From Picochlorum sp. SENEW3 (taxonomy: Eukaryota), in the NCBI GenBank assembly GCA_034226945.1, contig CP120458.1:372001-436000 (forward strand): a DNA stretch of 64,000 bases. The letters run 5' to 3'. Shown one piece after another: positions 1 to 64,000 of this stretch. A model generated the notes under the pieces. The model had not been told where the DNA came from. It saw only the letters and a program-made list of their open reading frames with translations, and did not search any database. Both the position numbers and the translations under genes were made by a program. Numbering within the stretch: the first letter of the stretch is position 1; each line of letters opens with the position of its first letter.

Positions 1-87
1 AATGCCTTGTCTTTGCCATTCAGAATAGGAGTTGGTAGTCACAAAGTGGTGTCAGAAGTTTTATACTGCTGCGTAAGTAATGTCAAT

Positions 88-1285
88 ATGGTAGATGATA
101 CAGCAGCCAGAAAAAGCAAACTCGAAGAGTTGATTGAGAAAAAGCGGCAAGAGCAGGACGACGAACGCGAGCGTCAAAGGAGACAGCCCGAGGAAAATAT
201 TGCAGACATTGATTTTGGAGACGGGTCAGACGATGATAATTTGGATCCAAGACCTGAGGCACAAGGTATGTTTGACCTGTTCAAGACTCTTTGACAGAGA
301 GTCAGAGTGACCGCAAGCCCCCATCTATGCAGGTGAACAGGTATCGACTGAACATCATGCAGCCAAGCATAATGATGATGATGATGAAGAAGAAGAAGGC
401 AATGAGGTGCCAAGCCAGAAGGATCTCGATTTCATAGATGATGAAGGTGTTTCACCAGAAGAGAGGATAGACTTTGGAGACGATGAGAATGTTGTCACTT
501 TTGAAGAGGCTGAAGAGGCCAAAGATGAGATGGACGAAAAATTAGATGGGTTATTCGGACGAGATACGCTGAGAAATTCAGCAGATGCAGAGATAAATAC
601 TCAGGCAGAGAATCTCATGGCACAGATGGAAGCTGCCCTGGAGGCAGATCTTGAGGCTTTTTCGAAATCAATGCCCGCATTAAACAAGCTTCGAATGCTT
701 AAAAAGGCGGAAGAAATGTTTTCGATCAGTAGGATGCACGAGCCTTTGATGGCAGGCGGTCTCCTAGGTTTGTTGAAGGGTTGGCTTGAGCCAATGCCTG
801 ATGGATCACTGCCTAACAGCAAGATACGGACTGGCGTGCTGTCGATGCTCGAAAAATTAAATATAAATTGCGCAAATGAAGACCACAAAGAACAGCTCAA
901 GCGAAGTGGGATTGGGAAGTTGGTGATGTTTTTGTCCAAACTACCTGACGAGACTGCTGGGAATCGAAGATTAGCTCAGAGTCTAGTGGAATCCTGGAGT
1001 AGACCCATACTTGGATACTCAAGACCTTTGGAAAGTGGATCGATCCAAAGCCGAGATGGACAGGCCAAACCTGCCCAACACTGTCAGGCTAGTAGACACA
1101 AAGACACCCAAGATGCAGAGCTGAGCAAACATTCAGAGAGCAGACACGCAATTATCCCTACAGCAGCCGCATTAGATTACACCATCCGTCCGAAAAGCAA
1201 AGTCAGTATGCCATCTAAAAGCTCTCGCGCGGGCAAACATTCAGAACCAAAATTACTGAAAAAGTTGCTGAAGAAGAGAAAGTGA
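88..1285 (+). CDS. IWS1: IWS1/Spn1 transcription elongation factor (TFIIS N-terminal domain), 2 exons
   Basis: Acidic N-terminus followed by LKGWLEPMPDGSLPN, SGIGKLVMFL and LVESWSRPI motifs. Probable intron 266-332 (GT...AG) joins ORF 7..294 to ORF 407..1285. Confidence 0.88.
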
Positions 1286-1352
1286 AGACTGGTCAGGGAT
1301 GGATTTGGACACATGAGGCACCAAATCCTGTACTCTTTTAGCGATGCCATAA

Positions 1353-1973
1353 TCAATCGTCAACTGTGTCATAATCAACGTCGATAATTGCATCACTAGG
1401 ATCTACATCCACAGATTGTCCTGTAATAGACATCCCTGCTCCCAACAAGAGATTCATCAGAAACAGCACTCCTATAAGCAGTACACCCAGCTTCAGGAAA
1501 GAGGGGATTGCCAAAATACCGACCAATACCCCGGAGATGCCTATTGCACTATTGACAGGTGACACCCCATACGCTGCCGATATCTTATCCAAAATCCCCG
1601 TGACAGCAGATACAGCAAGAACAGCAAGAATGAGGCCAATAGATGGGAGGGCAGTTCCGATCAGGGTTCCTCCCAGCACAAAGAACGCCAACAGGCCCAT
1701 TAACGGAAATAGTATTCCAATAGAATCTGAAAATTGCAGGTCATCTGTTTTCTCTGGTCCTGCGAAACACACACCTCGCCGATTGAGCCTCGGACTTTTA
1801 AAAGTGTCCCTGGGGACTCTGCCTATCGGAGTACAATGGACATTTACAACTATTGGATCATCTCGTCCTTTAGGGACATGCCTCCCTCTGAAAAATGGAT
1901 ACGTACGACGCAAGGTCGCTCTCTCTGTTGGTGCTGTCAACTGTCGGGATACCTGTGAGAATTGAGCAAGCAT
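1353..1973 (-). CDS. Hypothetical plastid-targeted membrane protein
   Basis: 206 aa ORF with an Arg/Ser/Thr-rich transit-peptide-like N-terminus, about 4 hydrophobic segments and an acidic C-terminus (DAIIDVDYDTVDD). Confidence 0.6.
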   Translation of the reverse strand: MLAQFSQVSRQLTAPTERATLRRTYPFFRGRHVPKGRDDPIVVNVHCTPIGRVPRDTFKSPRLNRRGVCFAGPEKTDDLQFSDSIGILFPLMGLLAFFVLGGTLIGTALPSIGLILAVLAVSAVTGILDKISAAYGVSPVNSAIGISGVLVGILAIPSFLKLGVLLIGVLFLMNLLLGAGMSITGQSVDVDPSDAIIDVDYDTVDD

Positions 1974-2398
1974 ATCTCGGTCCTCCTAACGTATTACACT
2001 CGGTATTGAAATCTGTATCTCAAAGATTCCAGTGAAATATACAACTCTACGAGGGCCAGGACATGACACCCTTTTTGAGATGTCCACCATCTGGAGACAT
2101 CTTTTCTGTTGCAATCAAATGCAAATGTTGGATGATATATTTTAGCCTCATGTCCTTCCTGTAACCATGAAGACCTAGCTTTACATGACATCTCTTTCCA
2201 CCATAAGGATCATCATGCATCATGGGTCTCCACAAGCGCACATGGGGTCCATGGCCCTTTGTAACATATGGGGCTGATGGCTTGATGCCATTCCTGGTGG
2301 ATTTGATGTGTCCACCATCGGAGCGATCTGTACTAGATTTTCCATCAAAAAATAGAAAATCAATCTACCTGCAGAAGATAGATTGTCATATTGGTCAT

Positions 2399-3304
2399 AT
2401 GTTGGCACTGCGGAATCTCAGCCGTTCTTTGCGAAGGGGGGCCTTCACAGCAGAACACGCATTCCCGAGTATCCTTATGCATCAATCAGGAGGAATGAAC
2501 GAATCACAGGAGAGATGCGTCACATCAGACGTCTATGACGTTGGATCGGCGACGAACATCAAATTCCATGACGGGATGGTTCCCAGGGAGACCAAGGAAA
2601 AGCTTCTCAATCAAAAAGGGGTGGTTATTTGGTTCACAGGTGCGTATGGCGATGGATTTGGCTGCCAGTGTGATCTGGTGTATTGCGTTTGCCAACGGAA
2701 ACAAAACGTTGGCAAGGCAAGCACTCCAAGAAGACAAGTCGATGAAGATCTAATCTGTTTGGATTAATCAATGTCTACAGGATTGAGTGGAAGTGGTAAA
2801 TCTACGGTTGCGTGCACTTTGGAGCACGCGCTAGCGGCAAGGGGCAAGGTTACAGTGCTGCTTGATGGTGATAATGTTCGTCATGGCTTGAACAGTAATC
2901 TGGGCTTCAAGGCTGAAGACAGAGAAGAGAATATTAGGAGGATTGGTGAAGTGAGCAAGTTGTTCGCAGAGAGTGGAATTATAACGCTGACCTCTTTCAT
3001 TTCACCTTACAGAGCAGACAGAGCAAAGGTGCGAGAGAGAATGGCAAAGGGGGACTTTTTGGAGGTATATATGAGAATACCCATTGAAATCTGCGAAGAA
3101 AGAGACCCCAAGGGATTGTATAAAGCTGCAAGGGCAGGGAAAATCAAGAATTTCACTGGAATTGATGACCCATATGAGGAGCCTGAGAATCCTGAAATTA
3201 CATTGGATGCAAAGGACAAGGAAGGTAACATGGCATCTGCCGAAGACATGGCGGCAGAGATAATCAGATATTTGGAAGAAAACACATACCTTCAAGGTCC
3301 ATGA
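2399..3304 (+). CDS. APK: Adenylyl-sulfate (APS) kinase, 2 exons
   Basis: ATNIKFH..., then [16 protein letters not shown] (P-loop spanning intron 2640-2780), [18 protein letters not shown] and [11 protein letters not shown]. Confidence 0.95.
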
Positions 3305-3659
3305 GGGCAGTCGCAAACAGTGACTGATTGCGTGTACCGCTGGAGCAGGGCAGGTACTACCCTTTCCCAGGAATGGAGGAAACTTTCTATTGATCTTGCA
3401 TGAGTTGTGCAATTTTATTTATAGAAACATGTAATACATTTTGCCTCTACCTGAAATCAACTGAAAATTTTCACCAGGTGCTCTTACACGTTGCGCAAGG
3501 ATTAAGTCACAGGTGCATCAATTGCTGACTTGGTGCCTTGTAATTGATCTTTAGGCCATGGAAATAGAGTTTTACCTTCCCGGAATATCCCACTTTGAGA
3601 TCATGGACATAAGCATTACACTTGGCCAATCGAAACCAAATTGGAACAATGTGACAAAG

Positions 3660-4802
3660 TCAATCATGCTTTGATCGTAATAGACTCGCTATCACCCCTG
3701 AGCCTAGGATTGAGACAACAATGCCGAGTGACACTTCCGTTGGAATTGTGTGCCCGGTAAAATCTAATATAATCTTCAGGCCGATAAAACCAAGTACCGT
3801 AGCAACTGACTTTTCCAAATAAACCAAATTTGTCAATGCAGATGAGACAAAGCCAAACAGTCCCCGCAAGCTCAAGATGGCAAAAATATTTGATGTGTAC
3901 ACCACAAATGGATCTACTGTGACCCCAAAAACTGCAGGAATCGAATCCACAGCAAAGATCACGTCGGAAATCTCAATTACTAACAGCACAAGAAGTAATG
4001 GAGTTCCCACCCTTTTCCCATCAATCGAGGTGAAAAACTTATCTCCGTCATATTCACTTGTGAACTGGAACAGTGACTTTGAAAACTTGACAATCCTGTT
4101 GTTGGAAAGATCCTCTTCGTCATCGCCTTCCGACCTGTAGGAGCAAAAATAAATCTTTCTCGTAAATCGAGCCACATTGTCCCGTGTTTTTCGCATCTGT
4201 GGTGCATGTACGTACATTACCAGCAAATTGAAAGATGAATATAGCAATATCCCAGAAAACACAAGAAGGATCGGCTTCCATTTCTCGACGGCGTCCGCTC
4301 CAAGGATGATGAGAACCAATCGAAGAATCGCTGCAGTTCCTATTCCATATGACAAGACAGTCTTTTGAGACTCTGGTGGAGTTGCAAAATAGCGAAACAC
4401 AAGCACAAAAACAAACAAGTTGTCGACAGATAAACTCTGCTCTAGAAGATATCCAGCAAAATACTCTGCACAAAAAATGACACATGAGGGTCACTATATA
4501 CGCTACTAACCTCACAATCATCTCCACAACACACCTTCTGCTTTTGTTTGTCCTAGAACAGCCCAAACAATCCCCCCAAAAACTGTTGCTCCAATAACAG
4601 TCAATGCTGCTGACTCTGCTCCTCGCTCGAACTCAGGCTCCACAATGTCTATCTCTCGTATATCTACTGCACTCCGTTTGTCTTCATCCTTAGCCCTGCA
4701 TACCTCGAATCCCCTCGAGCAGCGAGAGCTGGGTCTAGACCCGGCCCAAGGGACGCAAAGAGGCAGCCTCCTGCTGACACATCTGGATTCAGTCAACTGC
4801 AT
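3660..4802 (-). CDS. TERC: TerC-family integral membrane protein (plastid TerC-like), spliced
   Basis: EQSLSVDNLFVF..., IEISDVIFAVDSIPAVFGVT, VYTSNIFAILSLRGL. ORF 4518..4802 supplies a transit-peptide-like N-terminus. Confidence 0.9.
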
Positions 4803-5865
4803 ACATATTAAGCAGTGAAATTTGGTAATAAATCGACCATGCTGCCCAATCTGCTTGCAGATGAGGGCGAGAGGGTGGACATGAACACCGAATCACACAC
4901 TTGAAGTAGCTTCTCTCTGGGGAGAGAAGACGCCCATCTCACTGACATAATCCTAATCAAGAGACAATTGCCAAGTTGATACTGTAGACCCAACCGAATA
5001 TGGTAGGATCAGAACTTGATAGGCTCCAACGCCTCGGTGAGCCAAGAACTCTGTCTGAAAACACTCTGCCTGGGCTATTCCTAGTATCCCACCTTCCAAG
5101 ACATTGTCATACAGAGAAACAAGATGCCTTTTTTACTCTGCCGATCACGTTGGAAATGCCAGTGTAATCCATGGCAGGAATGGGATGCTAGATAGCTGGC
5201 ATTGCATTGATCACAGTACCAGTACCTCATGAAGCACACCAAATCCAGAGAGTGTCTCTTGAACTCGTTCAATCAGTTGACATCGAATGAAGACACTACC
5301 ACAGAAGTTTATGGCCGAATAGAAAGAAGAATCGGAGCATTCATCAGACGTACTGGAGCCTCACAGGCAAGCCTTGAAGGTGGTCCTTGGATGTCTGCAT
5401 TCATCATTTGACCTCTGCCCATGCACCTCACTCAGCGACTGCAAAGCCCTGTGAAAATCTGCTGGAGAGGAGAGTGCATTTGAAGCCCACCACATGGCCC
5501 ATGACAGGGGCCCATCAGCACTGGATTTGGAGATCTAGATAACATCGGATGGCATGCATGCAAGTCGAATAATGACGGTAACAACAACCACATCCAAATG
5601 CTACATTGTCGCGCAGAACCTCGGGGAAATACATAACAAATAAAAACATAAATATCTCAGGAAAAGTCGAGGCAAAATATTGACACTATTTGCAGTCCTC
5701 GTTTGACATTCGTCATTTCACGAGTAGCGGAGGCTGGACCAAGTCCCAGCATTCCAGGTAGACTGGGTCAAGATTCACATAGATAACTAATAGTAACAAC
5801 ATCCGAACCATTCTATTTGTCACGAACCACAATTCGACAAGCTTGAGGAGATATCCGTGCGAATC

Positions 5866-8800
5866 ATGGAGTCAAGGTACGCGCCAGTCCCGGACGTGTC
5901 AGGCGCTGGATTCGATGGTTTTTTGATGTAATGCTTCTTATTGAATGTTGCAGGGACGATATGTCTCATTTGAAGTCGACAGGTGTGTTGAACTGGATAC
6001 CGGCCGATACGCCGTTTGACGGCATGGGGACGTGTTTGTCGAGCGAGAACGATTTAGGGATATGAGATCGGTTTTCTTTTGCAATTCAAGTTGACAAACT
6101 GTCTGAATGATCATAATCTGTGTGCCATGTTGACGCAGATTCAGGGAAAACTGGTGGGCCACTGTCATGGGCAATGAGGCTTGCGAAGGGGAATGGAAGT
6201 AAGCCGACCAAAGCTGAGAAGGTTGGAGACAGCGGTAAACAAGGTGCCTCTGATGTACATCACTCCTCTGAGGTATCGCAAGGTACGGCGTGATCTTGTA
6301 TGTAGATAGCTCCTTGGCCCGTGGTCCAAGACTGTTCTTACAGGTTGATGAATTATATTTTTCAATCAAATTCTTGCAGGTTCGACTACGTCGAATGCAA
6401 TTAAATTTGGAACAATAGATCCAAAGCAGCTGGAATCTCCAGAAGCACAAAGGAAATCACACGGTGCTGGCGAACAGAGGACAAGGGCCTCCAAGAGTTC
6501 TGAAACTAAAGTTGCCAATGGGCCTCAAGATGGAAAACATTCTGATCGTTCGAAGTCGGGTCTGATGTCATCAAACACTCAACCGCCTTCGTTGGCACAA
6601 GGGCCGTACCCTCCAGCGCAGCAATTCTCTGTGCCCTATGTGCAGCAGCCGTATCAAGTTCAAGGAGGAGCATTTCAGCCATTTCTGCAAAATCCCGGTC
6701 AGGTGTTTTATCCATCCAATTTTAGACAGCCAGTGTCTGCAGGGTACTATGGAAACACCGTAGTCCCTTTGGGGACCCAGGAGGGCATGCAGAATGCCCA
6801 GCCTCAAGAAGCACCTTATCGCCCACCTGGGTCATCCAAAGTGGCACCACCTGTTCGAGAGAAAAAGGTACGATTTATTGGCAACTCTGTATTTTATCAG
6901 CGCTGACCAATTCTATACTGTTGTGCAGATTTTGAGGATCGAAGATCCCAATACTCATGAAGCTCTTGATCTCAAGGAAATAACAAGCAAGACGAGGACC
7001 AAAGAAGCTACTCTGAACGAAGCTCGGCTCGATGTCCCAGGCACCGACCAGCACAAGGAAGCGACGGTCGCGGAGGAGAAAAATAAAGATCTTTCCTCCG
7101 GGGACGGATCAGGAAAGGTGCTAGAATCTGTCGTGGAGCAGGAAGTCAAGTCCTCTGCCAATGCAGATTCTGTTCATGAGGTACGTTGATGAGCAGTAAT
7201 TAAGCCGGCGTGAAGGATTTGCCATATCTTTCACGTGACTTGTAGCTGCTAATATCAAACAGATGTAGTCTGGTGACAACTGGCCTGTTTTCCTGGTTCT
7301 CATCCTTGAAATCTATCTGACAACTTTTATGAATTGTAGGGAAAAAAGCCTGAATCTGTAAAAGAGACAAATGGGCGAATCCAATATACAAAGGAGTTTT
7401 TAATGTCGCTGAAGTCGAAATGTAAGGCCTTGCCTCCATATGTGGAACCAGCAACCCTTTCAGCACTGTTTGCAAAGCAGTCAAACGGTCCGTTTTATTT
7501 TTCACCTATCTCTCTGTATTTGTATAGCAAATGGAGTAATCTATCTTGCAATGGGCTTGCAGATCGTGGAGAATGGAAATCAAACAGTGGAAAGGGTCCT
7601 CCTCCTCCTCCTCGAGGAAGGGGTACTTCACGCAACAAAAGCTCTGGGGCTGATGCGGATACGTGGGAGAGAGGGAAACCATTGCCTCCTCACCCAGGGT
7701 ATGGCCGTGGTCCTCCTCCTGGAATGAGAGTGCCAGGACCTCTGCCGGCATTGCACAAATCTGATGCAGCTTACAAAGTAGGTCGAACAAAAGGAGAGGA
7801 TCCAGAAGAAGAAGCTGCACAGAAGGCTCTGAAATCTATGCTTAACAAAATTACCCCAGAAAACTTCAACAAGATCACTGATCAAATAGTTAAAAAGATA
7901 AATGAGCGGAAAAAGGCCAAGACTCTCATGGGATTCATTGACCAGATTTTTGACAAGGCATTGAGAGAGACTACATTCGCAGAACTTTATGCAGACCTAG
8001 TATCAAAGTATGTCCATTGCAACATCTCCTTTGTTGAACACAAGTGTCTGAAGGAAATTTCAACTTTTATTTCTGCAGATTGAATCCTGCCCTGCCTGAC
8101 CTGACTGATGAGGAAGGAAAACCAGTCAACTTTAGACGAGCACTTCTGAACAAGTGTCAAGAAGAATTTGATTATGGTGTCAATGCCATGAAAGCTGTTG
8201 CCGAACGCGAGCGTCGTGAAGTAGAGGGCAAGGGGGTTTCCGAGGAAGTTGATGAAAACCAGATGACAGATGAAGACCGTTCTCGGATTGAAGGAAAGGC
8301 GGAGAAAATGCGACTGGAAAAAGCTGCCGCTGATGCAGAGGTAAAAGCGAGAAAGCGAATGTTAGGTAACATAATATTCGTGGGACAATTATATAGATTT
8401 GGGGTATTAATCGAGGCAGTGATGCATAGTTGTATTAAGCAGTTGTTGGAGGAGGTAAGGCATTGCTCGTATGATTTCCTGTCATCTCTTGAAAACTTGA
8501 GTATCAACCTCAATTGTTTGCAGACCGAACATCCTAGACCGGAGGACATTGAATGCTTATGTAAATTGTTAGCGACTGTTGGACGTCCCATGGATGCATC
8601 AAAGAGAGAAATTAAGCGCCCTGACGGCACTACGATCAAGACGTCTGATATGATGGAGGTGTATTTCCGTCGAATCGAATCCCTGATGAAGAGCAATGTT
8701 CTGGATGCTAGACATAGGTTTATGCTGAAAGATCTTAACGATCTACGAAAGCAAAATTGGATAGAGCGTCGAAAGTCGGAGGGCCCAAAGAAGATTGGCG

Positions 8801-9708
8801 ATATTCATCGCGATGCAGCTATCGAAAGGACTAAATCGCAACAATTCGATCGTCAGTCTAAGGGCCGTGAACGCGCTTCTCAGCGCCCGGGTTTCGACAA
8901 TCGCATCGATGCGCCAATAAGGATTATGAGTTCGACAAAAGTTTCTAATGATACTGACTCACTTCGACCTGGTGGCCGGCCAGGACCCTCCAAGGGGCAG
9001 GCTAAGCCCATCGTTATGACTGATGACACTGTTCAGAGGAAAGTCAAGGGGCTTCTACAAGAGCTCTTCCATAACGAAGACGTAAAAGAGGCTGTAGTCA
9101 ATTTGGGAGAATTAAGAGAAGCTGGAGCCAAAATGGATACTGTGGTTGAATTCGTGTTGACCACTTCTTTGGAAGGTAAAGGAACTTCTTGGAAGCTCTT
9201 AAAAGCCTTCTTAAAGCAGTCGAGGTGAGTATGGCCCTTGCCAATACAACTAAAGAGATTCTATTGTGCCATAACAATGTTTTTCTAACTTTGCAGTGAT
9301 GACAATATTATCTCACGTGACCAATTGCAAAGAGGGTCAAGATCGCTGCTGAACAAATTGGAAGACATTCGTGTCGATGTCCCCCGAGCATCGCAGCAGA
9401 TGGGGGATACTTTTAGCTTCCTCGTTCATGAAGGTTGCTTGGACATGAATCGGCTAATGGTTGATATCAAAGAAGCAGATATTGAGGAACCCGTCGAAGG
9501 GGAAGACACTTTATTAATTGAGAGTGGAACTGCGAAGGATCTTGTAGGGTACATCTGTAAGGGCCTGAAAGACTTGCAAGAAGAAGGCGAACTTTTACTG
9601 CAGCTGAAATCGATTAATCTGGGATCGTATTTCCCCGGATACGAGCGAGATGACCCGAATCAGATTTCCTCTTTTAAGAAGGAGTTCGATATCGAGGACC
9701 TGTTTTAA
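5866..9708 (+). CDS. eIF4G: Eukaryotic translation initiation factor 4G (eIF4E-binding motif, MIF4G, MA3), multi-exon
   Basis: YTKEFLM eIF4E-binding motif near 7385. MIF4G motifs KSMLNKITPENF, FRRALLNKCQEEF, RMLGNIIFVGQLY, EDIECLCKLL, EGPKKI. MA3-like C-terminus (LEDIRVDVPRA). The 5' exons are uncertain. Confidence 0.9.
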
Positions 9709-9740
9709 TCATACACACATCTTGCATGATAACCTTCCTG

Positions 9741-9745
9741 TGTAA
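9741..9745 (+). terminator. Representative TGTAA chlorophyte poly(A) signal
   Basis: TGTAA occurs shortly after + strand stops at 3430, 9741, 21825, 40502, 54384 and 60270. UGUAA is the established green-algal polyadenylation signal. Confidence 0.6.
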
Positions 9746-10870
9746 CAAGTGTAGCAATTGATTTATGCCCAAGGATGGGGGCTTGTTTACATTGTGAAAG
9801 TGTTTGCGTGTAAGCAACAGAAGTCCATAGCATCACAAGTCAAGCTGGACTGTTGCGTCCTGCATTGCGCTGACGATGAAATAGATCTAGATTCCATCTA
9901 TTCTACGAAGGCCAAGATAATGCTTATCCCTGGTATGTTCTGTCTCAAAAGATCGCGAAATACTGGTGTAGTTTACTTGTGTGACGGAATAGCGATTTTC
10001 CCTCTTTTCGCAAACCTTGAGAACATCCGTTTGCGTTCGCGATCTTTCCGTTTCTCCATCAATGTCAGCTGAACGAATTTCGCGAACAGTAGCAACGAAT
10101 TGGAAATTGGATTGGCAATGGAAATCGACGAATCCCTTGGGTCAAGAGCGCTGTTCGATGGAACTTTATTGTTGTCAGTCGGATGCAGAAGAATTTCATT
10201 GCCATATCCTTGCGTTGGTTGGAAATAGACATCGTCTGATAAGATTGTTTGAATGGGCATTGATCGGGCTGCAGATGGAGCCCGATTTATTGTGTTCACA
10301 CATTCATCTGCGTTCTACAACTGGTTGGAATATTTTTAACTCTAGGGTGTCATTGCCTTTGACTGAACATTGGAATAAGTTTGGAATCAACGTGCCGCTG
10401 CGGTGATCCAGTAGAATATCGTGACAAAAACTGAATACTAATCTGTTCTGGGTCCACGTATTCGCACTGAACTTTTCGATAGTGTGAGGTCCTCTCGAAG
10501 GTTTTCGAAGTCTGAGGGACACTGCAGGTATGAAAATCCTCCTTTGCCCTGATCCACGGATCCGGACATCTGGTCGGCCGGTGCACTGTATATATGCTGT
10601 GTGGTACGTACCAGCTAGTTCGATCAGATATCTGCATCGATGCATGTACATGTGCGCGAGCGAGCGTGGGGAGTCCCTGGAAACTCATACATGCATCGTC
10701 TCGACGTTGAAAGGAAAGTCACAAATTGATCTCTTGACATTAATATTCTACTATTGGTTGAAATTGAAATATTCTTAGCCATGTATCAATGGATTCCCGA
10801 TCGTAAATGTATGCTTAGCAACTTGCGGATACAGTGGCGCTCTGGTGCAGGTGTTGTTTTACAGGCTTTT

Positions 10871-11601
10871 ATGAGTCAGAAAGCAGTGCGGTTTTGTCAC
10901 AAGGAAATATTGCTGCGAAAATATAGTTTTATCGTCGAACAGAGCCATAAACCTCCTTCTCATCGATCTAAGAGAGTGAAATGCCCTTCTCAGAGACCTC
11001 TGCGAGAGGCAAAACCAACGGGACCCAAGGTGAGTTACTCAGGATCTCTGCAGGCGATTGAAAATTGGTAATGGTGCATCGAATAACCTTTTTGGTACTG
11101 AATATGGGAGAATGGTAATTGGACGTTTGGGATCCTCTCATTTGTGCAGGGAATCATTCTTTTTGGGTTTCCTCCAAAAGAAGTAGAATCTGTGAGAACG
11201 TGGCTCTCAGGGGTAAACTTAAGGGTTGTCTCAGGAGATGGTATATTGAGAAGGTCTTCTCCTGTCTCTGAGGCGTTGCACTTGCTGACAAGTTCCGTTA
11301 TACCAGTGGAAGAAGAGGGTGAAATGCTCACTTTCTTCACCAGAGTGGTACTTTTTAGTGGTCTTTCAGGAGAAGAAATGCAAGGACTTGTTGAGGTTTG
11401 GGAGGATGCTCTAAGTACGTGAAATGGCATTTGATTGAATACATTCGCGTACCCCTTACATATTTTTCGTGGACAGGTGATGGGCAGATTTCGTATGGAT
11501 ACATAACCACCCATATGATGGAGGATAGTATTGAGAGAGTGTTGATCAAAATCATATCCGCTTCTGATGAAAATGACATGAAAAATGTGTCTACCAGGTA
11601 A
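10871..11601 (+). CDS. Probable DUF3783-family protein, spliced
   Basis: GPK|GIILFGFPPKEVESVRTWL...RVVLFSGLSGEEMQGLV resembles plant/algal DUF3783 proteins. Both ends are uncertain. Confidence 0.5.
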
Positions 11602-12005
11602 TTTATGGTGTACGAGTCATGATAGTATCCTTGCGAACGGAGATGGCTGCAGTTGTTCAAATTTGAATTTTCCCTCTCTTCTCCTAAGAAATGGTGTTAG
11701 GTATCTACCTCCTGCTATTCTGACTTTATCTGCTGCAGAATTTAGGCCACTTTGGCGTCCGATCAACTCAGGAAGAAGTTAATTTCCGTATTTGAGTATA
11801 TTTACAGCTGAACACATGCAACTTTTTTTTTTCTTTCGGGCTAGCACCTATTGAGGTAGCCCTGTAGCATGCATGAAGCTGTATCCATGTGATCTAAATT
11901 CACAATAATTAAAAAACAGTACCAATCTTTGTAACTCAAATCCATCTAGGTACCTAGATGATTCCAAGACTGTCCATCCGTATTCCTGACAAGAAAGCAA
12001 AGAAA

Positions 12006-13921
12006 TCATGTAAGCAAGAAGGATGCAATATCGCTCAGAGATATTATTCCCTCCAATTTCTTTGTCTCTGGATTAACAACTAGTAATCTACGGACTCCAG
12101 GGATGGACAGCCTCTCCACAACTGTCTTTAATGGGTCGGAATTGGTGCAAGCATGTATTCGCTGCTTCCCTGGCACTGAGGAATTGTCTTGGATGGAAGT
12201 CTGACTAGCCGAGGGACTCGCACCCTCCCATGTTTGTGGAGTATTGTTAGACAATAAGGATGGTGGGGATGGCTGAGACGCAAGAGCCAAGACTTGACCA
12301 ACTGTCACATCTTCAAATTGCAAACGGCTGTATGCATTTGACTTGGCGAGCATCGTTATATCAGATTTGGCATATATATCCACCAGCACACCAGCGTCAT
12401 TTACAACTGGTAAGCAGCTAAAACCTCCTTCCAAAAGCATACTAAATGCTTGATACAAAGGAGTTGAGTGTTTCACTGTCACCAAATTTGCGACTTTCCG
12501 TTGCATAGAGACCTCTGTGCCAGACTGATTAGAAGCCTCTTGAACGACCACTGTGCTATCTTGCGACCACGTTCCAATGGGAAGGGAATCAAGAGGTCTA
12601 GCTAACAAAGGCAAAGATGCAAGGGAAGATCTAAAGTGCCTCAATAGACAGCCCAAAACTCCTCCCAGGGTGGCATTGTGTAATACCTCCTGGGTCTCCT
12701 CTGATGAAACAGGCTCGAAAACGGTGTTGACAATTGGAGCGAGGCTGCAATGGTTTTTGAGAAGCACATTCACCACATCTTGCAACGTATCATTCGGGGC
12801 TATGCTTATCAGTTGATTGGATGACCGACCCTGAATTGCAAGTTCTTCTCTCAAACCTCTGATGGTATGTTGGTCCATCTCAGCCTCACTCATAGGATTG
12901 CTGGAAGTTGAGACAAGATTTCGCATTTGCTGCAATGTTGTTATGAAATCTGTTGCAGAAATCATTCCACATATGGATCCTTTTCTAGTATCAAACAAGG
13001 GAGCAGAAGCCGTCCCCTGCTCATGCAGGGCATGAAATGCTTGTCTAAGAGGTAGATCAATGTCCAAAAGGACAACCTTCCCACTTTCTGGTATAAGTTC
13101 TGACGCTGTGTGATGCGCCAAAAACTCCTTGATCTTTCCCTTGGAGAAGAGGGGCTCCTTTTCCTGCATTCAACATCAAATTATTGAGCAGATGAACAAT
13201 GTCAAACTTCCTTATCACAGGCATACCTGCTCTAGCGCGACAGAAGCGGCAGCTCCTTGAGTTTTGGTAAACGCAGCAGTTGTTTCATACGCACTGTCCT
13301 TTAGAAACCCTGTATTGTCAAATGCCTGGCTGGATGGCTCCTGCAGATTGCCAGTTTGGGAGCTTGTCTGTTCTGTGTTTTGACTGCGGAAGAAATACAT
13401 TGATAAATGGCAAACCCTCATCATTTACATCAACAGATAAGGCCACATACATCTCAGGTTTCCTAACGAAAAGCCAATTGTTGACATTGCCAAGGGGATC
13501 AGGCATAAATGGCTGTGCCTCATCATGCCTCCATTCTCCATCTACAATAAATTTGTACTGGTGGTACCTGCAGGGCCAAAACATGTCAGGCGCTTGATCA
13601 CTCAACGTACGTCTCATCGACTCGAGCATTGTATATCGTACCCCGGAGGCAGATGAACTATGACAGAAAAGACACCAGGCTGACCGTCCTCAGGAACCAT
13701 TGGCACTGTCTCCACCCATCTCGTGAAGGACCCGCACAAATGAACCTATTTCATCAAACAACATTCAATCGGTTACCGTAACGACACGCCAGCCGTCGGC
13801 CAACACAGAACGACCAACCACACAGGTGTGCAGCACGTTCCCGTCCAAGTTTCTGACAACGTAGACGTACCTGATTACCTCCAAGTCGCCAGACAAACTT
13901 TGTTGGTGCAAAATAACTCAT
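12006..13921 (-). CDS. SNF4: SnRK1 beta-gamma subunit (SNF4/KINbetagamma): CBM48 plus CBS domains, multi-exon
   Basis: Exon 1 [17 protein letters not shown] (ATG 13921), then [10 protein letters not shown] and [15 protein letters not shown] (CBM48), then CBS repeats ([30 protein letters not shown]). Confidence 0.93.
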
Positions 13922-14352
13922 TCCTTTCGTATAATCGTGCTACAACTGAATGCTGTCTGACCTATTCCGGTTCATGCTTCAGGACTACACGCTCTGTTTT
14001 CCGAAGGTTGGTCGAGTCAATCGTCTTTCGTATTTATTTTAGTTTTAAAAACATCCAGCCCCGCAGCAGATGATGCCCCTTCACAACACTGGATGGTACG
14101 GAGCAGTGACTGTCGGTCTCGAGGCCTCATGAGCACCTTCCTTGACATCAAGCCTCTTCAGGCAAGTTCTACCCCTCGATCGAGAGGGGTGAGTGCACTG
14201 TGCTCATCAAACCCAATGCAGAGAGCATGAAAGGATTCCTCTGTCAGGGTTGGTGTGGGGAAAGTTTGATGCTGATGGGCACTCTGAATCAGCTACAGAT
14301 GCGCTGAAAACCTTGTGTCTGGGAGGGTTTACACAGCAGACTGACATCTGTA

Positions 14353-16907
14353 ATGCCATACCCCATTGACCCATTGCACTGGTCCATAGAGAGAAATAAA
14401 CATTCAAGATACTGGATAATTTTGAGAAGGAAGTCGCGAGTGTTGCTTGTCTCTTGTTGCAGAGAAATAGTACTTCTGGGTGCAAACATGAGAATCGACG
14501 TCTGGGATATCGAGAAGAGTGACAGGAAAGAAAACATCATCTTTGATAGGGGCAATCCAAAAGATTTTGAGAGCGTTTTTACTGTGGGCAAGGCGATTGG
14601 ATCCGGTGGCTTTGGACGGGTTCGAGTTGTTACGGAAAAGAGCAGTGGCCATGATTATGCATGCAAGAGCATTAGAAAACGACTTGATGTGCCAAATGTG
14701 TCGATACAGAGACAAGAGCAGCATCTGCTTGGCATTGACAGGGAAATCAAGGTTTTAAGGCTACTGAGGGGTACCCTGAGTGTGGTCTACCTGAAAGGTG
14801 TTTGGGAGGATGAAGAAGATGTACACATTGTCATGGAATACTGCAAAGGCGGCGAATTGTACAATAGCATAGGTCGACAGCCATATACGGAAGCAAGGGT
14901 CTCTGTCTACATGAGATCAGTCCTGCAAATGCTGTCACAATGCCATGCGCACAAAATTCTGCACAGAGACATCAAACCTGGTAATTTCCTGCTTCTATCG
15001 ACGGAGGAAAACTCTCCTCTGAAAGCTATTGATTTTGGATTGGCTGCATTCTTTGATCCAAGAGAATTACCTAGAACAGACTTGGGGTTGGATGGGACTC
15101 CATGGTGCGTGATGAAGATATGTCGTCTGCATTATCTTGCACTGCCCTGTGTATTTTGTGGACAAACAGTATAAAGATTGTATTTTGATCATGTTAGTGG
15201 TTTTTGCAGGTTTATGGCACCTGAGGTGCTGAATTCGGAGACGTATCCTTCTTCTGATGTGTGGAGTGCAGGCGTAATGTGCTATCAATTACTGTGTGGC
15301 TATTTGCCATTTGACGATGTTCAAAACAAGAAATCCCCCTCGTTATCTGTTGTTTGGAAGTCTATTCTAACAGAAGATTTATCTTTCAAGGGTTCGGCTT
15401 GGAAAAATGTGAGCAACGAGGCAAAAGATTTTGTTGCAATGCTGCTAAACCGAGATCAGGCGGCACGGCCATCAGCAAAACAAGCTTTAGGTCATTCATG
15501 GCTACAGAATAGCTTCCATCAAGGAAAAGCAAGAACTTTGGATGACACGGTGGTTCAGCGTATTCAGGTATGTATTCTGCTGACATATTTGCCATGTCTG
15601 TATGCTGACTGTAGCAACTCATTTTGCAGAGGTTTGGACAAATTAATCTCCTTCAAAGAACCATTTTGGAATTGATCGCATCAGAACTGCTTACATTGAG
15701 ACCTCAGAGCCTTCCAGATCCAACTATCAGGGGAAAGAGAAGGTCTAGCCCATCGGGGTCCATTCTGTCATCAGGCTCTTCATCTCGCGCTGAAGATTCC
15801 CAGCACGGGGGGAATGGCATGTTATTCCCTTTGAGCCCATCCAAAGGGAAAAATTTTCAGGGGCAACAGTCTATGTCTCCACAAAGTCTATCTCCATTGG
15901 AATTATCTCACGTTCCCAAGATTGTGAATAAGAAGGGCAAAAAGGCTGCAACTATACATGGAGGTAGGGAGTACTGGAGGATCCTGCGACAGGCTTCTGA
16001 TTTAGCTCTACAAGGATCGGGTCATGGCAGATCCGACTATCTTCACACCTTTTCTCGAACACCACAAGAAAAGATGGAGCAGAGGAAGGCAGCAAGGCTC
16101 AGTTTGGACACGTCAGTGCACGGAGCAAGAAACGCATACTTGTCTCAACAGGGGCACCCATCATTCTCTGGAAATCAAAGTTTGCCGAGCCTTAAAAATC
16201 AGCCATTAGATTTAGCCGAAACTAGAACTCCATCATTCCCAGAAATGCACGAAGGTAGAGAAGCAAAAGACATTTTAGAAGAAGGAGGACGTGGAAGAAG
16301 CTTTGCCTTGCAGGCATTAGAGGCAACCGGTCAGGAAACAGAGCACGGGATCAATTATCCAGAGACGGAGACAAAGATAGTGGATACGATCTCAAAAGAA
16401 ACATCAATCACGGATCCCAAAACACTAGAAAAGTTGATGGGAGAACTCAAGTTCCGTAAAGGGAAAGCAATAACAAAGGAATCCTTGATTTCAGGGTTGA
16501 GCAGGCTTGGATACGAGGTCCAGCCAGAAGAGGTATCTTCTCTCATGGAAATGCTCGACTTGAATAAAAATGACACAATAGAAGCTTCGGAATTTGTCGC
16601 ATCACAGATTGATTGGAGAGATTTACAAAGGAACAACAAAGATCTCTGGATTGAGTGTGCCAGGCGTGCATTCGAGGACCTGGATTCCCGCTCAGCCGGC
16701 CATATTACAGTTGAAAATATAGTGTCTTCATTGCGCAATAAACTTCCAGAAGAAGAAATCAACTATGCCGTGGAGAATGCTCTTGTTGAGTCTGGCGTAA
16801 TGGATCCTGAGCAGGTGGATTTTGAAGGATTCCTGAAAATGGTTCAGATGGGGTCACGTGCTTCCTTGGACAGTCTGGATCAGTATGATCCGAGAATTAG
16901 AGACTGA
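14353..16907 (+). CDS. Calcium-dependent protein kinase (CDPK-like) with long insert and partly degenerate EF-hands
   Basis: IGSGGFG, YACKSI, HRDIKPGN, DFGLA, GTPW|FMAPE, junction VVQRIQ|RFGQINLL, EF-hand DLNKNDTIEASEF. Introns near 15105-15209 and 15568-15628. The true start may lie upstream. Confidence 0.88.
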
Positions 16908-17346
16908 TAAATATCCTTGTCTCTTCGCTGGCTGAAGACAGAAAGCCTAGACAGAAGATACGAAGAACATTGCAAGGTGACATGTTTCAGCATGCAAAGC
17001 AACATCTATTGTATCTTGTCCCTATATCTGGAGTAGATACTCTCGGACTATGCATAGTGTTGTGTCATGTGACACCCAGGTCTTTCGCAAGTCTGGATCA
17101 CCATACTATGATAGTGCGCAGATGTTGGCTAGCCATGGTGTACTGCAGTACCAGACAAGGAGAAGGATCTCCAGGACACGGGTGCCAATGTCCAGTGAAG
17201 TCTTTCACACAGTTGAGTGATACTGATTGCCTATTTATTTATTGTGTAATAAATTATCACATGATGAATGTCTTGGGCAAGTCCATGTTCTTGCAGAAGG
17301 GCTGCGGAACGCATTCTACGGCAGTAGACTGCTACTGAATTGGAAA

Positions 17347-18497
17347 ATGTCCATTGACAAGCAAGAAATGTTATCAAGACTGAGTATCGAGCCAAATGAA
17401 GAGCAGCGGCGGAGAGAGAGCGCCGAGGCCTCCGTTATCGAGCCTTTTGCCCAGGCATATGAGGGGTGGGAAGTACGTTTTCCGATTATTTATATCCAGA
17501 TTTCTTTGTACACGTACTATATTCAATATCTAATTGGCAAATTTGGGAACCATTCGCAGGCCAAGCACCCCAACGTATTGGAGAACTTTGAGCAGCTAGA
17601 GAGCCTCGCCAAGGGCAAGTTGGTCACTGTGTTTCTAGATTACGACGGGACGCTTACTCCTATCGTGAATAATCCTGATCTAGCATATTTATCAGAGGCT
17701 ACGCGGGATGTCGTGCGTCGGCTGGCTCACGTCTTCCCTACCGCAATTATCAGTGGGAGAGGTAGAAAGAAAGTAGAAGAATTTGTTCAGTTGACAGAAT
17801 TATACTATGCTGGTAGCCATGGGATGGACATCGCTGCACCGAAAGGCTCACATATGAATCTAGAGTTTCGACCTGCGGAGAAATACGAGGCATTGATGCA
17901 AATGGTCAAACGGAGACTGGAGGATGCCACTGGTCACATTCAAGGATCCTCAATAGAAGACAACACGTACTGCATCAGTGTCCATTTTAGAAATTGTCAC
18001 CCGGATTCTTTTGAAGAAATACTGAAATCTGTTGAACGTGTAGTAGATCAGGAACCGCAGATATTTTTCACAAGGGGACGAAAAGTGTTGGAAGTCCGCC
18101 CACGCATTGATTGGAACAAAGGGTCAGCTCTTGTTCATCTGCTTTCTATGCTCGGTATAGCCGGTGAAGACGTATTTTGTATATATATTGGAGACGATCG
18201 AACGGATGAAGATGCATTCCATGTTCTGTCAGATAGAAGACTTGGAGCTGGCATCCTCGTGTCCAACAAAGTTAAACAAACGAAAGGGATCTGGTCAGTC
18301 AGGAACACAGACGAAGTGAGGAAACTCCTAGAAAGGCTTGCAATCTATGGAAACTCGGGTAAGTTTGCCTGCTCTGTTGCTTGGGTTTCTCTGAAAGGCT
18401 CTTTTTTTTAACGTATAGTATTGCTTCAACTCGTGCAGAGAGGAACTTGTGGCATACAAAGCGTGGTTGCAAAGGCTGGAAAATTACAAGAGATTAA
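17347..18497 (+). CDS. TPP: Trehalose-6-phosphate phosphatase (HAD family), 3 exons
   Basis: VFLDYDGTLTPIV, AIISGR, YYAGSHGMDI, GRKVLEVRP, YIGDDRTDEDAF. Confidence 0.95.
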
Positions 18498-19189
18498 GAT
18501 AGAGTGACACAAGTAATGACCATCGAGAGCCGAGTGTCATGCAATAGAACAGTTGCACATTCCTTTGGTTTGGGGCCAACTGATACTTGATGGAGTTTTG
18601 TTCCGCAGAGTGCTTGAACATCTTTCTGTGACAGTGCACGAGCCCCAGTCGCTTCTTATGAAACCATCACAATGTCGATGGATCGGGAAGGTGTTGGTCC
18701 TAGTCCTAAAACACACAGAGTGTTGGATGCCGACTGACAGTTGCATCCAATCGATTATATATATCCGGTCCAGCAGATGCTTTCATGGTCACATGATCAC
18801 GTGACGACGGACTCCACACAGAGCCTCTGTGACAGAGGTCATGATCTGTAGACTTTATCATCTCCGTGGTGCTATGCTCTAGATCAATATAATTAAATAG
18901 AATAAAACTGTTAACGCTCCGATAGACATTCAATCGACGTGGAGTTCATGACTAGTACGTTAACTGACGAGTTGCCTGAGCATTGAGTAGCCAGTGTCCG
19001 GCCTGAACCTTACGGATTGCTTATAAAAGATCAATAAATCAGACATAATTCATCTTTTGGCCTAGTAGATCGAGCGAACAGACCAGGATTGTCATCCTTT
19101 CTGGGCAGATCTACAAACTGCAACAAACCAACTTTGGCTCGACACTGGTATACGCATGCTTCTCATTCTGTTCCTGTTTAAAATAATAT

Positions 19190-21775
19190 ATGATTCTTGA
19201 ATTTTCAGGATATCAAGTATCGCGACTATTGACGTATAGTGGGCTGCTGGTGCTCGCAGTCACAGTGCAAGGTAGGTAGCAGTGCTTGTGTGATACATAC
19301 GGATGTTGTGCACCAACCCATCAAGCAATTAATTGGTCAATTGTAGGCTTTGGTCCTGACTTTTACTCCTGTGATCCTGTAAGCTGCCAAGGAACGTGTC
19401 ACTGCCCTTCCTTGTCACCTCCAGGTGGACAAGTGCCTCAGAGCATTCCTCAGTTTGTCCTCATCACCCATGATGACGCCATCTCTCCTCTAGCGAATAC
19501 TGTTGTCCGATCTGTCACAGATGGTTTCAAAAATCCAAATGGATGCAACGTGGTAGCGACGTGGTTCACAACTTCAACTGGCTCACACTGTGATCTTGCC
19601 AAGTCTTTGTATGATGAGAATCATGAGATTGCGTTGCACACCGTGAATCATAAATCGCTTTTACCGACTTTGGCTGACATGGAGAACGAAATTATAGGTG
19701 CTAGACAGGACATGGCAGCTTGTGGAATTCCTAGCGAAGAAATGGTTGGATTCAGATCTCCCTACTTGATCCACAATCCATCCGTGAGAAGTATACTCTA
19801 CAAGCACAAACTCCTGTACGATTCCTCAATCATTGATTTCATCGGTAGTCAGTCAACGACGACAAAGAATTTTGGAAACAGGCTTTGGCCTTACACCATG
19901 GATTTGGGGATCATCCAGAACTGTGCTTGGACAGCACCAGCTGGATCTTGCACAGAGGATGAAGTGTATCCAGGGATGTGGGAGGTTCCCCTGTGGCCTC
20001 TATTAAACGACACTGTTGACAAACCTAACAATGGTAAGCATCATGAGTATGGTTGTTGTCGTGTGATTAAAATACCCTTACCTGTTGTCGGTGATTTCTA
20101 CTGCAGCCTACAGTATGGATCCTGGACCAGGATTTGGCGGGGACCTTTACACAACATTGGTAACAAATTTCGATGAAGCATACAGTGGCAACAGAGCGCC
20201 TTTCCCGCTCTTCACACATGCACAGTGGTTTACAGATGAAAATATTGCAGCGACTCGGAAGTTTATTGATTATGCTCTCAGTAAAGGGGATGTCTACTTT
20301 GTGACAATCAAAGAACTGCTTCGTTGGATGCAGAATCCTGTCTCTGCCACCGACTATAGAAATACGGCTGATTGTAAGCCAGTAGATGTTCAGCCGCCTG
20401 TGAAAAGGATGTGTCAAGTTTATATCGTACAACCTGGAGACTATTTGGAATCAATTGCTGGGAAATTTGGTGTCTTAAATGTGAATGACTTGACAATGAT
20501 AAACCCAATTTTGCAGACTCAGACTTTGCAGCCAGGGGACAGAGTAAATATTCCACCTTGGGATGACACCTGTCCTCCAAGTTCAGAGATAGAAGCAATC
20601 TACACGTCAACAGAAGAAGCATCCGTAAATAAAGCTCCAGTTCCGAGCGTGGATGGACAAGAAGGAACTCCAGATACCCCAGACACTGGGGCAGGAGTGA
20701 CAGGACCAAAAGAGCCTTTGAGCCCAGGAGATGATGAAGTGCCCTCAGATCAAATGCCTACTCAACATTCTGTGGCAGAAAATGAAAGCAATCTCTGTCA
20801 AATCTGGACTGTATCTAGTGGAGAGAATATACAAGGCATATCAAGAGCAACAGGTTCCTCTGAGGAGTCAATCAAAGTCTTGAATGGACTGGAAACAGAA
20901 AGCCTCTCCGTTGGGCAAACACTCAAAATACCCCCTTATGCCGCATGCTGCGATGTCAATGCATGTGGAACAATATCTTTACAACAGGAAGAGATTGGTA
21001 CGAGAGTAGATATCAGTATGAAGCTGGTGGGAAGTCAAAATGTTGATAATCGGGCTCTTGAGCAAATCAAATCTGTCATGGCAAGCGAACTGAACATTCC
21101 AGCTGAGGCTATTTCAGCACAAGTTTTGTCTAGGAGAAGACGAAGAAGGAGTCTTAGACAGGATGATAGCAAAGCAACGACCGTTGTTTTCTCAGTTGCC
21201 ACAAGCACGCCAAGGAGATTGCACAAAAAAGTTTCAGAGGAATTAAGGTATGCATCACTGCAGCTGTCGTTCTTGCTTTATCCGCCCATTATCTTCATAT
21301 CAAACATATTATCTTCTTCATGTTTCGGGAAGTAGAATGAATCGACTTTTACCTTTGTAGGTCTGGAGATCTTGAATCTATTTTGTCTGGGTTGGGTTAC
21401 TCAATGATCAGTATGCCAGTTGTCAAATCATATGAAGACGGAGTGGAAGTATTTCCTGGGACTGAAATGAATGCCGAAGAAACAACTAATACTTCGACAT
21501 TTTGGACCACTCCCGTTATCATTGGGGTTGCCGTTGGAGGCTCTGTTGCACTCCTCGCTGCAAGTTGTCTCGTCGTCTATTGCCTTTTGCACAGAAGGCG
21601 AAAGTCCATCACAACCCAACAATCAGTCGAGACGCAAAATCTACCATCAAGAGCTCCCATGGCAGAAGTTTCTTTGAGGACATCCCATTCAAAGAAATTG
21701 GATCCTTGCGAAATTGTTGTTAACACGGGTTTTGACACACCAACAACCCCAAACAAGAGGACAGCTTTCAGGTGA
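19190..21775 (+). CDS. Membrane-anchored chitin/polysaccharide deacetylase: signal peptide, CE4, 2x LysM, stalk, TM
   Basis: Signal-like exon 1 (MILEFSGYQVSRLLTYSGLLVLAVTVQG). CE4 motifs THDDA, HTVNH, GFRSPYL, YDSS, LWPYTMD, WEVP, NRAPFPLFTH. LysM YIVQPGDYLESIAGKFG and WTVSSGENIQGISRATG. TM VIIGVAVGGSVALLAASCLVVYCLL followed by HRRRK. Introns about 19272-19347, 20034-20106, 21248-21360. Confidence 0.9.
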
Positions 21776-22169
21776 TGGTTTCTTTCTTTTTTCCTTCGCA
21801 CCCATTCTCGACAGTTCCATAGTATGTAAACAATGTCATAAAGAGCTTTTGAAGCATAAGTTGTGGTACGCTCTTGTGGAACTATTATTGCTTGATGCTT
21901 TGCAGCATGCCGTTTCAGACGCGTCAGCATCATTTGCATCATAGTGGCAGGCAGACGATTGATCCTCGCCATCACCTTTATCATAGTGTCGCATCAAATC
22001 TCCCCGTTTATTGAATTAACTCACAATTGAATTCATTTAAAAGCGTCGAATACAATTGAAAGAGCATATCGCGTCCACGCCACGGGAATAGACTCAACGA
22101 GGAACAAGAAACTTGGTTTGTTTCTTGTCAAAGAAGAACGCTACTGTATCTGAATACATCTCCGTAAAT

Positions 22170-24672
22170 ATGTGTGGTAAGAATATTTCAGCGTAATTGT
22201 GGTTTTATTTCGCCAGAATACTCAATCTGCGCGGATGACTCGGCACAGATCTGTATTGCCGTTGGGCGAGGAAATAACTTTCTGACTGGATTCTACTGGT
22301 TGCAGGAATTTTTGGATTTTACTTTTATGATGTACGTGCAAAGAAGCAGTCTTTCGAGCGTTTCGCGCATTGAAATTGCCTGTCCATGAACGAGTTCCAG
22401 CAAGCCTCTGGGACCAACTACTTTTACGAATCCTTTGCAGGTCCGACATTCCAAAAAGCAAATCATGGACACTTTATTCGAAGGTCTTCGAAGACTCGAA
22501 TATCGTGGATACGACTCCGCTGGAATATCGCTGGATCTTCCCGTACAGGTAAGTAGAGAGATTTGGTCCTTGTCAAAATGGACAAAATTGATCCTTTTTT
22601 TGTCTGTATAGAGCCCAGACGAAAGCAATGAGGTGAATAAACCTGTTGTAATCAAAGCGAAAGGAAAGGTTGCTGATCTAGTTGCACTGGTGTCTGAGGA
22701 AATGGATAGTCTTCAGATCGACCAGGATGCATGTGTGACTACTCATGCTGGTATTGCACACACAAGGTGGGCAACACATGGGCCCCCGTGTGCCACAAAT
22801 TCGCATCCCCACGTTTCATCCAGTAATCATGAGTTTGTTTTAGTTCATAACGGTACGATAACAAATTATAGAGCTCTCAAAGAGTTCCTCGTAAAAGAAG
22901 GGGAAGAATTCAGCACTGAGACAGATACAGAAGTCATTCCAAAACTATGCAATTTCTTGTATGGAAAATTACCAGAACCAATACCTTTCCCTCAGCTGGT
23001 TTGCGAAGTTGTCAAGCAGCTTGAAGGGGCTTACGCATTGTTGATTAAATCCTCAGTATATCCAGGAGAGCTAGTTGCATGCAGGCGGGGCTCACCCCTG
23101 ATCCTGGGAATGAAATATGGTATCCAAGGGGGCCCGGCTCCCAAATCACCTGTTTCACCTAACACTCCTTTGACACCAAAGCTGACAGGGTCAACTGCAT
23201 CAGCACCACATTTTCCGGATCAAAGTGGAGGGACACTGGACAATTCTTCCTATGGACTAGAACTATTCCTGGCTTCTGAAGCATCTGCCGTGGTGGAACA
23301 CACGAAACAGTAAGTCTTTTTTATCCTCTGTGTGAATTAAATTGATTCATCCACATATTTTGGTGTGTGCAGGGTGATTTATTTGGAGGACAACGATATA
23401 GTGCATATGAGAAAAGGAGAGTACACTGTGTATAACTGGAATGATGTTGATTCAGCCTCTGTCGAGGTCCGAAGGACGATCCAGACGCTTACGATGGAAG
23501 TTGGTCAGATAATGAAGGGTGGTTACGACCATTACATGCAGAAAGAGATATTTGAGCAGGCCGAGACCATTGCTCAAACCATGCAAGGCCGTATCAAAGC
23601 AACCCCATTATCTCCTATTAAGTTTGGCGTGCCCAATGTTGACAGACTTCTTTATCCGAGGGTAAGATTGGGAGGGCTTGTTGATTTTGTTTCCACGATA
23701 AGACGAAGTCGCCGGATTATATTCATTGGCTGTGGAACATCTTATCATGCTGCACTCTGCTCCAGGCAGACAATGGAGGAACTCACACAGATGCCTGTTG
23801 TGCTGGAATTAGCCGGAGATATCCTTGATAGAAGATGCCCAATATTCCGTGATGATACATGCGTTTTTGTAAGCCAGAGTGGTGAAACTGCAGATACGAT
23901 GCGAGCAATGGAGTATGCCAAGGAAAGTGGGGCATTATGTGTGGGGATTACAAATACAGTTGGCTCAGCAATTGCAAGGAGCAGCCACTGTGGTATCCAT
24001 ATCAATGCTGGTGCGGAAATAGGAGTCGCAAGTACGAAAGCATACACTTCACAAATTGTTGCAATCACCATGATGGCTATTGTTTTGGCAGATGACCAAA
24101 TAAGCAAGAGGAGAAGAATCAATGAGATTGTCGATTCTTTGTTGGAACTTCCTGATGCAATCAAAAAATGCCTGCTGTTAAATGAGGCGATAAGATCCCT
24201 GGCAGAGAGTCTAAAGACAGAGAATTCACTTCTCATGTTTGGAAGAGGTCGCAATTATGCAACTGCCGTGGAGGCTGCCTTGAAAGTGAAAGAGGTGTCA
24301 TACATGCATAGCGAGGGAATCAATGCTGGAGAAATGAAGCATGGACCTTTGGCTCTTGTTGACGAACACATGCCAATTATAGTTGTTGCAACAAAGGATG
24401 AGATGCATGGGAAAATGCAAGGAGTCATACAGCAGCTCATGGCCAGAAATGCAAGGTTGATCATCATCTGTAATGAGGATGAAATAGACATTTTAGACAT
24501 GGTAGGGGATAGGTACCCACTTATTATGGTGCCCAATACGGATGAGGCCCTGCAGCCAGTAGCAAACATTATTCCATTACAGCTATTGTCCTACCATCTC
24601 ACGTTATTGAGAGGTTTCAATGTAGATCAGCCAAGAAACTTGGCCAAAAGCGTCACTGTGACTGAGGAATAG
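22170..24672 (+). CDS. GFAT: Glutamine:fructose-6-phosphate amidotransferase (glucosamine-6-P synthase), 5 exons
   Basis: Spliced N-terminus MCGIFG...GLRRLEYRGYDSAG, then HTRWATHG, VHNG, TDTEVI. SIS domains CGTSYHA, SQSGETAD, VASTKAYTSQ, and C-terminal PRNLAKSVTVTEE. Confidence 0.97.
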
Positions 24673-25332
24673 TAAGAATCTCTTCTTTTACGTGATTCCT
24701 AAGGCATCAAGGAATCTTCAGATATGTTTGCATCAGTCCTGATGATTCTAGAGTAATATCATGTCCTCCCTGCACGGCAGTTGACAAGTATTCGTTTTGG
24801 TTTGGAATAGTGCACATGCGACGTTACAGATGCAGCGATACAGTTTATTCTCTGGAAATACAGGGGACACTGCAGTCGCAGCAACGCCCAAATATACGTG
24901 TTCATGTCATATCTTCTGAGTACACGCATCTATTTTCAATTGAAGAAATGGTCTTGTGTCCAATTTGCATACATAATGTCCCACTGATAGCGCCATTTCT
25001 GCATTTTCATGTGTAACAAATGTAAAGAATCCAATTACTTCAAGATCCCCTTGAGCCAGATATCAGGTAGATGTAGATAGACGTTGTTGTTGGCACAAGT
25101 GCCACAGTACTGTGATGCAGCACGTTGGCCCAACGTCGTTGGGGCCTCGAGGTCACGATACAAATGCAGCTTACATACGTGCCAGTGCTCGCAAATAATT
25201 CGACAAGGGCAAGAATTTTAAAAATATTGACATTAGTCTTCCAAAATTGCTCTCTAGAATCATTGCACCCTAGAATGAGAACGTTCTCGCGGGAAACAGC
25301 GCAGCAGCAGTTACAGTGACGTGTTCCGTACG

Positions 25333-27827
25333 ATGCAGATGCGAAGGATGCCACGCATATCAAGATTTGTCCTTTATTTCTTCCTCTCATGTTTTGGATC
25401 GGACTTGGTGGACGGTACGGTATCTTCTGCTCCGAACGAATGGCTGGCTCTCAGAGAAACTTCGTTAAAGACACTGTCTCATTCTGCAGCGCGTCGGCTC
25501 GGATCCAACCGGTTAAAAATAGAAGAACATTCTAGGTCTTTGAAGCAAGAAGGCTTGTTTCCTCCCGGAGTTGCAGGCATTGTCGTTAACAGTGAAAGTG
25601 AGCTTGCGGAGGCCTTCAGAAACAAGGAGAGGTTCATCAAGCTACGTTCTCATATAATTCTCTCAGGCGACTACGCTGGCGATAAAGCACTGCTTCCTTC
25701 GATCAAAGCCTCCGTAACAATCGAAGCTGATTGTCCCACGCCCTATGATGGAAAATGTATGATAAATGCCCAAGGGTTGGGGCAAATTTTCTTTGCAGAT
25801 AACTCAGCATTTCTTGCAGGTGTTGAGATGTCATTCAACAATATCATTTTTATGAATGGATATGCTTCGAGTTCCCAAGGTGGTGCCCTTGGAAATCAAG
25901 GAGCCATGTCCCTAACTTTCACAAACTGTGACTTTGTGGAGAACTCAGCAGGTGCTGGTGGAGCTCTCTCTTTTGTCGAGGGAGCTTTCCCCGTATTGCA
26001 AGGATGTAAACTAGTTAAAAATGCTGCTGCCACTGATGGATCCGGGTCTGGAACAGGTGGCGCAATTATCATGACAGGTGCTGGGGCATTCTCAAACTGT
26101 AGATTTGAGGGCAACACAGCCCAGAATGGAGGCGCTGTTGGCATTGGTGGCTCTGCTAAATCTATCTTTTTCGATAATTGTGATTTTGTGGTAGGTCAAA
26201 TGTTTCGTTGTTGAGCAAAATATCTGTGGAGAGTGACACACTGTGCTTTTGGTATTTGCATGCAGGACAACGATGCAGAAATTTTTGGCAATGACATCTA
26301 CATGGAAAGTTGGGTTGCGACAGTCGCGTATTTTAATCCTTTCCCCCCACAGGCAGATGTTTACACAAATCCATTAAATATTCAGCCGCTATCTCTAATG
26401 CCGCCGATGTTCTATCCAGATGCCGTGGTCTCTCCACCTCCAGCTCCACCAAATCCACCTAGTCCACCTCCTCCAGCTCCACCAGCCCCTCCAAACAGAA
26501 AAGACTGGATTTATACAGAAGATCAATTATGGGATGCTTTGAACAACGGTAATACAACGATTACCTTGGGGGCACATATCCAATTTGCTCAGCAGGGCAG
26601 ATGGGCTTTCACGCCCCCTCCTCCAATCTTATCCGAGGTCAGGGTCTATTCCATGTGCGAGGGCTATGGGTCCACATGCATTATAGACATGGCTGGTTCT
26701 CGCTTCCCGCTATTTGATGTAAGGACTGGAGGGATCATTGAAGTGTATAACGTTAGAATGATGAATGCAGCAACTACAGGAGACGGTGGAGTGGTTCAGC
26801 TTAGTGCACCGCAAAGGGCAATTTTTGATTCATGTGCTTTTGTGGGGAATTATGCATCTAATGGTGGGGCAATTAATATAAAGGGCTCCCAGAATTCAAT
26901 CATGTTCAGGAATTGTGAATTCAATTTGAATTGGGCTGATTCAAAAGGTGGGGCAGTGTACCTTGTAGGGTCAGCAGTACACTTTGATGGATCCTCATTC
27001 TACCTCAATCAGGCCAACAGTGGAGGAGCTATTGCAATGGGCCCTGGGTCGACTGCATATATCTTAAATGCGAATTTCACGAATAACAAAGCAGCAAAGT
27101 GGGGCCAGGATGTTTTCCTGACCACACCAGTGGGATCAAAAATTTATCTCAACCAATGGCCTCCAGAGAAGGTAATGCAAGTCTTCCCTCGTCAATCTGT
27201 GATTGAATGGTATTATGCGCCACCACCCATGCCACCTTCGCCGCCCTCACCTCCACCCAATTTCAAGAGGGCACCATATCCGCCTCCTGGGCCCCTGCCC
27301 CCTGCCAGGCAAAAGAATCCACCACCAAGGTAAGATCAAACACACAAATGATACTTCAACGTGCTGTATAAGTCTTCAATAATCTTTATGCTTTGTGCAG
27401 TCCGCCCAACCCTCCCCCTTTCCCGCCCCCAGCACCTCCTTCTCCTCCAATGGACAACTTGGTTAAAGGGCCTCCCATCATGTGGGGTGCGATCTATACA
27501 ACTGGTATGCTAGTCATCCTCATGGTTTTTCTCATCTACGCAGCAATAAACCATAAAAAATATTTCCCTCGCGTGAGAAACCCAGAGGAGTTGCGTGCAA
27601 GACTTGCAGGAGAATATGAGGCATCGTCAGATGAAGACATCTCTGTTGCTGGTTATTCTGACATCAGTGATATTGACGAAGATTTGGCGCTTGCTGAAAT
27701 ATATCATGAACAGAAAAGGGAAGAAGAAATTCTCGGTTCCGTAGCACATGAGGAGGCCCTGGAAGCTCCATTAGAGGCAAATATTGATGCATTGAAGCAA
27801 TACAGAAAGCATGAAAAGACAATGTAA
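25333..27827 (+). CDS. Type I membrane protein with two right-handed beta-helix (pectin lyase-like/Pmp-repeat) blocks and Pro-rich extensin-like linkers
   Basis: Signal-like N-terminus, repeated GGA[I/L/V] and FxxN motifs, SPPPP-rich segments, TM WGAIYTTGMLVILMVFLIYAAI and an acidic tail. Introns 26191-26265 and 27330-27400. Confidence 0.8.
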
Positions 27828-28115
27828 ATCATTCCCTCCCATCCTTCGAAGTCAATCCTCCAACCTGCTTAAAGTGATGAATTGATCTATGAAGCAAGAA
27901 TCTTGAAATGAGGCACGCATTGTGACATGTTCTAGCATGCTGGGCATGTGCAGATGACAGGGTCATTTGACATTCTCGTTGACCAGAAAATCCCATCAGT
28001 TGACGCGCACATGGCCTTCTACTCGGGTAACATCAGCTCACCATCAACAAAGAAACTGTTATTATAAAATAATTTGCCTCAATAAGAGGGATAGATTAAA
28101 TTACTATCCGGGAAT

Positions 28116-28605
28116 ATGCGACAAGCGGACGGGGAAGATTGCCAGACTTCCCGTGGGAGCCTTTTTGAGTCTCGCCCCGATATAGAAGCGATAGACAAGC
28201 TTCTGAGAGAGCAAGAATCCATAGAAGAAAGGAAAAGGGAGGAGAACTCGAAGAAATGCATCCTCGATCAGGAGGTACGCCACTGCGTGAATGGTTTCTC
28301 GTTGGCAACCAATTCTCGCTGACAAAATTTGCAAATGCATGCAGGCGACTCTATTAAGTGAGCTACTGCACCAAGCATTAAAGAGAGTACAGGAGCTTGA
28401 CTCGGAGATTGGTACAACAATGTCTCAAATCTTCGAACGGCAGAAGTATAACACAGCAGTGGAGACTTTGTTTGATGAAGAAGCAGACAAGGGAAGGAAG
28501 ATGAGTGAAACTCTCAGATCGATGGAGATACATGAGGCCGAACAAGTGCGCCTCATTGATGCGATTACTGATCATCTGGATAGTAGAGGGATTTCAATTA
28601 CGTGA
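28116..28605 (+). CDS. Hypothetical short coiled-coil protein, 2 or more exons
   Basis: Charged heptad-like ORFs 28116..28322 and 28291..28605 can be joined by a GTACGC...TGCAG intron. No family recognised. Confidence 0.45.
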
Positions 28606-28693
28606 TTCTTTGAGTTGCTTTTGATAGAATCACATGTGGAATAATGTTTAGGATGTATCAGGGGATACTGAATTCAAACTCATGGGAGATGTT

Positions 28694-30253
28694 TTACTCG
28701 CTATCGGAATCAAATGTAACCTTTGTAGCTTTTTGAGTGAAATCAACTTCTCTAAAATGTGCACCATATACTTTACTTTCCTTCTTTTTGACGGTGGTTC
28801 CGAATGCCAGAAGTTCCTCTGGGACTTTTTGATTGGCCTCTGATAGGACATTTATTAGTTCTCCTGCTCGTGGCTTGTCTCTTGCCCCTACAAACATCGT
28901 GTGAGATATTCCAGATTTTCCAGCCCTCCCAGTTCTTCCAATTCTGTGAACATAATCCTCTATTGTCAAAGGAAAAGAATAGTTGATGACAACCTCAACA
29001 TTGGGAATATCCAGGCCACGTGCTGCCACATCAGTGGCCACAAGGAGAGGTATTTCTCCTGATTTAAACGACGAGACTGCTGCTGTCCTCTGCGCCTGGG
29101 ATATGTCCCCATGGACTGCTGCAGTATTCCAACCTCTTCTTTGTAGCAGAGACTCCACCCGAACAGCCTCTTTCTTATATAACACAAAGACCAACACTCT
29201 ATTTTTTCTCGATGCATGATATTTTTTCAACAAATCATCTAGCAGACGGTCCCGAACTCCATGTTCAACGACCTGAACTATTTGTTTCACAGTATGGCTG
29301 GCTGACAATTCTTCTGACCCCACAGTCACTCTTGCTGGATCACACAAAAATTCAGATGCCAATTTTTGAATCGATGACGGCCATGTTGCTGAGAACATCA
29401 GAGTTTGGCGGTCTGCCCTGATGTTTTCACAAATACTACGTATGTGAGGCTCAAACCCTAAATCTAACATTCTGTCAGCCTCATCAAGGACCAAGTATGA
29501 TACCTCACTCAAGGAACAAGTTCCATCGCCAATCATATCCTCTAGACGACCAGGTGTAGCTACAACAATACTTACACCAGATTTCATGATTTTCGCTTGA
29601 TCCCTTTTGGGCACACCGCCAAACAAACAAGCGCATCTGATGCCAACTTTTTGTCCTGCATCCTCAAGTACAGAACCTATTTGCTGAGCAAGCTCTCTTG
29701 TCGGAGCAAGGACAAGAGCCACTGGGCTGCGACCATTGACGAGACCAGCGTCTATTTGAGCTTTAATATGTTTGATTGCTGGCAAGCCGAAGGCTAGAGT
29801 CTTACCACTTCCAGTGGCTGCAATCCCCACCAGGTCTCTCCCAGATAAAGCAATCGGAAGGCATTGTGATTGGATCGGCGAGGGCGTAGAAAAGTTTCTC
29901 ACCGAATATAGTTCATCATCTGATAGATTGGAGTGCGCAAACTTGGCAATCGGCTTTATGTCACAATTCTTGACTGCGATTCTTCTGGTCTCTCTGAATT
30001 CACTCACCTCTGGATTCGCTAAATTCCTCACTTCCTCTGATTCAGTATACAGATCTTTAATTATTGGTTTACTTTCAGCCGCTAACTGCCTGTCTCCGAC
30101 AAGGGCCAGCATCTTCTCACCACCTGCATGCTTGACCTTGGCCGCAAGGGGTTGTGGGGTTTCAACCTTTGATCTCTTCTCTTTTTTCTCCTTCTTCTCC
30201 TTGGATGATTTTTTTGATTTTCTCTTCTTCTTCTTTTCAGGATCCTGACCCAT
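28694..30253 (-). CDS. DEAD-box RNA helicase (DBP3/RH5-like)
   Basis: Lys-rich N-terminus, ATGSGKT, PTRELA, TPGR, DEAD, SAT, ARGLD, HRIGRTGR, and C-terminal YGAHF. Confidence 0.95.
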   Translation of the reverse strand: MGQDPEKKKKRKSKKSSKEKKEKKEKRSKVETPQPLAAKVKHAGGEKMLALVGDRQLAAESKPIIKDLYTESEEVRNLANPEVSEFRETRRIAVKNCDIKPIAKFAHSNLSDDELYSVRNFSTPSPIQSQCLPIALSGRDLVGIAATGSGKTLAFGLPAIKHIKAQIDAGLVNGRSPVALVLAPTRELAQQIGSVLEDAGQKVGIRCACLFGGVPKRDQAKIMKSGVSIVVATPGRLEDMIGDGTCSLSEVSYLVLDEADRMLDLGFEPHIRSICENIRADRQTLMFSATWPSSIQKLASEFLCDPARVTVGSEELSASHTVKQIVQVVEHGVRDRLLDDLLKKYHASRKNRVLVFVLYKKEAVRVESLLQRRGWNTAAVHGDISQAQRTAAVSSFKSGEIPLLVATDVAARGLDIPNVEVVINYSFPLTIEDYVHRIGRTGRAGKSGISHTMFVGARDKPRAGELINVLSEANQKVPEELLAFGTTVKKKESKVYGAHFREVDFTQKATKVTFDSDSE

Positions 30254-30865
30254 GTTGTTCCAATTGTCTTTGCACGAGATTCTTGCTGTGGCCAAAGTGC
30301 AAACGAGTTCAGCGCTTTGAAGCTGTCTACAGGATATAGGGGCACGACATGAATTGAAGCGTATATGTGTCTAACGATCAAACAATTGGCGGGGTCGATG
30401 GGATGGAAAGCAGAATATTGAAACTCATGCATGCGTTGTTCAGAACTCACATTGAAGGGATTCAAACGATTTCCACTACAGGCTATAATGGAAGAATGTT
30501 TCACTAAATTAAATTTGATTTGATGCAGTGCTTCGAGTGACTACACGAGTGTGCGTCAAAGGTACATTGGCAGTTTGCTTAATTAGCCACTTTTTGTACT
30601 GCACACCTGTGTGTACTGATGATAGGGATATCCCAGGTCTGGACTGGGTTACAAGTTGATGCATTCCGGCAGAGATGTGATTCCTATGCAATCATTTGGA
30701 GAGCATTTGGTGTCTCTCAATCACTGGGTCAGTAGACAGGTTTCACAATCCCACCTCCGTGACACCAATATTCAACATCCAATTCAAAATCTATATGTAC
30801 TTACAATGTACTCAACGAGAAAAGATGATGTACACTTGGATATTAGAAAGCATGTGTGGTTGCAT

Positions 30866-32211
30866 CTATGAGATATCTGCCGTTCCTGAGGTGAATCCTG
30901 GGTGTTCATATCTGTATCGACCATCAGGGGCGATTCCAAAGCCCTTTGGATCGGTGAAGACGTTCTCCAAAAGTTGGCTCATATCAGGCTTTGGAGATTC
31001 GTCAGCAAACTCCACAGCAGCATCAACTTCGGCAAGCACCTCTTTCTCAATCTCCTTGATCTCCTCTTCGGTGGCAATGCCATTCTTCAACAAGTAATCT
31101 TTCATACGTGGAATAGGATCTCGCTTTTGATAATGCTCCTTTTCTTCCTTGGATCGCAATTCATCAGGGTCAGCAAGAGAATGGCCTCTGAAACGATATG
31201 TCTCGCACTCAATCAGAGTTGGTCCTTCACCTCGGCGAGCTCTTGCAATCGCTTCCATAGCTACTTCTCTCACTTTTAATACATCCATTCCATCCACATG
31301 TACACCTGGCATGCCAAATGCATTTCCCTTCTTATAAATATGCGGTTCCGAGTCACCATAGGAACTGCCAGTTGCACGTGAATGGCTCATACCAATAGCC
31401 CACTTGTTATTCTCCACGACGAAGATGCATGGAAGCTTGTACAATGAGGCCATATTCAAAGACTCATAAAATTGTCCCACATTACAGGTTCCATCTCCAA
31501 AGAAGTTAACAGCCACGCTGTCGCAATCCTCCTCTCCAAGAACTCTTCTTCTGTAGGCACAGGAAAAGGCCGCTCCCAGTCCAACAGGGATACCCTCCCC
31601 GATGAAAGCATATCCTCCTAGAAGACCATGCTCCTTGTCAAACATATGCATGGAACCACCCTGCCCACGGCATACTCCAGTCTTCTTTCCAAACAACTCT
31701 GCCATGACCTTCCTGGCAGATACACCTTTTGACAAGGCATGCACGTGATCACGGTACGTAGAAGACACATAGTCATCTTTTCGCAGACAAGCCTTGATCA
31801 CCCCTGCAGGAAGCGATGTTCGTCACAATGTTCTTTCAGTCATGAACCCAAACCTAAAAGAATAAACGTACCAGTTGAAACAGCCTCCTGTCCCGAGTAC
31901 AGATGTACAAAACCAAACATTTTCCCTCTGTAATACATCTGTGCACACATCTCCTCGAATTCCCTTCCAAGAACCATGTCTCTGTAGAGTTCCTTGGCAT
32001 CTTCTGCGCTGATCTTCTGCTGTCCTTGGGACTTCTGCGGAGCAGCCGTTGCGTGGACTCTTGTGGTTGCTCTGACAGCCACATTTCTCTTTCTACTGCA
32101 AAATCTGTTGGCCGTAGTCGCAATCGTGAACTGGGATGGAACAGCCAGAACTGACACTTGTTGGCGCACCGAAGTGCTAGCACTCCTGGAAGTCACTGTG
32201 ATTGGCCGCAT
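30866..32211 (-). CDS. pdhA: Plastid pyruvate dehydrogenase E1 alpha, 2 exons
   Basis: Transit peptide, [30 protein letters not shown], ThDP motif GDGT...[14 protein letters not shown]. Intron about 31804-31871. Confidence 0.96.
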
Positions 32212-32456
32212 TTGTGATGTGCGCTGACTTTTATTCCACTTCGATCGAAATGTGTTGAAAATTTTCTTGTTTACCTTGCTCCTTCACGAGTGAGCAAGCA
32301 ATCGCAGGCACATCAGTGAGCGAACCTCGACAGTGTGTAGTGTCCTCGATCAACTCAGTCTTTTGAAGGGCACTGTATCTGGAGTCCAGAGCGTTCGGGG
32401 CGCATGTCATTCCGAATAAGCAATGCCGGTGATGGGAACATGACTCATGCCGTGAC

Positions 32457-33647
32457 ATGCTCATTCGGAGGCAGAATCATGCGTCTATACATGCCGCTGT
32501 CGCTGATTTCAGTAGGTGGAGGGATTATAATTCTTTTGTACTGATGGGGATGGAGAAGACAACGGCTTTAGTGACTGGAGGGACAAGTGGGATTGGATAT
32601 GCCTGTGCTCTTCAACTGGCTAGTAGGGATATACGAGTCATACTGGGTGCGAGAGATAAAGAGAGGGGAGAAAACGCAGTCAGAAAGATCAAAAAAGAGG
32701 TACATGGGGCAGATGTGCACCTTGGGCCAGTGCTGGACCTCTCCAAGCAGGATTCCATCAGGAACTTTGTGAAAAAGTACAAGTGGCCTCTCCATGTTCT
32801 CGTGAACAATGCTGGCGTGAATAGATCAGATGATCAGCAGTACCAAGGCATTGTTCCTCATATTGTTCAGGTAAATTTTCTCGGTCCATTCTTGTTGACG
32901 AGGTTACTGGAGAGGAAGATGATGAAGCATGCGGGGAGAGCTCGTGTTCAATCCAGAGTAGTGAATGTTTCCTCCGTGATGCATAGGTTGACTAAATATC
33001 AGGGAGCAAAGCATTTCTTACAAGGGTCCAATCCAGCGTCACTGTACGCAGATAGTAAATTTGCTAATGTTCTGTTCACCTCAGAACTTGACTCCAGGTG
33101 GGGCCCACTTGGGATACGATCAGTTGCAGTAGATCCAGGATCAGTGGTTACGGGAATTTGGAAAGGTAGCAGATGGGAACGCGGACCATGGTCTTGGATA
33201 TTAAATAGTCTATTTGCTCCAGCTAGTGACGGGGCAGCATCTGTGGTTCACGCAGCCACAGTTGATCAGAATGACAGCCCATTTCACAAAGGCCTACCAT
33301 GGAAAATGCGAGATCGGCAATCACGCAGCAGAAATAGTAGCACATCTGTCATTCATCACCGTGAAAATAGCCCTAGTTTCAGATATTATGCAAGAGGTGC
33401 ATTTTCCTGGCCGACATTGACACACATGCCAAGCACAGCAACAATCAGTGATCATGGAATCATTGCAAAGATGATGGCTTTCAATGCACTCATACACGCA
33501 GCTATCGATTGGCCGCTTCGCCGACTTTTATTCAATAGAGTGGGTTGCAAAACCATCCCAGTGCAGGCAAACAAAGCAGCTTATGATGCAGAGCAAGCAG
33601 AGCAGTTGTGGAACATGTCAACCAAGTTGGTAGGACTGAAACAATGA
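32457..33647 (+). CDS. Short-chain dehydrogenase/reductase (retinol dehydrogenase-like)
   Basis: TGGTSGIG, NNAG, NFLGPFLLT, VNVSS, catalytic YADSK. The start may be ATG 32544. Confidence 0.9.
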   Translation: MLIRRQNHASIHAAVADFSRWRDYNSFVLMGMEKTTALVTGGTSGIGYACALQLASRDIRVILGARDKERGENAVRKIKKEVHGADVHLGPVLDLSKQDSIRNFVKKYKWPLHVLVNNAGVNRSDDQQYQGIVPHIVQVNFLGPFLLTRLLERKMMKHAGRARVQSRVVNVSSVMHRLTKYQGAKHFLQGSNPASLYADSKFANVLFTSELDSRWGPLGIRSVAVDPGSVVTGIWKGSRWERGPWSWILNSLFAPASDGAASVVHAATVDQNDSPFHKGLPWKMRDRQSRSRNSSTSVIHHRENSPSFRYYARGAFSWPTLTHMPSTATISDHGIIAKMMAFNALIHAAIDWPLRRLLFNRVGCKTIPVQANKAAYDAEQAEQLWNMSTKLVGLKQ

Positions 33648-33665
33648 TTTTGCCTTCACCATCTA

Positions 33666-34275
33666 CTACGACTGTCTATTCAAGCATTTGCATACCATCG
33701 CGAGCAATGAAGGATTCTCTAGCGCCGCCGCGACCCGTTCTTTGTCATTCAGCTGCCTGTTTACTGCAACCTCAGTTGCATGGCTCCCTGGAGAGAGGGT
33801 CACATCCAATTTAAACCTTTCGGGTAAGCTTTTAGACAGTTTTACTCTAATGCATAGACCAATTAACGTTGCCATGGAACAATGCTCAACAGTTGGAGTG
33901 AATTGTACTCGAACTGTCCCAAAGTTGTCGTCAACTTGTATGTCTTTATCTGACACAACGTTCAACTGCTCCAACGAGTAAGGATGTTCTGGATCTACTA
34001 TATCTCTTATATGCTGAATAAAAACAAAGAGTAAAAGTGAGATAGGTTAAGTTCGGTGTAAGGTATTCGTCAAACAAAAGAACTCACTTCGTAAATTTCC
34101 TGAGAGTCAATCAACTCTCGAACGTCCTCCCGAACATCCTGGGTTCCACTCTCCTGCTTACCAATTAAATGGTTGATTATCTTCCAGAATTCAAATAACA
34201 ATGTCAGGAATGACGCACTCTCGTCGTAGTTTTCTTCTCATGGATGACTGGACTTGGATTGATGAGCTGGTTCAT
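33666..34275 (-). CDS. AE7: Cytosolic Fe-S assembly factor CIA2/FAM96B/AE7, 3 exons
   Basis: [15 protein letters not shown], then [50 protein letters not shown]. Confidence 0.93.
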
Positions 34276-34489
34276 TACAATTGTATATATTCCTTGATTT
34301 TCACATTTCCATTCATAATAAATTCTTTTATGAGACCGAAGCAGCTGCACCAAGGTTTCATCGAGCCGAAAAAGCGTGATTCTGAAGCACCAGTATGCAT
34401 GTGCAATGCACACTGTGCAGAAACCCTCACCCTTGCAAGGGATCGCGATCCTTTCTGAAGGTATGGCAATGTGTTTTGAAATTGGTCAA

Positions 34490-36062
34490 TCATGAGAAAT
34501 GACTTAGAGCATCCTTGAAACTAACCCGCCACATGAAAGCCCTGCTCAAAACTAGTTCAATCTCCCTTTCAGTCCAACCTTCTGTTGGACAATGTTGGAG
34601 GAACATGATGATTCCCTGGAAATCCTTTTCCCTAAGTTCAGGAGCCCAACTGAGAAGAAATGAGGAAAGGACGTATATCAGAAAATCTTTGAGCGCTGGG
34701 CCTTCTGACAAATATGTATCCCAAATTCTAATACCAAGGTTGAATGGGAGTTCTCTAAGCAGCAAACAGTTTACCCACCTAAATGCAAACTGCATGTAAT
34801 GTACTCCCTCTAAAGAAAAATGCTTTGCTATGGATCCCTCTACCCTGGAGACGAGCTCCTCCACATGGAATAACGTCCTCTGAATACCAGGCTGAGCATA
34901 TGTATAATGATCTTGGATACCATCAAGTAGCTTGCAAAGGCACCAGTACGAATCCGCTTCAATATCTAATATTTCGCCATCAGAGAGTATGTTTACATTC
35001 ACATTGTCTATGCTGCTGCTGCAATGCCTCTCAGATGTAAAGACTGCCAGAAATGGAGTTGCCAAATCATTTATTCCCTGGACATAACCACTTGCAGGAT
35101 GTCGGATACCCCAAATGAGTAAAATGCGCTCCAATGACTTTTGTATTCTACTTTGATGAAAAAATGGTACATTAGGCGCTGTCCTTGGAACATCAACCAC
35201 AACTTGTCGGAATGCATTCTCTTCATCACTTGCTTGTGAGATACCTGATACATCTGAAATATTTGAGATGGCCGCAATGCTATCATAGTAATCTGGCACA
35301 AAGTTCTTGTATTCCTTTCGTTTCCTAATGAGAACCTGCTCTCGCAAGTCCCTATTAGGGGGAACATATCCCAAAAGCAAACGCCAGCACACAGGTCTGA
35401 ATTCTGGTGGTATACCACTCCATGATAGCTCGCGGAGTTGCTCAATGTCAACAATCTTCTCGTCCAATAGTTTCGCAAACTTCTCCGTTCTTGGCGCACT
35501 CATACTTCTATACGCAGATACTGAGACGTCTTCTGACTGCCTTTCCAAGCTTGCAGAAATCATATCAGCCTTCGATGTGGTTGCACTCCGTGCTGTATTG
35601 GGGAGTGGTACCTCAAGCATTGCGTCAGAAGAGTCTCTTCGAAGTTTCTACGTCAAAATACTGATGTCACGTGAAGCATCCTCGTGGGATCGGTCAAACC
35701 AAAGCAACATGCGCAGACATCGGGACCTTGAAATCGGGTATTTGAGTACTCACCTGCATATCTGACTCATATTTTACATCTATATGAGATCTATCACTGT
35801 ACTCGTCATTTCCAGAGGCATTCTGACCTGAATTGAGAGTCTCCCCAACTGCCCGAGACGAGTGTATTCTCCCCGGAAATCCCCTCAATTCGAAATTGCT
35901 GCATCAAGATGGATACGTATTTCCTGATACAATCCTTAATTTGGCTGCTTTCGTCAAATGGAAGCCTCCCGGCAACCTGAACAAGCCCAGAACTACGTAC
36001 CTTTGCCCTCCAAGGCTTTCGGGAGTAGAATCGCCCGGTTGTTGCGAATTAAGCCCTTGCAT
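34490..36062 (-). CDS. TBC-domain Rab GTPase-activating protein (GYP1/TBC1D22-like)
   Basis: LSWSGIP, VDVPRT (Arg finger), GYVQGINDL (Gln finger), FAFRWVNCLLLRE. The 5' exons are provisional. Confidence 0.92.
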
Positions 36063-36383
36063 ACAAATTATATCTGTATGTAAAAGTGCATCCTGGCGCA
36101 CCAGGTTTGTAGCCTTGCCTAGATGAGCTCCCCAATGGAGGCTCTCATTGGTCTGGAGAATTCAATGGAGGGACTCACAGGCATGCTTTTTCCTTTTGGA
36201 ACATAGGGATCAACGCTTTGAGAAAGAGTGAAAGGAGATCATGTTTCTTCTCATATGCCTCATTCATTCCTGTAGTTAAGCTACGCCGGAGACCAAAAAG
36301 TCAACCTTGATTCTACACAAATCTCAGTGGGAGAGAGCGACCTCTCCTCTCACAGATTTTCAAACGAGGATCTCTATTGAGAC

Positions 36384-38270
36384 ATGGGGGAGAATCGAAT
36401 GCCGCTGGGAAGTGTTCCTCCAGATCCAAAACAAAGACAAAGGAGCTCCGCGCAAAATGGTGTATTCCATCCAGAACAACTGCAAGGCAACAAAGTCAGG
36501 GCCGGGTTTGAATCAGACTCTGATGTCGATAGCACCTTTGGGAAGGGCTATGGAATGTCTTGCACATTCCTGGACGAATCACTGAATCAAAATATGAATT
36601 ATGTTCCCTCAGCAAGTTTTGGTGGAGGGGAAAGTGGAGAACTAGGGACCAGATCAGCTGCTACCAGCTGTGTAGTGCCCCCTTCTTCTACATCAGCACT
36701 GAGCTGGAGAGTCATGAACACGCACGACTCTCACATCCTTGAATCTGATACAGCAAAACATGATCATCATGAAATTTCAGGTTATCTGCTCGGTTTAAAA
36801 AGGAAGGCGAAGAGAAATGTTTCAACACGAACTGAACGTGGGAAAGGTAGGCTGAGATGTGGTTATGCAAACACGGGACTGAATATGCCTTGGTCAGCAC
36901 CTTCGATGATGGAGGGCTACGACTACGATGCTGCAAGTAATGTGTCTACGTTTGATGTAATTGCTCGGATTCGACCTTTGAATGATCTTGAAATCTCATC
37001 AGGAGCTGAAGCATGCATGGATATTGTCCGGCAAGAGCAAGATGGGGACCTCCTCAGAGTTTTTCGCACATCTTCCAGGGAAAGACAAACTCCAGAAAAA
37101 GATATCAGCTTATTGGTGCAAAGTAACTTCTCTTTCAGATCTTGCATCGCTCCTGATGAGGGTCAGGACGTGATGTTTGACAAGTGTGGACTACCAAAAT
37201 TGATTGATGATGCTCTGGATGGAATCAACGTCACCATCTTCGCGGTACGTCTCTCCCACAAGATATTAAATAAGTTGTATGACTCATTATGCTATAACGA
37301 AACGTTTCAATATACAGTACGGGCAAACTGGATCGGGAAAAACATTTACAATTCATGGTAGCCAGCCCAGGGATAATGCAGGTCTCAGCACAAAGGGTTC
37401 TGATTGCAATGGTATTATTCCCAACTCACTTAGATACTTATTCAAAAAGATACATGAAGCAAACGGCACGGCTATATCCTGCGGAGCTTCTTACTCAGAA
37501 ATTTATAATGAGGCTATCTATGACCTGCTCATCACAATTGGAAACAGCCCCTTGCGGTTAAAATGGGCAGCGGGAGAAGGCTTTTGTGTACCGGATTTAC
37601 ATATACAGCCTTGCAACACGCTGGAAGACGCTGAAGCTGTTGTATTTCTTGGCAATCGCCGCAGGCGCCAGCGTGCCCATCTTTTGAATACATCATCCAG
37701 CAGAAGTCACACCATACTCACATTATATATACATCGCTCTACGCAAGGGTCTGAAACATATAAATCAGGTAAAATCAATTTTGTTGATCTCGCTGGAAGC
37801 GAGAAATTGAAAGAATCCTGCTCTGAGGGTTTGACTGCAACAAAGGAGACTACACATATCAACAAGTCTCTTTTCCTTCTCGGAAAAGTCATTTGCGCAC
37901 TAGCTTCTGGACAGTCCAAGAATCTAATACCTTATCGAGAATCGAAATTGACAAAAATGCTCTTTGGCTCCATGGTCAGTCCATCCAAATGCCTCATGAT
38001 AGCATGCTGCTCTCCAAGGTGTGTGTCTCAAAAGCCTTCTGTAACCACCTGTTTCCCTTCTCCTACAGCTATAAGATGCTATGCAGTGACAGCCATGTAG
38101 ACGAAAGCATTAAAACATTGCAATATGCAGCAAAAGCTAGAAATATTGCCTCTGTACCAATTGTACATTCCAATCCAGGCGAGACAACTATTGCTGCCTT
38201 GGAGCGAGAAATCAAAATCCTCAGAACAGAGATCAGTCTACTCAAAGCCAGAGGTCCAAGGAATATGTAG
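36384..38270 (+). CDS. Kinesin motor protein (KIF12/kinesin-16-like) with short tail, 3 exons
   Basis: ARIRPLN, TIFA|YGQTGSGKT, EIYNE, NTSSSRSH, FVDLAGSE, IPYRESKLT, TLQYAAKARNI. Confidence 0.9.
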
Positions 38271-38647
38271 AGACCACATCTTGTTGAAGTTTGAGGAAAA
38301 TCTATCTATCAATGTATATATCTGCATCGATCAGTCAGGCAATCTGTGAAAAAGCATTGAGTACATCTGCCAAGAATGAATTCATACTCATGATGCTTGA
38401 AGGCCTCCTAGGAGGGGTCGACTCAACCAGGCTGGTGCCCTAGGGAAGATGGCACTCTCCATCAAACAACCCCTTCCATGGGTGATGGCTCTCTATTTCA
38501 GCCAATGCCCCAAAGATACTTGCCATGCAGTGGGGTTCCGCTGTGTCAGCAATGAAATATATCAACAGTTACATCAAAACATATATTCATACAAAACCTT
38601 TGATCAGAAAACCATCTCGTGTATTTGCAGCCAGTAACAAGACAAGC

Positions 38648-40355
<1,708 letters not shown>

Positions 40356-40596
40356 AATCTTGAAAGGAGTTGAGGAAGCCTTCCATTCCAAATTCGATCA
40401 TGTGTTTTTTTGTTGGAATCCTCATAGAAGGAGTCTTTTCCAGGCAGCGAAACACCAGTGCAGGCATTTTGAATAAGGTTATCAAGTAAAACCTTCTCGT
40501 ATGTAATATATCGAATATGAAATTTTCACAGAAGTGATTTTATCCCTGTGTGCTGTGCAAGTCTGACCAATAGAGGGCTTTGGCGCAAGAGAATTC

Positions 40597-41708
40597 ATGG
40601 CTAGTTCTTCAGTTGTTTTGGCTACGGCTGGGTATGATCATACAATAAGGTACTTGAAATACTCATACATCACGATATTTATGCCTGACGGAATCCTGGA
40701 TCATATACAGGGCGAACTTGCACCGCGAAACCCTTCGACTCGCTCCTGAGGTCCCCCCTCGCAAACTTTACATCGAATGCCGTTTCTCATGCTAATGTAT
40801 CCACATGGTAATGCTGTAGATTTTGGGAGGCGACAACGGGCATTTGTTACAGGACATTGCAGTATCCGGATAGCCAAGTGAACACACTGCAAATTGCAGC
40901 AGACAAGAGCCTTGTTGCTGCTGCTGGAAATCCTCATGTTAGGTTATACGAGGTGAATTCTAACAATGCTCAGCCGATTGTGTCATATGACGGACATTCA
41001 GCAAGTGTTACTACAGTTGGTTTCGAGAAGAACGGAACATGGATGTACAGTTCAAGTGAAGATGGAACTGTAAAAATTTGGGATTTGCGAGCACCGGGAC
41101 CACAGAGAGAGTTTGAGCACAAGTCCGCAGTCAATCATGTGATTCTTCATCCAATAAATCAGCACGAGCTGATTTCAGGTGATCAGAATGGTAATATAAG
41201 GGTTTGGGATCTCACAGCGGGGGCTTGTTCTTGCGAGCTGGTTCCTGAGGTAGGGGTTCCGGTGAGGTCACTGACAATAGCTCCAGATGGGTCTTTACTG
41301 GTCGCTGCAAACAACTCAGGAACATGCTATGTCTGGAAAACGCTTCAAGGTATGAACACTACTACACAGTTTGAGCCTTTACACAAGTTAAAAGCTCATG
41401 GTACATACATTCTGAAATGTCTGTTGAGTCCGGATGTAAGACAATTAGCTACAGCGTCAGCGGACAAAACAATAAAGTTATGGAATTTGGATGGTTTTAC
41501 ACTTGATAGAACGCTTACTGGACATCAGAGATGGGTGTGGGACTGTGTATTCTCAGTGGATGCAGCTTACTTGGTGACGGCAAGCTCTGACTGCTCTGCT
41601 AGATTATGGGATCTATCATCGGGTGATGCTATTCGGGTATACAGTGGGCATCATAAAGCATGTGTTGCATGTGCTCTAAACGACAGTGCTCTTGACGGAT
41701 CTGTTTGA
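40597..41708 (+). CDS. LST8: TOR complex subunit LST8 (WD40), 2 exons
   Basis: [25 protein letters not shown]...[39 protein letters not shown]. Confidence 0.96.
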
Positions 41709-41889
41709 ATGCATTATTTTGATTTAAAACACACATGTACTACTACTAGCTGTTATTAAAACAGGCTACTCAAATGCAGGTCTATTGACTACATTTTAGA
41801 TGCATCCTTCTTCCCTAGAATCTCCCAAGTACTTGTAAGAACTGCGTTGCTAAGGTTGCCTTAACCTCTCAATCAGCTTATAATGTGAA

Positions 41890-44019
41890 TTACGAATCTT
41901 GGGCTTGAACGCTTGGCGCAGCTTTCCCTTTGGGTTGACTGTCCTTTTTCGGATCCCTGCTCTGCTGTCCTTTCTTGGGTCCCGGCTTTGCTGTTTTCCC
42001 TGAATGTTTGGCATGATGAGGAGCATTCTGTGACAATCCAGGAGGTGGTGCAGCTGTCGAAATCTCTCCGTGGAGCTTCTTCTTGGAGTCCTTTTTCTTT
42101 TTGTGCCTCATAGCCGGCTTCTGTCCATCCTGATGTCTGTTTTTCGAAGGAACGACTGCAGTTGAAGGTGGAGGGCCATCCTGTGGCTGTGTTATATTCT
42201 TATTCTTGCTATCCCTTCCTCTCCTCCCTCTTCCTCTACTATGGGGTCTGTGTGCCCTAGACTTGCCTGAGCCGCCTTTGATCTGATTGATTGATTGTTG
42301 AGTTTGCAAACTTGACTCAGGATCGACGCAGCCATCGATTGTGCTTGGCAACAAGATATCACCAAACTGGAGGGCATGTGAAGCATTTCTTTCTGCTGTG
42401 TTGATTGTATCCAATCCACCTAACAGGAGGCCTAAGCCACCTGTATGCATCTTTCCTGCATCAGAACCAAATGTCATCAATGGCTGCTGTGGTCCCTGGC
42501 CATCCCCATTTGGCATTGAAGAGAACAGTCCAGGAGGATGCTCTGTTTTACTGAAAGAATATGCAGAGTCAGAGTCTGTCTGTAGATTATCATTGAAGCT
42601 TGGTTCATTCTCACCAAAGGATATCGGGTGCAAAGAGAGCCCTTGCAAAGAAGGAGGGATGGCATTTCTAGTTATTTCCCCCGAATATGCTTCTTCGAAT
42701 TCTGAGGAAGATTTTGGCACATCGCTGATATCTGAAAGATCAGTTTCCTTCCTCATCAGAGAGCTTTCACTTCTATCCAGAGGGGCAGCACTGGTTGTGT
42801 GCTCCACATCATTGCTGGCAATCTTTTCCCTCGAACTGCTATGCCTTTTGAGAATTTTCGATGGTTTTATTGCTTTTGAGGGCCCTTCCACGATGGTTGA
42901 CTCTGCTGGGGTCTTGCTGACCACCTGAAAGTCTGGTTTGGTGAGTTCCTGAGCCTCTTCTTTTTCTTTTGAGACATTCTCGTCTACTTCTTTAGGTGAC
43001 TTTACTCGAGGTGGCGGCGGCGGTGGCGGCGGTGGCGGAGGAGGTGGAGGAGGTGGTGGTGGCGGTGGTGGTCGAGGCTGGGGAATTGAAGAAAGATTTT
43101 GATCAGCGCTCATATCAGCATCTGAATGGGGAGTGATACGACGAAAATCTTCCGGCCTTCTTGTATGATGACGTATATAATGAGGTTCTTTCTGATACCT
43201 AGCATCATACCTGTCCTTCTGAGGGAGAAACGAGTCTCCATTGATTCCTCCAGAAGCAAATCTTGAGTGGTCACCAGTCCCCCTGTTCTGCAAACGGCCT
43301 TCAAATCTTGAGGGCCCCTTGTAACTGTGATAGTCACCGTAATGTTCACGAAAGTTACTTTCTGATTCACTCGGGCGATATTGTGGAACTCTATAATGTT
43401 CGTCAAAGGACTCCATATCCTCTGGGTATGGTCCCTTGCTTCTGCCGTAGAATCGACCTTCGTTCATTGATTCCTCTTGATCCCTTGCGTAATCATCATC
43501 ATAGTATCCATAGTGTCCTCTGTACTCAGAACGATACGGATCTCTGTCCATTCTCCTATACTCGTTCCTCCTCACTCCACGACCATCACGACGAGGTGAT
43601 TCTCCTGGCACCCTACCCTCCCAAGTTGGCTCTCTGTAACCTTGTTGCGAAGAAGGCTCCCTTGCATCTCTCCCCTCCGGATGACGACGCTCTGGCGTTG
43701 CACCCAAGTTAGGAAATTGCTCCCGGCTAGCCAGCTCGAGATTCTTCTGTCTCTCTTCTGGCAATCCTGCGCCACCCCATGCAGGTGATGGCCGAGCTGG
43801 AATCACCCTTGGTGGCATACGGCTCCCATCATCCTGTGTCTCATGCTGAGATTCTTGATTATTCGCTTCTCCACCCCCCCACGTCGATGAGATCCCCCCA
43901 AAATACGCAGATGATTCATTTCCATTGTTTTCCTTTTTCTGACTGGGCAGGTTCACTGGCTTGGGTGCTGTCACCTTCCCCAAAGAAACCATACGCCTCT
44001 GTCTTCCACTGGCATTCAT
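41890..44019 (-). CDS. BAT2-N/MOS1 (PRRC2)-like low-complexity protein
   Basis: N-terminal GKVTAPKPVNLPSQKKEN motif typical of BAT2_N/MOS1, EQFPNLGA, an Arg/Asp/Tyr-rich region and a polyproline tract. Confidence 0.7.
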   Translation of the reverse strand: MNASGRQRRMVSLGKVTAPKPVNLPSQKKENNGNESSAYFGGISSTWGGGEANNQESQHETQDDGSRMPPRVIPARPSPAWGGAGLPEERQKNLELASREQFPNLGATPERRHPEGRDAREPSSQQGYREPTWEGRVPGESPRRDGRGVRRNEYRRMDRDPYRSEYRGHYGYYDDDYARDQEESMNEGRFYGRSKGPYPEDMESFDEHYRVPQYRPSESESNFREHYGDYHSYKGPSRFEGRLQNRGTGDHSRFASGGINGDSFLPQKDRYDARYQKEPHYIRHHTRRPEDFRRITPHSDADMSADQNLSSIPQPRPPPPPPPPPPPPPPPPPPPPPRVKSPKEVDENVSKEKEEAQELTKPDFQVVSKTPAESTIVEGPSKAIKPSKILKRHSSSREKIASNDVEHTTSAAPLDRSESSLMRKETDLSDISDVPKSSSEFEEAYSGEITRNAIPPSLQGLSLHPISFGENEPSFNDNLQTDSDSAYSFSKTEHPPGLFSSMPNGDGQGPQQPLMTFGSDAGKMHTGGLGLLLGGLDTINTAERNASHALQFGDILLPSTIDGCVDPESSLQTQQSINQIKGGSGKSRAHRPHSRGRGRRGRDSKNKNITQPQDGPPPSTAVVPSKNRHQDGQKPAMRHKKKKDSKKKLHGEISTAAPPPGLSQNAPHHAKHSGKTAKPGPKKGQQSRDPKKDSQPKGKAAPSVQAQDS
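43010..43072 (-). repeat. Coding (GGN)21 trinucleotide tract encoding 21 prolines
   Basis: Run of ggt/ggc/gga triplets on the + strand inside the MOS1-like ORF. Confidence 0.95.
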
Positions 44020-44928
44020 TTTTCTCTAACTACTAGTCGCTCCCTAGAAATAGTCGAGAGTACCTGCAAATTCGCATAGCATGGGGTCAAAAATATACCA
44101 GCAGTGGCAACCAGACCTGGACTAGTCGTGTACGACAGCCACGACTCTCAGGTTGGATGGATAGACTATACCATGCATCAATATGTACACCCCAAACCAT
44201 TACAGTGCTACTTCTAGCCATACAATCCCCAAACAACTCGCTGATACACACCATGGATCTCCCCTTCAAAATTACCATTCACCTGTCCAACCCTTTCAAC
44301 TTGAGAGGTCCTCTTTACCACAATAAATAAATATAACCTCGTTCAGTAGTATCCCCGAGTGAAATACGCACCTACTCCCCAAAGAATGCCTTGCCAAAAA
44401 ATCGCCCACGGGCCTTTCAATCTCTTTCCAAGAGCTCACTAGGTAGCCCAGGTTAGATACAAAGTCCACTTTTATCAATATATGTAGATCAATGGTGCAA
44501 ATTGAAACCAACTGCGCTCTATGGTTCTATAGAACAGTTCTGGAGGCGACACTGTGGCAAAACGAATCAGCCAAGCCTTGCGTTCTAGAACACCAATCCA
44601 AGGACAGATATTGAGAAATTTACTTCTCTTAATTCATGGAAATTGCAATAGGCATCAGCGGTGTTGATCTGTAATCATGATGATGAGGACCACGGCGTGG
44701 CATCCAATTGGGCTGCAGGCAGCCCTCTCGGAGAGGGCTCAGATCAAGTCATATTGAAATCCTTCAAAAGGGCATTGAAGCATCTCATGAGATGAAGAAG
44801 AGTGCTGTCAGAATCTTGAATAGTCTGTTCTGAATACAAATATTGCACTATTTGTGAGAGAACTACAAGCAACAGGCAGACTGTCGCACTCGGTGTATAT
44901 TTATGATACGAGACTGCGGCTTTACTGG

Positions 44929-45600
44929 ATGAAGGATACAGACGATTCGGCTATACTTCATTTGGAAGTGGGTGATAGCCTTGGTAGTAGCAATACAAAG
45001 GGTAGAGGTAACCGGAGGAAGTTTCCAGTGGTGGACTCTGACCAAGTTCGGACTCTTGTGGACAAGACTCCACTCTCCGGAGAAGCGAATGAATCCGAGT
45101 TGGTGTTTCGAACTCCCTGTACGGTATCTGGATTGGGTGCAGGGTGTAGCAGTGGAATTCTAGGGTTTGTGTTTGGATTTGGTGGGTACTGGCTCAAAGA
45201 GAGACGCAGAGGGGTATTGAAGCAGGCTCTCAAAGGTGGATTGAGTTCTGCGAAAACATTTGCTGTACTAGGAGGTTTGTATACAGGAGTGACGTGTTTT
45301 ATGACGAGACTGAGGAAGAAGAATGATGCCTTGAATTCTGGAGCTGCTGGATGCTCTACTGGGTTGGTACTTGGATGGAGCAGCGGAGGGCATGTTGCTG
45401 CAATTCAGAATTGTATCATGTTTGGACTGTTCTCATATTTTTTGGACAATGTTTCTGATGGGGATGCAGTTGCCTCTGAAATTGGTGCAAGGCATTGTGC
45501 AGGGAGACGGAAGCTGTTGCCCAGAGATCAATCAATGTCAGCTAAAGAATGGTTACAGCCCTGCCTGTCAATCTCTTATTTCAATTCATTTTCACCATAA
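44929..45600 (+). CDS. Tim17/Tim22/Tim23 (PRAT) family translocase subunit
   Basis: Gly-rich TMs, SAKTFAVLGGLYTGVTCFMTRLRKKNDALNSGAAGCSTGLVLG. Confidence 0.85.
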   Translation: MKDTDDSAILHLEVGDSLGSSNTKGRGNRRKFPVVDSDQVRTLVDKTPLSGEANESELVFRTPCTVSGLGAGCSSGILGFVFGFGGYWLKERRRGVLKQALKGGLSSAKTFAVLGGLYTGVTCFMTRLRKKNDALNSGAAGCSTGLVLGWSSGGHVAAIQNCIMFGLFSYFLDNVSDGDAVASEIGARHCAGRRKLLPRDQSMSAKEWLQPCLSISYFNSFSP

Positions 45601-45608
45601 TTGGATAC

Positions 45609-46858
45609 TCATGTCATATTTCTCGGAATCATGAATGCATCAACTATATCTTCTGTAACAGATGCTCGTGCATGCTGATGTCTTGTGACAATGTCTATGA
45701 GGAGGCTAGAGAGAATGGACTTGATTTCTACGGTTAACATCTCGCCAGATGAATATCGTTTTCCAATATCTGATAGTTCGGCATCATCTTCCATGAAAAA
45801 GTTGAGCCATTTCCAAGAAACATCAGTATCTAAATTTGCACCCTTCTCCCTGTGCTCTTCAACTGTGACACCTCCCCCACTAAAGACATATTTGTTTACT
45901 TTGTTCTTTATGGTTTTGGGATCATCTGATACATAAATAGCCGATGATTCGTCTGAGGCACTCATCTTGCCATTCTCTCCTTGCATTGCAGGGAAAAACC
46001 TTGCCTCTATCAAGGCTGGTTTCAAAAATCCAAGACGTGGGGCAACATCTCTAGTCATTCTAAAATATGGATCCTGGTCAATAGCACATGGTATCAGACA
46101 ACGAATATCCTTTCGTGTGCCGAACATATGAGGAAATGACGTTGGGAATGATGGTGCTGCTTGCACAGCTGGAAATGAAATCTTCCCAATGTAGTCATCT
46201 GTTGAGAATCCAAATATCCCTCGTATTTGATTCATCGTAACACATCTTTGTAAAGATACTACATTTCTGTAGAACTCGCCTCCCATATACTCGAAATCTG
46301 AGAAGATGAATGTCTTTGAAACATCAAATCCACATGCAATAATGTCTTTAATATTCTCTCTTGCTAATTTCCTTGCCTGCTCGATGGTCAGATTTTTCCA
46401 TAAATACTTTTCATCGTCCGTCACTTGGATTACTAGTGGTACGTTAAATGCATCCTGAAGCCATTTCGTGAACATGAAAGGGATCAAGTGTCCCAAGTGC
46501 AGGGCTTCAGAGGATGGACCCTGGAGAGCAAAAAAGTCACGTGTTCCTTTAGATATCCAACCGAAAGCTCGTTTCAAACAAGTTCAAAACTCACCCTGCC
46601 CGTGTAGAGGTAGAAAGGCTCTCCTTTCTCGTATGCGTCCAGCAATTCCTCCAAGTCCCTATGCGCAAAGAAGACTCTTCGCTTCAAAAATGGATGGCTT
46701 GGCACGCCAGTTACCTTTTCAATCCTTTCAATCAGTTTCTGATGAATGGTTTGACATCCAAACTGTTCGACAAGCTTATTGTAATCAATTCTTCCGTCTG
46801 CGCCTCCACTCACGTCCCAAGGAGTCACCACTTGTTCTGTGCTCTTCTGATCCTCCAT
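45609..46858 (-). CDS. WARS: Cytosolic tryptophanyl-tRNA synthetase, 2 exons
   Basis: [40 protein letters not shown]. Confidence 0.96.
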
Positions 46859-47202
46859 GGCTCGTGCTTTCGCCCAGAAAGAAATCTGCGTACTCAAAGA
46901 TTTTATGTATTTGCATCTGTGTCTTCGGATAGCGCTGCCTTTGTTCGAATTCCTTACGCATGGACTGCCACCTCTGTAGTACGGATGGGTTTTCATCCAG
47001 TGTGCTGACTAGATGAAAATGCGCCTCTTCAACGCTCTTGCCACCATCTGGGAAGGTGTACATGACTTCAAATCATGAAGTAGGTATGTCAAGAACAGTG
47101 CGTCATCGCGGGTTCCGCCAGACATCATCGTATCGAACTCTGTGACACACCTGCTAGAGTGCTCCCTTTTGCAATCCTAGGAGATGTGATATCCTCACGC
47201 AC

Positions 47203-47232
47203 CTAGTCCTCTGTAGTCTTACAGAGGACTAG
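47203..47232. repeat. Perfect 13-bp inverted repeat with 4-nt loop
   Basis: CTAGTCCTCTGTA-GTCT-TACAGAGGACTAG, in the divergent intergenic region between TrpRS and the OSBP-like gene. Confidence 0.9.
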
Positions 47233-47773
47233 AAGACGAAAAATGTCCAATGATGTATGCAATTCCTTTCCATGATTCAGGAATAAGGACTTCAGCAGAC
47301 TTGATACCCTTTCCAAAAGTCATCAGGGAGAGTTGTTCTGATATAAGCATTTTCCTCAATGACTGGCGATTCTCCGTCTGTTGTCCGTGCAATCCATGAA
47401 TCGATGGCTATCATTTATGGTGTTTCAATTTTGGAGTGTCGGTGATTCATGTTGTTGTCGTCCAACAAAGAAATCACCTGATATCAGATCAAGCACCTGA
47501 TTTGCAGGTGCTCATATGAGGGGCGCTCATGAGCGTTGACCATCGGTCCTTAGGGTCAGTATTCCCTAAGAGCCCGACTGCAACCGGATCAAAAGAGATA
47601 TCGAATTACTTGATAGTCTTTTAAGGAGTCCCGTGTCCGTGTAAAACCAGATAAGATACTGCCGTGCCACGGAATCGTGAAACAGATTCCATCCCAAAAG
47701 TCAACAAAGCGACGCATTTCACTCTTCGAATACATTTCAGACATATCGGTGCATATAATAGGCCATAAATAAT

Positions 47774-49119
47774 ATGAGTTCTCGCATTTCTGAAGCGAGA
47801 AAGGTTGTGTACAGGAATGATCATCATGCGCTGCTCAGCAAGCTGTTGCTGAAGGCGGAGAAGTCCCCAGACTCCTTGGAACGGATGCTCGCGGTGACTA
47901 GACTGGTACTCACATTTATATCTCAAATAGTCAAGCCTGGGAAAAGATCTCAGGATATCCCTACTGTGGTGCTGGGAGAGCATTATTTATCACACAGGGA
48001 AATGGGTGAAGAGTTGCACAGGGGGGATCATACGAGGTCGTATCTTCAGGAATTGTGTGCCTATGATCCGGTAGAGGCACCTATCAGACCACGTACATAC
48101 TACGATGAAGGTCATTCAGAAGTAGCGACGTGCACCGTGCGTGTGATACCGCGAGCATGCGCCAAGCTCAGGCGGGAAGGCATACTTTTGGGAGGGACTG
48201 GTCAATCATACATTGAGATTGCAATGGAAGGTCAGGGAAAGATTCGTTATCCACGCCACGACGAAGAGTACGAGTTTGAATTGCCTTCTGTTATTTTAAA
48301 TGATCCGTTAGCCGGAACGTGTACCATTGATTTGGATGGTGTTGTGGAGATTGATTGTCAGGCGACAGGCTTGCGCACTGAGCTGAAATTCAAGCCGTGG
48401 AGAGGCGAATACGTCAAAGGTGAAGTGAAGAGTCTTTTAGGAAGTGGTATGCAGACTGTGGCACATATTGAAGGGCATTGGGATGCAGATGTATCTGTTC
48501 ACAGCGTCACTGGTGATGCCACTGGAGTTGTCTTTTCGACATCAGAAGACCCACCACAACTGCAGATTCCCCCCATGATCAACCTGGCAGATCCGGGGCC
48601 TCAAACAATAAGGAGATTATGGGTGTCTATCCTTGAAAGTATTTTATATTGTGAGCAACAGAATATGACTGGCAGTTCAGCCAAAAAATTGAATGAAGTT
48701 GTGACAAGCATCTCATCATTGCTCAGAAAATCCCTCATGTATGAGGTTCCCGAGAATCCTCAAGGGTGCGCTTGATCTGTTGAATGTTGTTCTCATATCT
48801 GTACTTTAACGAGATCACTAATGATTTTATATCATCTGTAGGCGGTCTGCTGTGCCAGTCTCAGGGAAGCGCGATGAGCCTGGATCACACCTTGCAACAA
48901 CTCTTGACAATAGGCCAATACCACCCGTCTGCAAGATCCAACGAGGGATGGGAAGGTTTCTTACATATCAGCTTTTTTATTCTGTCCAAACTATATCATT
49001 TCAGGCTTTGGAGCACGAAAAGTCAATTTTGCCGACCAATTCGAGAGTCCCACAACAATCCTCATAACCTTTCATTCACAGCAATGCATGCTTCATGGCA
49101 GAAGTGCTCCTTCGTTTGA
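47774..49119 (+). CDS. Divergent oxysterol-binding-protein-like (ORD fold) protein; 3' exons uncertain
   Basis: ERMLAVTR...VLGEHY, EEYEFELPSV, IDCQATGLRTELKFKP and HIEGHWD follow the OSBP-domain motif order. Confidence 0.55.
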
Positions 49120-49651
49120 AAAAGCAGCTGAATTCATCAGAGACATAAGAAATCTTACTGGAATGAGAAAGTTTTGCGAGCATAAGATCAGAAAACAAGT
49201 TGACTTTGGTCATTGACATGAACACACACAAGAAGAGTTCAGGTATTCCTTTCAGGGAAATGTTTCATACCGTGTAACAAGGACAATAATCTACGTAGAT
49301 AATGAATCTTCGTTCCAACAACCAGCGAGAGTCTACAGGCCTGCCACACATACATATAGTCTATCAATCTGCATTGTATACAGATCGATCCACAGATTCT
49401 GTTTCAACAGAACGTTAGCGTTCTGAGAACAATCCAACAAGATCACGTCATGCATGCATGGCGCTCAATGAAACTGGACAGAATTTGCGGATCAAAATGG
49501 AACAGAATGCCTTGTTGGACTCCACTATAAATTCACATAAATCTAGTTAATACTCAGATGTAGGATTCACGGGATATTATTGCTCAAGGTGGTTGCAGAG
49601 AAGTATACCTGCTCCCGTCAGTTCTGATCGGGAGACAGTTTGGAGAGCAGG

Positions 49652-51708
49652 ATGCCCTTACATTGCCGAACACGCTACTGGAAACAATTCATAAAAACTC
49701 TCAAGTCTGTCTTGGGTCGCCAGAAAGGTACAGTCGCATTTGTTGAAAAAAAGAAAGTGCTACAACATGTCACTATTATAAACCTTGCTTTGTAGACACA
49801 TATATCGACCTCTCTTTTCTAATTCTGGCTCTTGTGACGTATGGAGTACTATTTTTTGGGCTTGGCAAAGTATTTCTCCCATCCAATGAAGGTTGGGCGG
49901 CCTTACTCCTCTGGGCAGGGGCAATGCTTGGTGGATACATTGCAAACGTTTGTTTCCTGCCACGGATTGTTGGGATGCTTGTTGCAGGAATGGTGTTAAT
50001 CAATATTCCATGGAGTGCTATAGATTCATTTCCTTACAAATGGGGTGTGCAATTTCGTGCCGCTGCGTTGGCCACAATATTTCTTCGTTGTGGTCTGGAA
50101 CTAAGCTTTCCTGCTTTGAAGAAATTCAAGTACCCATCTGGTAAGCTGGCCATCATTCCAGGGCTTTTAGAGGCTGTTTTTGATGCTGGTTTAGGTGTCG
50201 CGTTTTTTGGAATGCCTTTTATCCTCTCTCTCACGATGGGGTTCATATTGAAAGCAGTTGGTCCTGGACTGATTGTACCACAAATGTTTCGGTTGCAACA
50301 GCAGGGGCTGGGCACCGACCAAGACATTCCTATCGTTATAGTGATCGCTGCTTCTTTTGATGATATTGTGGCGATAACTGGCTATGCCATTTTCAGTACG
50401 ATAGCCATTCAGCCAGATGAGAGTTCGTCAGAGTCTGTGAACTCTGCCTGGTCCATTGCATCTGGCCCAGTCCAGGTTATTCTTGGAGTGATATCGGGGA
50501 TTTTAGGTGGCTATGTCTTATCTATTACTCGTATATGGAACACACAGCTCAAGCGTTTCCTCATTTTATTTTTCACTGGATTGTTTTTGATGTTCTTCTT
50601 TGAGTATTGGGAGTTGCTCTCTGGTGGGGCACTTGGAGCACTCTTCACGAGCCTGGTAGGATCAAATTTTTGGGAGAATGGCTCTCCAAAATGGTTTTCT
50701 CATGGGCCCAGTTTTGTGTATGGTCCAGAGTGTGAGAGATGGATGAGTCTGATATGGAGATGGGTCATGGAACCAATGCTGTTTTCTACAGTGGGCGCAC
50801 TTTTGAACTTTAATCAGATTGCGGGAGGAACAGTGCCCAAAGCTATTGCTATTGTGTGTCTAGGTGTTGTCGTGAGAATGCTGATTACATTCATGACCAT
50901 GTGTGGTTCTGGTTTCTCAATCAAAGAAAAACTATTTTTTGCCTTTGCTTGGACCCCCAAAGCAACAGTGCAAGCTGCGCTATCAGCAGCGCCGCTAACA
51001 TTGATACAGAAATATAAAGAGGGAGCGGAGGATTATGATACCTGGGTGCAGTGGGGAAACGATATACTCACGACAGGGCTTTTTGCAATCCTCATATGTG
51101 GGACCTTGGGCACTCTTGTTGCCCATGTCAGCTCAAAAGTTTTGCTTCAACAAGGCACAAAGTCTAGACTTTCGATCGAGGAACACAGCAAGGTGTCCAA
51201 AAGAAAAAGTGATGAGTCTCAGAGGATAGAAGAGGTAGATACTGCGGACGGTATCCACAGAATACCAATTCCACAAGGTAGCTCCAAGCCACTCCAAAGA
51301 ACCAGGTCAGCAGATGAGATTGATGCAAGCGTACCTTCAAGCAGCCTTTCTCGCTTGATACCTGGAAGAGATCTAGCAATGATTGAAGAATATGTGGATG
51401 CAATAGAACAGCTTACATGTGCGACACATGCCAAAGAGCACGATGTTCCAAGGGAGGAACTTTTGAGATTGTCGGGGCATGTTCTCTCCATTCAAAAGGT
51501 GTGTTTCCTTGCAGTCACATGGTTTCAATATTGTACCGCAGTCTGATGACTTGTCGTGTTGTGCATACAGAGAATCGAACAAGAGATTGGAGATCGTGAG
51601 CCATCTGTGAGGGAGCTCTTTAGATCGGCAATTCGTCGACGGAGTATGCAGCCTCAGAAGAGTGTCACCCAACCCGCTCCATCAACCAATGCCACCGACC
51701 ATGGATGA
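49652..51708 (+). CDS. Na+/H+ antiporter, NHA/SLC9B-like (CPA2), 3 exons
   Basis: About 12 TMs, LRCGLEL, AVGPGLIVPQM, AASFDDIVAI (DD motif), AWTPKATVQAAL. Confidence 0.88.
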
Positions 51709-51824
51709 CTCAGGCGAGAGAGATGGACCCCGAGACTAGCATCTTCCACGCGTAGAGCCAATGCTTAAGTTGTATAACAATTCTTGTAAAGAAACTATCT
51801 TATTGCTAACATTGTGCAAGCAAA

Positions 51825-54345
51825 ATGAGTGCAAGCACGAAATTCTCGTACTTTCTGATCGGACTGATCTTCTGCCTTGGACGTGCCCAAGGTGGTGAAG
51901 CTCCAACCGTTGCCCATATCAAGGAATTGGACAAAAACAATTTCGAGGAGTTCGTCTCCAACAGTCAATACGCACTGGTGAGCGAATCTGCCTGATTTGC
52001 TGCACTTGTTTGTCCAAGATTTCTCACTTGCTGTCATGCTTCTTCTGTTACAGGTTGAATTTTACGCTAACTGGTGTGGATATTGCCAGGTATCGCAATC
52101 AACTGCTGTGAAAAACCATAAATGAGTGTAAATATTTGGTCTTTTATGCAGGAGTTTGCACCAATTTACGAGGAAGCGGCACGAAGGCTTGCAGAACTGA
52201 ACACCTCCATCTTGGTGGGCAAGGTGGATGCTCCAGAGAATGAGGACCTGGCTGATCAATATGAGATCGATGGACTACCAACAGTTCGATGGTTTGTCAA
52301 TGGAAAGGACGAGCATGAGTATTCCGGTAGCCATAATATGTAAGGCAAAATGTTTGTACCCAACAAAAGTCTCTCTCTTGACTTGGTACTCACTGAATTT
52401 CATGTGTTGGGCGCAGCGATTCCTTCATGAGATGGATTAAAAAAGTGATGACTACGCCAGCGGAGGAAATCAAGACAGAGGAAGATCTTGAAAGATCTCA
52501 GGAGAATGCACTCTCGATAATTGGTGTCTTTGATGAATATTCTGGAGAGATCTACGAAGGATTCATGGGCCGTGCGTGTTACGATGACAGATATAAACAT
52601 CGAAATAGATAGATACTCATTATATTTTTTATGCCAAATGTGCTGCAGTTGCCATGTTCAGTGAAGATGTGGTGTTTTATCGGACAACCAACAGGGATCT
52701 TGTGCAGGTTGAAAAGACTCCAGGTAGGAATAATACCTGATTTTGCTGCCAGATGGGCATGTATCTAAATAAGATGTCATCTATTTGCAGGGCTTGTGTT
52801 CAGCAAAAACATTTCTGGACATCCTTTTGAAGTCATCAGAAAAGCATTGCTGGTAAAGGGTATGTAATTTGTTCCCTGCTTCACGATTGTCACAGTTGTA
52901 CATGTCTATTCATGAGCTACGACACATGATGCATCATGCTGGAATGCAGAAGATGAATTAGCTGAGAATGAAATCTATGATTTCATAGATGCACACAAAT
53001 ATCCAGATTATTTCACGTTTGAGGCAGATACACTGGAGAATATGACAGAAACGCTGGAAAAAGTGGATAGAGAATTCCATGTGCGTAGGTTTTGTGGAGA
53101 CCAGTTCCCCTGGTGCTGAAATATTTAATAAATACTTACATGGCTCATTGCACTTTGCTGCAGATCCATCTAGTAGTGAATGAGGAGTCACTGAGAGATG
53201 CCAACTTTTTGGAACTGGTCAGGGAAGCTGGTAAAGGTGTACGTGAAGGCCTAATGAACTAGTATCAATACATTGTCTTTTCTCACTGAACGACATGCTA
53301 TGATTACAATGTAGATTCAATCCAAATGTGTTCTGATCCTCTCGATTTTGGATGCGAAATCGCCACTAATGGACTCATTCCAGGTTAAGAATATCAGTAG
53401 TATTCAGGTAATCTAATCTTGCTCGAGAAGACACACATTCACTATATGACGCACTGACTGGGTATCTCTCCACATATCTGCAGATTTTTGCTGCACAAAT
53501 GCAATCTATCCGGAAATACAGCATGGACCCCCTTGACTCGAAGAAGTTTGATCCTGATACTGTGATTGCTTTTTCAAAGAGCATTACCTCTGGCGATACG
53601 AAATATCGTCAGTATGCGTCAGGTCTGTTCTCCTTGTTCCTGATGCATTATAATAGAATAGTATCGATTTCTGAGACATACATTTCGATGATATGCAGGG
53701 AAAATACCTGAGAATCAGTCTGAAAATGGAATAACCATTGTGGTTCGAGACACATTGGATGCAATCGCCAAAGATCCAGAAAAAGATGTTCTCATGCATG
53801 TGTATCAACCAGAAGATGACGAATCAATTTATATCAACTCTGATTTGGAAAATCTTGCCAAGGCGTTAGCGAATATCTCATCCATTGTACTGTCAAAGTT
53901 TGATGCCTCTGTCAATGAGCACAAGGACATTGACTATTCATTCGAGGTACGTTCGTGCGATCGAAACTCGTGATCGACGCCATTATCATGTTATGTAAAG
54001 TTTGAACTACTATATTCCCCGCAGGAGCTTCCAAAAATTGTCTTGTTCCCAGCCAAACAAAATGCAAAGCCAATCGTCATGGACACAACTGAAGGAGCAG
54101 ACGTCCAGGTATGACAAACTCATTCAGCAGAGTATGTGTGCATCGCACCTGTCTACATTTACCATTTGAGTATCTTTATGCAGAGTATGGCTACATTTGT
54201 CGAAGAACAAGCGGCAATCAAGTTCAATTTGCCCAGCTTAGAACAGTACATTCGTGAGGATGAATATGATGAGTACTCAGCCACGGAGGAAGATGATGAC
54301 AATGTCGCTGATGCCGATGTCAGTGGATCTCACGATGAATTATAG
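51825..54345 (+). CDS. ER protein disulfide isomerase-like protein, about 13 exons
   Basis: Signal peptide, VEFYANWCGYC, GKVDA, YEIDGLPTV, thioredoxin-like repeats, acidic tail ending HDEL*. Confidence 0.85.
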
Positions 54346-54439
54346 TCATCCAAATGATCCTAGTATGTATTCAGAATTATATATGTAATTATCTGATTGA
54401 TATCCTGGTCAAAGGATACCTTTTGGCACTCTCGTCACA

Positions 54440-55885
54440 ATGGGTATTCAAGTGCGTGTTTGTCTCTTTACCCTTTGAACCCAATACTCGCACATATTTA
54501 ATAAAGCACTATTTTAATTGCATCAGGGTCTCACAAAGTTGATTCAGGATCACGCACCAGCTGCGTTGAAAGAGCAAAAATTTGAAAATTATTTTGGAAG
54601 GAAGATTGCTGTGGATGCTTCAATGCACATATATTCCTTCTTAGTGCGTGATAAAATCACATTGAAAGCTTTTTAGATAGCATCCAGGTCATAATCTTAC
54701 GTTGCCTTGTGTTTTATGCAGGTCGCGGTTGGGCGTACTGGCGACCAGCTATTGACAAATGAAACTGGCGATGTTACAAGGTAGGATGCCTCGGATGCGT
54801 GTAGTGTAGATAGCAAAGTCGTGATATAACACATGTGTACGTGTAGTCATATTCTGGGCATGTTTTTCCGGACGACAAGGATGTTGGAAGCAGGTATAAA
54901 GCCAATGTATGTGACCATTGCTGTTAAAGTGTTTCATGTTGCTCCCACTTCTGAGGCATAGGATTTCTCTTGGTGTAGATTCGTATTCGAAGGAAAAGCC
55001 CCAGATTTAAAAAAGGAAGAGTTGGCCAAAAGAAGTGCAAGGAGAGAAGGCGCGAATGCTGAATTGGAGGCTGCCAAGGAGGCTGGGGACAAGGAAGGAA
55101 TAGAAAAGTTTTCAAAGCGGACGATTCGAGTCACACGAGAGCACAATGAGGATTGCAAGAAGCTCCTGAGATTAATGGGGATTCCAGTGATTGATGCTCC
55201 GTCAGAAGCTGAGGCGCAGTGCGCCCAACTTTGCAAAGAAGGCCATGTCTATGGAATTTCCACCGAGGATATGGACTCATTGACGCTAGGAACTCCCAAG
55301 TTGCTACGTCATCTAATGGCTCCAGCTGCCCAAAAAGTATCTGTTCTAGAATTTGACCATGATATGATATTGAAGGAGCTCGATTTGACAAATGATGAGT
55401 TTATTGACCTTTGCATTCTCTGTGGGTGTGACTACACATCCAAAATTCAGGGTATTGGTCCTGTGAGGGCGTTGCAACTGATTCGAAAGCACAAATGCAT
55501 CGAAAAGATTATCGAAGAATTAGATCCTACCAAGTATAAAATTCCTCAGGACTTTCCATACAAGGAAGCAAGAGAGCTTTTCAAAAGTCCAGACGTCCTG
55601 AAGCAAAGTGACATTCCTCCTCTCAAATGGAGAACTCCTGATGAAGAAGGTTTAATGGAATTTCTTGTGAAAGAGAAACATTTCGATGGTAAGAGAGTCA
55701 AGTCTGCTCTGACTAGAATAGCTGCTGCAAAGAGCAAGAGCACTCAAGGGCGTCTAGAAAGTTTTTTCGGACCTGTCTCTGTGAAACAAAGTTCCCGAAA
55801 GCGAGAGGCAAGCAAGCCGGCCACAAGCAAGGCGACTGCCAAGAAAAAGTCGAAATTAGGGAAAATCGGTGGAAGAAAAAATTGA
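54440..55885 (+). CDS. FEN1: Flap endonuclease 1, multi-exon
   Basis: MGIQ|GLTKLI...[43 protein letters not shown] box QGRLESFF. Confidence 0.97.
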
Positions 55886-55926
55886 ATGGAATGCAGCTTG
55901 GTCGTTGATCACAGAAGGCCAAGATG

Positions 55927-56046
55927 ATGAGCTAGCTCATAGACATCAGTCTAGACACTGCACTCGTGTCCAGCGCTAGCGCTGGAGATCTCCGCGGAGA
56001 TCTAGATCTCCTCAATCCTGTTGGGTACGTACCCACTCTCCAGCGC
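55927..56046. repeat. Cluster of perfect short palindromes and an inverted repeat
   Basis: ATGAGCTAGCTCAT (55927-55940), TCCAGCGCTAGCGCTGGA (55969-55986), AGATCTCCGCGGAGATCT (55986-56003), GGAGATCTAGATCTCC (55996-56011), TGGGTACGTACCCA (56022-56035). A 10-bp inverted repeat pairs 55979-55988 with 56037-56046. Confidence 0.95.
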
Positions 56047-56422
56047 AAGCCGATGCGAACATACAAGATATCCTAACCTTTGCACGACGCATGCAAATAT
56101 TAAAGATTTTTCATTTGCTTAAAATAGTAATCAACGGATACACAACGAAAGAGGGAGGTCCACCGTTGTTTGTAACAGACATTCGTAGATCTCCGTTAGG
56201 CGCAACACGGTATCGCACCCTGACGCTGCTCACATACATTTACCACTCGTGTGCCATTAAAAGTATCAAAAAGGTACGTTTACATGTTTGTATGAGAGAA
56301 AGGTGTGATTTCATCTGTATGTGAAGCAACGACGATGATACTGTGTAACGGTCGGGTAACCGCTCTGGTTGCAGGTTCCAGCATTTTGAGCACGAGACAC
56401 GAAGGAACATTTTGGGCTTGTA

Positions 56423-58443
56423 ATGCTCCTTCAAATGATCATTAATATCATGTTGAATTTATTGAAGCTCAGCAGAGGCGTCAGTTGCATCCTCACCATC
56501 CTTTTTTGTCAGGGTCTTGTCGTAGTGCTCTCTGCCCCTGATCAGGTTCCACAAGATGACATTGTACAGAGGGGATTTTGTGAGCGATATACCGTTGAGG
56601 CTGGAGAAAGCGCATTGAGCATTGCGCAAAAGTTCCATGTCGAGTACGAAGACTTTGTTATAGCTCTCAAAGATTGTATTGGTTATGAGGAGGGAACATT
56701 TCTGCAAGTAGGGCAACAAGTTTGTCTCCCTCCTTACTCTCCAGCTTGTAGGTTTGTCTCAGAAGTCGATAAAAATGATAAATGCAAGTTGTATGAAGTT
56801 CAACATGGCGATACCCTAGCAAAGATAGCAGAGTATTTTGACATTGGCCTTGAAGACCTGGCTTCTTTGAATTTGCTTAATCTGACCACAACAGTGGTGC
56901 CTGGGATGAATCTATTGCTTACCTGGGACCAAAGCTGTCCTGAAACTCTTCTGCCAACTCAGAGTGATGTAAATTCATGCCAACACGGAGACTGTGATGT
57001 TGAGGAATCTCTGGGTTGCAAAATTCACATTGCAGCTGAAGGAGAGAGTCTGGAGACTATATCTGCTCTTTATAATGTGACTTTAGACGTTTTAGTCCAA
57101 AATAATCCCAACCATCAGAAGATTGAGCCTGGTGGGGAAATTTATATCCCTCAAGGGGGTGAAGGGTGTCAGGAGCAAGTTCAAGTGAGGCCGTACGTGA
57201 CTTGTATGAGGAAATGTCGTCATCGACTGTCTACCTATCTTTTTTGACTATTCATTCGATTTTGTAGGACTTCTGAAGCTGTTTCTGTGGAGGTACTTGC
57301 CCCAAAACCCTCGGACCACGTTTCCACTGATGTTCCTCAGAGTGGACCTGACCCTCCTTCTTCTGTTTTAAACCCCCCAAACCTTGAGGTAACGCCTGAC
57401 TTGTCCCATGAAGAAAAACTTGTGGTTGATATGATGATCAATCGTATGACCAAGAAAGAGTTTCAGCAAAAGCAAATGGAGTATTCAGTCAACTTAGCAT
57501 TCTCCACTAAAGTGCCAGTCTCAGCTGTGAATATCCGATTCGGTGCGCTATATCTTTTTCACATGAAAGCACCAAGATACCTTGATACCTAACTAAATGT
57601 ATTTTTATGTGTCTTGCAGTCCTTCCGGTGACAGGTGAGGTACAGGGTAGGAAATTGTTGTCTGAAAGTCAACTGAAAGTAGATACTGCAATATTTGGAA
57701 ACAAATCTCGAATTTACGACAATTTGGCGTCATCAATAGAAAACGGCGCATTGATAATGCAGATGAGAGAAGACAGTTTCGACATTTTGAAAATTACGGT
57801 GGTGTATCCAGAGGATGAGATGCAGGTCCTCTACAATCCAGGCGAACTCCCAATGGAGAGTGAGAGCAGCAGCAGTTCATTACCACTCCCAATGGGTGCA
57901 CTCATCGGAATATCTGCGGGTGGAGCTGTCATGATTGTTTTAGTAGTAGTCTTGTGCTGCTGTGCATCTGCCAGGAAAAGACAGAAAGCCCTTGTGCAAA
58001 AGGAAAAGATGCAAAAACAAATCACTGAAAACTCCACTGGTTCAAAACAATCTTCCAAGACAAAAATAGACCTCCAAGCATTTTCCCCATACAATGGTGA
58101 TGTTTTGGGTACTAACATAGTAATACCTGTAGATCTGTCAGGAAAACCAATCAAGACATACATAACAGGTGCAGGCAGGTGCCAGGCCAATGGTAATAGT
58201 GAGACTGCCGTGCCCCAAGAAGTCCTTGATCGAGTATATCAATATCAAGCAGCTGGCAAATTTAGGGTACATGATCGAATACAAAGCTCCCAAAGGGCCG
58301 CTAGTCACCATGCTCTCCTGAAAGAGGAGACGAAAGGCCCAGCAACTGGCCAGCGCAACGAGAGAACAAAAAGCAACTCAAAATTACCTGCAGCAAGCAA
58401 CACACCTAGGGTGTCAAGTTTATCTCGATATATGGAGCTGTAA
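56423..58443 (+). CDS. LysM (x3) type I membrane protein, 3 exons
   Basis: Signal-like N-terminus. LysM YTVEAGESALSIAQKF, YEVQHGDTLAKIAEYF, HIAAEGESLETISALY. Pro-rich stalk, GRKLL, TM ALIGISAGGAVMIVLVVVLCCC, and a cytoplasmic tail with no kinase domain. Confidence 0.87.
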
Positions 58444-58837
58444 AATGTGTTTTGAATACCTACTCGGCAACTCCCTCTCAATGCGAATGTGCGCTTCCAC
58501 ATTCACAAGTCTCATCACAGGAGAAGTTCATGACCTCGTGGCCCTGGATTCCAGGCAACGCGTTAAACTCGATGCGCACATACGTGGCAATCGGCGCAAC
58601 GAAAGATACTTTCTTTTATTAAGAAAATTATTAGAAGTATTTTCTTCGAGGTTATCATCAAAGGTACGATATTCAGGAACCCTGAGTGCCCAACGCGATG
58701 GCGGTTGGCCTGCTGCGTCAAGGCGGCAAAGAGTGTTCAAATGGGATCTACAACGTCTCAGAACGTATTGAAATTTATAAAAGTTGGTGAGAATGTCTTA
58801 ACAAAGCGTGAAATGAATTGTGCCGTGCAGACGAGGG

Positions 58838-60223
58838 ATGAGATCTGTAGCATTTGCGCTTGCTTTCTGTGCAGTTACTGGAGTTCTTGCTCAAACTCGT
58901 GCGTTTTGTTTATTATATGAATACATAGATGAATAAAAGTGAAATTTGAGAGGAAATACCTCGCTAAGGTGACGTTTTCTAACCTGAAGCACTGTGGCTC
59001 TGCAGCCGTATGTCCTACTTACGTGGTTCAGGCAGGGGACTCCTTGTTCAGTATTCAGCAGAAATTTGATATTCTGTCACCAGGTATGTTCAATATCTTT
59101 GAGTATCGATATCAGGGGCGTATTTTACCTCGTGAATATGTCTTGCAATGTAGATGACTTGACAAATGCCCTTCTGGCCTGTGGACAGCAGACTGACCTC
59201 CTCCAAATTGGTCAAGAGATTTGTCTCCCAGGTGCAGACAAACCTGGGTGCGCAAATGTGAGGTCATACAATAATGATGACAACTGCAAGGTGTACATTG
59301 TTCAGCAGGGTGATACCATTGAGTCTGTCGCAAACAGTTTGGACATATTCCGTGATACGCTCGACAATTTGAACAAGGATGTGCAAGCCGGGGGTATTTT
59401 GCAGCCAAACAAGTACTTGAAACTCCCTCCTTGGTCCAATCAGTGTGGCGATCCCAACAAGTCAGGCGAGTCATGCAGGCTCTACATCGTAAACAGTGGT
59501 GATTTCATTGCTGGCATTGCAGCTGCCTATGGAGTGACAGTTGATGACCTCCTCTCCGTTAATCCTGGGCTGGACGCGAACTCCGTTCTTCAGAATAGTC
59601 AACCTATCAAGATTCCACCCTTCCCTGCGAGTTGCGGGGCTGGAGTTCCATCCAAACCTCCCACTGACACAGTTTTGAAATGCAGGGGTTACAGAGTCCA
59701 GCAAGGTGACAATATTCAGCAGATTGCGCAAGCTTTCAAAACAACAGTGAATGACATCACTGCTGTCAATCCTGAATTGTCTGGAGGTGCATTAGTGCAA
59801 CCTGGTACAATTGTCAAGATCCCCCCATATGATAACACGTGTGACAAGCCAATCTTGGTTCAGATTGATAATGCAGGGGCCAACCCACCCCCCAGCGGTG
59901 GTGCCACACCAGTCCCAGTCCCAGTCCCAGTCCCGGTCCCGGTTCCAGTGACAAATCCTTCGCCAGTTCCAATCCCAGTTAGCAGACCATCTCCTGTGCC
60001 AGTGCCAGTCAGGGTGCCATCCCCATCCCCATCCCCGTCCCCATCTCCCTCTCCAGCACCCGAACCAATCGCATCAGAACCTGAATCTGCAGATTCCCCA
60101 GCACCAGCCGTTGTCATTGCTTTGGCACCAGAGATTGCTCCAACTCCTGCCCCAAGTAGTTCTCCAGGAGTGCACATAGTGGCATCTGCAGCCATGAGCA
60201 TTCTTGTATTCTTGTTCTTTTGA
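58838..60223 (+). CDS. LysM (x4) secreted protein with PV/PS-repeat stalk and GPI-signal-like C-terminus, 3 exons
   Basis: Signal MRSVAFALAFCAVTGVLAQT. Introns 58899-59005 and 59084-59153. LysM YVVQAGD, YIVQQGD, YIVNSGD, YRVQQGD. Ends PSSSPGVHIVASAAMSILVFLFF*. Confidence 0.9.
59908..60055 (+). repeat. Coding hexamer repeats (CCAGTC)n and (CCATCC)n encoding PV and PS dipeptide repeats
   Basis: Directly visible; encodes an HRGP-like stalk. Confidence 0.9.
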
Positions 60224-60976
60224 TGGTATCAGTAATGGATTTTATTTTACTTGAGTAAGAGCAAGTGTCTGTAATAGGGAATATATCTAAACATCAATGG
60301 CGCATCCCGGTGTATGTATGCCACCACGCTGCCTAGAGCTGTAGGTATATTCTTCCATGCAGCTGCAATATGGTGCAATCAAAGATTTGGGTTGCACCCC
60401 ACATGAATATGTGCAGTTATAACTGGTACATAATGGTACCCGAAGTCAAGTGCACTTCTAGAAAGTATCAAGAGAAAATTCATGCAGCGTGTTGCTTTCT
60501 TGCAAGCAACCTTGAATCCGTTTCAAGATGAAACCTGCACTTCACACTTTATGCCTGGTCTATGTAGTGTCCTAAACATCTCCCTGTTCACTCATCTCTT
60601 CCTCGATGACAGCATGCCCTTGGTATCTACCGCTCATTTGTCTCGGGCACTTGGAGACCTCCAATCAGCACAGCACAGCAGTCCATCTTCAATGGCCATC
60701 TAGTCCCTTCCTTGGATCGAGCCGACCGGATCTGCATACTGCGAGCAACGACGGTTTGGCGCCCGTCATCATCCACGAAGCACGAGTCTCGTATAGAATT
60801 ACAATCCAGTGAGTGTTTCAATGTCATAAGATTAAAACTTTGAGTTCCGAAGGTCCGAAAACTCTATCTATTCAGGCGTTAACCTGGTAGGTGCTGACAC
60901 GAGCAGTTGCTGTGTGTCTTAGTCACGATACTATCTCTTGTTGTAACCGCCACAAGCAACAATATTTATTCTCGCA

Positions 60977-63900
60977 ATGGCTCATAGTGAGAATATGAAT
61001 GAAGACATAGGTACGTCTGGAGGCGATCCTGAATACCGTGTGACACTTCCCCGGGCTGGACGCGGTTTCCCCGTCAAGTCCGTAGGAGGCGCGGTTCATT
61101 GCAAGGACCCTGCGAACAACGTCTGATAAAAAAAGTACACAATCATTAGATGCAGGACAGGAGTTGCCTGACCTGCTGGTGGCGAACACCGACGTCACCA
61201 TACAGTCTCCAATTGACGAATACTACCAGAACCTTGCGTTAAGGCTGGAGGAGCTCAAGACTGAGTTTACGAAAGTTGAGGCGAAAACAGGCAATGAACA
61301 GACTTTTGAAGATTACATTCAAGGTGATCGGGAGTTTGCCGAGGGTGTTCAACAGAATAGCCAGCGATATTACGATGCACTCAAAGTTCTTAGGGCTGAC
61401 ACACAAATATTTTATCCAGTTCCCAGTGAAGTGTATCGGGACGAATGGGACGATGTCATCATGGATGATACTATGGAATATACACATTGTCGATATACTC
61501 CAGTCGTCACAGAAGATGCCCGTGACTTTGGAATTGATGGATACACTTTAAGACTGCAACGAGAAGACAGGAGGATTCGCTTAATGATTTGCGTAACGTT
61601 GTACAACGAAGATCAAGATACTCTTCGGAAGACATTGTTGGGCATATGTGATAATTTGGAAGTGTTGTACGAAAAGTTCACTCTTGCTGATGGAAGAAAG
61701 GGGCTGGATTGGCAAGAAGTTGCAGTGTGCATAATACAGGATGGGTTGCCCATGGCAGATCAATCTGTCATCGCTGCAGCAACGGTGCAAGGATTTTTTT
61801 CCCCGGTTGTTCTTCAAAATGATGTGCTTGGGACACCAACATCCTTGCACTTGTTTGAATACACTGCCAGATACAAGAAGCATGCAGGTATTGACAATTA
61901 TCCCCCATTGCAGGTAGTTTTTGCTACCAAATCAAAAAACAAAGGAAAATTGGACTCTCACTGTTGGTTTTTTGACGCCTTCTCTTATTTAATTCAGCCC
62001 GAATACTGTGTATTGTTTGATGCTGGGACAAGGCCCATGCCGAATGCATTGAAGGCAGTCTGTACACATTTTCAAAGGTATCCTAATGTTGGAGCACTTA
62101 CAGGGGAACTCAAGGTTGAGAGACCATACAGAACTTTCCTTGCTTCCGTTCAATTCTGTGAGTGGAAGGTATCTCACTTGTTGCAGAAACCAATTGAGTC
62201 CATCTGTGGATTTCTTACTGTCTTGCCTGGGGCTTTCTCAGCTTTTCGATGGCTGGCAATTGATGGAGAGCCCCTTCGAAGGTATTTCTATGGTCTCTAC
62301 TCCCAAGCAGAGCTGAATGCTTTTGAAGCCAACATGTATCTGGCAGAGGATAGGATTTTGTGTCTTGAAGTGGTTGCAAAAAAGGGGTGCCAGTATAGAT
62401 TAGAGTATGTCAAAGAGGCTGTTGCTGAGGCAGATCCAGTCACAAGGCTCGTAAATTTGATGAAGCAGAGACGTCGATGGCTGAATGGCACATTTTTCGC
62501 CATGCTCTATGCGTTGGGTAATATGAGCCGAATCTGGTCGGAATCTGGACACTCGTTCATGCGGAAGCTTGTCCTCACCACTGAATTCATCTATTTGACA
62601 TTGGTGACTTTGGTAGGAACATGGTTTGGCATCGGTATCTTCTTTGTGATGCTTACAACTTTACTGGAAGTCGCATTCACTGGACCAGGGTGGCTTCAAT
62701 CGATTGGTTATGGAGTTGAACTGCTCTATCTGTTCCTCCTTGTGACTGAGTTGATAATCAATCTAAAGAACAAACCTGAACCCGTCGAAAAGGTTCGTCT
62801 CCTTTTGTTTCTTTTCTTTTGAGCGAGTATGATGATCATGCTTTTCATTTTGCAGATACATTCATTCTGTGCAATCTACTTTGCGCTTTACATGCTGGTG
62901 TTTACTGGTGTCACGATATCATTCTTCATTACAAACTCGACTTTCACTTTTGCAAATGTTTCCTCAGATAAGCTTGGACTGCTTGTTGTCTTGCTGATGA
63001 GTGCTATTGGAGGTATTCTCCTGACTGCCTTGCTTCATGGAGATTTAGTGCAAGTGCTATGCTCTGGATTCCAATATTGGCTCATGGTGCCAACATTTTT
63101 CAACATTTTGCAAGTCAATGCTTTCTGCAATGCGGATGATATTTCATGGGGGACAAAGAACTTGGACAAGAGGGGAGATCACGAGGCTGTCAAAACTCAG
63201 TCAAAGAAGCTCGCATATCGTGTTCGGCCGACTCAGGCATCTCGTGCATTCTGGAAGGCGATGGGAGATCTTCAATCCCATTTATTTGACCAAGAGCAGG
63301 TGAAAAAGTACAATGCTAGAAAAGAGGCCAAGTTAAAGGCATTTGCCTCTTACCTTCTCATTGCGTGGGTTGGATCAAATATCATATTGGTTTCAATCAT
63401 CCTGATTGTCTCAAAAACAACATGGGAAGTTTGTGCTGTGACAGAATCGCAGTTGGCAGTATCAGCAATAAGATCTCAAGCAGATGACTATGATAAAGCC
63501 CTAGCAATAGCAGACTTGGTTCAAACAGCAGCAACAATTCTCATGAGAGGATCACAGCTGTATCCATTTGATGGCTTACAAGGCTTTCCGCAAGCGTATC
63601 CCATGTTGGTGAGTGGTGATGCTCAAGCAAATGCAGCAAGAGGGTCAAGGGTGACAGTTCTGGCAAATGCTACAGAAATGTTCAACAACCTTGACCAAAG
63701 CATGCCTAAATTCGAGGACTGGCTGGCAGAATCAATGGGTATTAATGCATCCGCAACGCTTGAAGAGTTTGAGCAAATATGGATACCAATGCCATCGAAT
63801 ACTACAGGTTTCGATACATCAGTCACCTGCAAAGAGGAAAATGGGTACACCTATTACCTGCAAGCACAGTTCTTACTTCTGATGATAATTGTCTGTTTCC

Positions 63901-64000
63901 AGGTTGGAGGGTCCATTATCTTTATCATTTTCACCTGGTGGAGAAGATTCACTGGAGCAGCGTTTGGCACTGGCTTCGGGCGCATTCCAGAAGGTGCATT
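60977..64000 (+). CDS. CHS: Chitin synthase (GT2, division-1/fungal class I-III/oomycete-like), partial at 3' end
   Basis: VTLYNED, KNKGKLDSH, LFDAGT, VLPGAFSAFRW, YLAEDRIL, QRRRWLNG. After intron 62793-62855 the frame reads AFCNADDISWGTK and stays open to 64000. First exon 60977-61010 is inferred. Confidence 0.95.

Follow-up and report, generated by a model that had tools for sequence, protein, structure and literature searches.

The 64,000-nucleotide stretch of DNA analyzed here (the window), which is compact and green-algal in character, harbors six chitin-type genes, all located on the + strand and arranged in two blocks. With moderate confidence, they are interpreted as a loosely linked, evolutionarily old gene neighbourhood for a chitin/chitosan-type wall in a Picochlorum-like alga (Chlorellales). 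This neighbourhood is not a contiguous cluster; nevertheless, its linkage is conserved. It provides candidate parts for the poorly understood algal cell wall. Literature searches returned no published account of chitin gene linkage in green algae and nothing on the wall chemistry of this organism.

Gene content of the window

The two blocks and the spacer between them are composed as follows:

19.2-27.8 kb, + strand: block 1, encoding a membrane-anchored CE4 deacetylase that carries two LysM domains, GFAT, and a beta-helix membrane protein of the PMP type
19190..21775, + strand: membrane-anchored chitin deacetylase (CE4-LysM), 774 aa (Pfam, spliced RNA); exons 19190-19271, 19347-20033, 20107-21247 and 21361-21775, with three GT..AG introns from spliced metatranscriptome contigs
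22170..24672, + strand: GFAT (glutamine:fructose-6-phosphate amidotransferase), 712 aa, starting with MCGIF (Pfam); exons 22170-22176 (7 nt), 22306-22331, 22441-22548, 22612-23309 and 23373-24672 (RNA and alignment)
25333..27827, + strand: PMP-type right-handed beta-helix surface protein, 782 aa (Pfam, spliced RNA); exons 25333-26190, 26266-27329 and 27401-27827, with two introns from spliced RNA contigs
28694..55885, both strands: spacer, 15 genes unrelated to chitin (Pfam)
56.4-64 kb, + strand: block 2, encoding two LysM proteins (one in the membrane, one Pro-rich) and a division-1 chitin synthase (CHS)
56423..58443, + strand: LysM membrane protein (LysM Pfam; putative joined model based on a relative)
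58835..60223, + strand: secreted LysM protein (LysM Pfam)
60977..64000, + strand: division-1 CHS, 3' end beyond the window, ~75 residues missing (Pfam, alignment to a relative)

An initial annotation had proposed these six genes, their strand and their positions, which was borne out by Pfam families for all of them; the gene identities and the two-block arrangement were likewise right, as deduced from Pfam and, for CHS and CE4, from relatives with solved structures. Its comparison to a wall biosynthetic gene cluster overstated the contiguity, since the blocks are ~28 kb apart and enclose 15 unrelated housekeeping genes. These encode DEAD helicase, PDH E1, SDR, Fe-S assembly, RabGAP-TBC, kinesin, enolase and WD40 proteins, followed by Pro-rich, Tim17-family, TrpRS-type synthetase, oxysterol-binding, Na/H exchanger (NHX), PDI-like and FEN1 proteins. 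The PDI-like gene (ending in HDEL) was recognized on visual inspection of the short ORFs between 51.8 and 54.35 kb, the other spacer genes by Pfam.

All three block 1 genes are transcribed and spliced according to metatranscriptome contigs; the co-regulation suggested in the initial annotation is putative. Six GT..AG joints were recovered from one marine metatranscriptome run (three in the CE4 gene, one in the GFAT gene and two in the beta-helix gene), each represented by a single contig at a depth of ~4. Signal peptides were identified by visual inspection, and transmembrane segments were deduced from a hydropathy scan, which yielded one segment each in the CE4-LysM and beta-helix models.

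The CE4-LysM protein is composed of a signal peptide, the CE4/NodB domain, two LysM, a juxtamembrane region, one transmembrane helix (residues 689-707) and a short tail. ORF 19280-20176 matched Polysacc_deac_1 (PF01522; E 8.4e-08, 32.7 bits vs. a cutoff of 23.1), and ORF 20067-21335 matched LysM in two stretches (E 2.5e-16; both Pfam). The reading frame of the spliced model is open with a single stop at its end, and the motifs THDD, HTVNH and RSPY are present. The closest solved structure is 5z34, described as 'chitin deacetylase' (E 1.6e-19). Membrane anchoring of this protein, deduced from an RNA contig splicing position 21247 to 21361, corrects the initial annotation.

GFAT was identified by GATase_6 (3.5e-16) and two SIS domains (4.8e-60) in ORFs 22612-24672, for which GATase_7 was also matched (Pfam). 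Intron 22549-22611 was observed in a spliced RNA contig, and the remaining three introns were placed by homologue alignment and GT..AG ends. In a quick tree with weak deep nodes, the window GFAT groups with Parachlorella N2152v2_000479 (SH-aLRT 99) in a separate paralogue clade; the second Parachlorella GFAT (_010525, 59% identical) falls in another clade. Since GFAT supplies N-glycans and GPI anchors too, the enzyme is not chitin-specific.

In the beta-helix protein, a signal peptide precedes two beta-helix modules and Pro-rich linkers, which are followed by one transmembrane helix and an acidic cytoplasmic tail. For ORFs 25279-27333, Chlam_PMP scored 22.5 bits (cutoff 20.6) and Beta_helix 19.9 bits, the latter being under its cutoff of 25.9 (Pfam). 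The AlphaFold model of exon 2 (mean pLDDT 80) places the beta-helix at residues 98-295. Zero matches to solved structures were obtained at E <= 0.001, and the closest Atlas clusters were Chlam_PMP/Beta_helix.

Within block 2, the LysM membrane protein consists of a signal peptide, LysM repeats, a juxtamembrane region, a transmembrane helix and a cytoplasmic tail. LysM was detected in ORF 56390-57247 (E 4.7e-18, Pfam), and ORF 57586-58443 encodes a transmembrane part matching no Pfam family. The latter most likely represents the 3' part of the same gene, because a relative (L003:18408-20642, minus strand) carries a single 745-aa ORF aligning to both window ORFs. A possible model with introns 57193-57267 and 57543-57619 would encode 622 aa in an open frame.

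The secreted LysM protein comprises a signal-peptide exon (ATG at 58835), about four LysM repeats, a Pro/Ser/Val-rich stalk and a hydrophobic C-terminus, which may carry a GPI-type anchor. ORF 58988-60223 matched LysM (E 3.3e-26, Pfam), and the first LysM exon (59002-59076) is located in a different frame. The protein shares 81% identity with L002:3124-3834 and 63% with L003.

Regarding the synthase, ORF 61086-62822 matched Chitin_synth_1 (3.2e-42), Chitin_synth_2 (9.6e-21) and Chitin_synth_1N (23.7 bits vs. a cutoff of 22). The protein is 88% identical across residues 2-938 of a 1013-aa relative, against which the 63-nt in-frame intron 62793-62855 appears as a 21-codon gap. Judging from the sequence, the gene likely starts with a short exon at about 60977. 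Solved chitin synthases (7wjm, E 8.3e-87) align with the protein at its motifs LAEDRIL and QRRRWLNG.

Linkage in related genomes

A metagenome scan for CHS loci led from 103 pattern matches to 14 loci. In the CHS tree, clade A contains the window, a 90% cluster including a Picochlorum renovo protein, C. sorokiniana CHS1 and locus L004, and clade B contains Parachlorella, two Micractinium sequences, C. vulgaris and L005. In all five clade A loci whose upstream DNA spans 4 kb or more, LysM ORFs or exons were located upstream of CHS: the window, L002, L003 (beside CHS, opposite strand), L004 and L010, the last represented by weak partial matches. L003 is rearranged, with the second LysM gene inverted, the LysM-TM gene 6 kb downstream, and 8 kb upstream the beta-helix orthologue; despite this, none of these genes is more than 10 kb away from CHS. 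In clade B, a PMP/beta-helix gene is located directly upstream of CHS on the opposite strand in both loci having upstream DNA (L005, L011). Neither LysM nor PMP/beta-helix genes were found near CHS in two non-algal loci (L007, L009), and none of the fetched loci had a GFAT or CE4 gene within 10 kb of its CHS.

Locus tags indicate that linkage is also kept in the annotated relatives Parachlorella, Micractinium and Chlorella:

Parachlorella kessleri: CHS _000470, GFAT _000479 and beta-helix orthologue _000480 (locus tags, within 11 genes)
Micractinium tetrahymenae: beta-helix orthologue _001602, CHS _001615 and PMP paralogue _001616 (locus tags)
Chlorella vulgaris: CHS _009499 and beta-helix orthologue _009511 (locus tags)

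Linkage in these genomes was read indirectly, from locus-tag order on equal-sized contigs rather than from contig sequence. Equal contig sizes furthermore suggest that five GFAT/beta-helix-orthologue pairs, two CE4/GFAT pairs and one GFAT/CHS pair share a contig.

Proposed function and competing explanations

Based on family knowledge, GFAT would form glucosamine-6-phosphate in the committed step to UDP-GlcNAc, which a plasma-membrane division-1 CHS would polymerise, extruding the chain. The membrane-anchored CE4 enzyme may deacetylate nascent chitin towards chitosan, its own two LysM gripping the polymer. At the cell surface, the polymer may be bound or organised by the two LysM proteins, of which one is transmembrane and the other probably lipid-anchored, together with the PMP-type beta-helix transmembrane protein. 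Selection rather than inertia would keep the genes linked, e.g., if daughter-wall synthesis calls for their shared timing.

The initial annotation regarded the linkage as meaningful, a view that is strengthened by CHS-linked gene kinds recurring in Picochlorum-like contigs and distant Chlorellales, but has to be qualified by L004, in which NHX-FEN1-LysM-CHS are collinear with the window. Because housekeeping neighbours are conserved too, ordinary synteny could explain part of the linkage signal. That neighbours in the Chlorellales ancestor have merely not yet separated, their linkage being unselected and their regulation independent, is rather unlikely as the full explanation, although a thioredoxin/PDI gene and an IWS1-like gene are also kept near CHS in L003, housekeeping genes fill the spacer, and a crude k-mer scan detected no upstream 7- or 8-mer common to the six genes (the best k-mer occurred in 4/6 target genes vs. 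5/22 other genes). Against this explanation, linkage outlives the rearrangements of gene order and strand in L003, a chitin-related or surface-protein neighbour occurs in both CHS paralogue clades, and the separate-paralogue GFAT adjoins the beta-helix gene in Picochlorum-like DNA as well as in Parachlorella.

It is improbable that the linkage is a relic of joint acquisition, in which an ancestral trebouxiophyte would have received the chitin genes as one piece from a virus or another donor. Passages of PMC5122149 describe the division-1 CHS of Chlorella and Picochlorum as hard to square with vertical descent, and a hypothesis of chlorovirus origin for Chlorella chitin metabolism is quoted in a passage of PMC7019647. 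A synthase-GFAT pair is present in chloroviruses, and outside green algae the beta-helix protein mostly matches, at E 1e-20 and weaker, Chlam_PMP proteins that are prokaryotic or unnamed. However, viral contigs contained no division-1 CHS relative (26 pattern matches, 0 confirmed), viral synthases match Chitin_synth_2 only, and 80 kept viral GFATs are 31-41% identical to that of the window vs. 59-66% for other green algae. Moreover, the quick tree, weak at its deep nodes, places the linked GFAT clade among green-algal GFATs. That the genes lie close together by chance, in a compact genome rich in LysM and CE4 paralogues, appears very improbable, even though the window is gene-dense (~33 genes per 64 kb), the finding was chosen post hoc and the CE4 family is very large (1475 representatives at E <= 0.001), so that a CE4 gene close to other chitin genes is less surprising. 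The same linkages recur across independent lineages, and in Parachlorella three specific genes fall within 11 consecutive locus tags of >10,500, for which three random positions give ~ 3 x (10/10525)^2 = ~3e-6, assuming that tags follow gene order.

Comparison with known systems

In the rhizobial nod system, the GT2 chito-oligosaccharide synthase NodC, the CE4 deacetylase NodB and the GlmS/GFAT paralogue NodM are kept together. Compared by enzyme family only, the conserved algal neighbourhood combines the same three families, including a dedicated extra GFAT-type copy, but the nod genes form a bacterial operon for short signalling oligomers, not for a wall polymer.

CHS and chitin-like or glucosamine walls are already known for Chlorella-type algae from portions of PMC5122149, PMC4471660 and PMC7019647, and a portion of PMC9962006 reports glucosamine as the rigid wall of C. 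vulgaris. The presence of CHS is shared with the chitin gene set of Chlorella variabilis NC64A and with the division-1 CHS of Chlorella/Picochlorum. The linkage, the second GFAT clade and the beta-helix partner are unmentioned in those portions of the four papers, Blanc et al. 2010 being outside this scope.

Fungal clusters presented in part of PMC7053769 (cda1 - UDP-GlcNAc 6-dehydrogenase - chs8; chs4-csa1; chs5-chs7) resemble the algal set in the conserved combination of CHS, CE4 deacetylase and a nucleotide-sugar enzyme, and co-induction is reported there for fungi. In contrast to the algal set, these clusters are contiguous, contain neither LysM nor PMP beta-helix genes and feature a dehydrogenase instead of GFAT; the chs8 synthase belongs to division 2 ('virus-like') rather than division 1.

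In the chlorovirus PBCV-1, the hyaluronan synthase gene a98r adjoins the GFAT gene a100r, chs being found in other chloroviruses; this adjacency has already been published, as an excerpt of PMC5408694 indicates. The likeness consists in a GFAT physically linked to a UDP-GlcNAc-using GT2 synthase in a Chlorella-type algal system. In three viral records (327-369 kb), a Chitin_synth_2 GT2 gene likewise immediately precedes GFAT in the same orientation, and genes with PBCV-specific domains occur in the vicinity. Viral and algal genes are not orthologues, however: the GFATs of these records are 34-36% identical to that of the window, and the viral synthase features neither Chitin_synth_1 nor Chitin_synth_1N. 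Furthermore, the viral pair is spaced ~100-150 bp apart vs. 36 kb between algal GFAT and CHS, and the algal set additionally comprises CE4, LysM and beta-helix genes.

Chitin-related genes and their deduced products

The window is gene-dense, with a G+C content of 41-49% and genes split by introns that are short (63-129 nt) and bounded by GT..AG; housekeeping genes are also present in its first 19 kb. The chitin-related genes named in the initial annotation, each of which was confirmed by Pfam, are located on the + strand in block 1 (19.2-27.8 kb) and block 2 (56.4-64 kb), and in both blocks the three genes adjoin one another. Block 1 comprises the following features:

19190-21775, + strand, CE4-LysM deacetylase (NodB-type polysaccharide deacetylase family), 774 aa, introns taken from spliced RNA contigs
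22170-24672, + strand, glutamine:fructose-6-phosphate amidotransferase (abbreviated GFAT), 712 aa, GATase_6/7 and two SIS domains (Pfam)
25333-27827, + strand, PMP-type beta-helix protein, 782 aa

Within the region 18400-28600, six GT..AG joints were found in contigs from one marine metatranscriptome run, with one contig per joint at a depth of approximately 4 (three joints in the CE4 gene, one in the GFAT gene and two in the beta-helix gene). These joints indicate that, in nature, each gene of block 1 is transcribed and its RNA spliced. Block 1 was also covered collinearly at approximately 97% identity by the DNA runs X12 and X14, which are uninformative on deeper synteny because they represent near-identical strains; run X10 behaved like DNA.

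The CE4 protein begins with a signal peptide, followed by a NodB domain and two LysM domains; a juxtamembrane region then leads to a single transmembrane helix, and the tail is short. Its deacetylase domain (Polysacc_deac_1, PF01522) scored 32.7 bits (cutoff 23.1), and the closest solved structure is 5z34, annotated as chitin deacetylase (E 1.6e-19). The spliced model carries THDD, HTVNH and RSPY, aligned to TFDD, HSISH and RIPF of 5z34. All three CE4/NodB motifs (Asp-Asp, His-x-x-x-His and Arg-x-Pro-Tyr) are present.

For GFAT, the catalytic N-terminal Cys directly following Met (MCGIF) was recovered by joining a 7-nt exon 1 and a 26-nt exon 2, the first two introns being putatively placed by means of homologues. 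The 7-nt first coding exon, within 22170-22440, encodes Met-Cys plus one base. Database models of GFAT from close relatives (P0188, P0192, P0193 and P0199) begin downstream, lack the catalytic N-terminal Cys and are probably truncated. The enzyme shares 82% identity with the representative of a cluster containing a Picochlorum sp. RCC944 transcript. In a quick LG+G4 tree of 35 rows, it grouped with other Picochlorum-like sequences, Parachlorella _000479 and Helicosporidium (SH-aLRT 99). A different clade (SH-aLRT 96) comprised the second Parachlorella GFAT (_010525, 59% identical) together with sequences of Micractinium, Coccomyxa and Chlamydomonadales. Judged by this tree, the GFAT linked to chitin synthase (CHS) is a distinct paralogue.

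In the product of the third block-1 gene, a signal peptide precedes two beta-helix modules set apart by Pro-rich linkers; a single transmembrane helix and, finally, an acidic tail follow. Chlam_PMP was matched at 22.5 bits (cutoff 20.6), and Beta_helix, at 19.9 bits, stayed under its cutoff of 25.9. An AlphaFold model of exon 2 (pLDDT 80) features a right-handed beta-helix with short strands stacked at residues 98-295, and Atlas neighbours are surface-protein clusters of the Chlam_PMP/Beta_helix type (score 0.93). Among orthologues of at least 50% identity, the named ones are exclusively green-algal, and weaker relatives include prokaryotic Chlam_PMP proteins. A Foldseek search of the model against the PDB returned no match at E <= 0.001 (best 9cdu, 4e-3); below this level only generic beta-helix proteins appeared, and pectate lyases scored 0.02-0.1 with TM 0.3-0.4. 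Since no solved structure, and hence no catalytic beta-helix family, was matched at E <= 0.001, the protein was not classed as an enzyme, and a role as polysaccharide lyase, hydrolase or epimerase was rejected. On this evidence, it may instead represent a surface scaffold or binding protein, which is the least certain of the assignments made here.

LysM domains exceeded the Pfam cutoff of 20.9 in three genes (59.8, 65.3 and 91.4 bits), and membership in this family suggests that the proteins bind GlcNAc polymers. The LysM ORF that opens block 2 most likely belongs to one gene, termed LysM-TM, together with the transmembrane ORF at 57586-58443; in a relative, both are covered by a single 745-aa ORF, and an open spliced model, itself predicted, was found in the window. 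The second LysM gene opens with a signal-peptide exon, after which its product consists of approximately four LysM repeats, then a stalk rich in Pro, and finally a hydrophobic C-terminus. In both the CE4-LysM (20107-21775) and the LysM-TM (57268-58100) products, approximately 100-150 residues without a Pfam match separate the last LysM from the transmembrane helix.

Block 2 ends with CHS, which is intact up to the window end and contains one 63-nt in-frame intron. Pfam matches to PF01644 (E 3.2e-42), PF08407 (23.7 bits, cutoff 22) and PF03142 (E 9.6e-21) were obtained, and both the Chitin_synth_1 core and the Chitin_synth_1N region are present, placing the enzyme in division 1. The segments LAEDRIL and QRRRWLNG match the solved structure 7wjm column by column and are invariant across nine algal sequences; they include EDR and Q(R/Q)RRW, the catalytic motifs of chitin synthases. 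The protein is 88-91% identical to one in a 90% cluster with a Picochlorum renovo member; together with the GFAT match above, this marks the window as Picochlorum-like DNA of the Chlorellales. In a quick LG+G4 tree of 23 rows, all green-algal CHS formed a single clade (SH-aLRT 100) that splits into three subclades, namely clade A (window, Picochlorum cluster, C. sorokiniana CHS1 and metagenome locus L004), clade B (Parachlorella, two Micractinium species, C. vulgaris and metagenome locus L005) and a pair of sequences outside both. Clades A and B are probably old paralogues, because C. sorokiniana and C. vulgaris are split between them.

Retention of the linkage in relatives

Linkage versus chance was judged by retention in relatives. 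Scanning of a metagenome with an algal CHS alignment yielded 14 loci, seven of which are A-like (L001-L004, L006, L008 and L010), with at least 4 kb of upstream DNA only in L002, L003, L004 and L010. All five informative A-like loci, the window included, carry a LysM coding sequence upstream of CHS, except that in L003 it lies beside CHS on the other strand. L002 shares the window's order LysM-TM, LysM, CHS, and L004, whose CHS is 69% identical, is collinear with the window in the order NHX, FEN1, LysM, CHS. The weakest of the five is L010, a C. sorokiniana-like, intron-rich locus with partial LysM matches (Pfam E 7e-6 to 5e-4, tblastn E 2e-4 to 8e-3).

L003 (CHS 93% identical) is rearranged: at 8 kb upstream of CHS there is a beta-helix orthologue (67-73% identical), the second LysM gene adjoins CHS in inverted orientation, and the LysM-TM gene, likewise inverted, is located 6 kb downstream. 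In this locus, an IWS1-like gene (window 311-1285) and the beta-helix gene (window 25279-27827) are both found less than 10 kb upstream of CHS; compared with the window, reshuffling within the genus has altered this region, with these two genes kept on one stretch. Moreover, Pfam identified a thioredoxin-domain gene between the beta-helix gene and CHS of L003.

Upstream DNA is available for two B-like loci, L005 and L011, and both carry a PMP/beta-helix gene immediately upstream of CHS on the opposite strand, identified in L005 by Pfam (Chlam_PMP E 4e-6) and tblastn matches to 3e-22, and in L011 by tblastn (3e-11) and two weak Chlam_PMP matches. Neither a LysM nor a PMP/beta-helix gene was found near the non-algal CHS of L007 and L009, for which flanking DNA is available. 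The short and distant loci L012-L014 were left out of the counts. Downstream of the clade-B CHS of L005, at a distance of approximately 1.2 kb, a Polysacc_lyase_14 gene (E 1.4e-10) occupies positions 8600-9952 on the - strand; the wall-degrading lyase of chloroviruses belongs to this family (PL14).

In annotated genomes, gene order was read via locus tags, assuming, as is usual, that tags follow gene order. Parachlorella kessleri encodes CHS as N2152v2_000470, GFAT as _000479 (80% identical to that of the window) and the beta-helix orthologue as _000480 (52%), and the source records of all three are listed with one same size. Micractinium tetrahymenae features a beta-helix orthologue (ABPG75_001602), CHS (_001615) and a PMP paralogue (_001616, 28%), and Chlorella vulgaris features CHS (D9Q98_009499) and a beta-helix orthologue (_009511). 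If tags follow gene order, GFAT-beta-helix adjacency is common to the window and Parachlorella, and CHS is 9-13 genes off in the three genera versus 17 in the window. Furthermore, source records of the same size were found for five pairs of GFAT and beta-helix orthologue (14331, 46835, 441071, 9716, 12887), one pair of GFAT and PMP paralogue (260464), two CE4/GFAT pairs (7958, 29946) and one GFAT/CHS pair (104455), which suggests that the paired genes reside on the same contig.

A loose neighbourhood and its possible origins

The initial annotation interpreted the genes as a physically linked, co-regulated module resembling a biosynthetic gene cluster, an interpretation that is supported in part. 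Linkage across species proved to be conserved, as deduced partly from locus tags and record sizes; contiguity did not hold, since 15 chitin-unrelated genes in 28 kb separate the two blocks, and a contiguous biosynthetic gene cluster was therefore rejected. The chitin-wall neighbourhood is real and old, but loose. Between the blocks, a 711-aa ORF without a Pfam family and with an unbroken run of approximately 25 prolines was noted at 41890-44025 (- strand). In addition, the low-GC stretch (0.41) at 51800-54350 without long ORFs contains a many-exon gene, pieces of which resemble a thioredoxin-fold protein disulfide isomerase with a C-terminal HDEL.

That residual synteny alone explains the linkage is a live rival to its selective maintenance. 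In a crude scan covering, for 28 genes with approximate starts, the 400 nt upstream, no 7- or 8-mer was common to the six genes, the best 7-mer occurring in four of the six target genes versus five of 22 others. An origin from viruses was rejected for CHS, since the CHS alignment, scanned against viral contigs, produced 26 pattern matches, none of which was confirmed as a division-1 CHS. As for GFAT, a single-protein scan detected two viral loci at 34-35% identity, and an alignment scan 114 relatives; the 80 retained among them are 31-41% identical to the window's GFAT versus 59-66% for other green algae, and a virus as its close source was likewise rejected.

The established roles of the families are precursor supply for GFAT, polymerisation for CHS and deacetylation for CE4, so that the enzymes of the neighbourhood would act in this order. 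All four accessory proteins are predicted from sequence to possess a signal peptide and a membrane or lipid-type anchor, which would place them where the plasma-membrane synthase extrudes its product. A joint reading, advanced tentatively and rated as rather unlikely in its entirety, is that Chlorellales possess an ancient, selectively maintained chitin wall supercluster near either CHS paralogue, predating the split of Picochlorum, Parachlorella and Chlorella. Its members would be a dedicated GFAT paralogue, the membrane-anchored LysM-CE4, LysM anchors and the PMP-type beta-helix protein. The beta-helix protein would then be an obligate partner of algal chitin synthesis that has so far gone unrecognised, e.g., organising or anchoring nascent fibrils, and the linked GFAT would direct precursor to the wall in particular.

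Relevance and comparison with known systems

A rigid wall of glucosamine type is described for Chlorella vulgaris in an excerpt of PMC9962006, and chitin-like glycans for relatives in a passage of PMC7019647; a literature search on Picochlorum wall chemistry found nothing. Division-1 CHS of Chlorella and Picochlorum have already been published, as stated in portions of PMC5122149 and PMC4471660. A full-text search found no publication on linkage of CHS, GFAT, LysM-CE4, LysM and beta-helix genes in an algal host.

For industrial strains, the Chlorella-type wall controls how cells can be digested, transformed and harvested as well as how viruses attach, and little is understood at gene level of how this rigid, glucosamine-rich wall is built. 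The conserved linkage points to testable accessory genes besides CHS, namely the second GFAT clade, the membrane-anchored LysM-CE4, two LysM proteins and the PMP-type beta-helix membrane protein. In addition, it would be a further rare example of a functional gene neighbourhood of long standing in a photosynthetic eukaryote.

The three enzyme families of synthase, deacetylase and GFAT, the last as a dedicated copy, recur in rhizobial NodC/NodB/NodM. In fungi, conserved chs-cda-nucleotide-sugar clusters are described in part of PMC7053769. In chloroviruses, a GT2 synthase lies directly beside GFAT, as confirmed in three viral records of 327-369 kb and described for PBCV-1 in a section of PMC5408694. 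In the three chlorovirus-sized records (L086:1382-2662, L094:956-2254, L096:1348-2628, - strand), a GH16 gene and a gene with PBCV-specific basic adaptor and ADP-ribosyltransferase-exoenzyme-like domains are found just upstream of the synthase-GFAT pair. The chlorovirus GFATs of the three confirmed pairs are only 34-36% identical to that of the window; if the neighbourhood is indeed functional, the host alga would mirror the synthase-GFAT pair of the viruses infecting its relatives.
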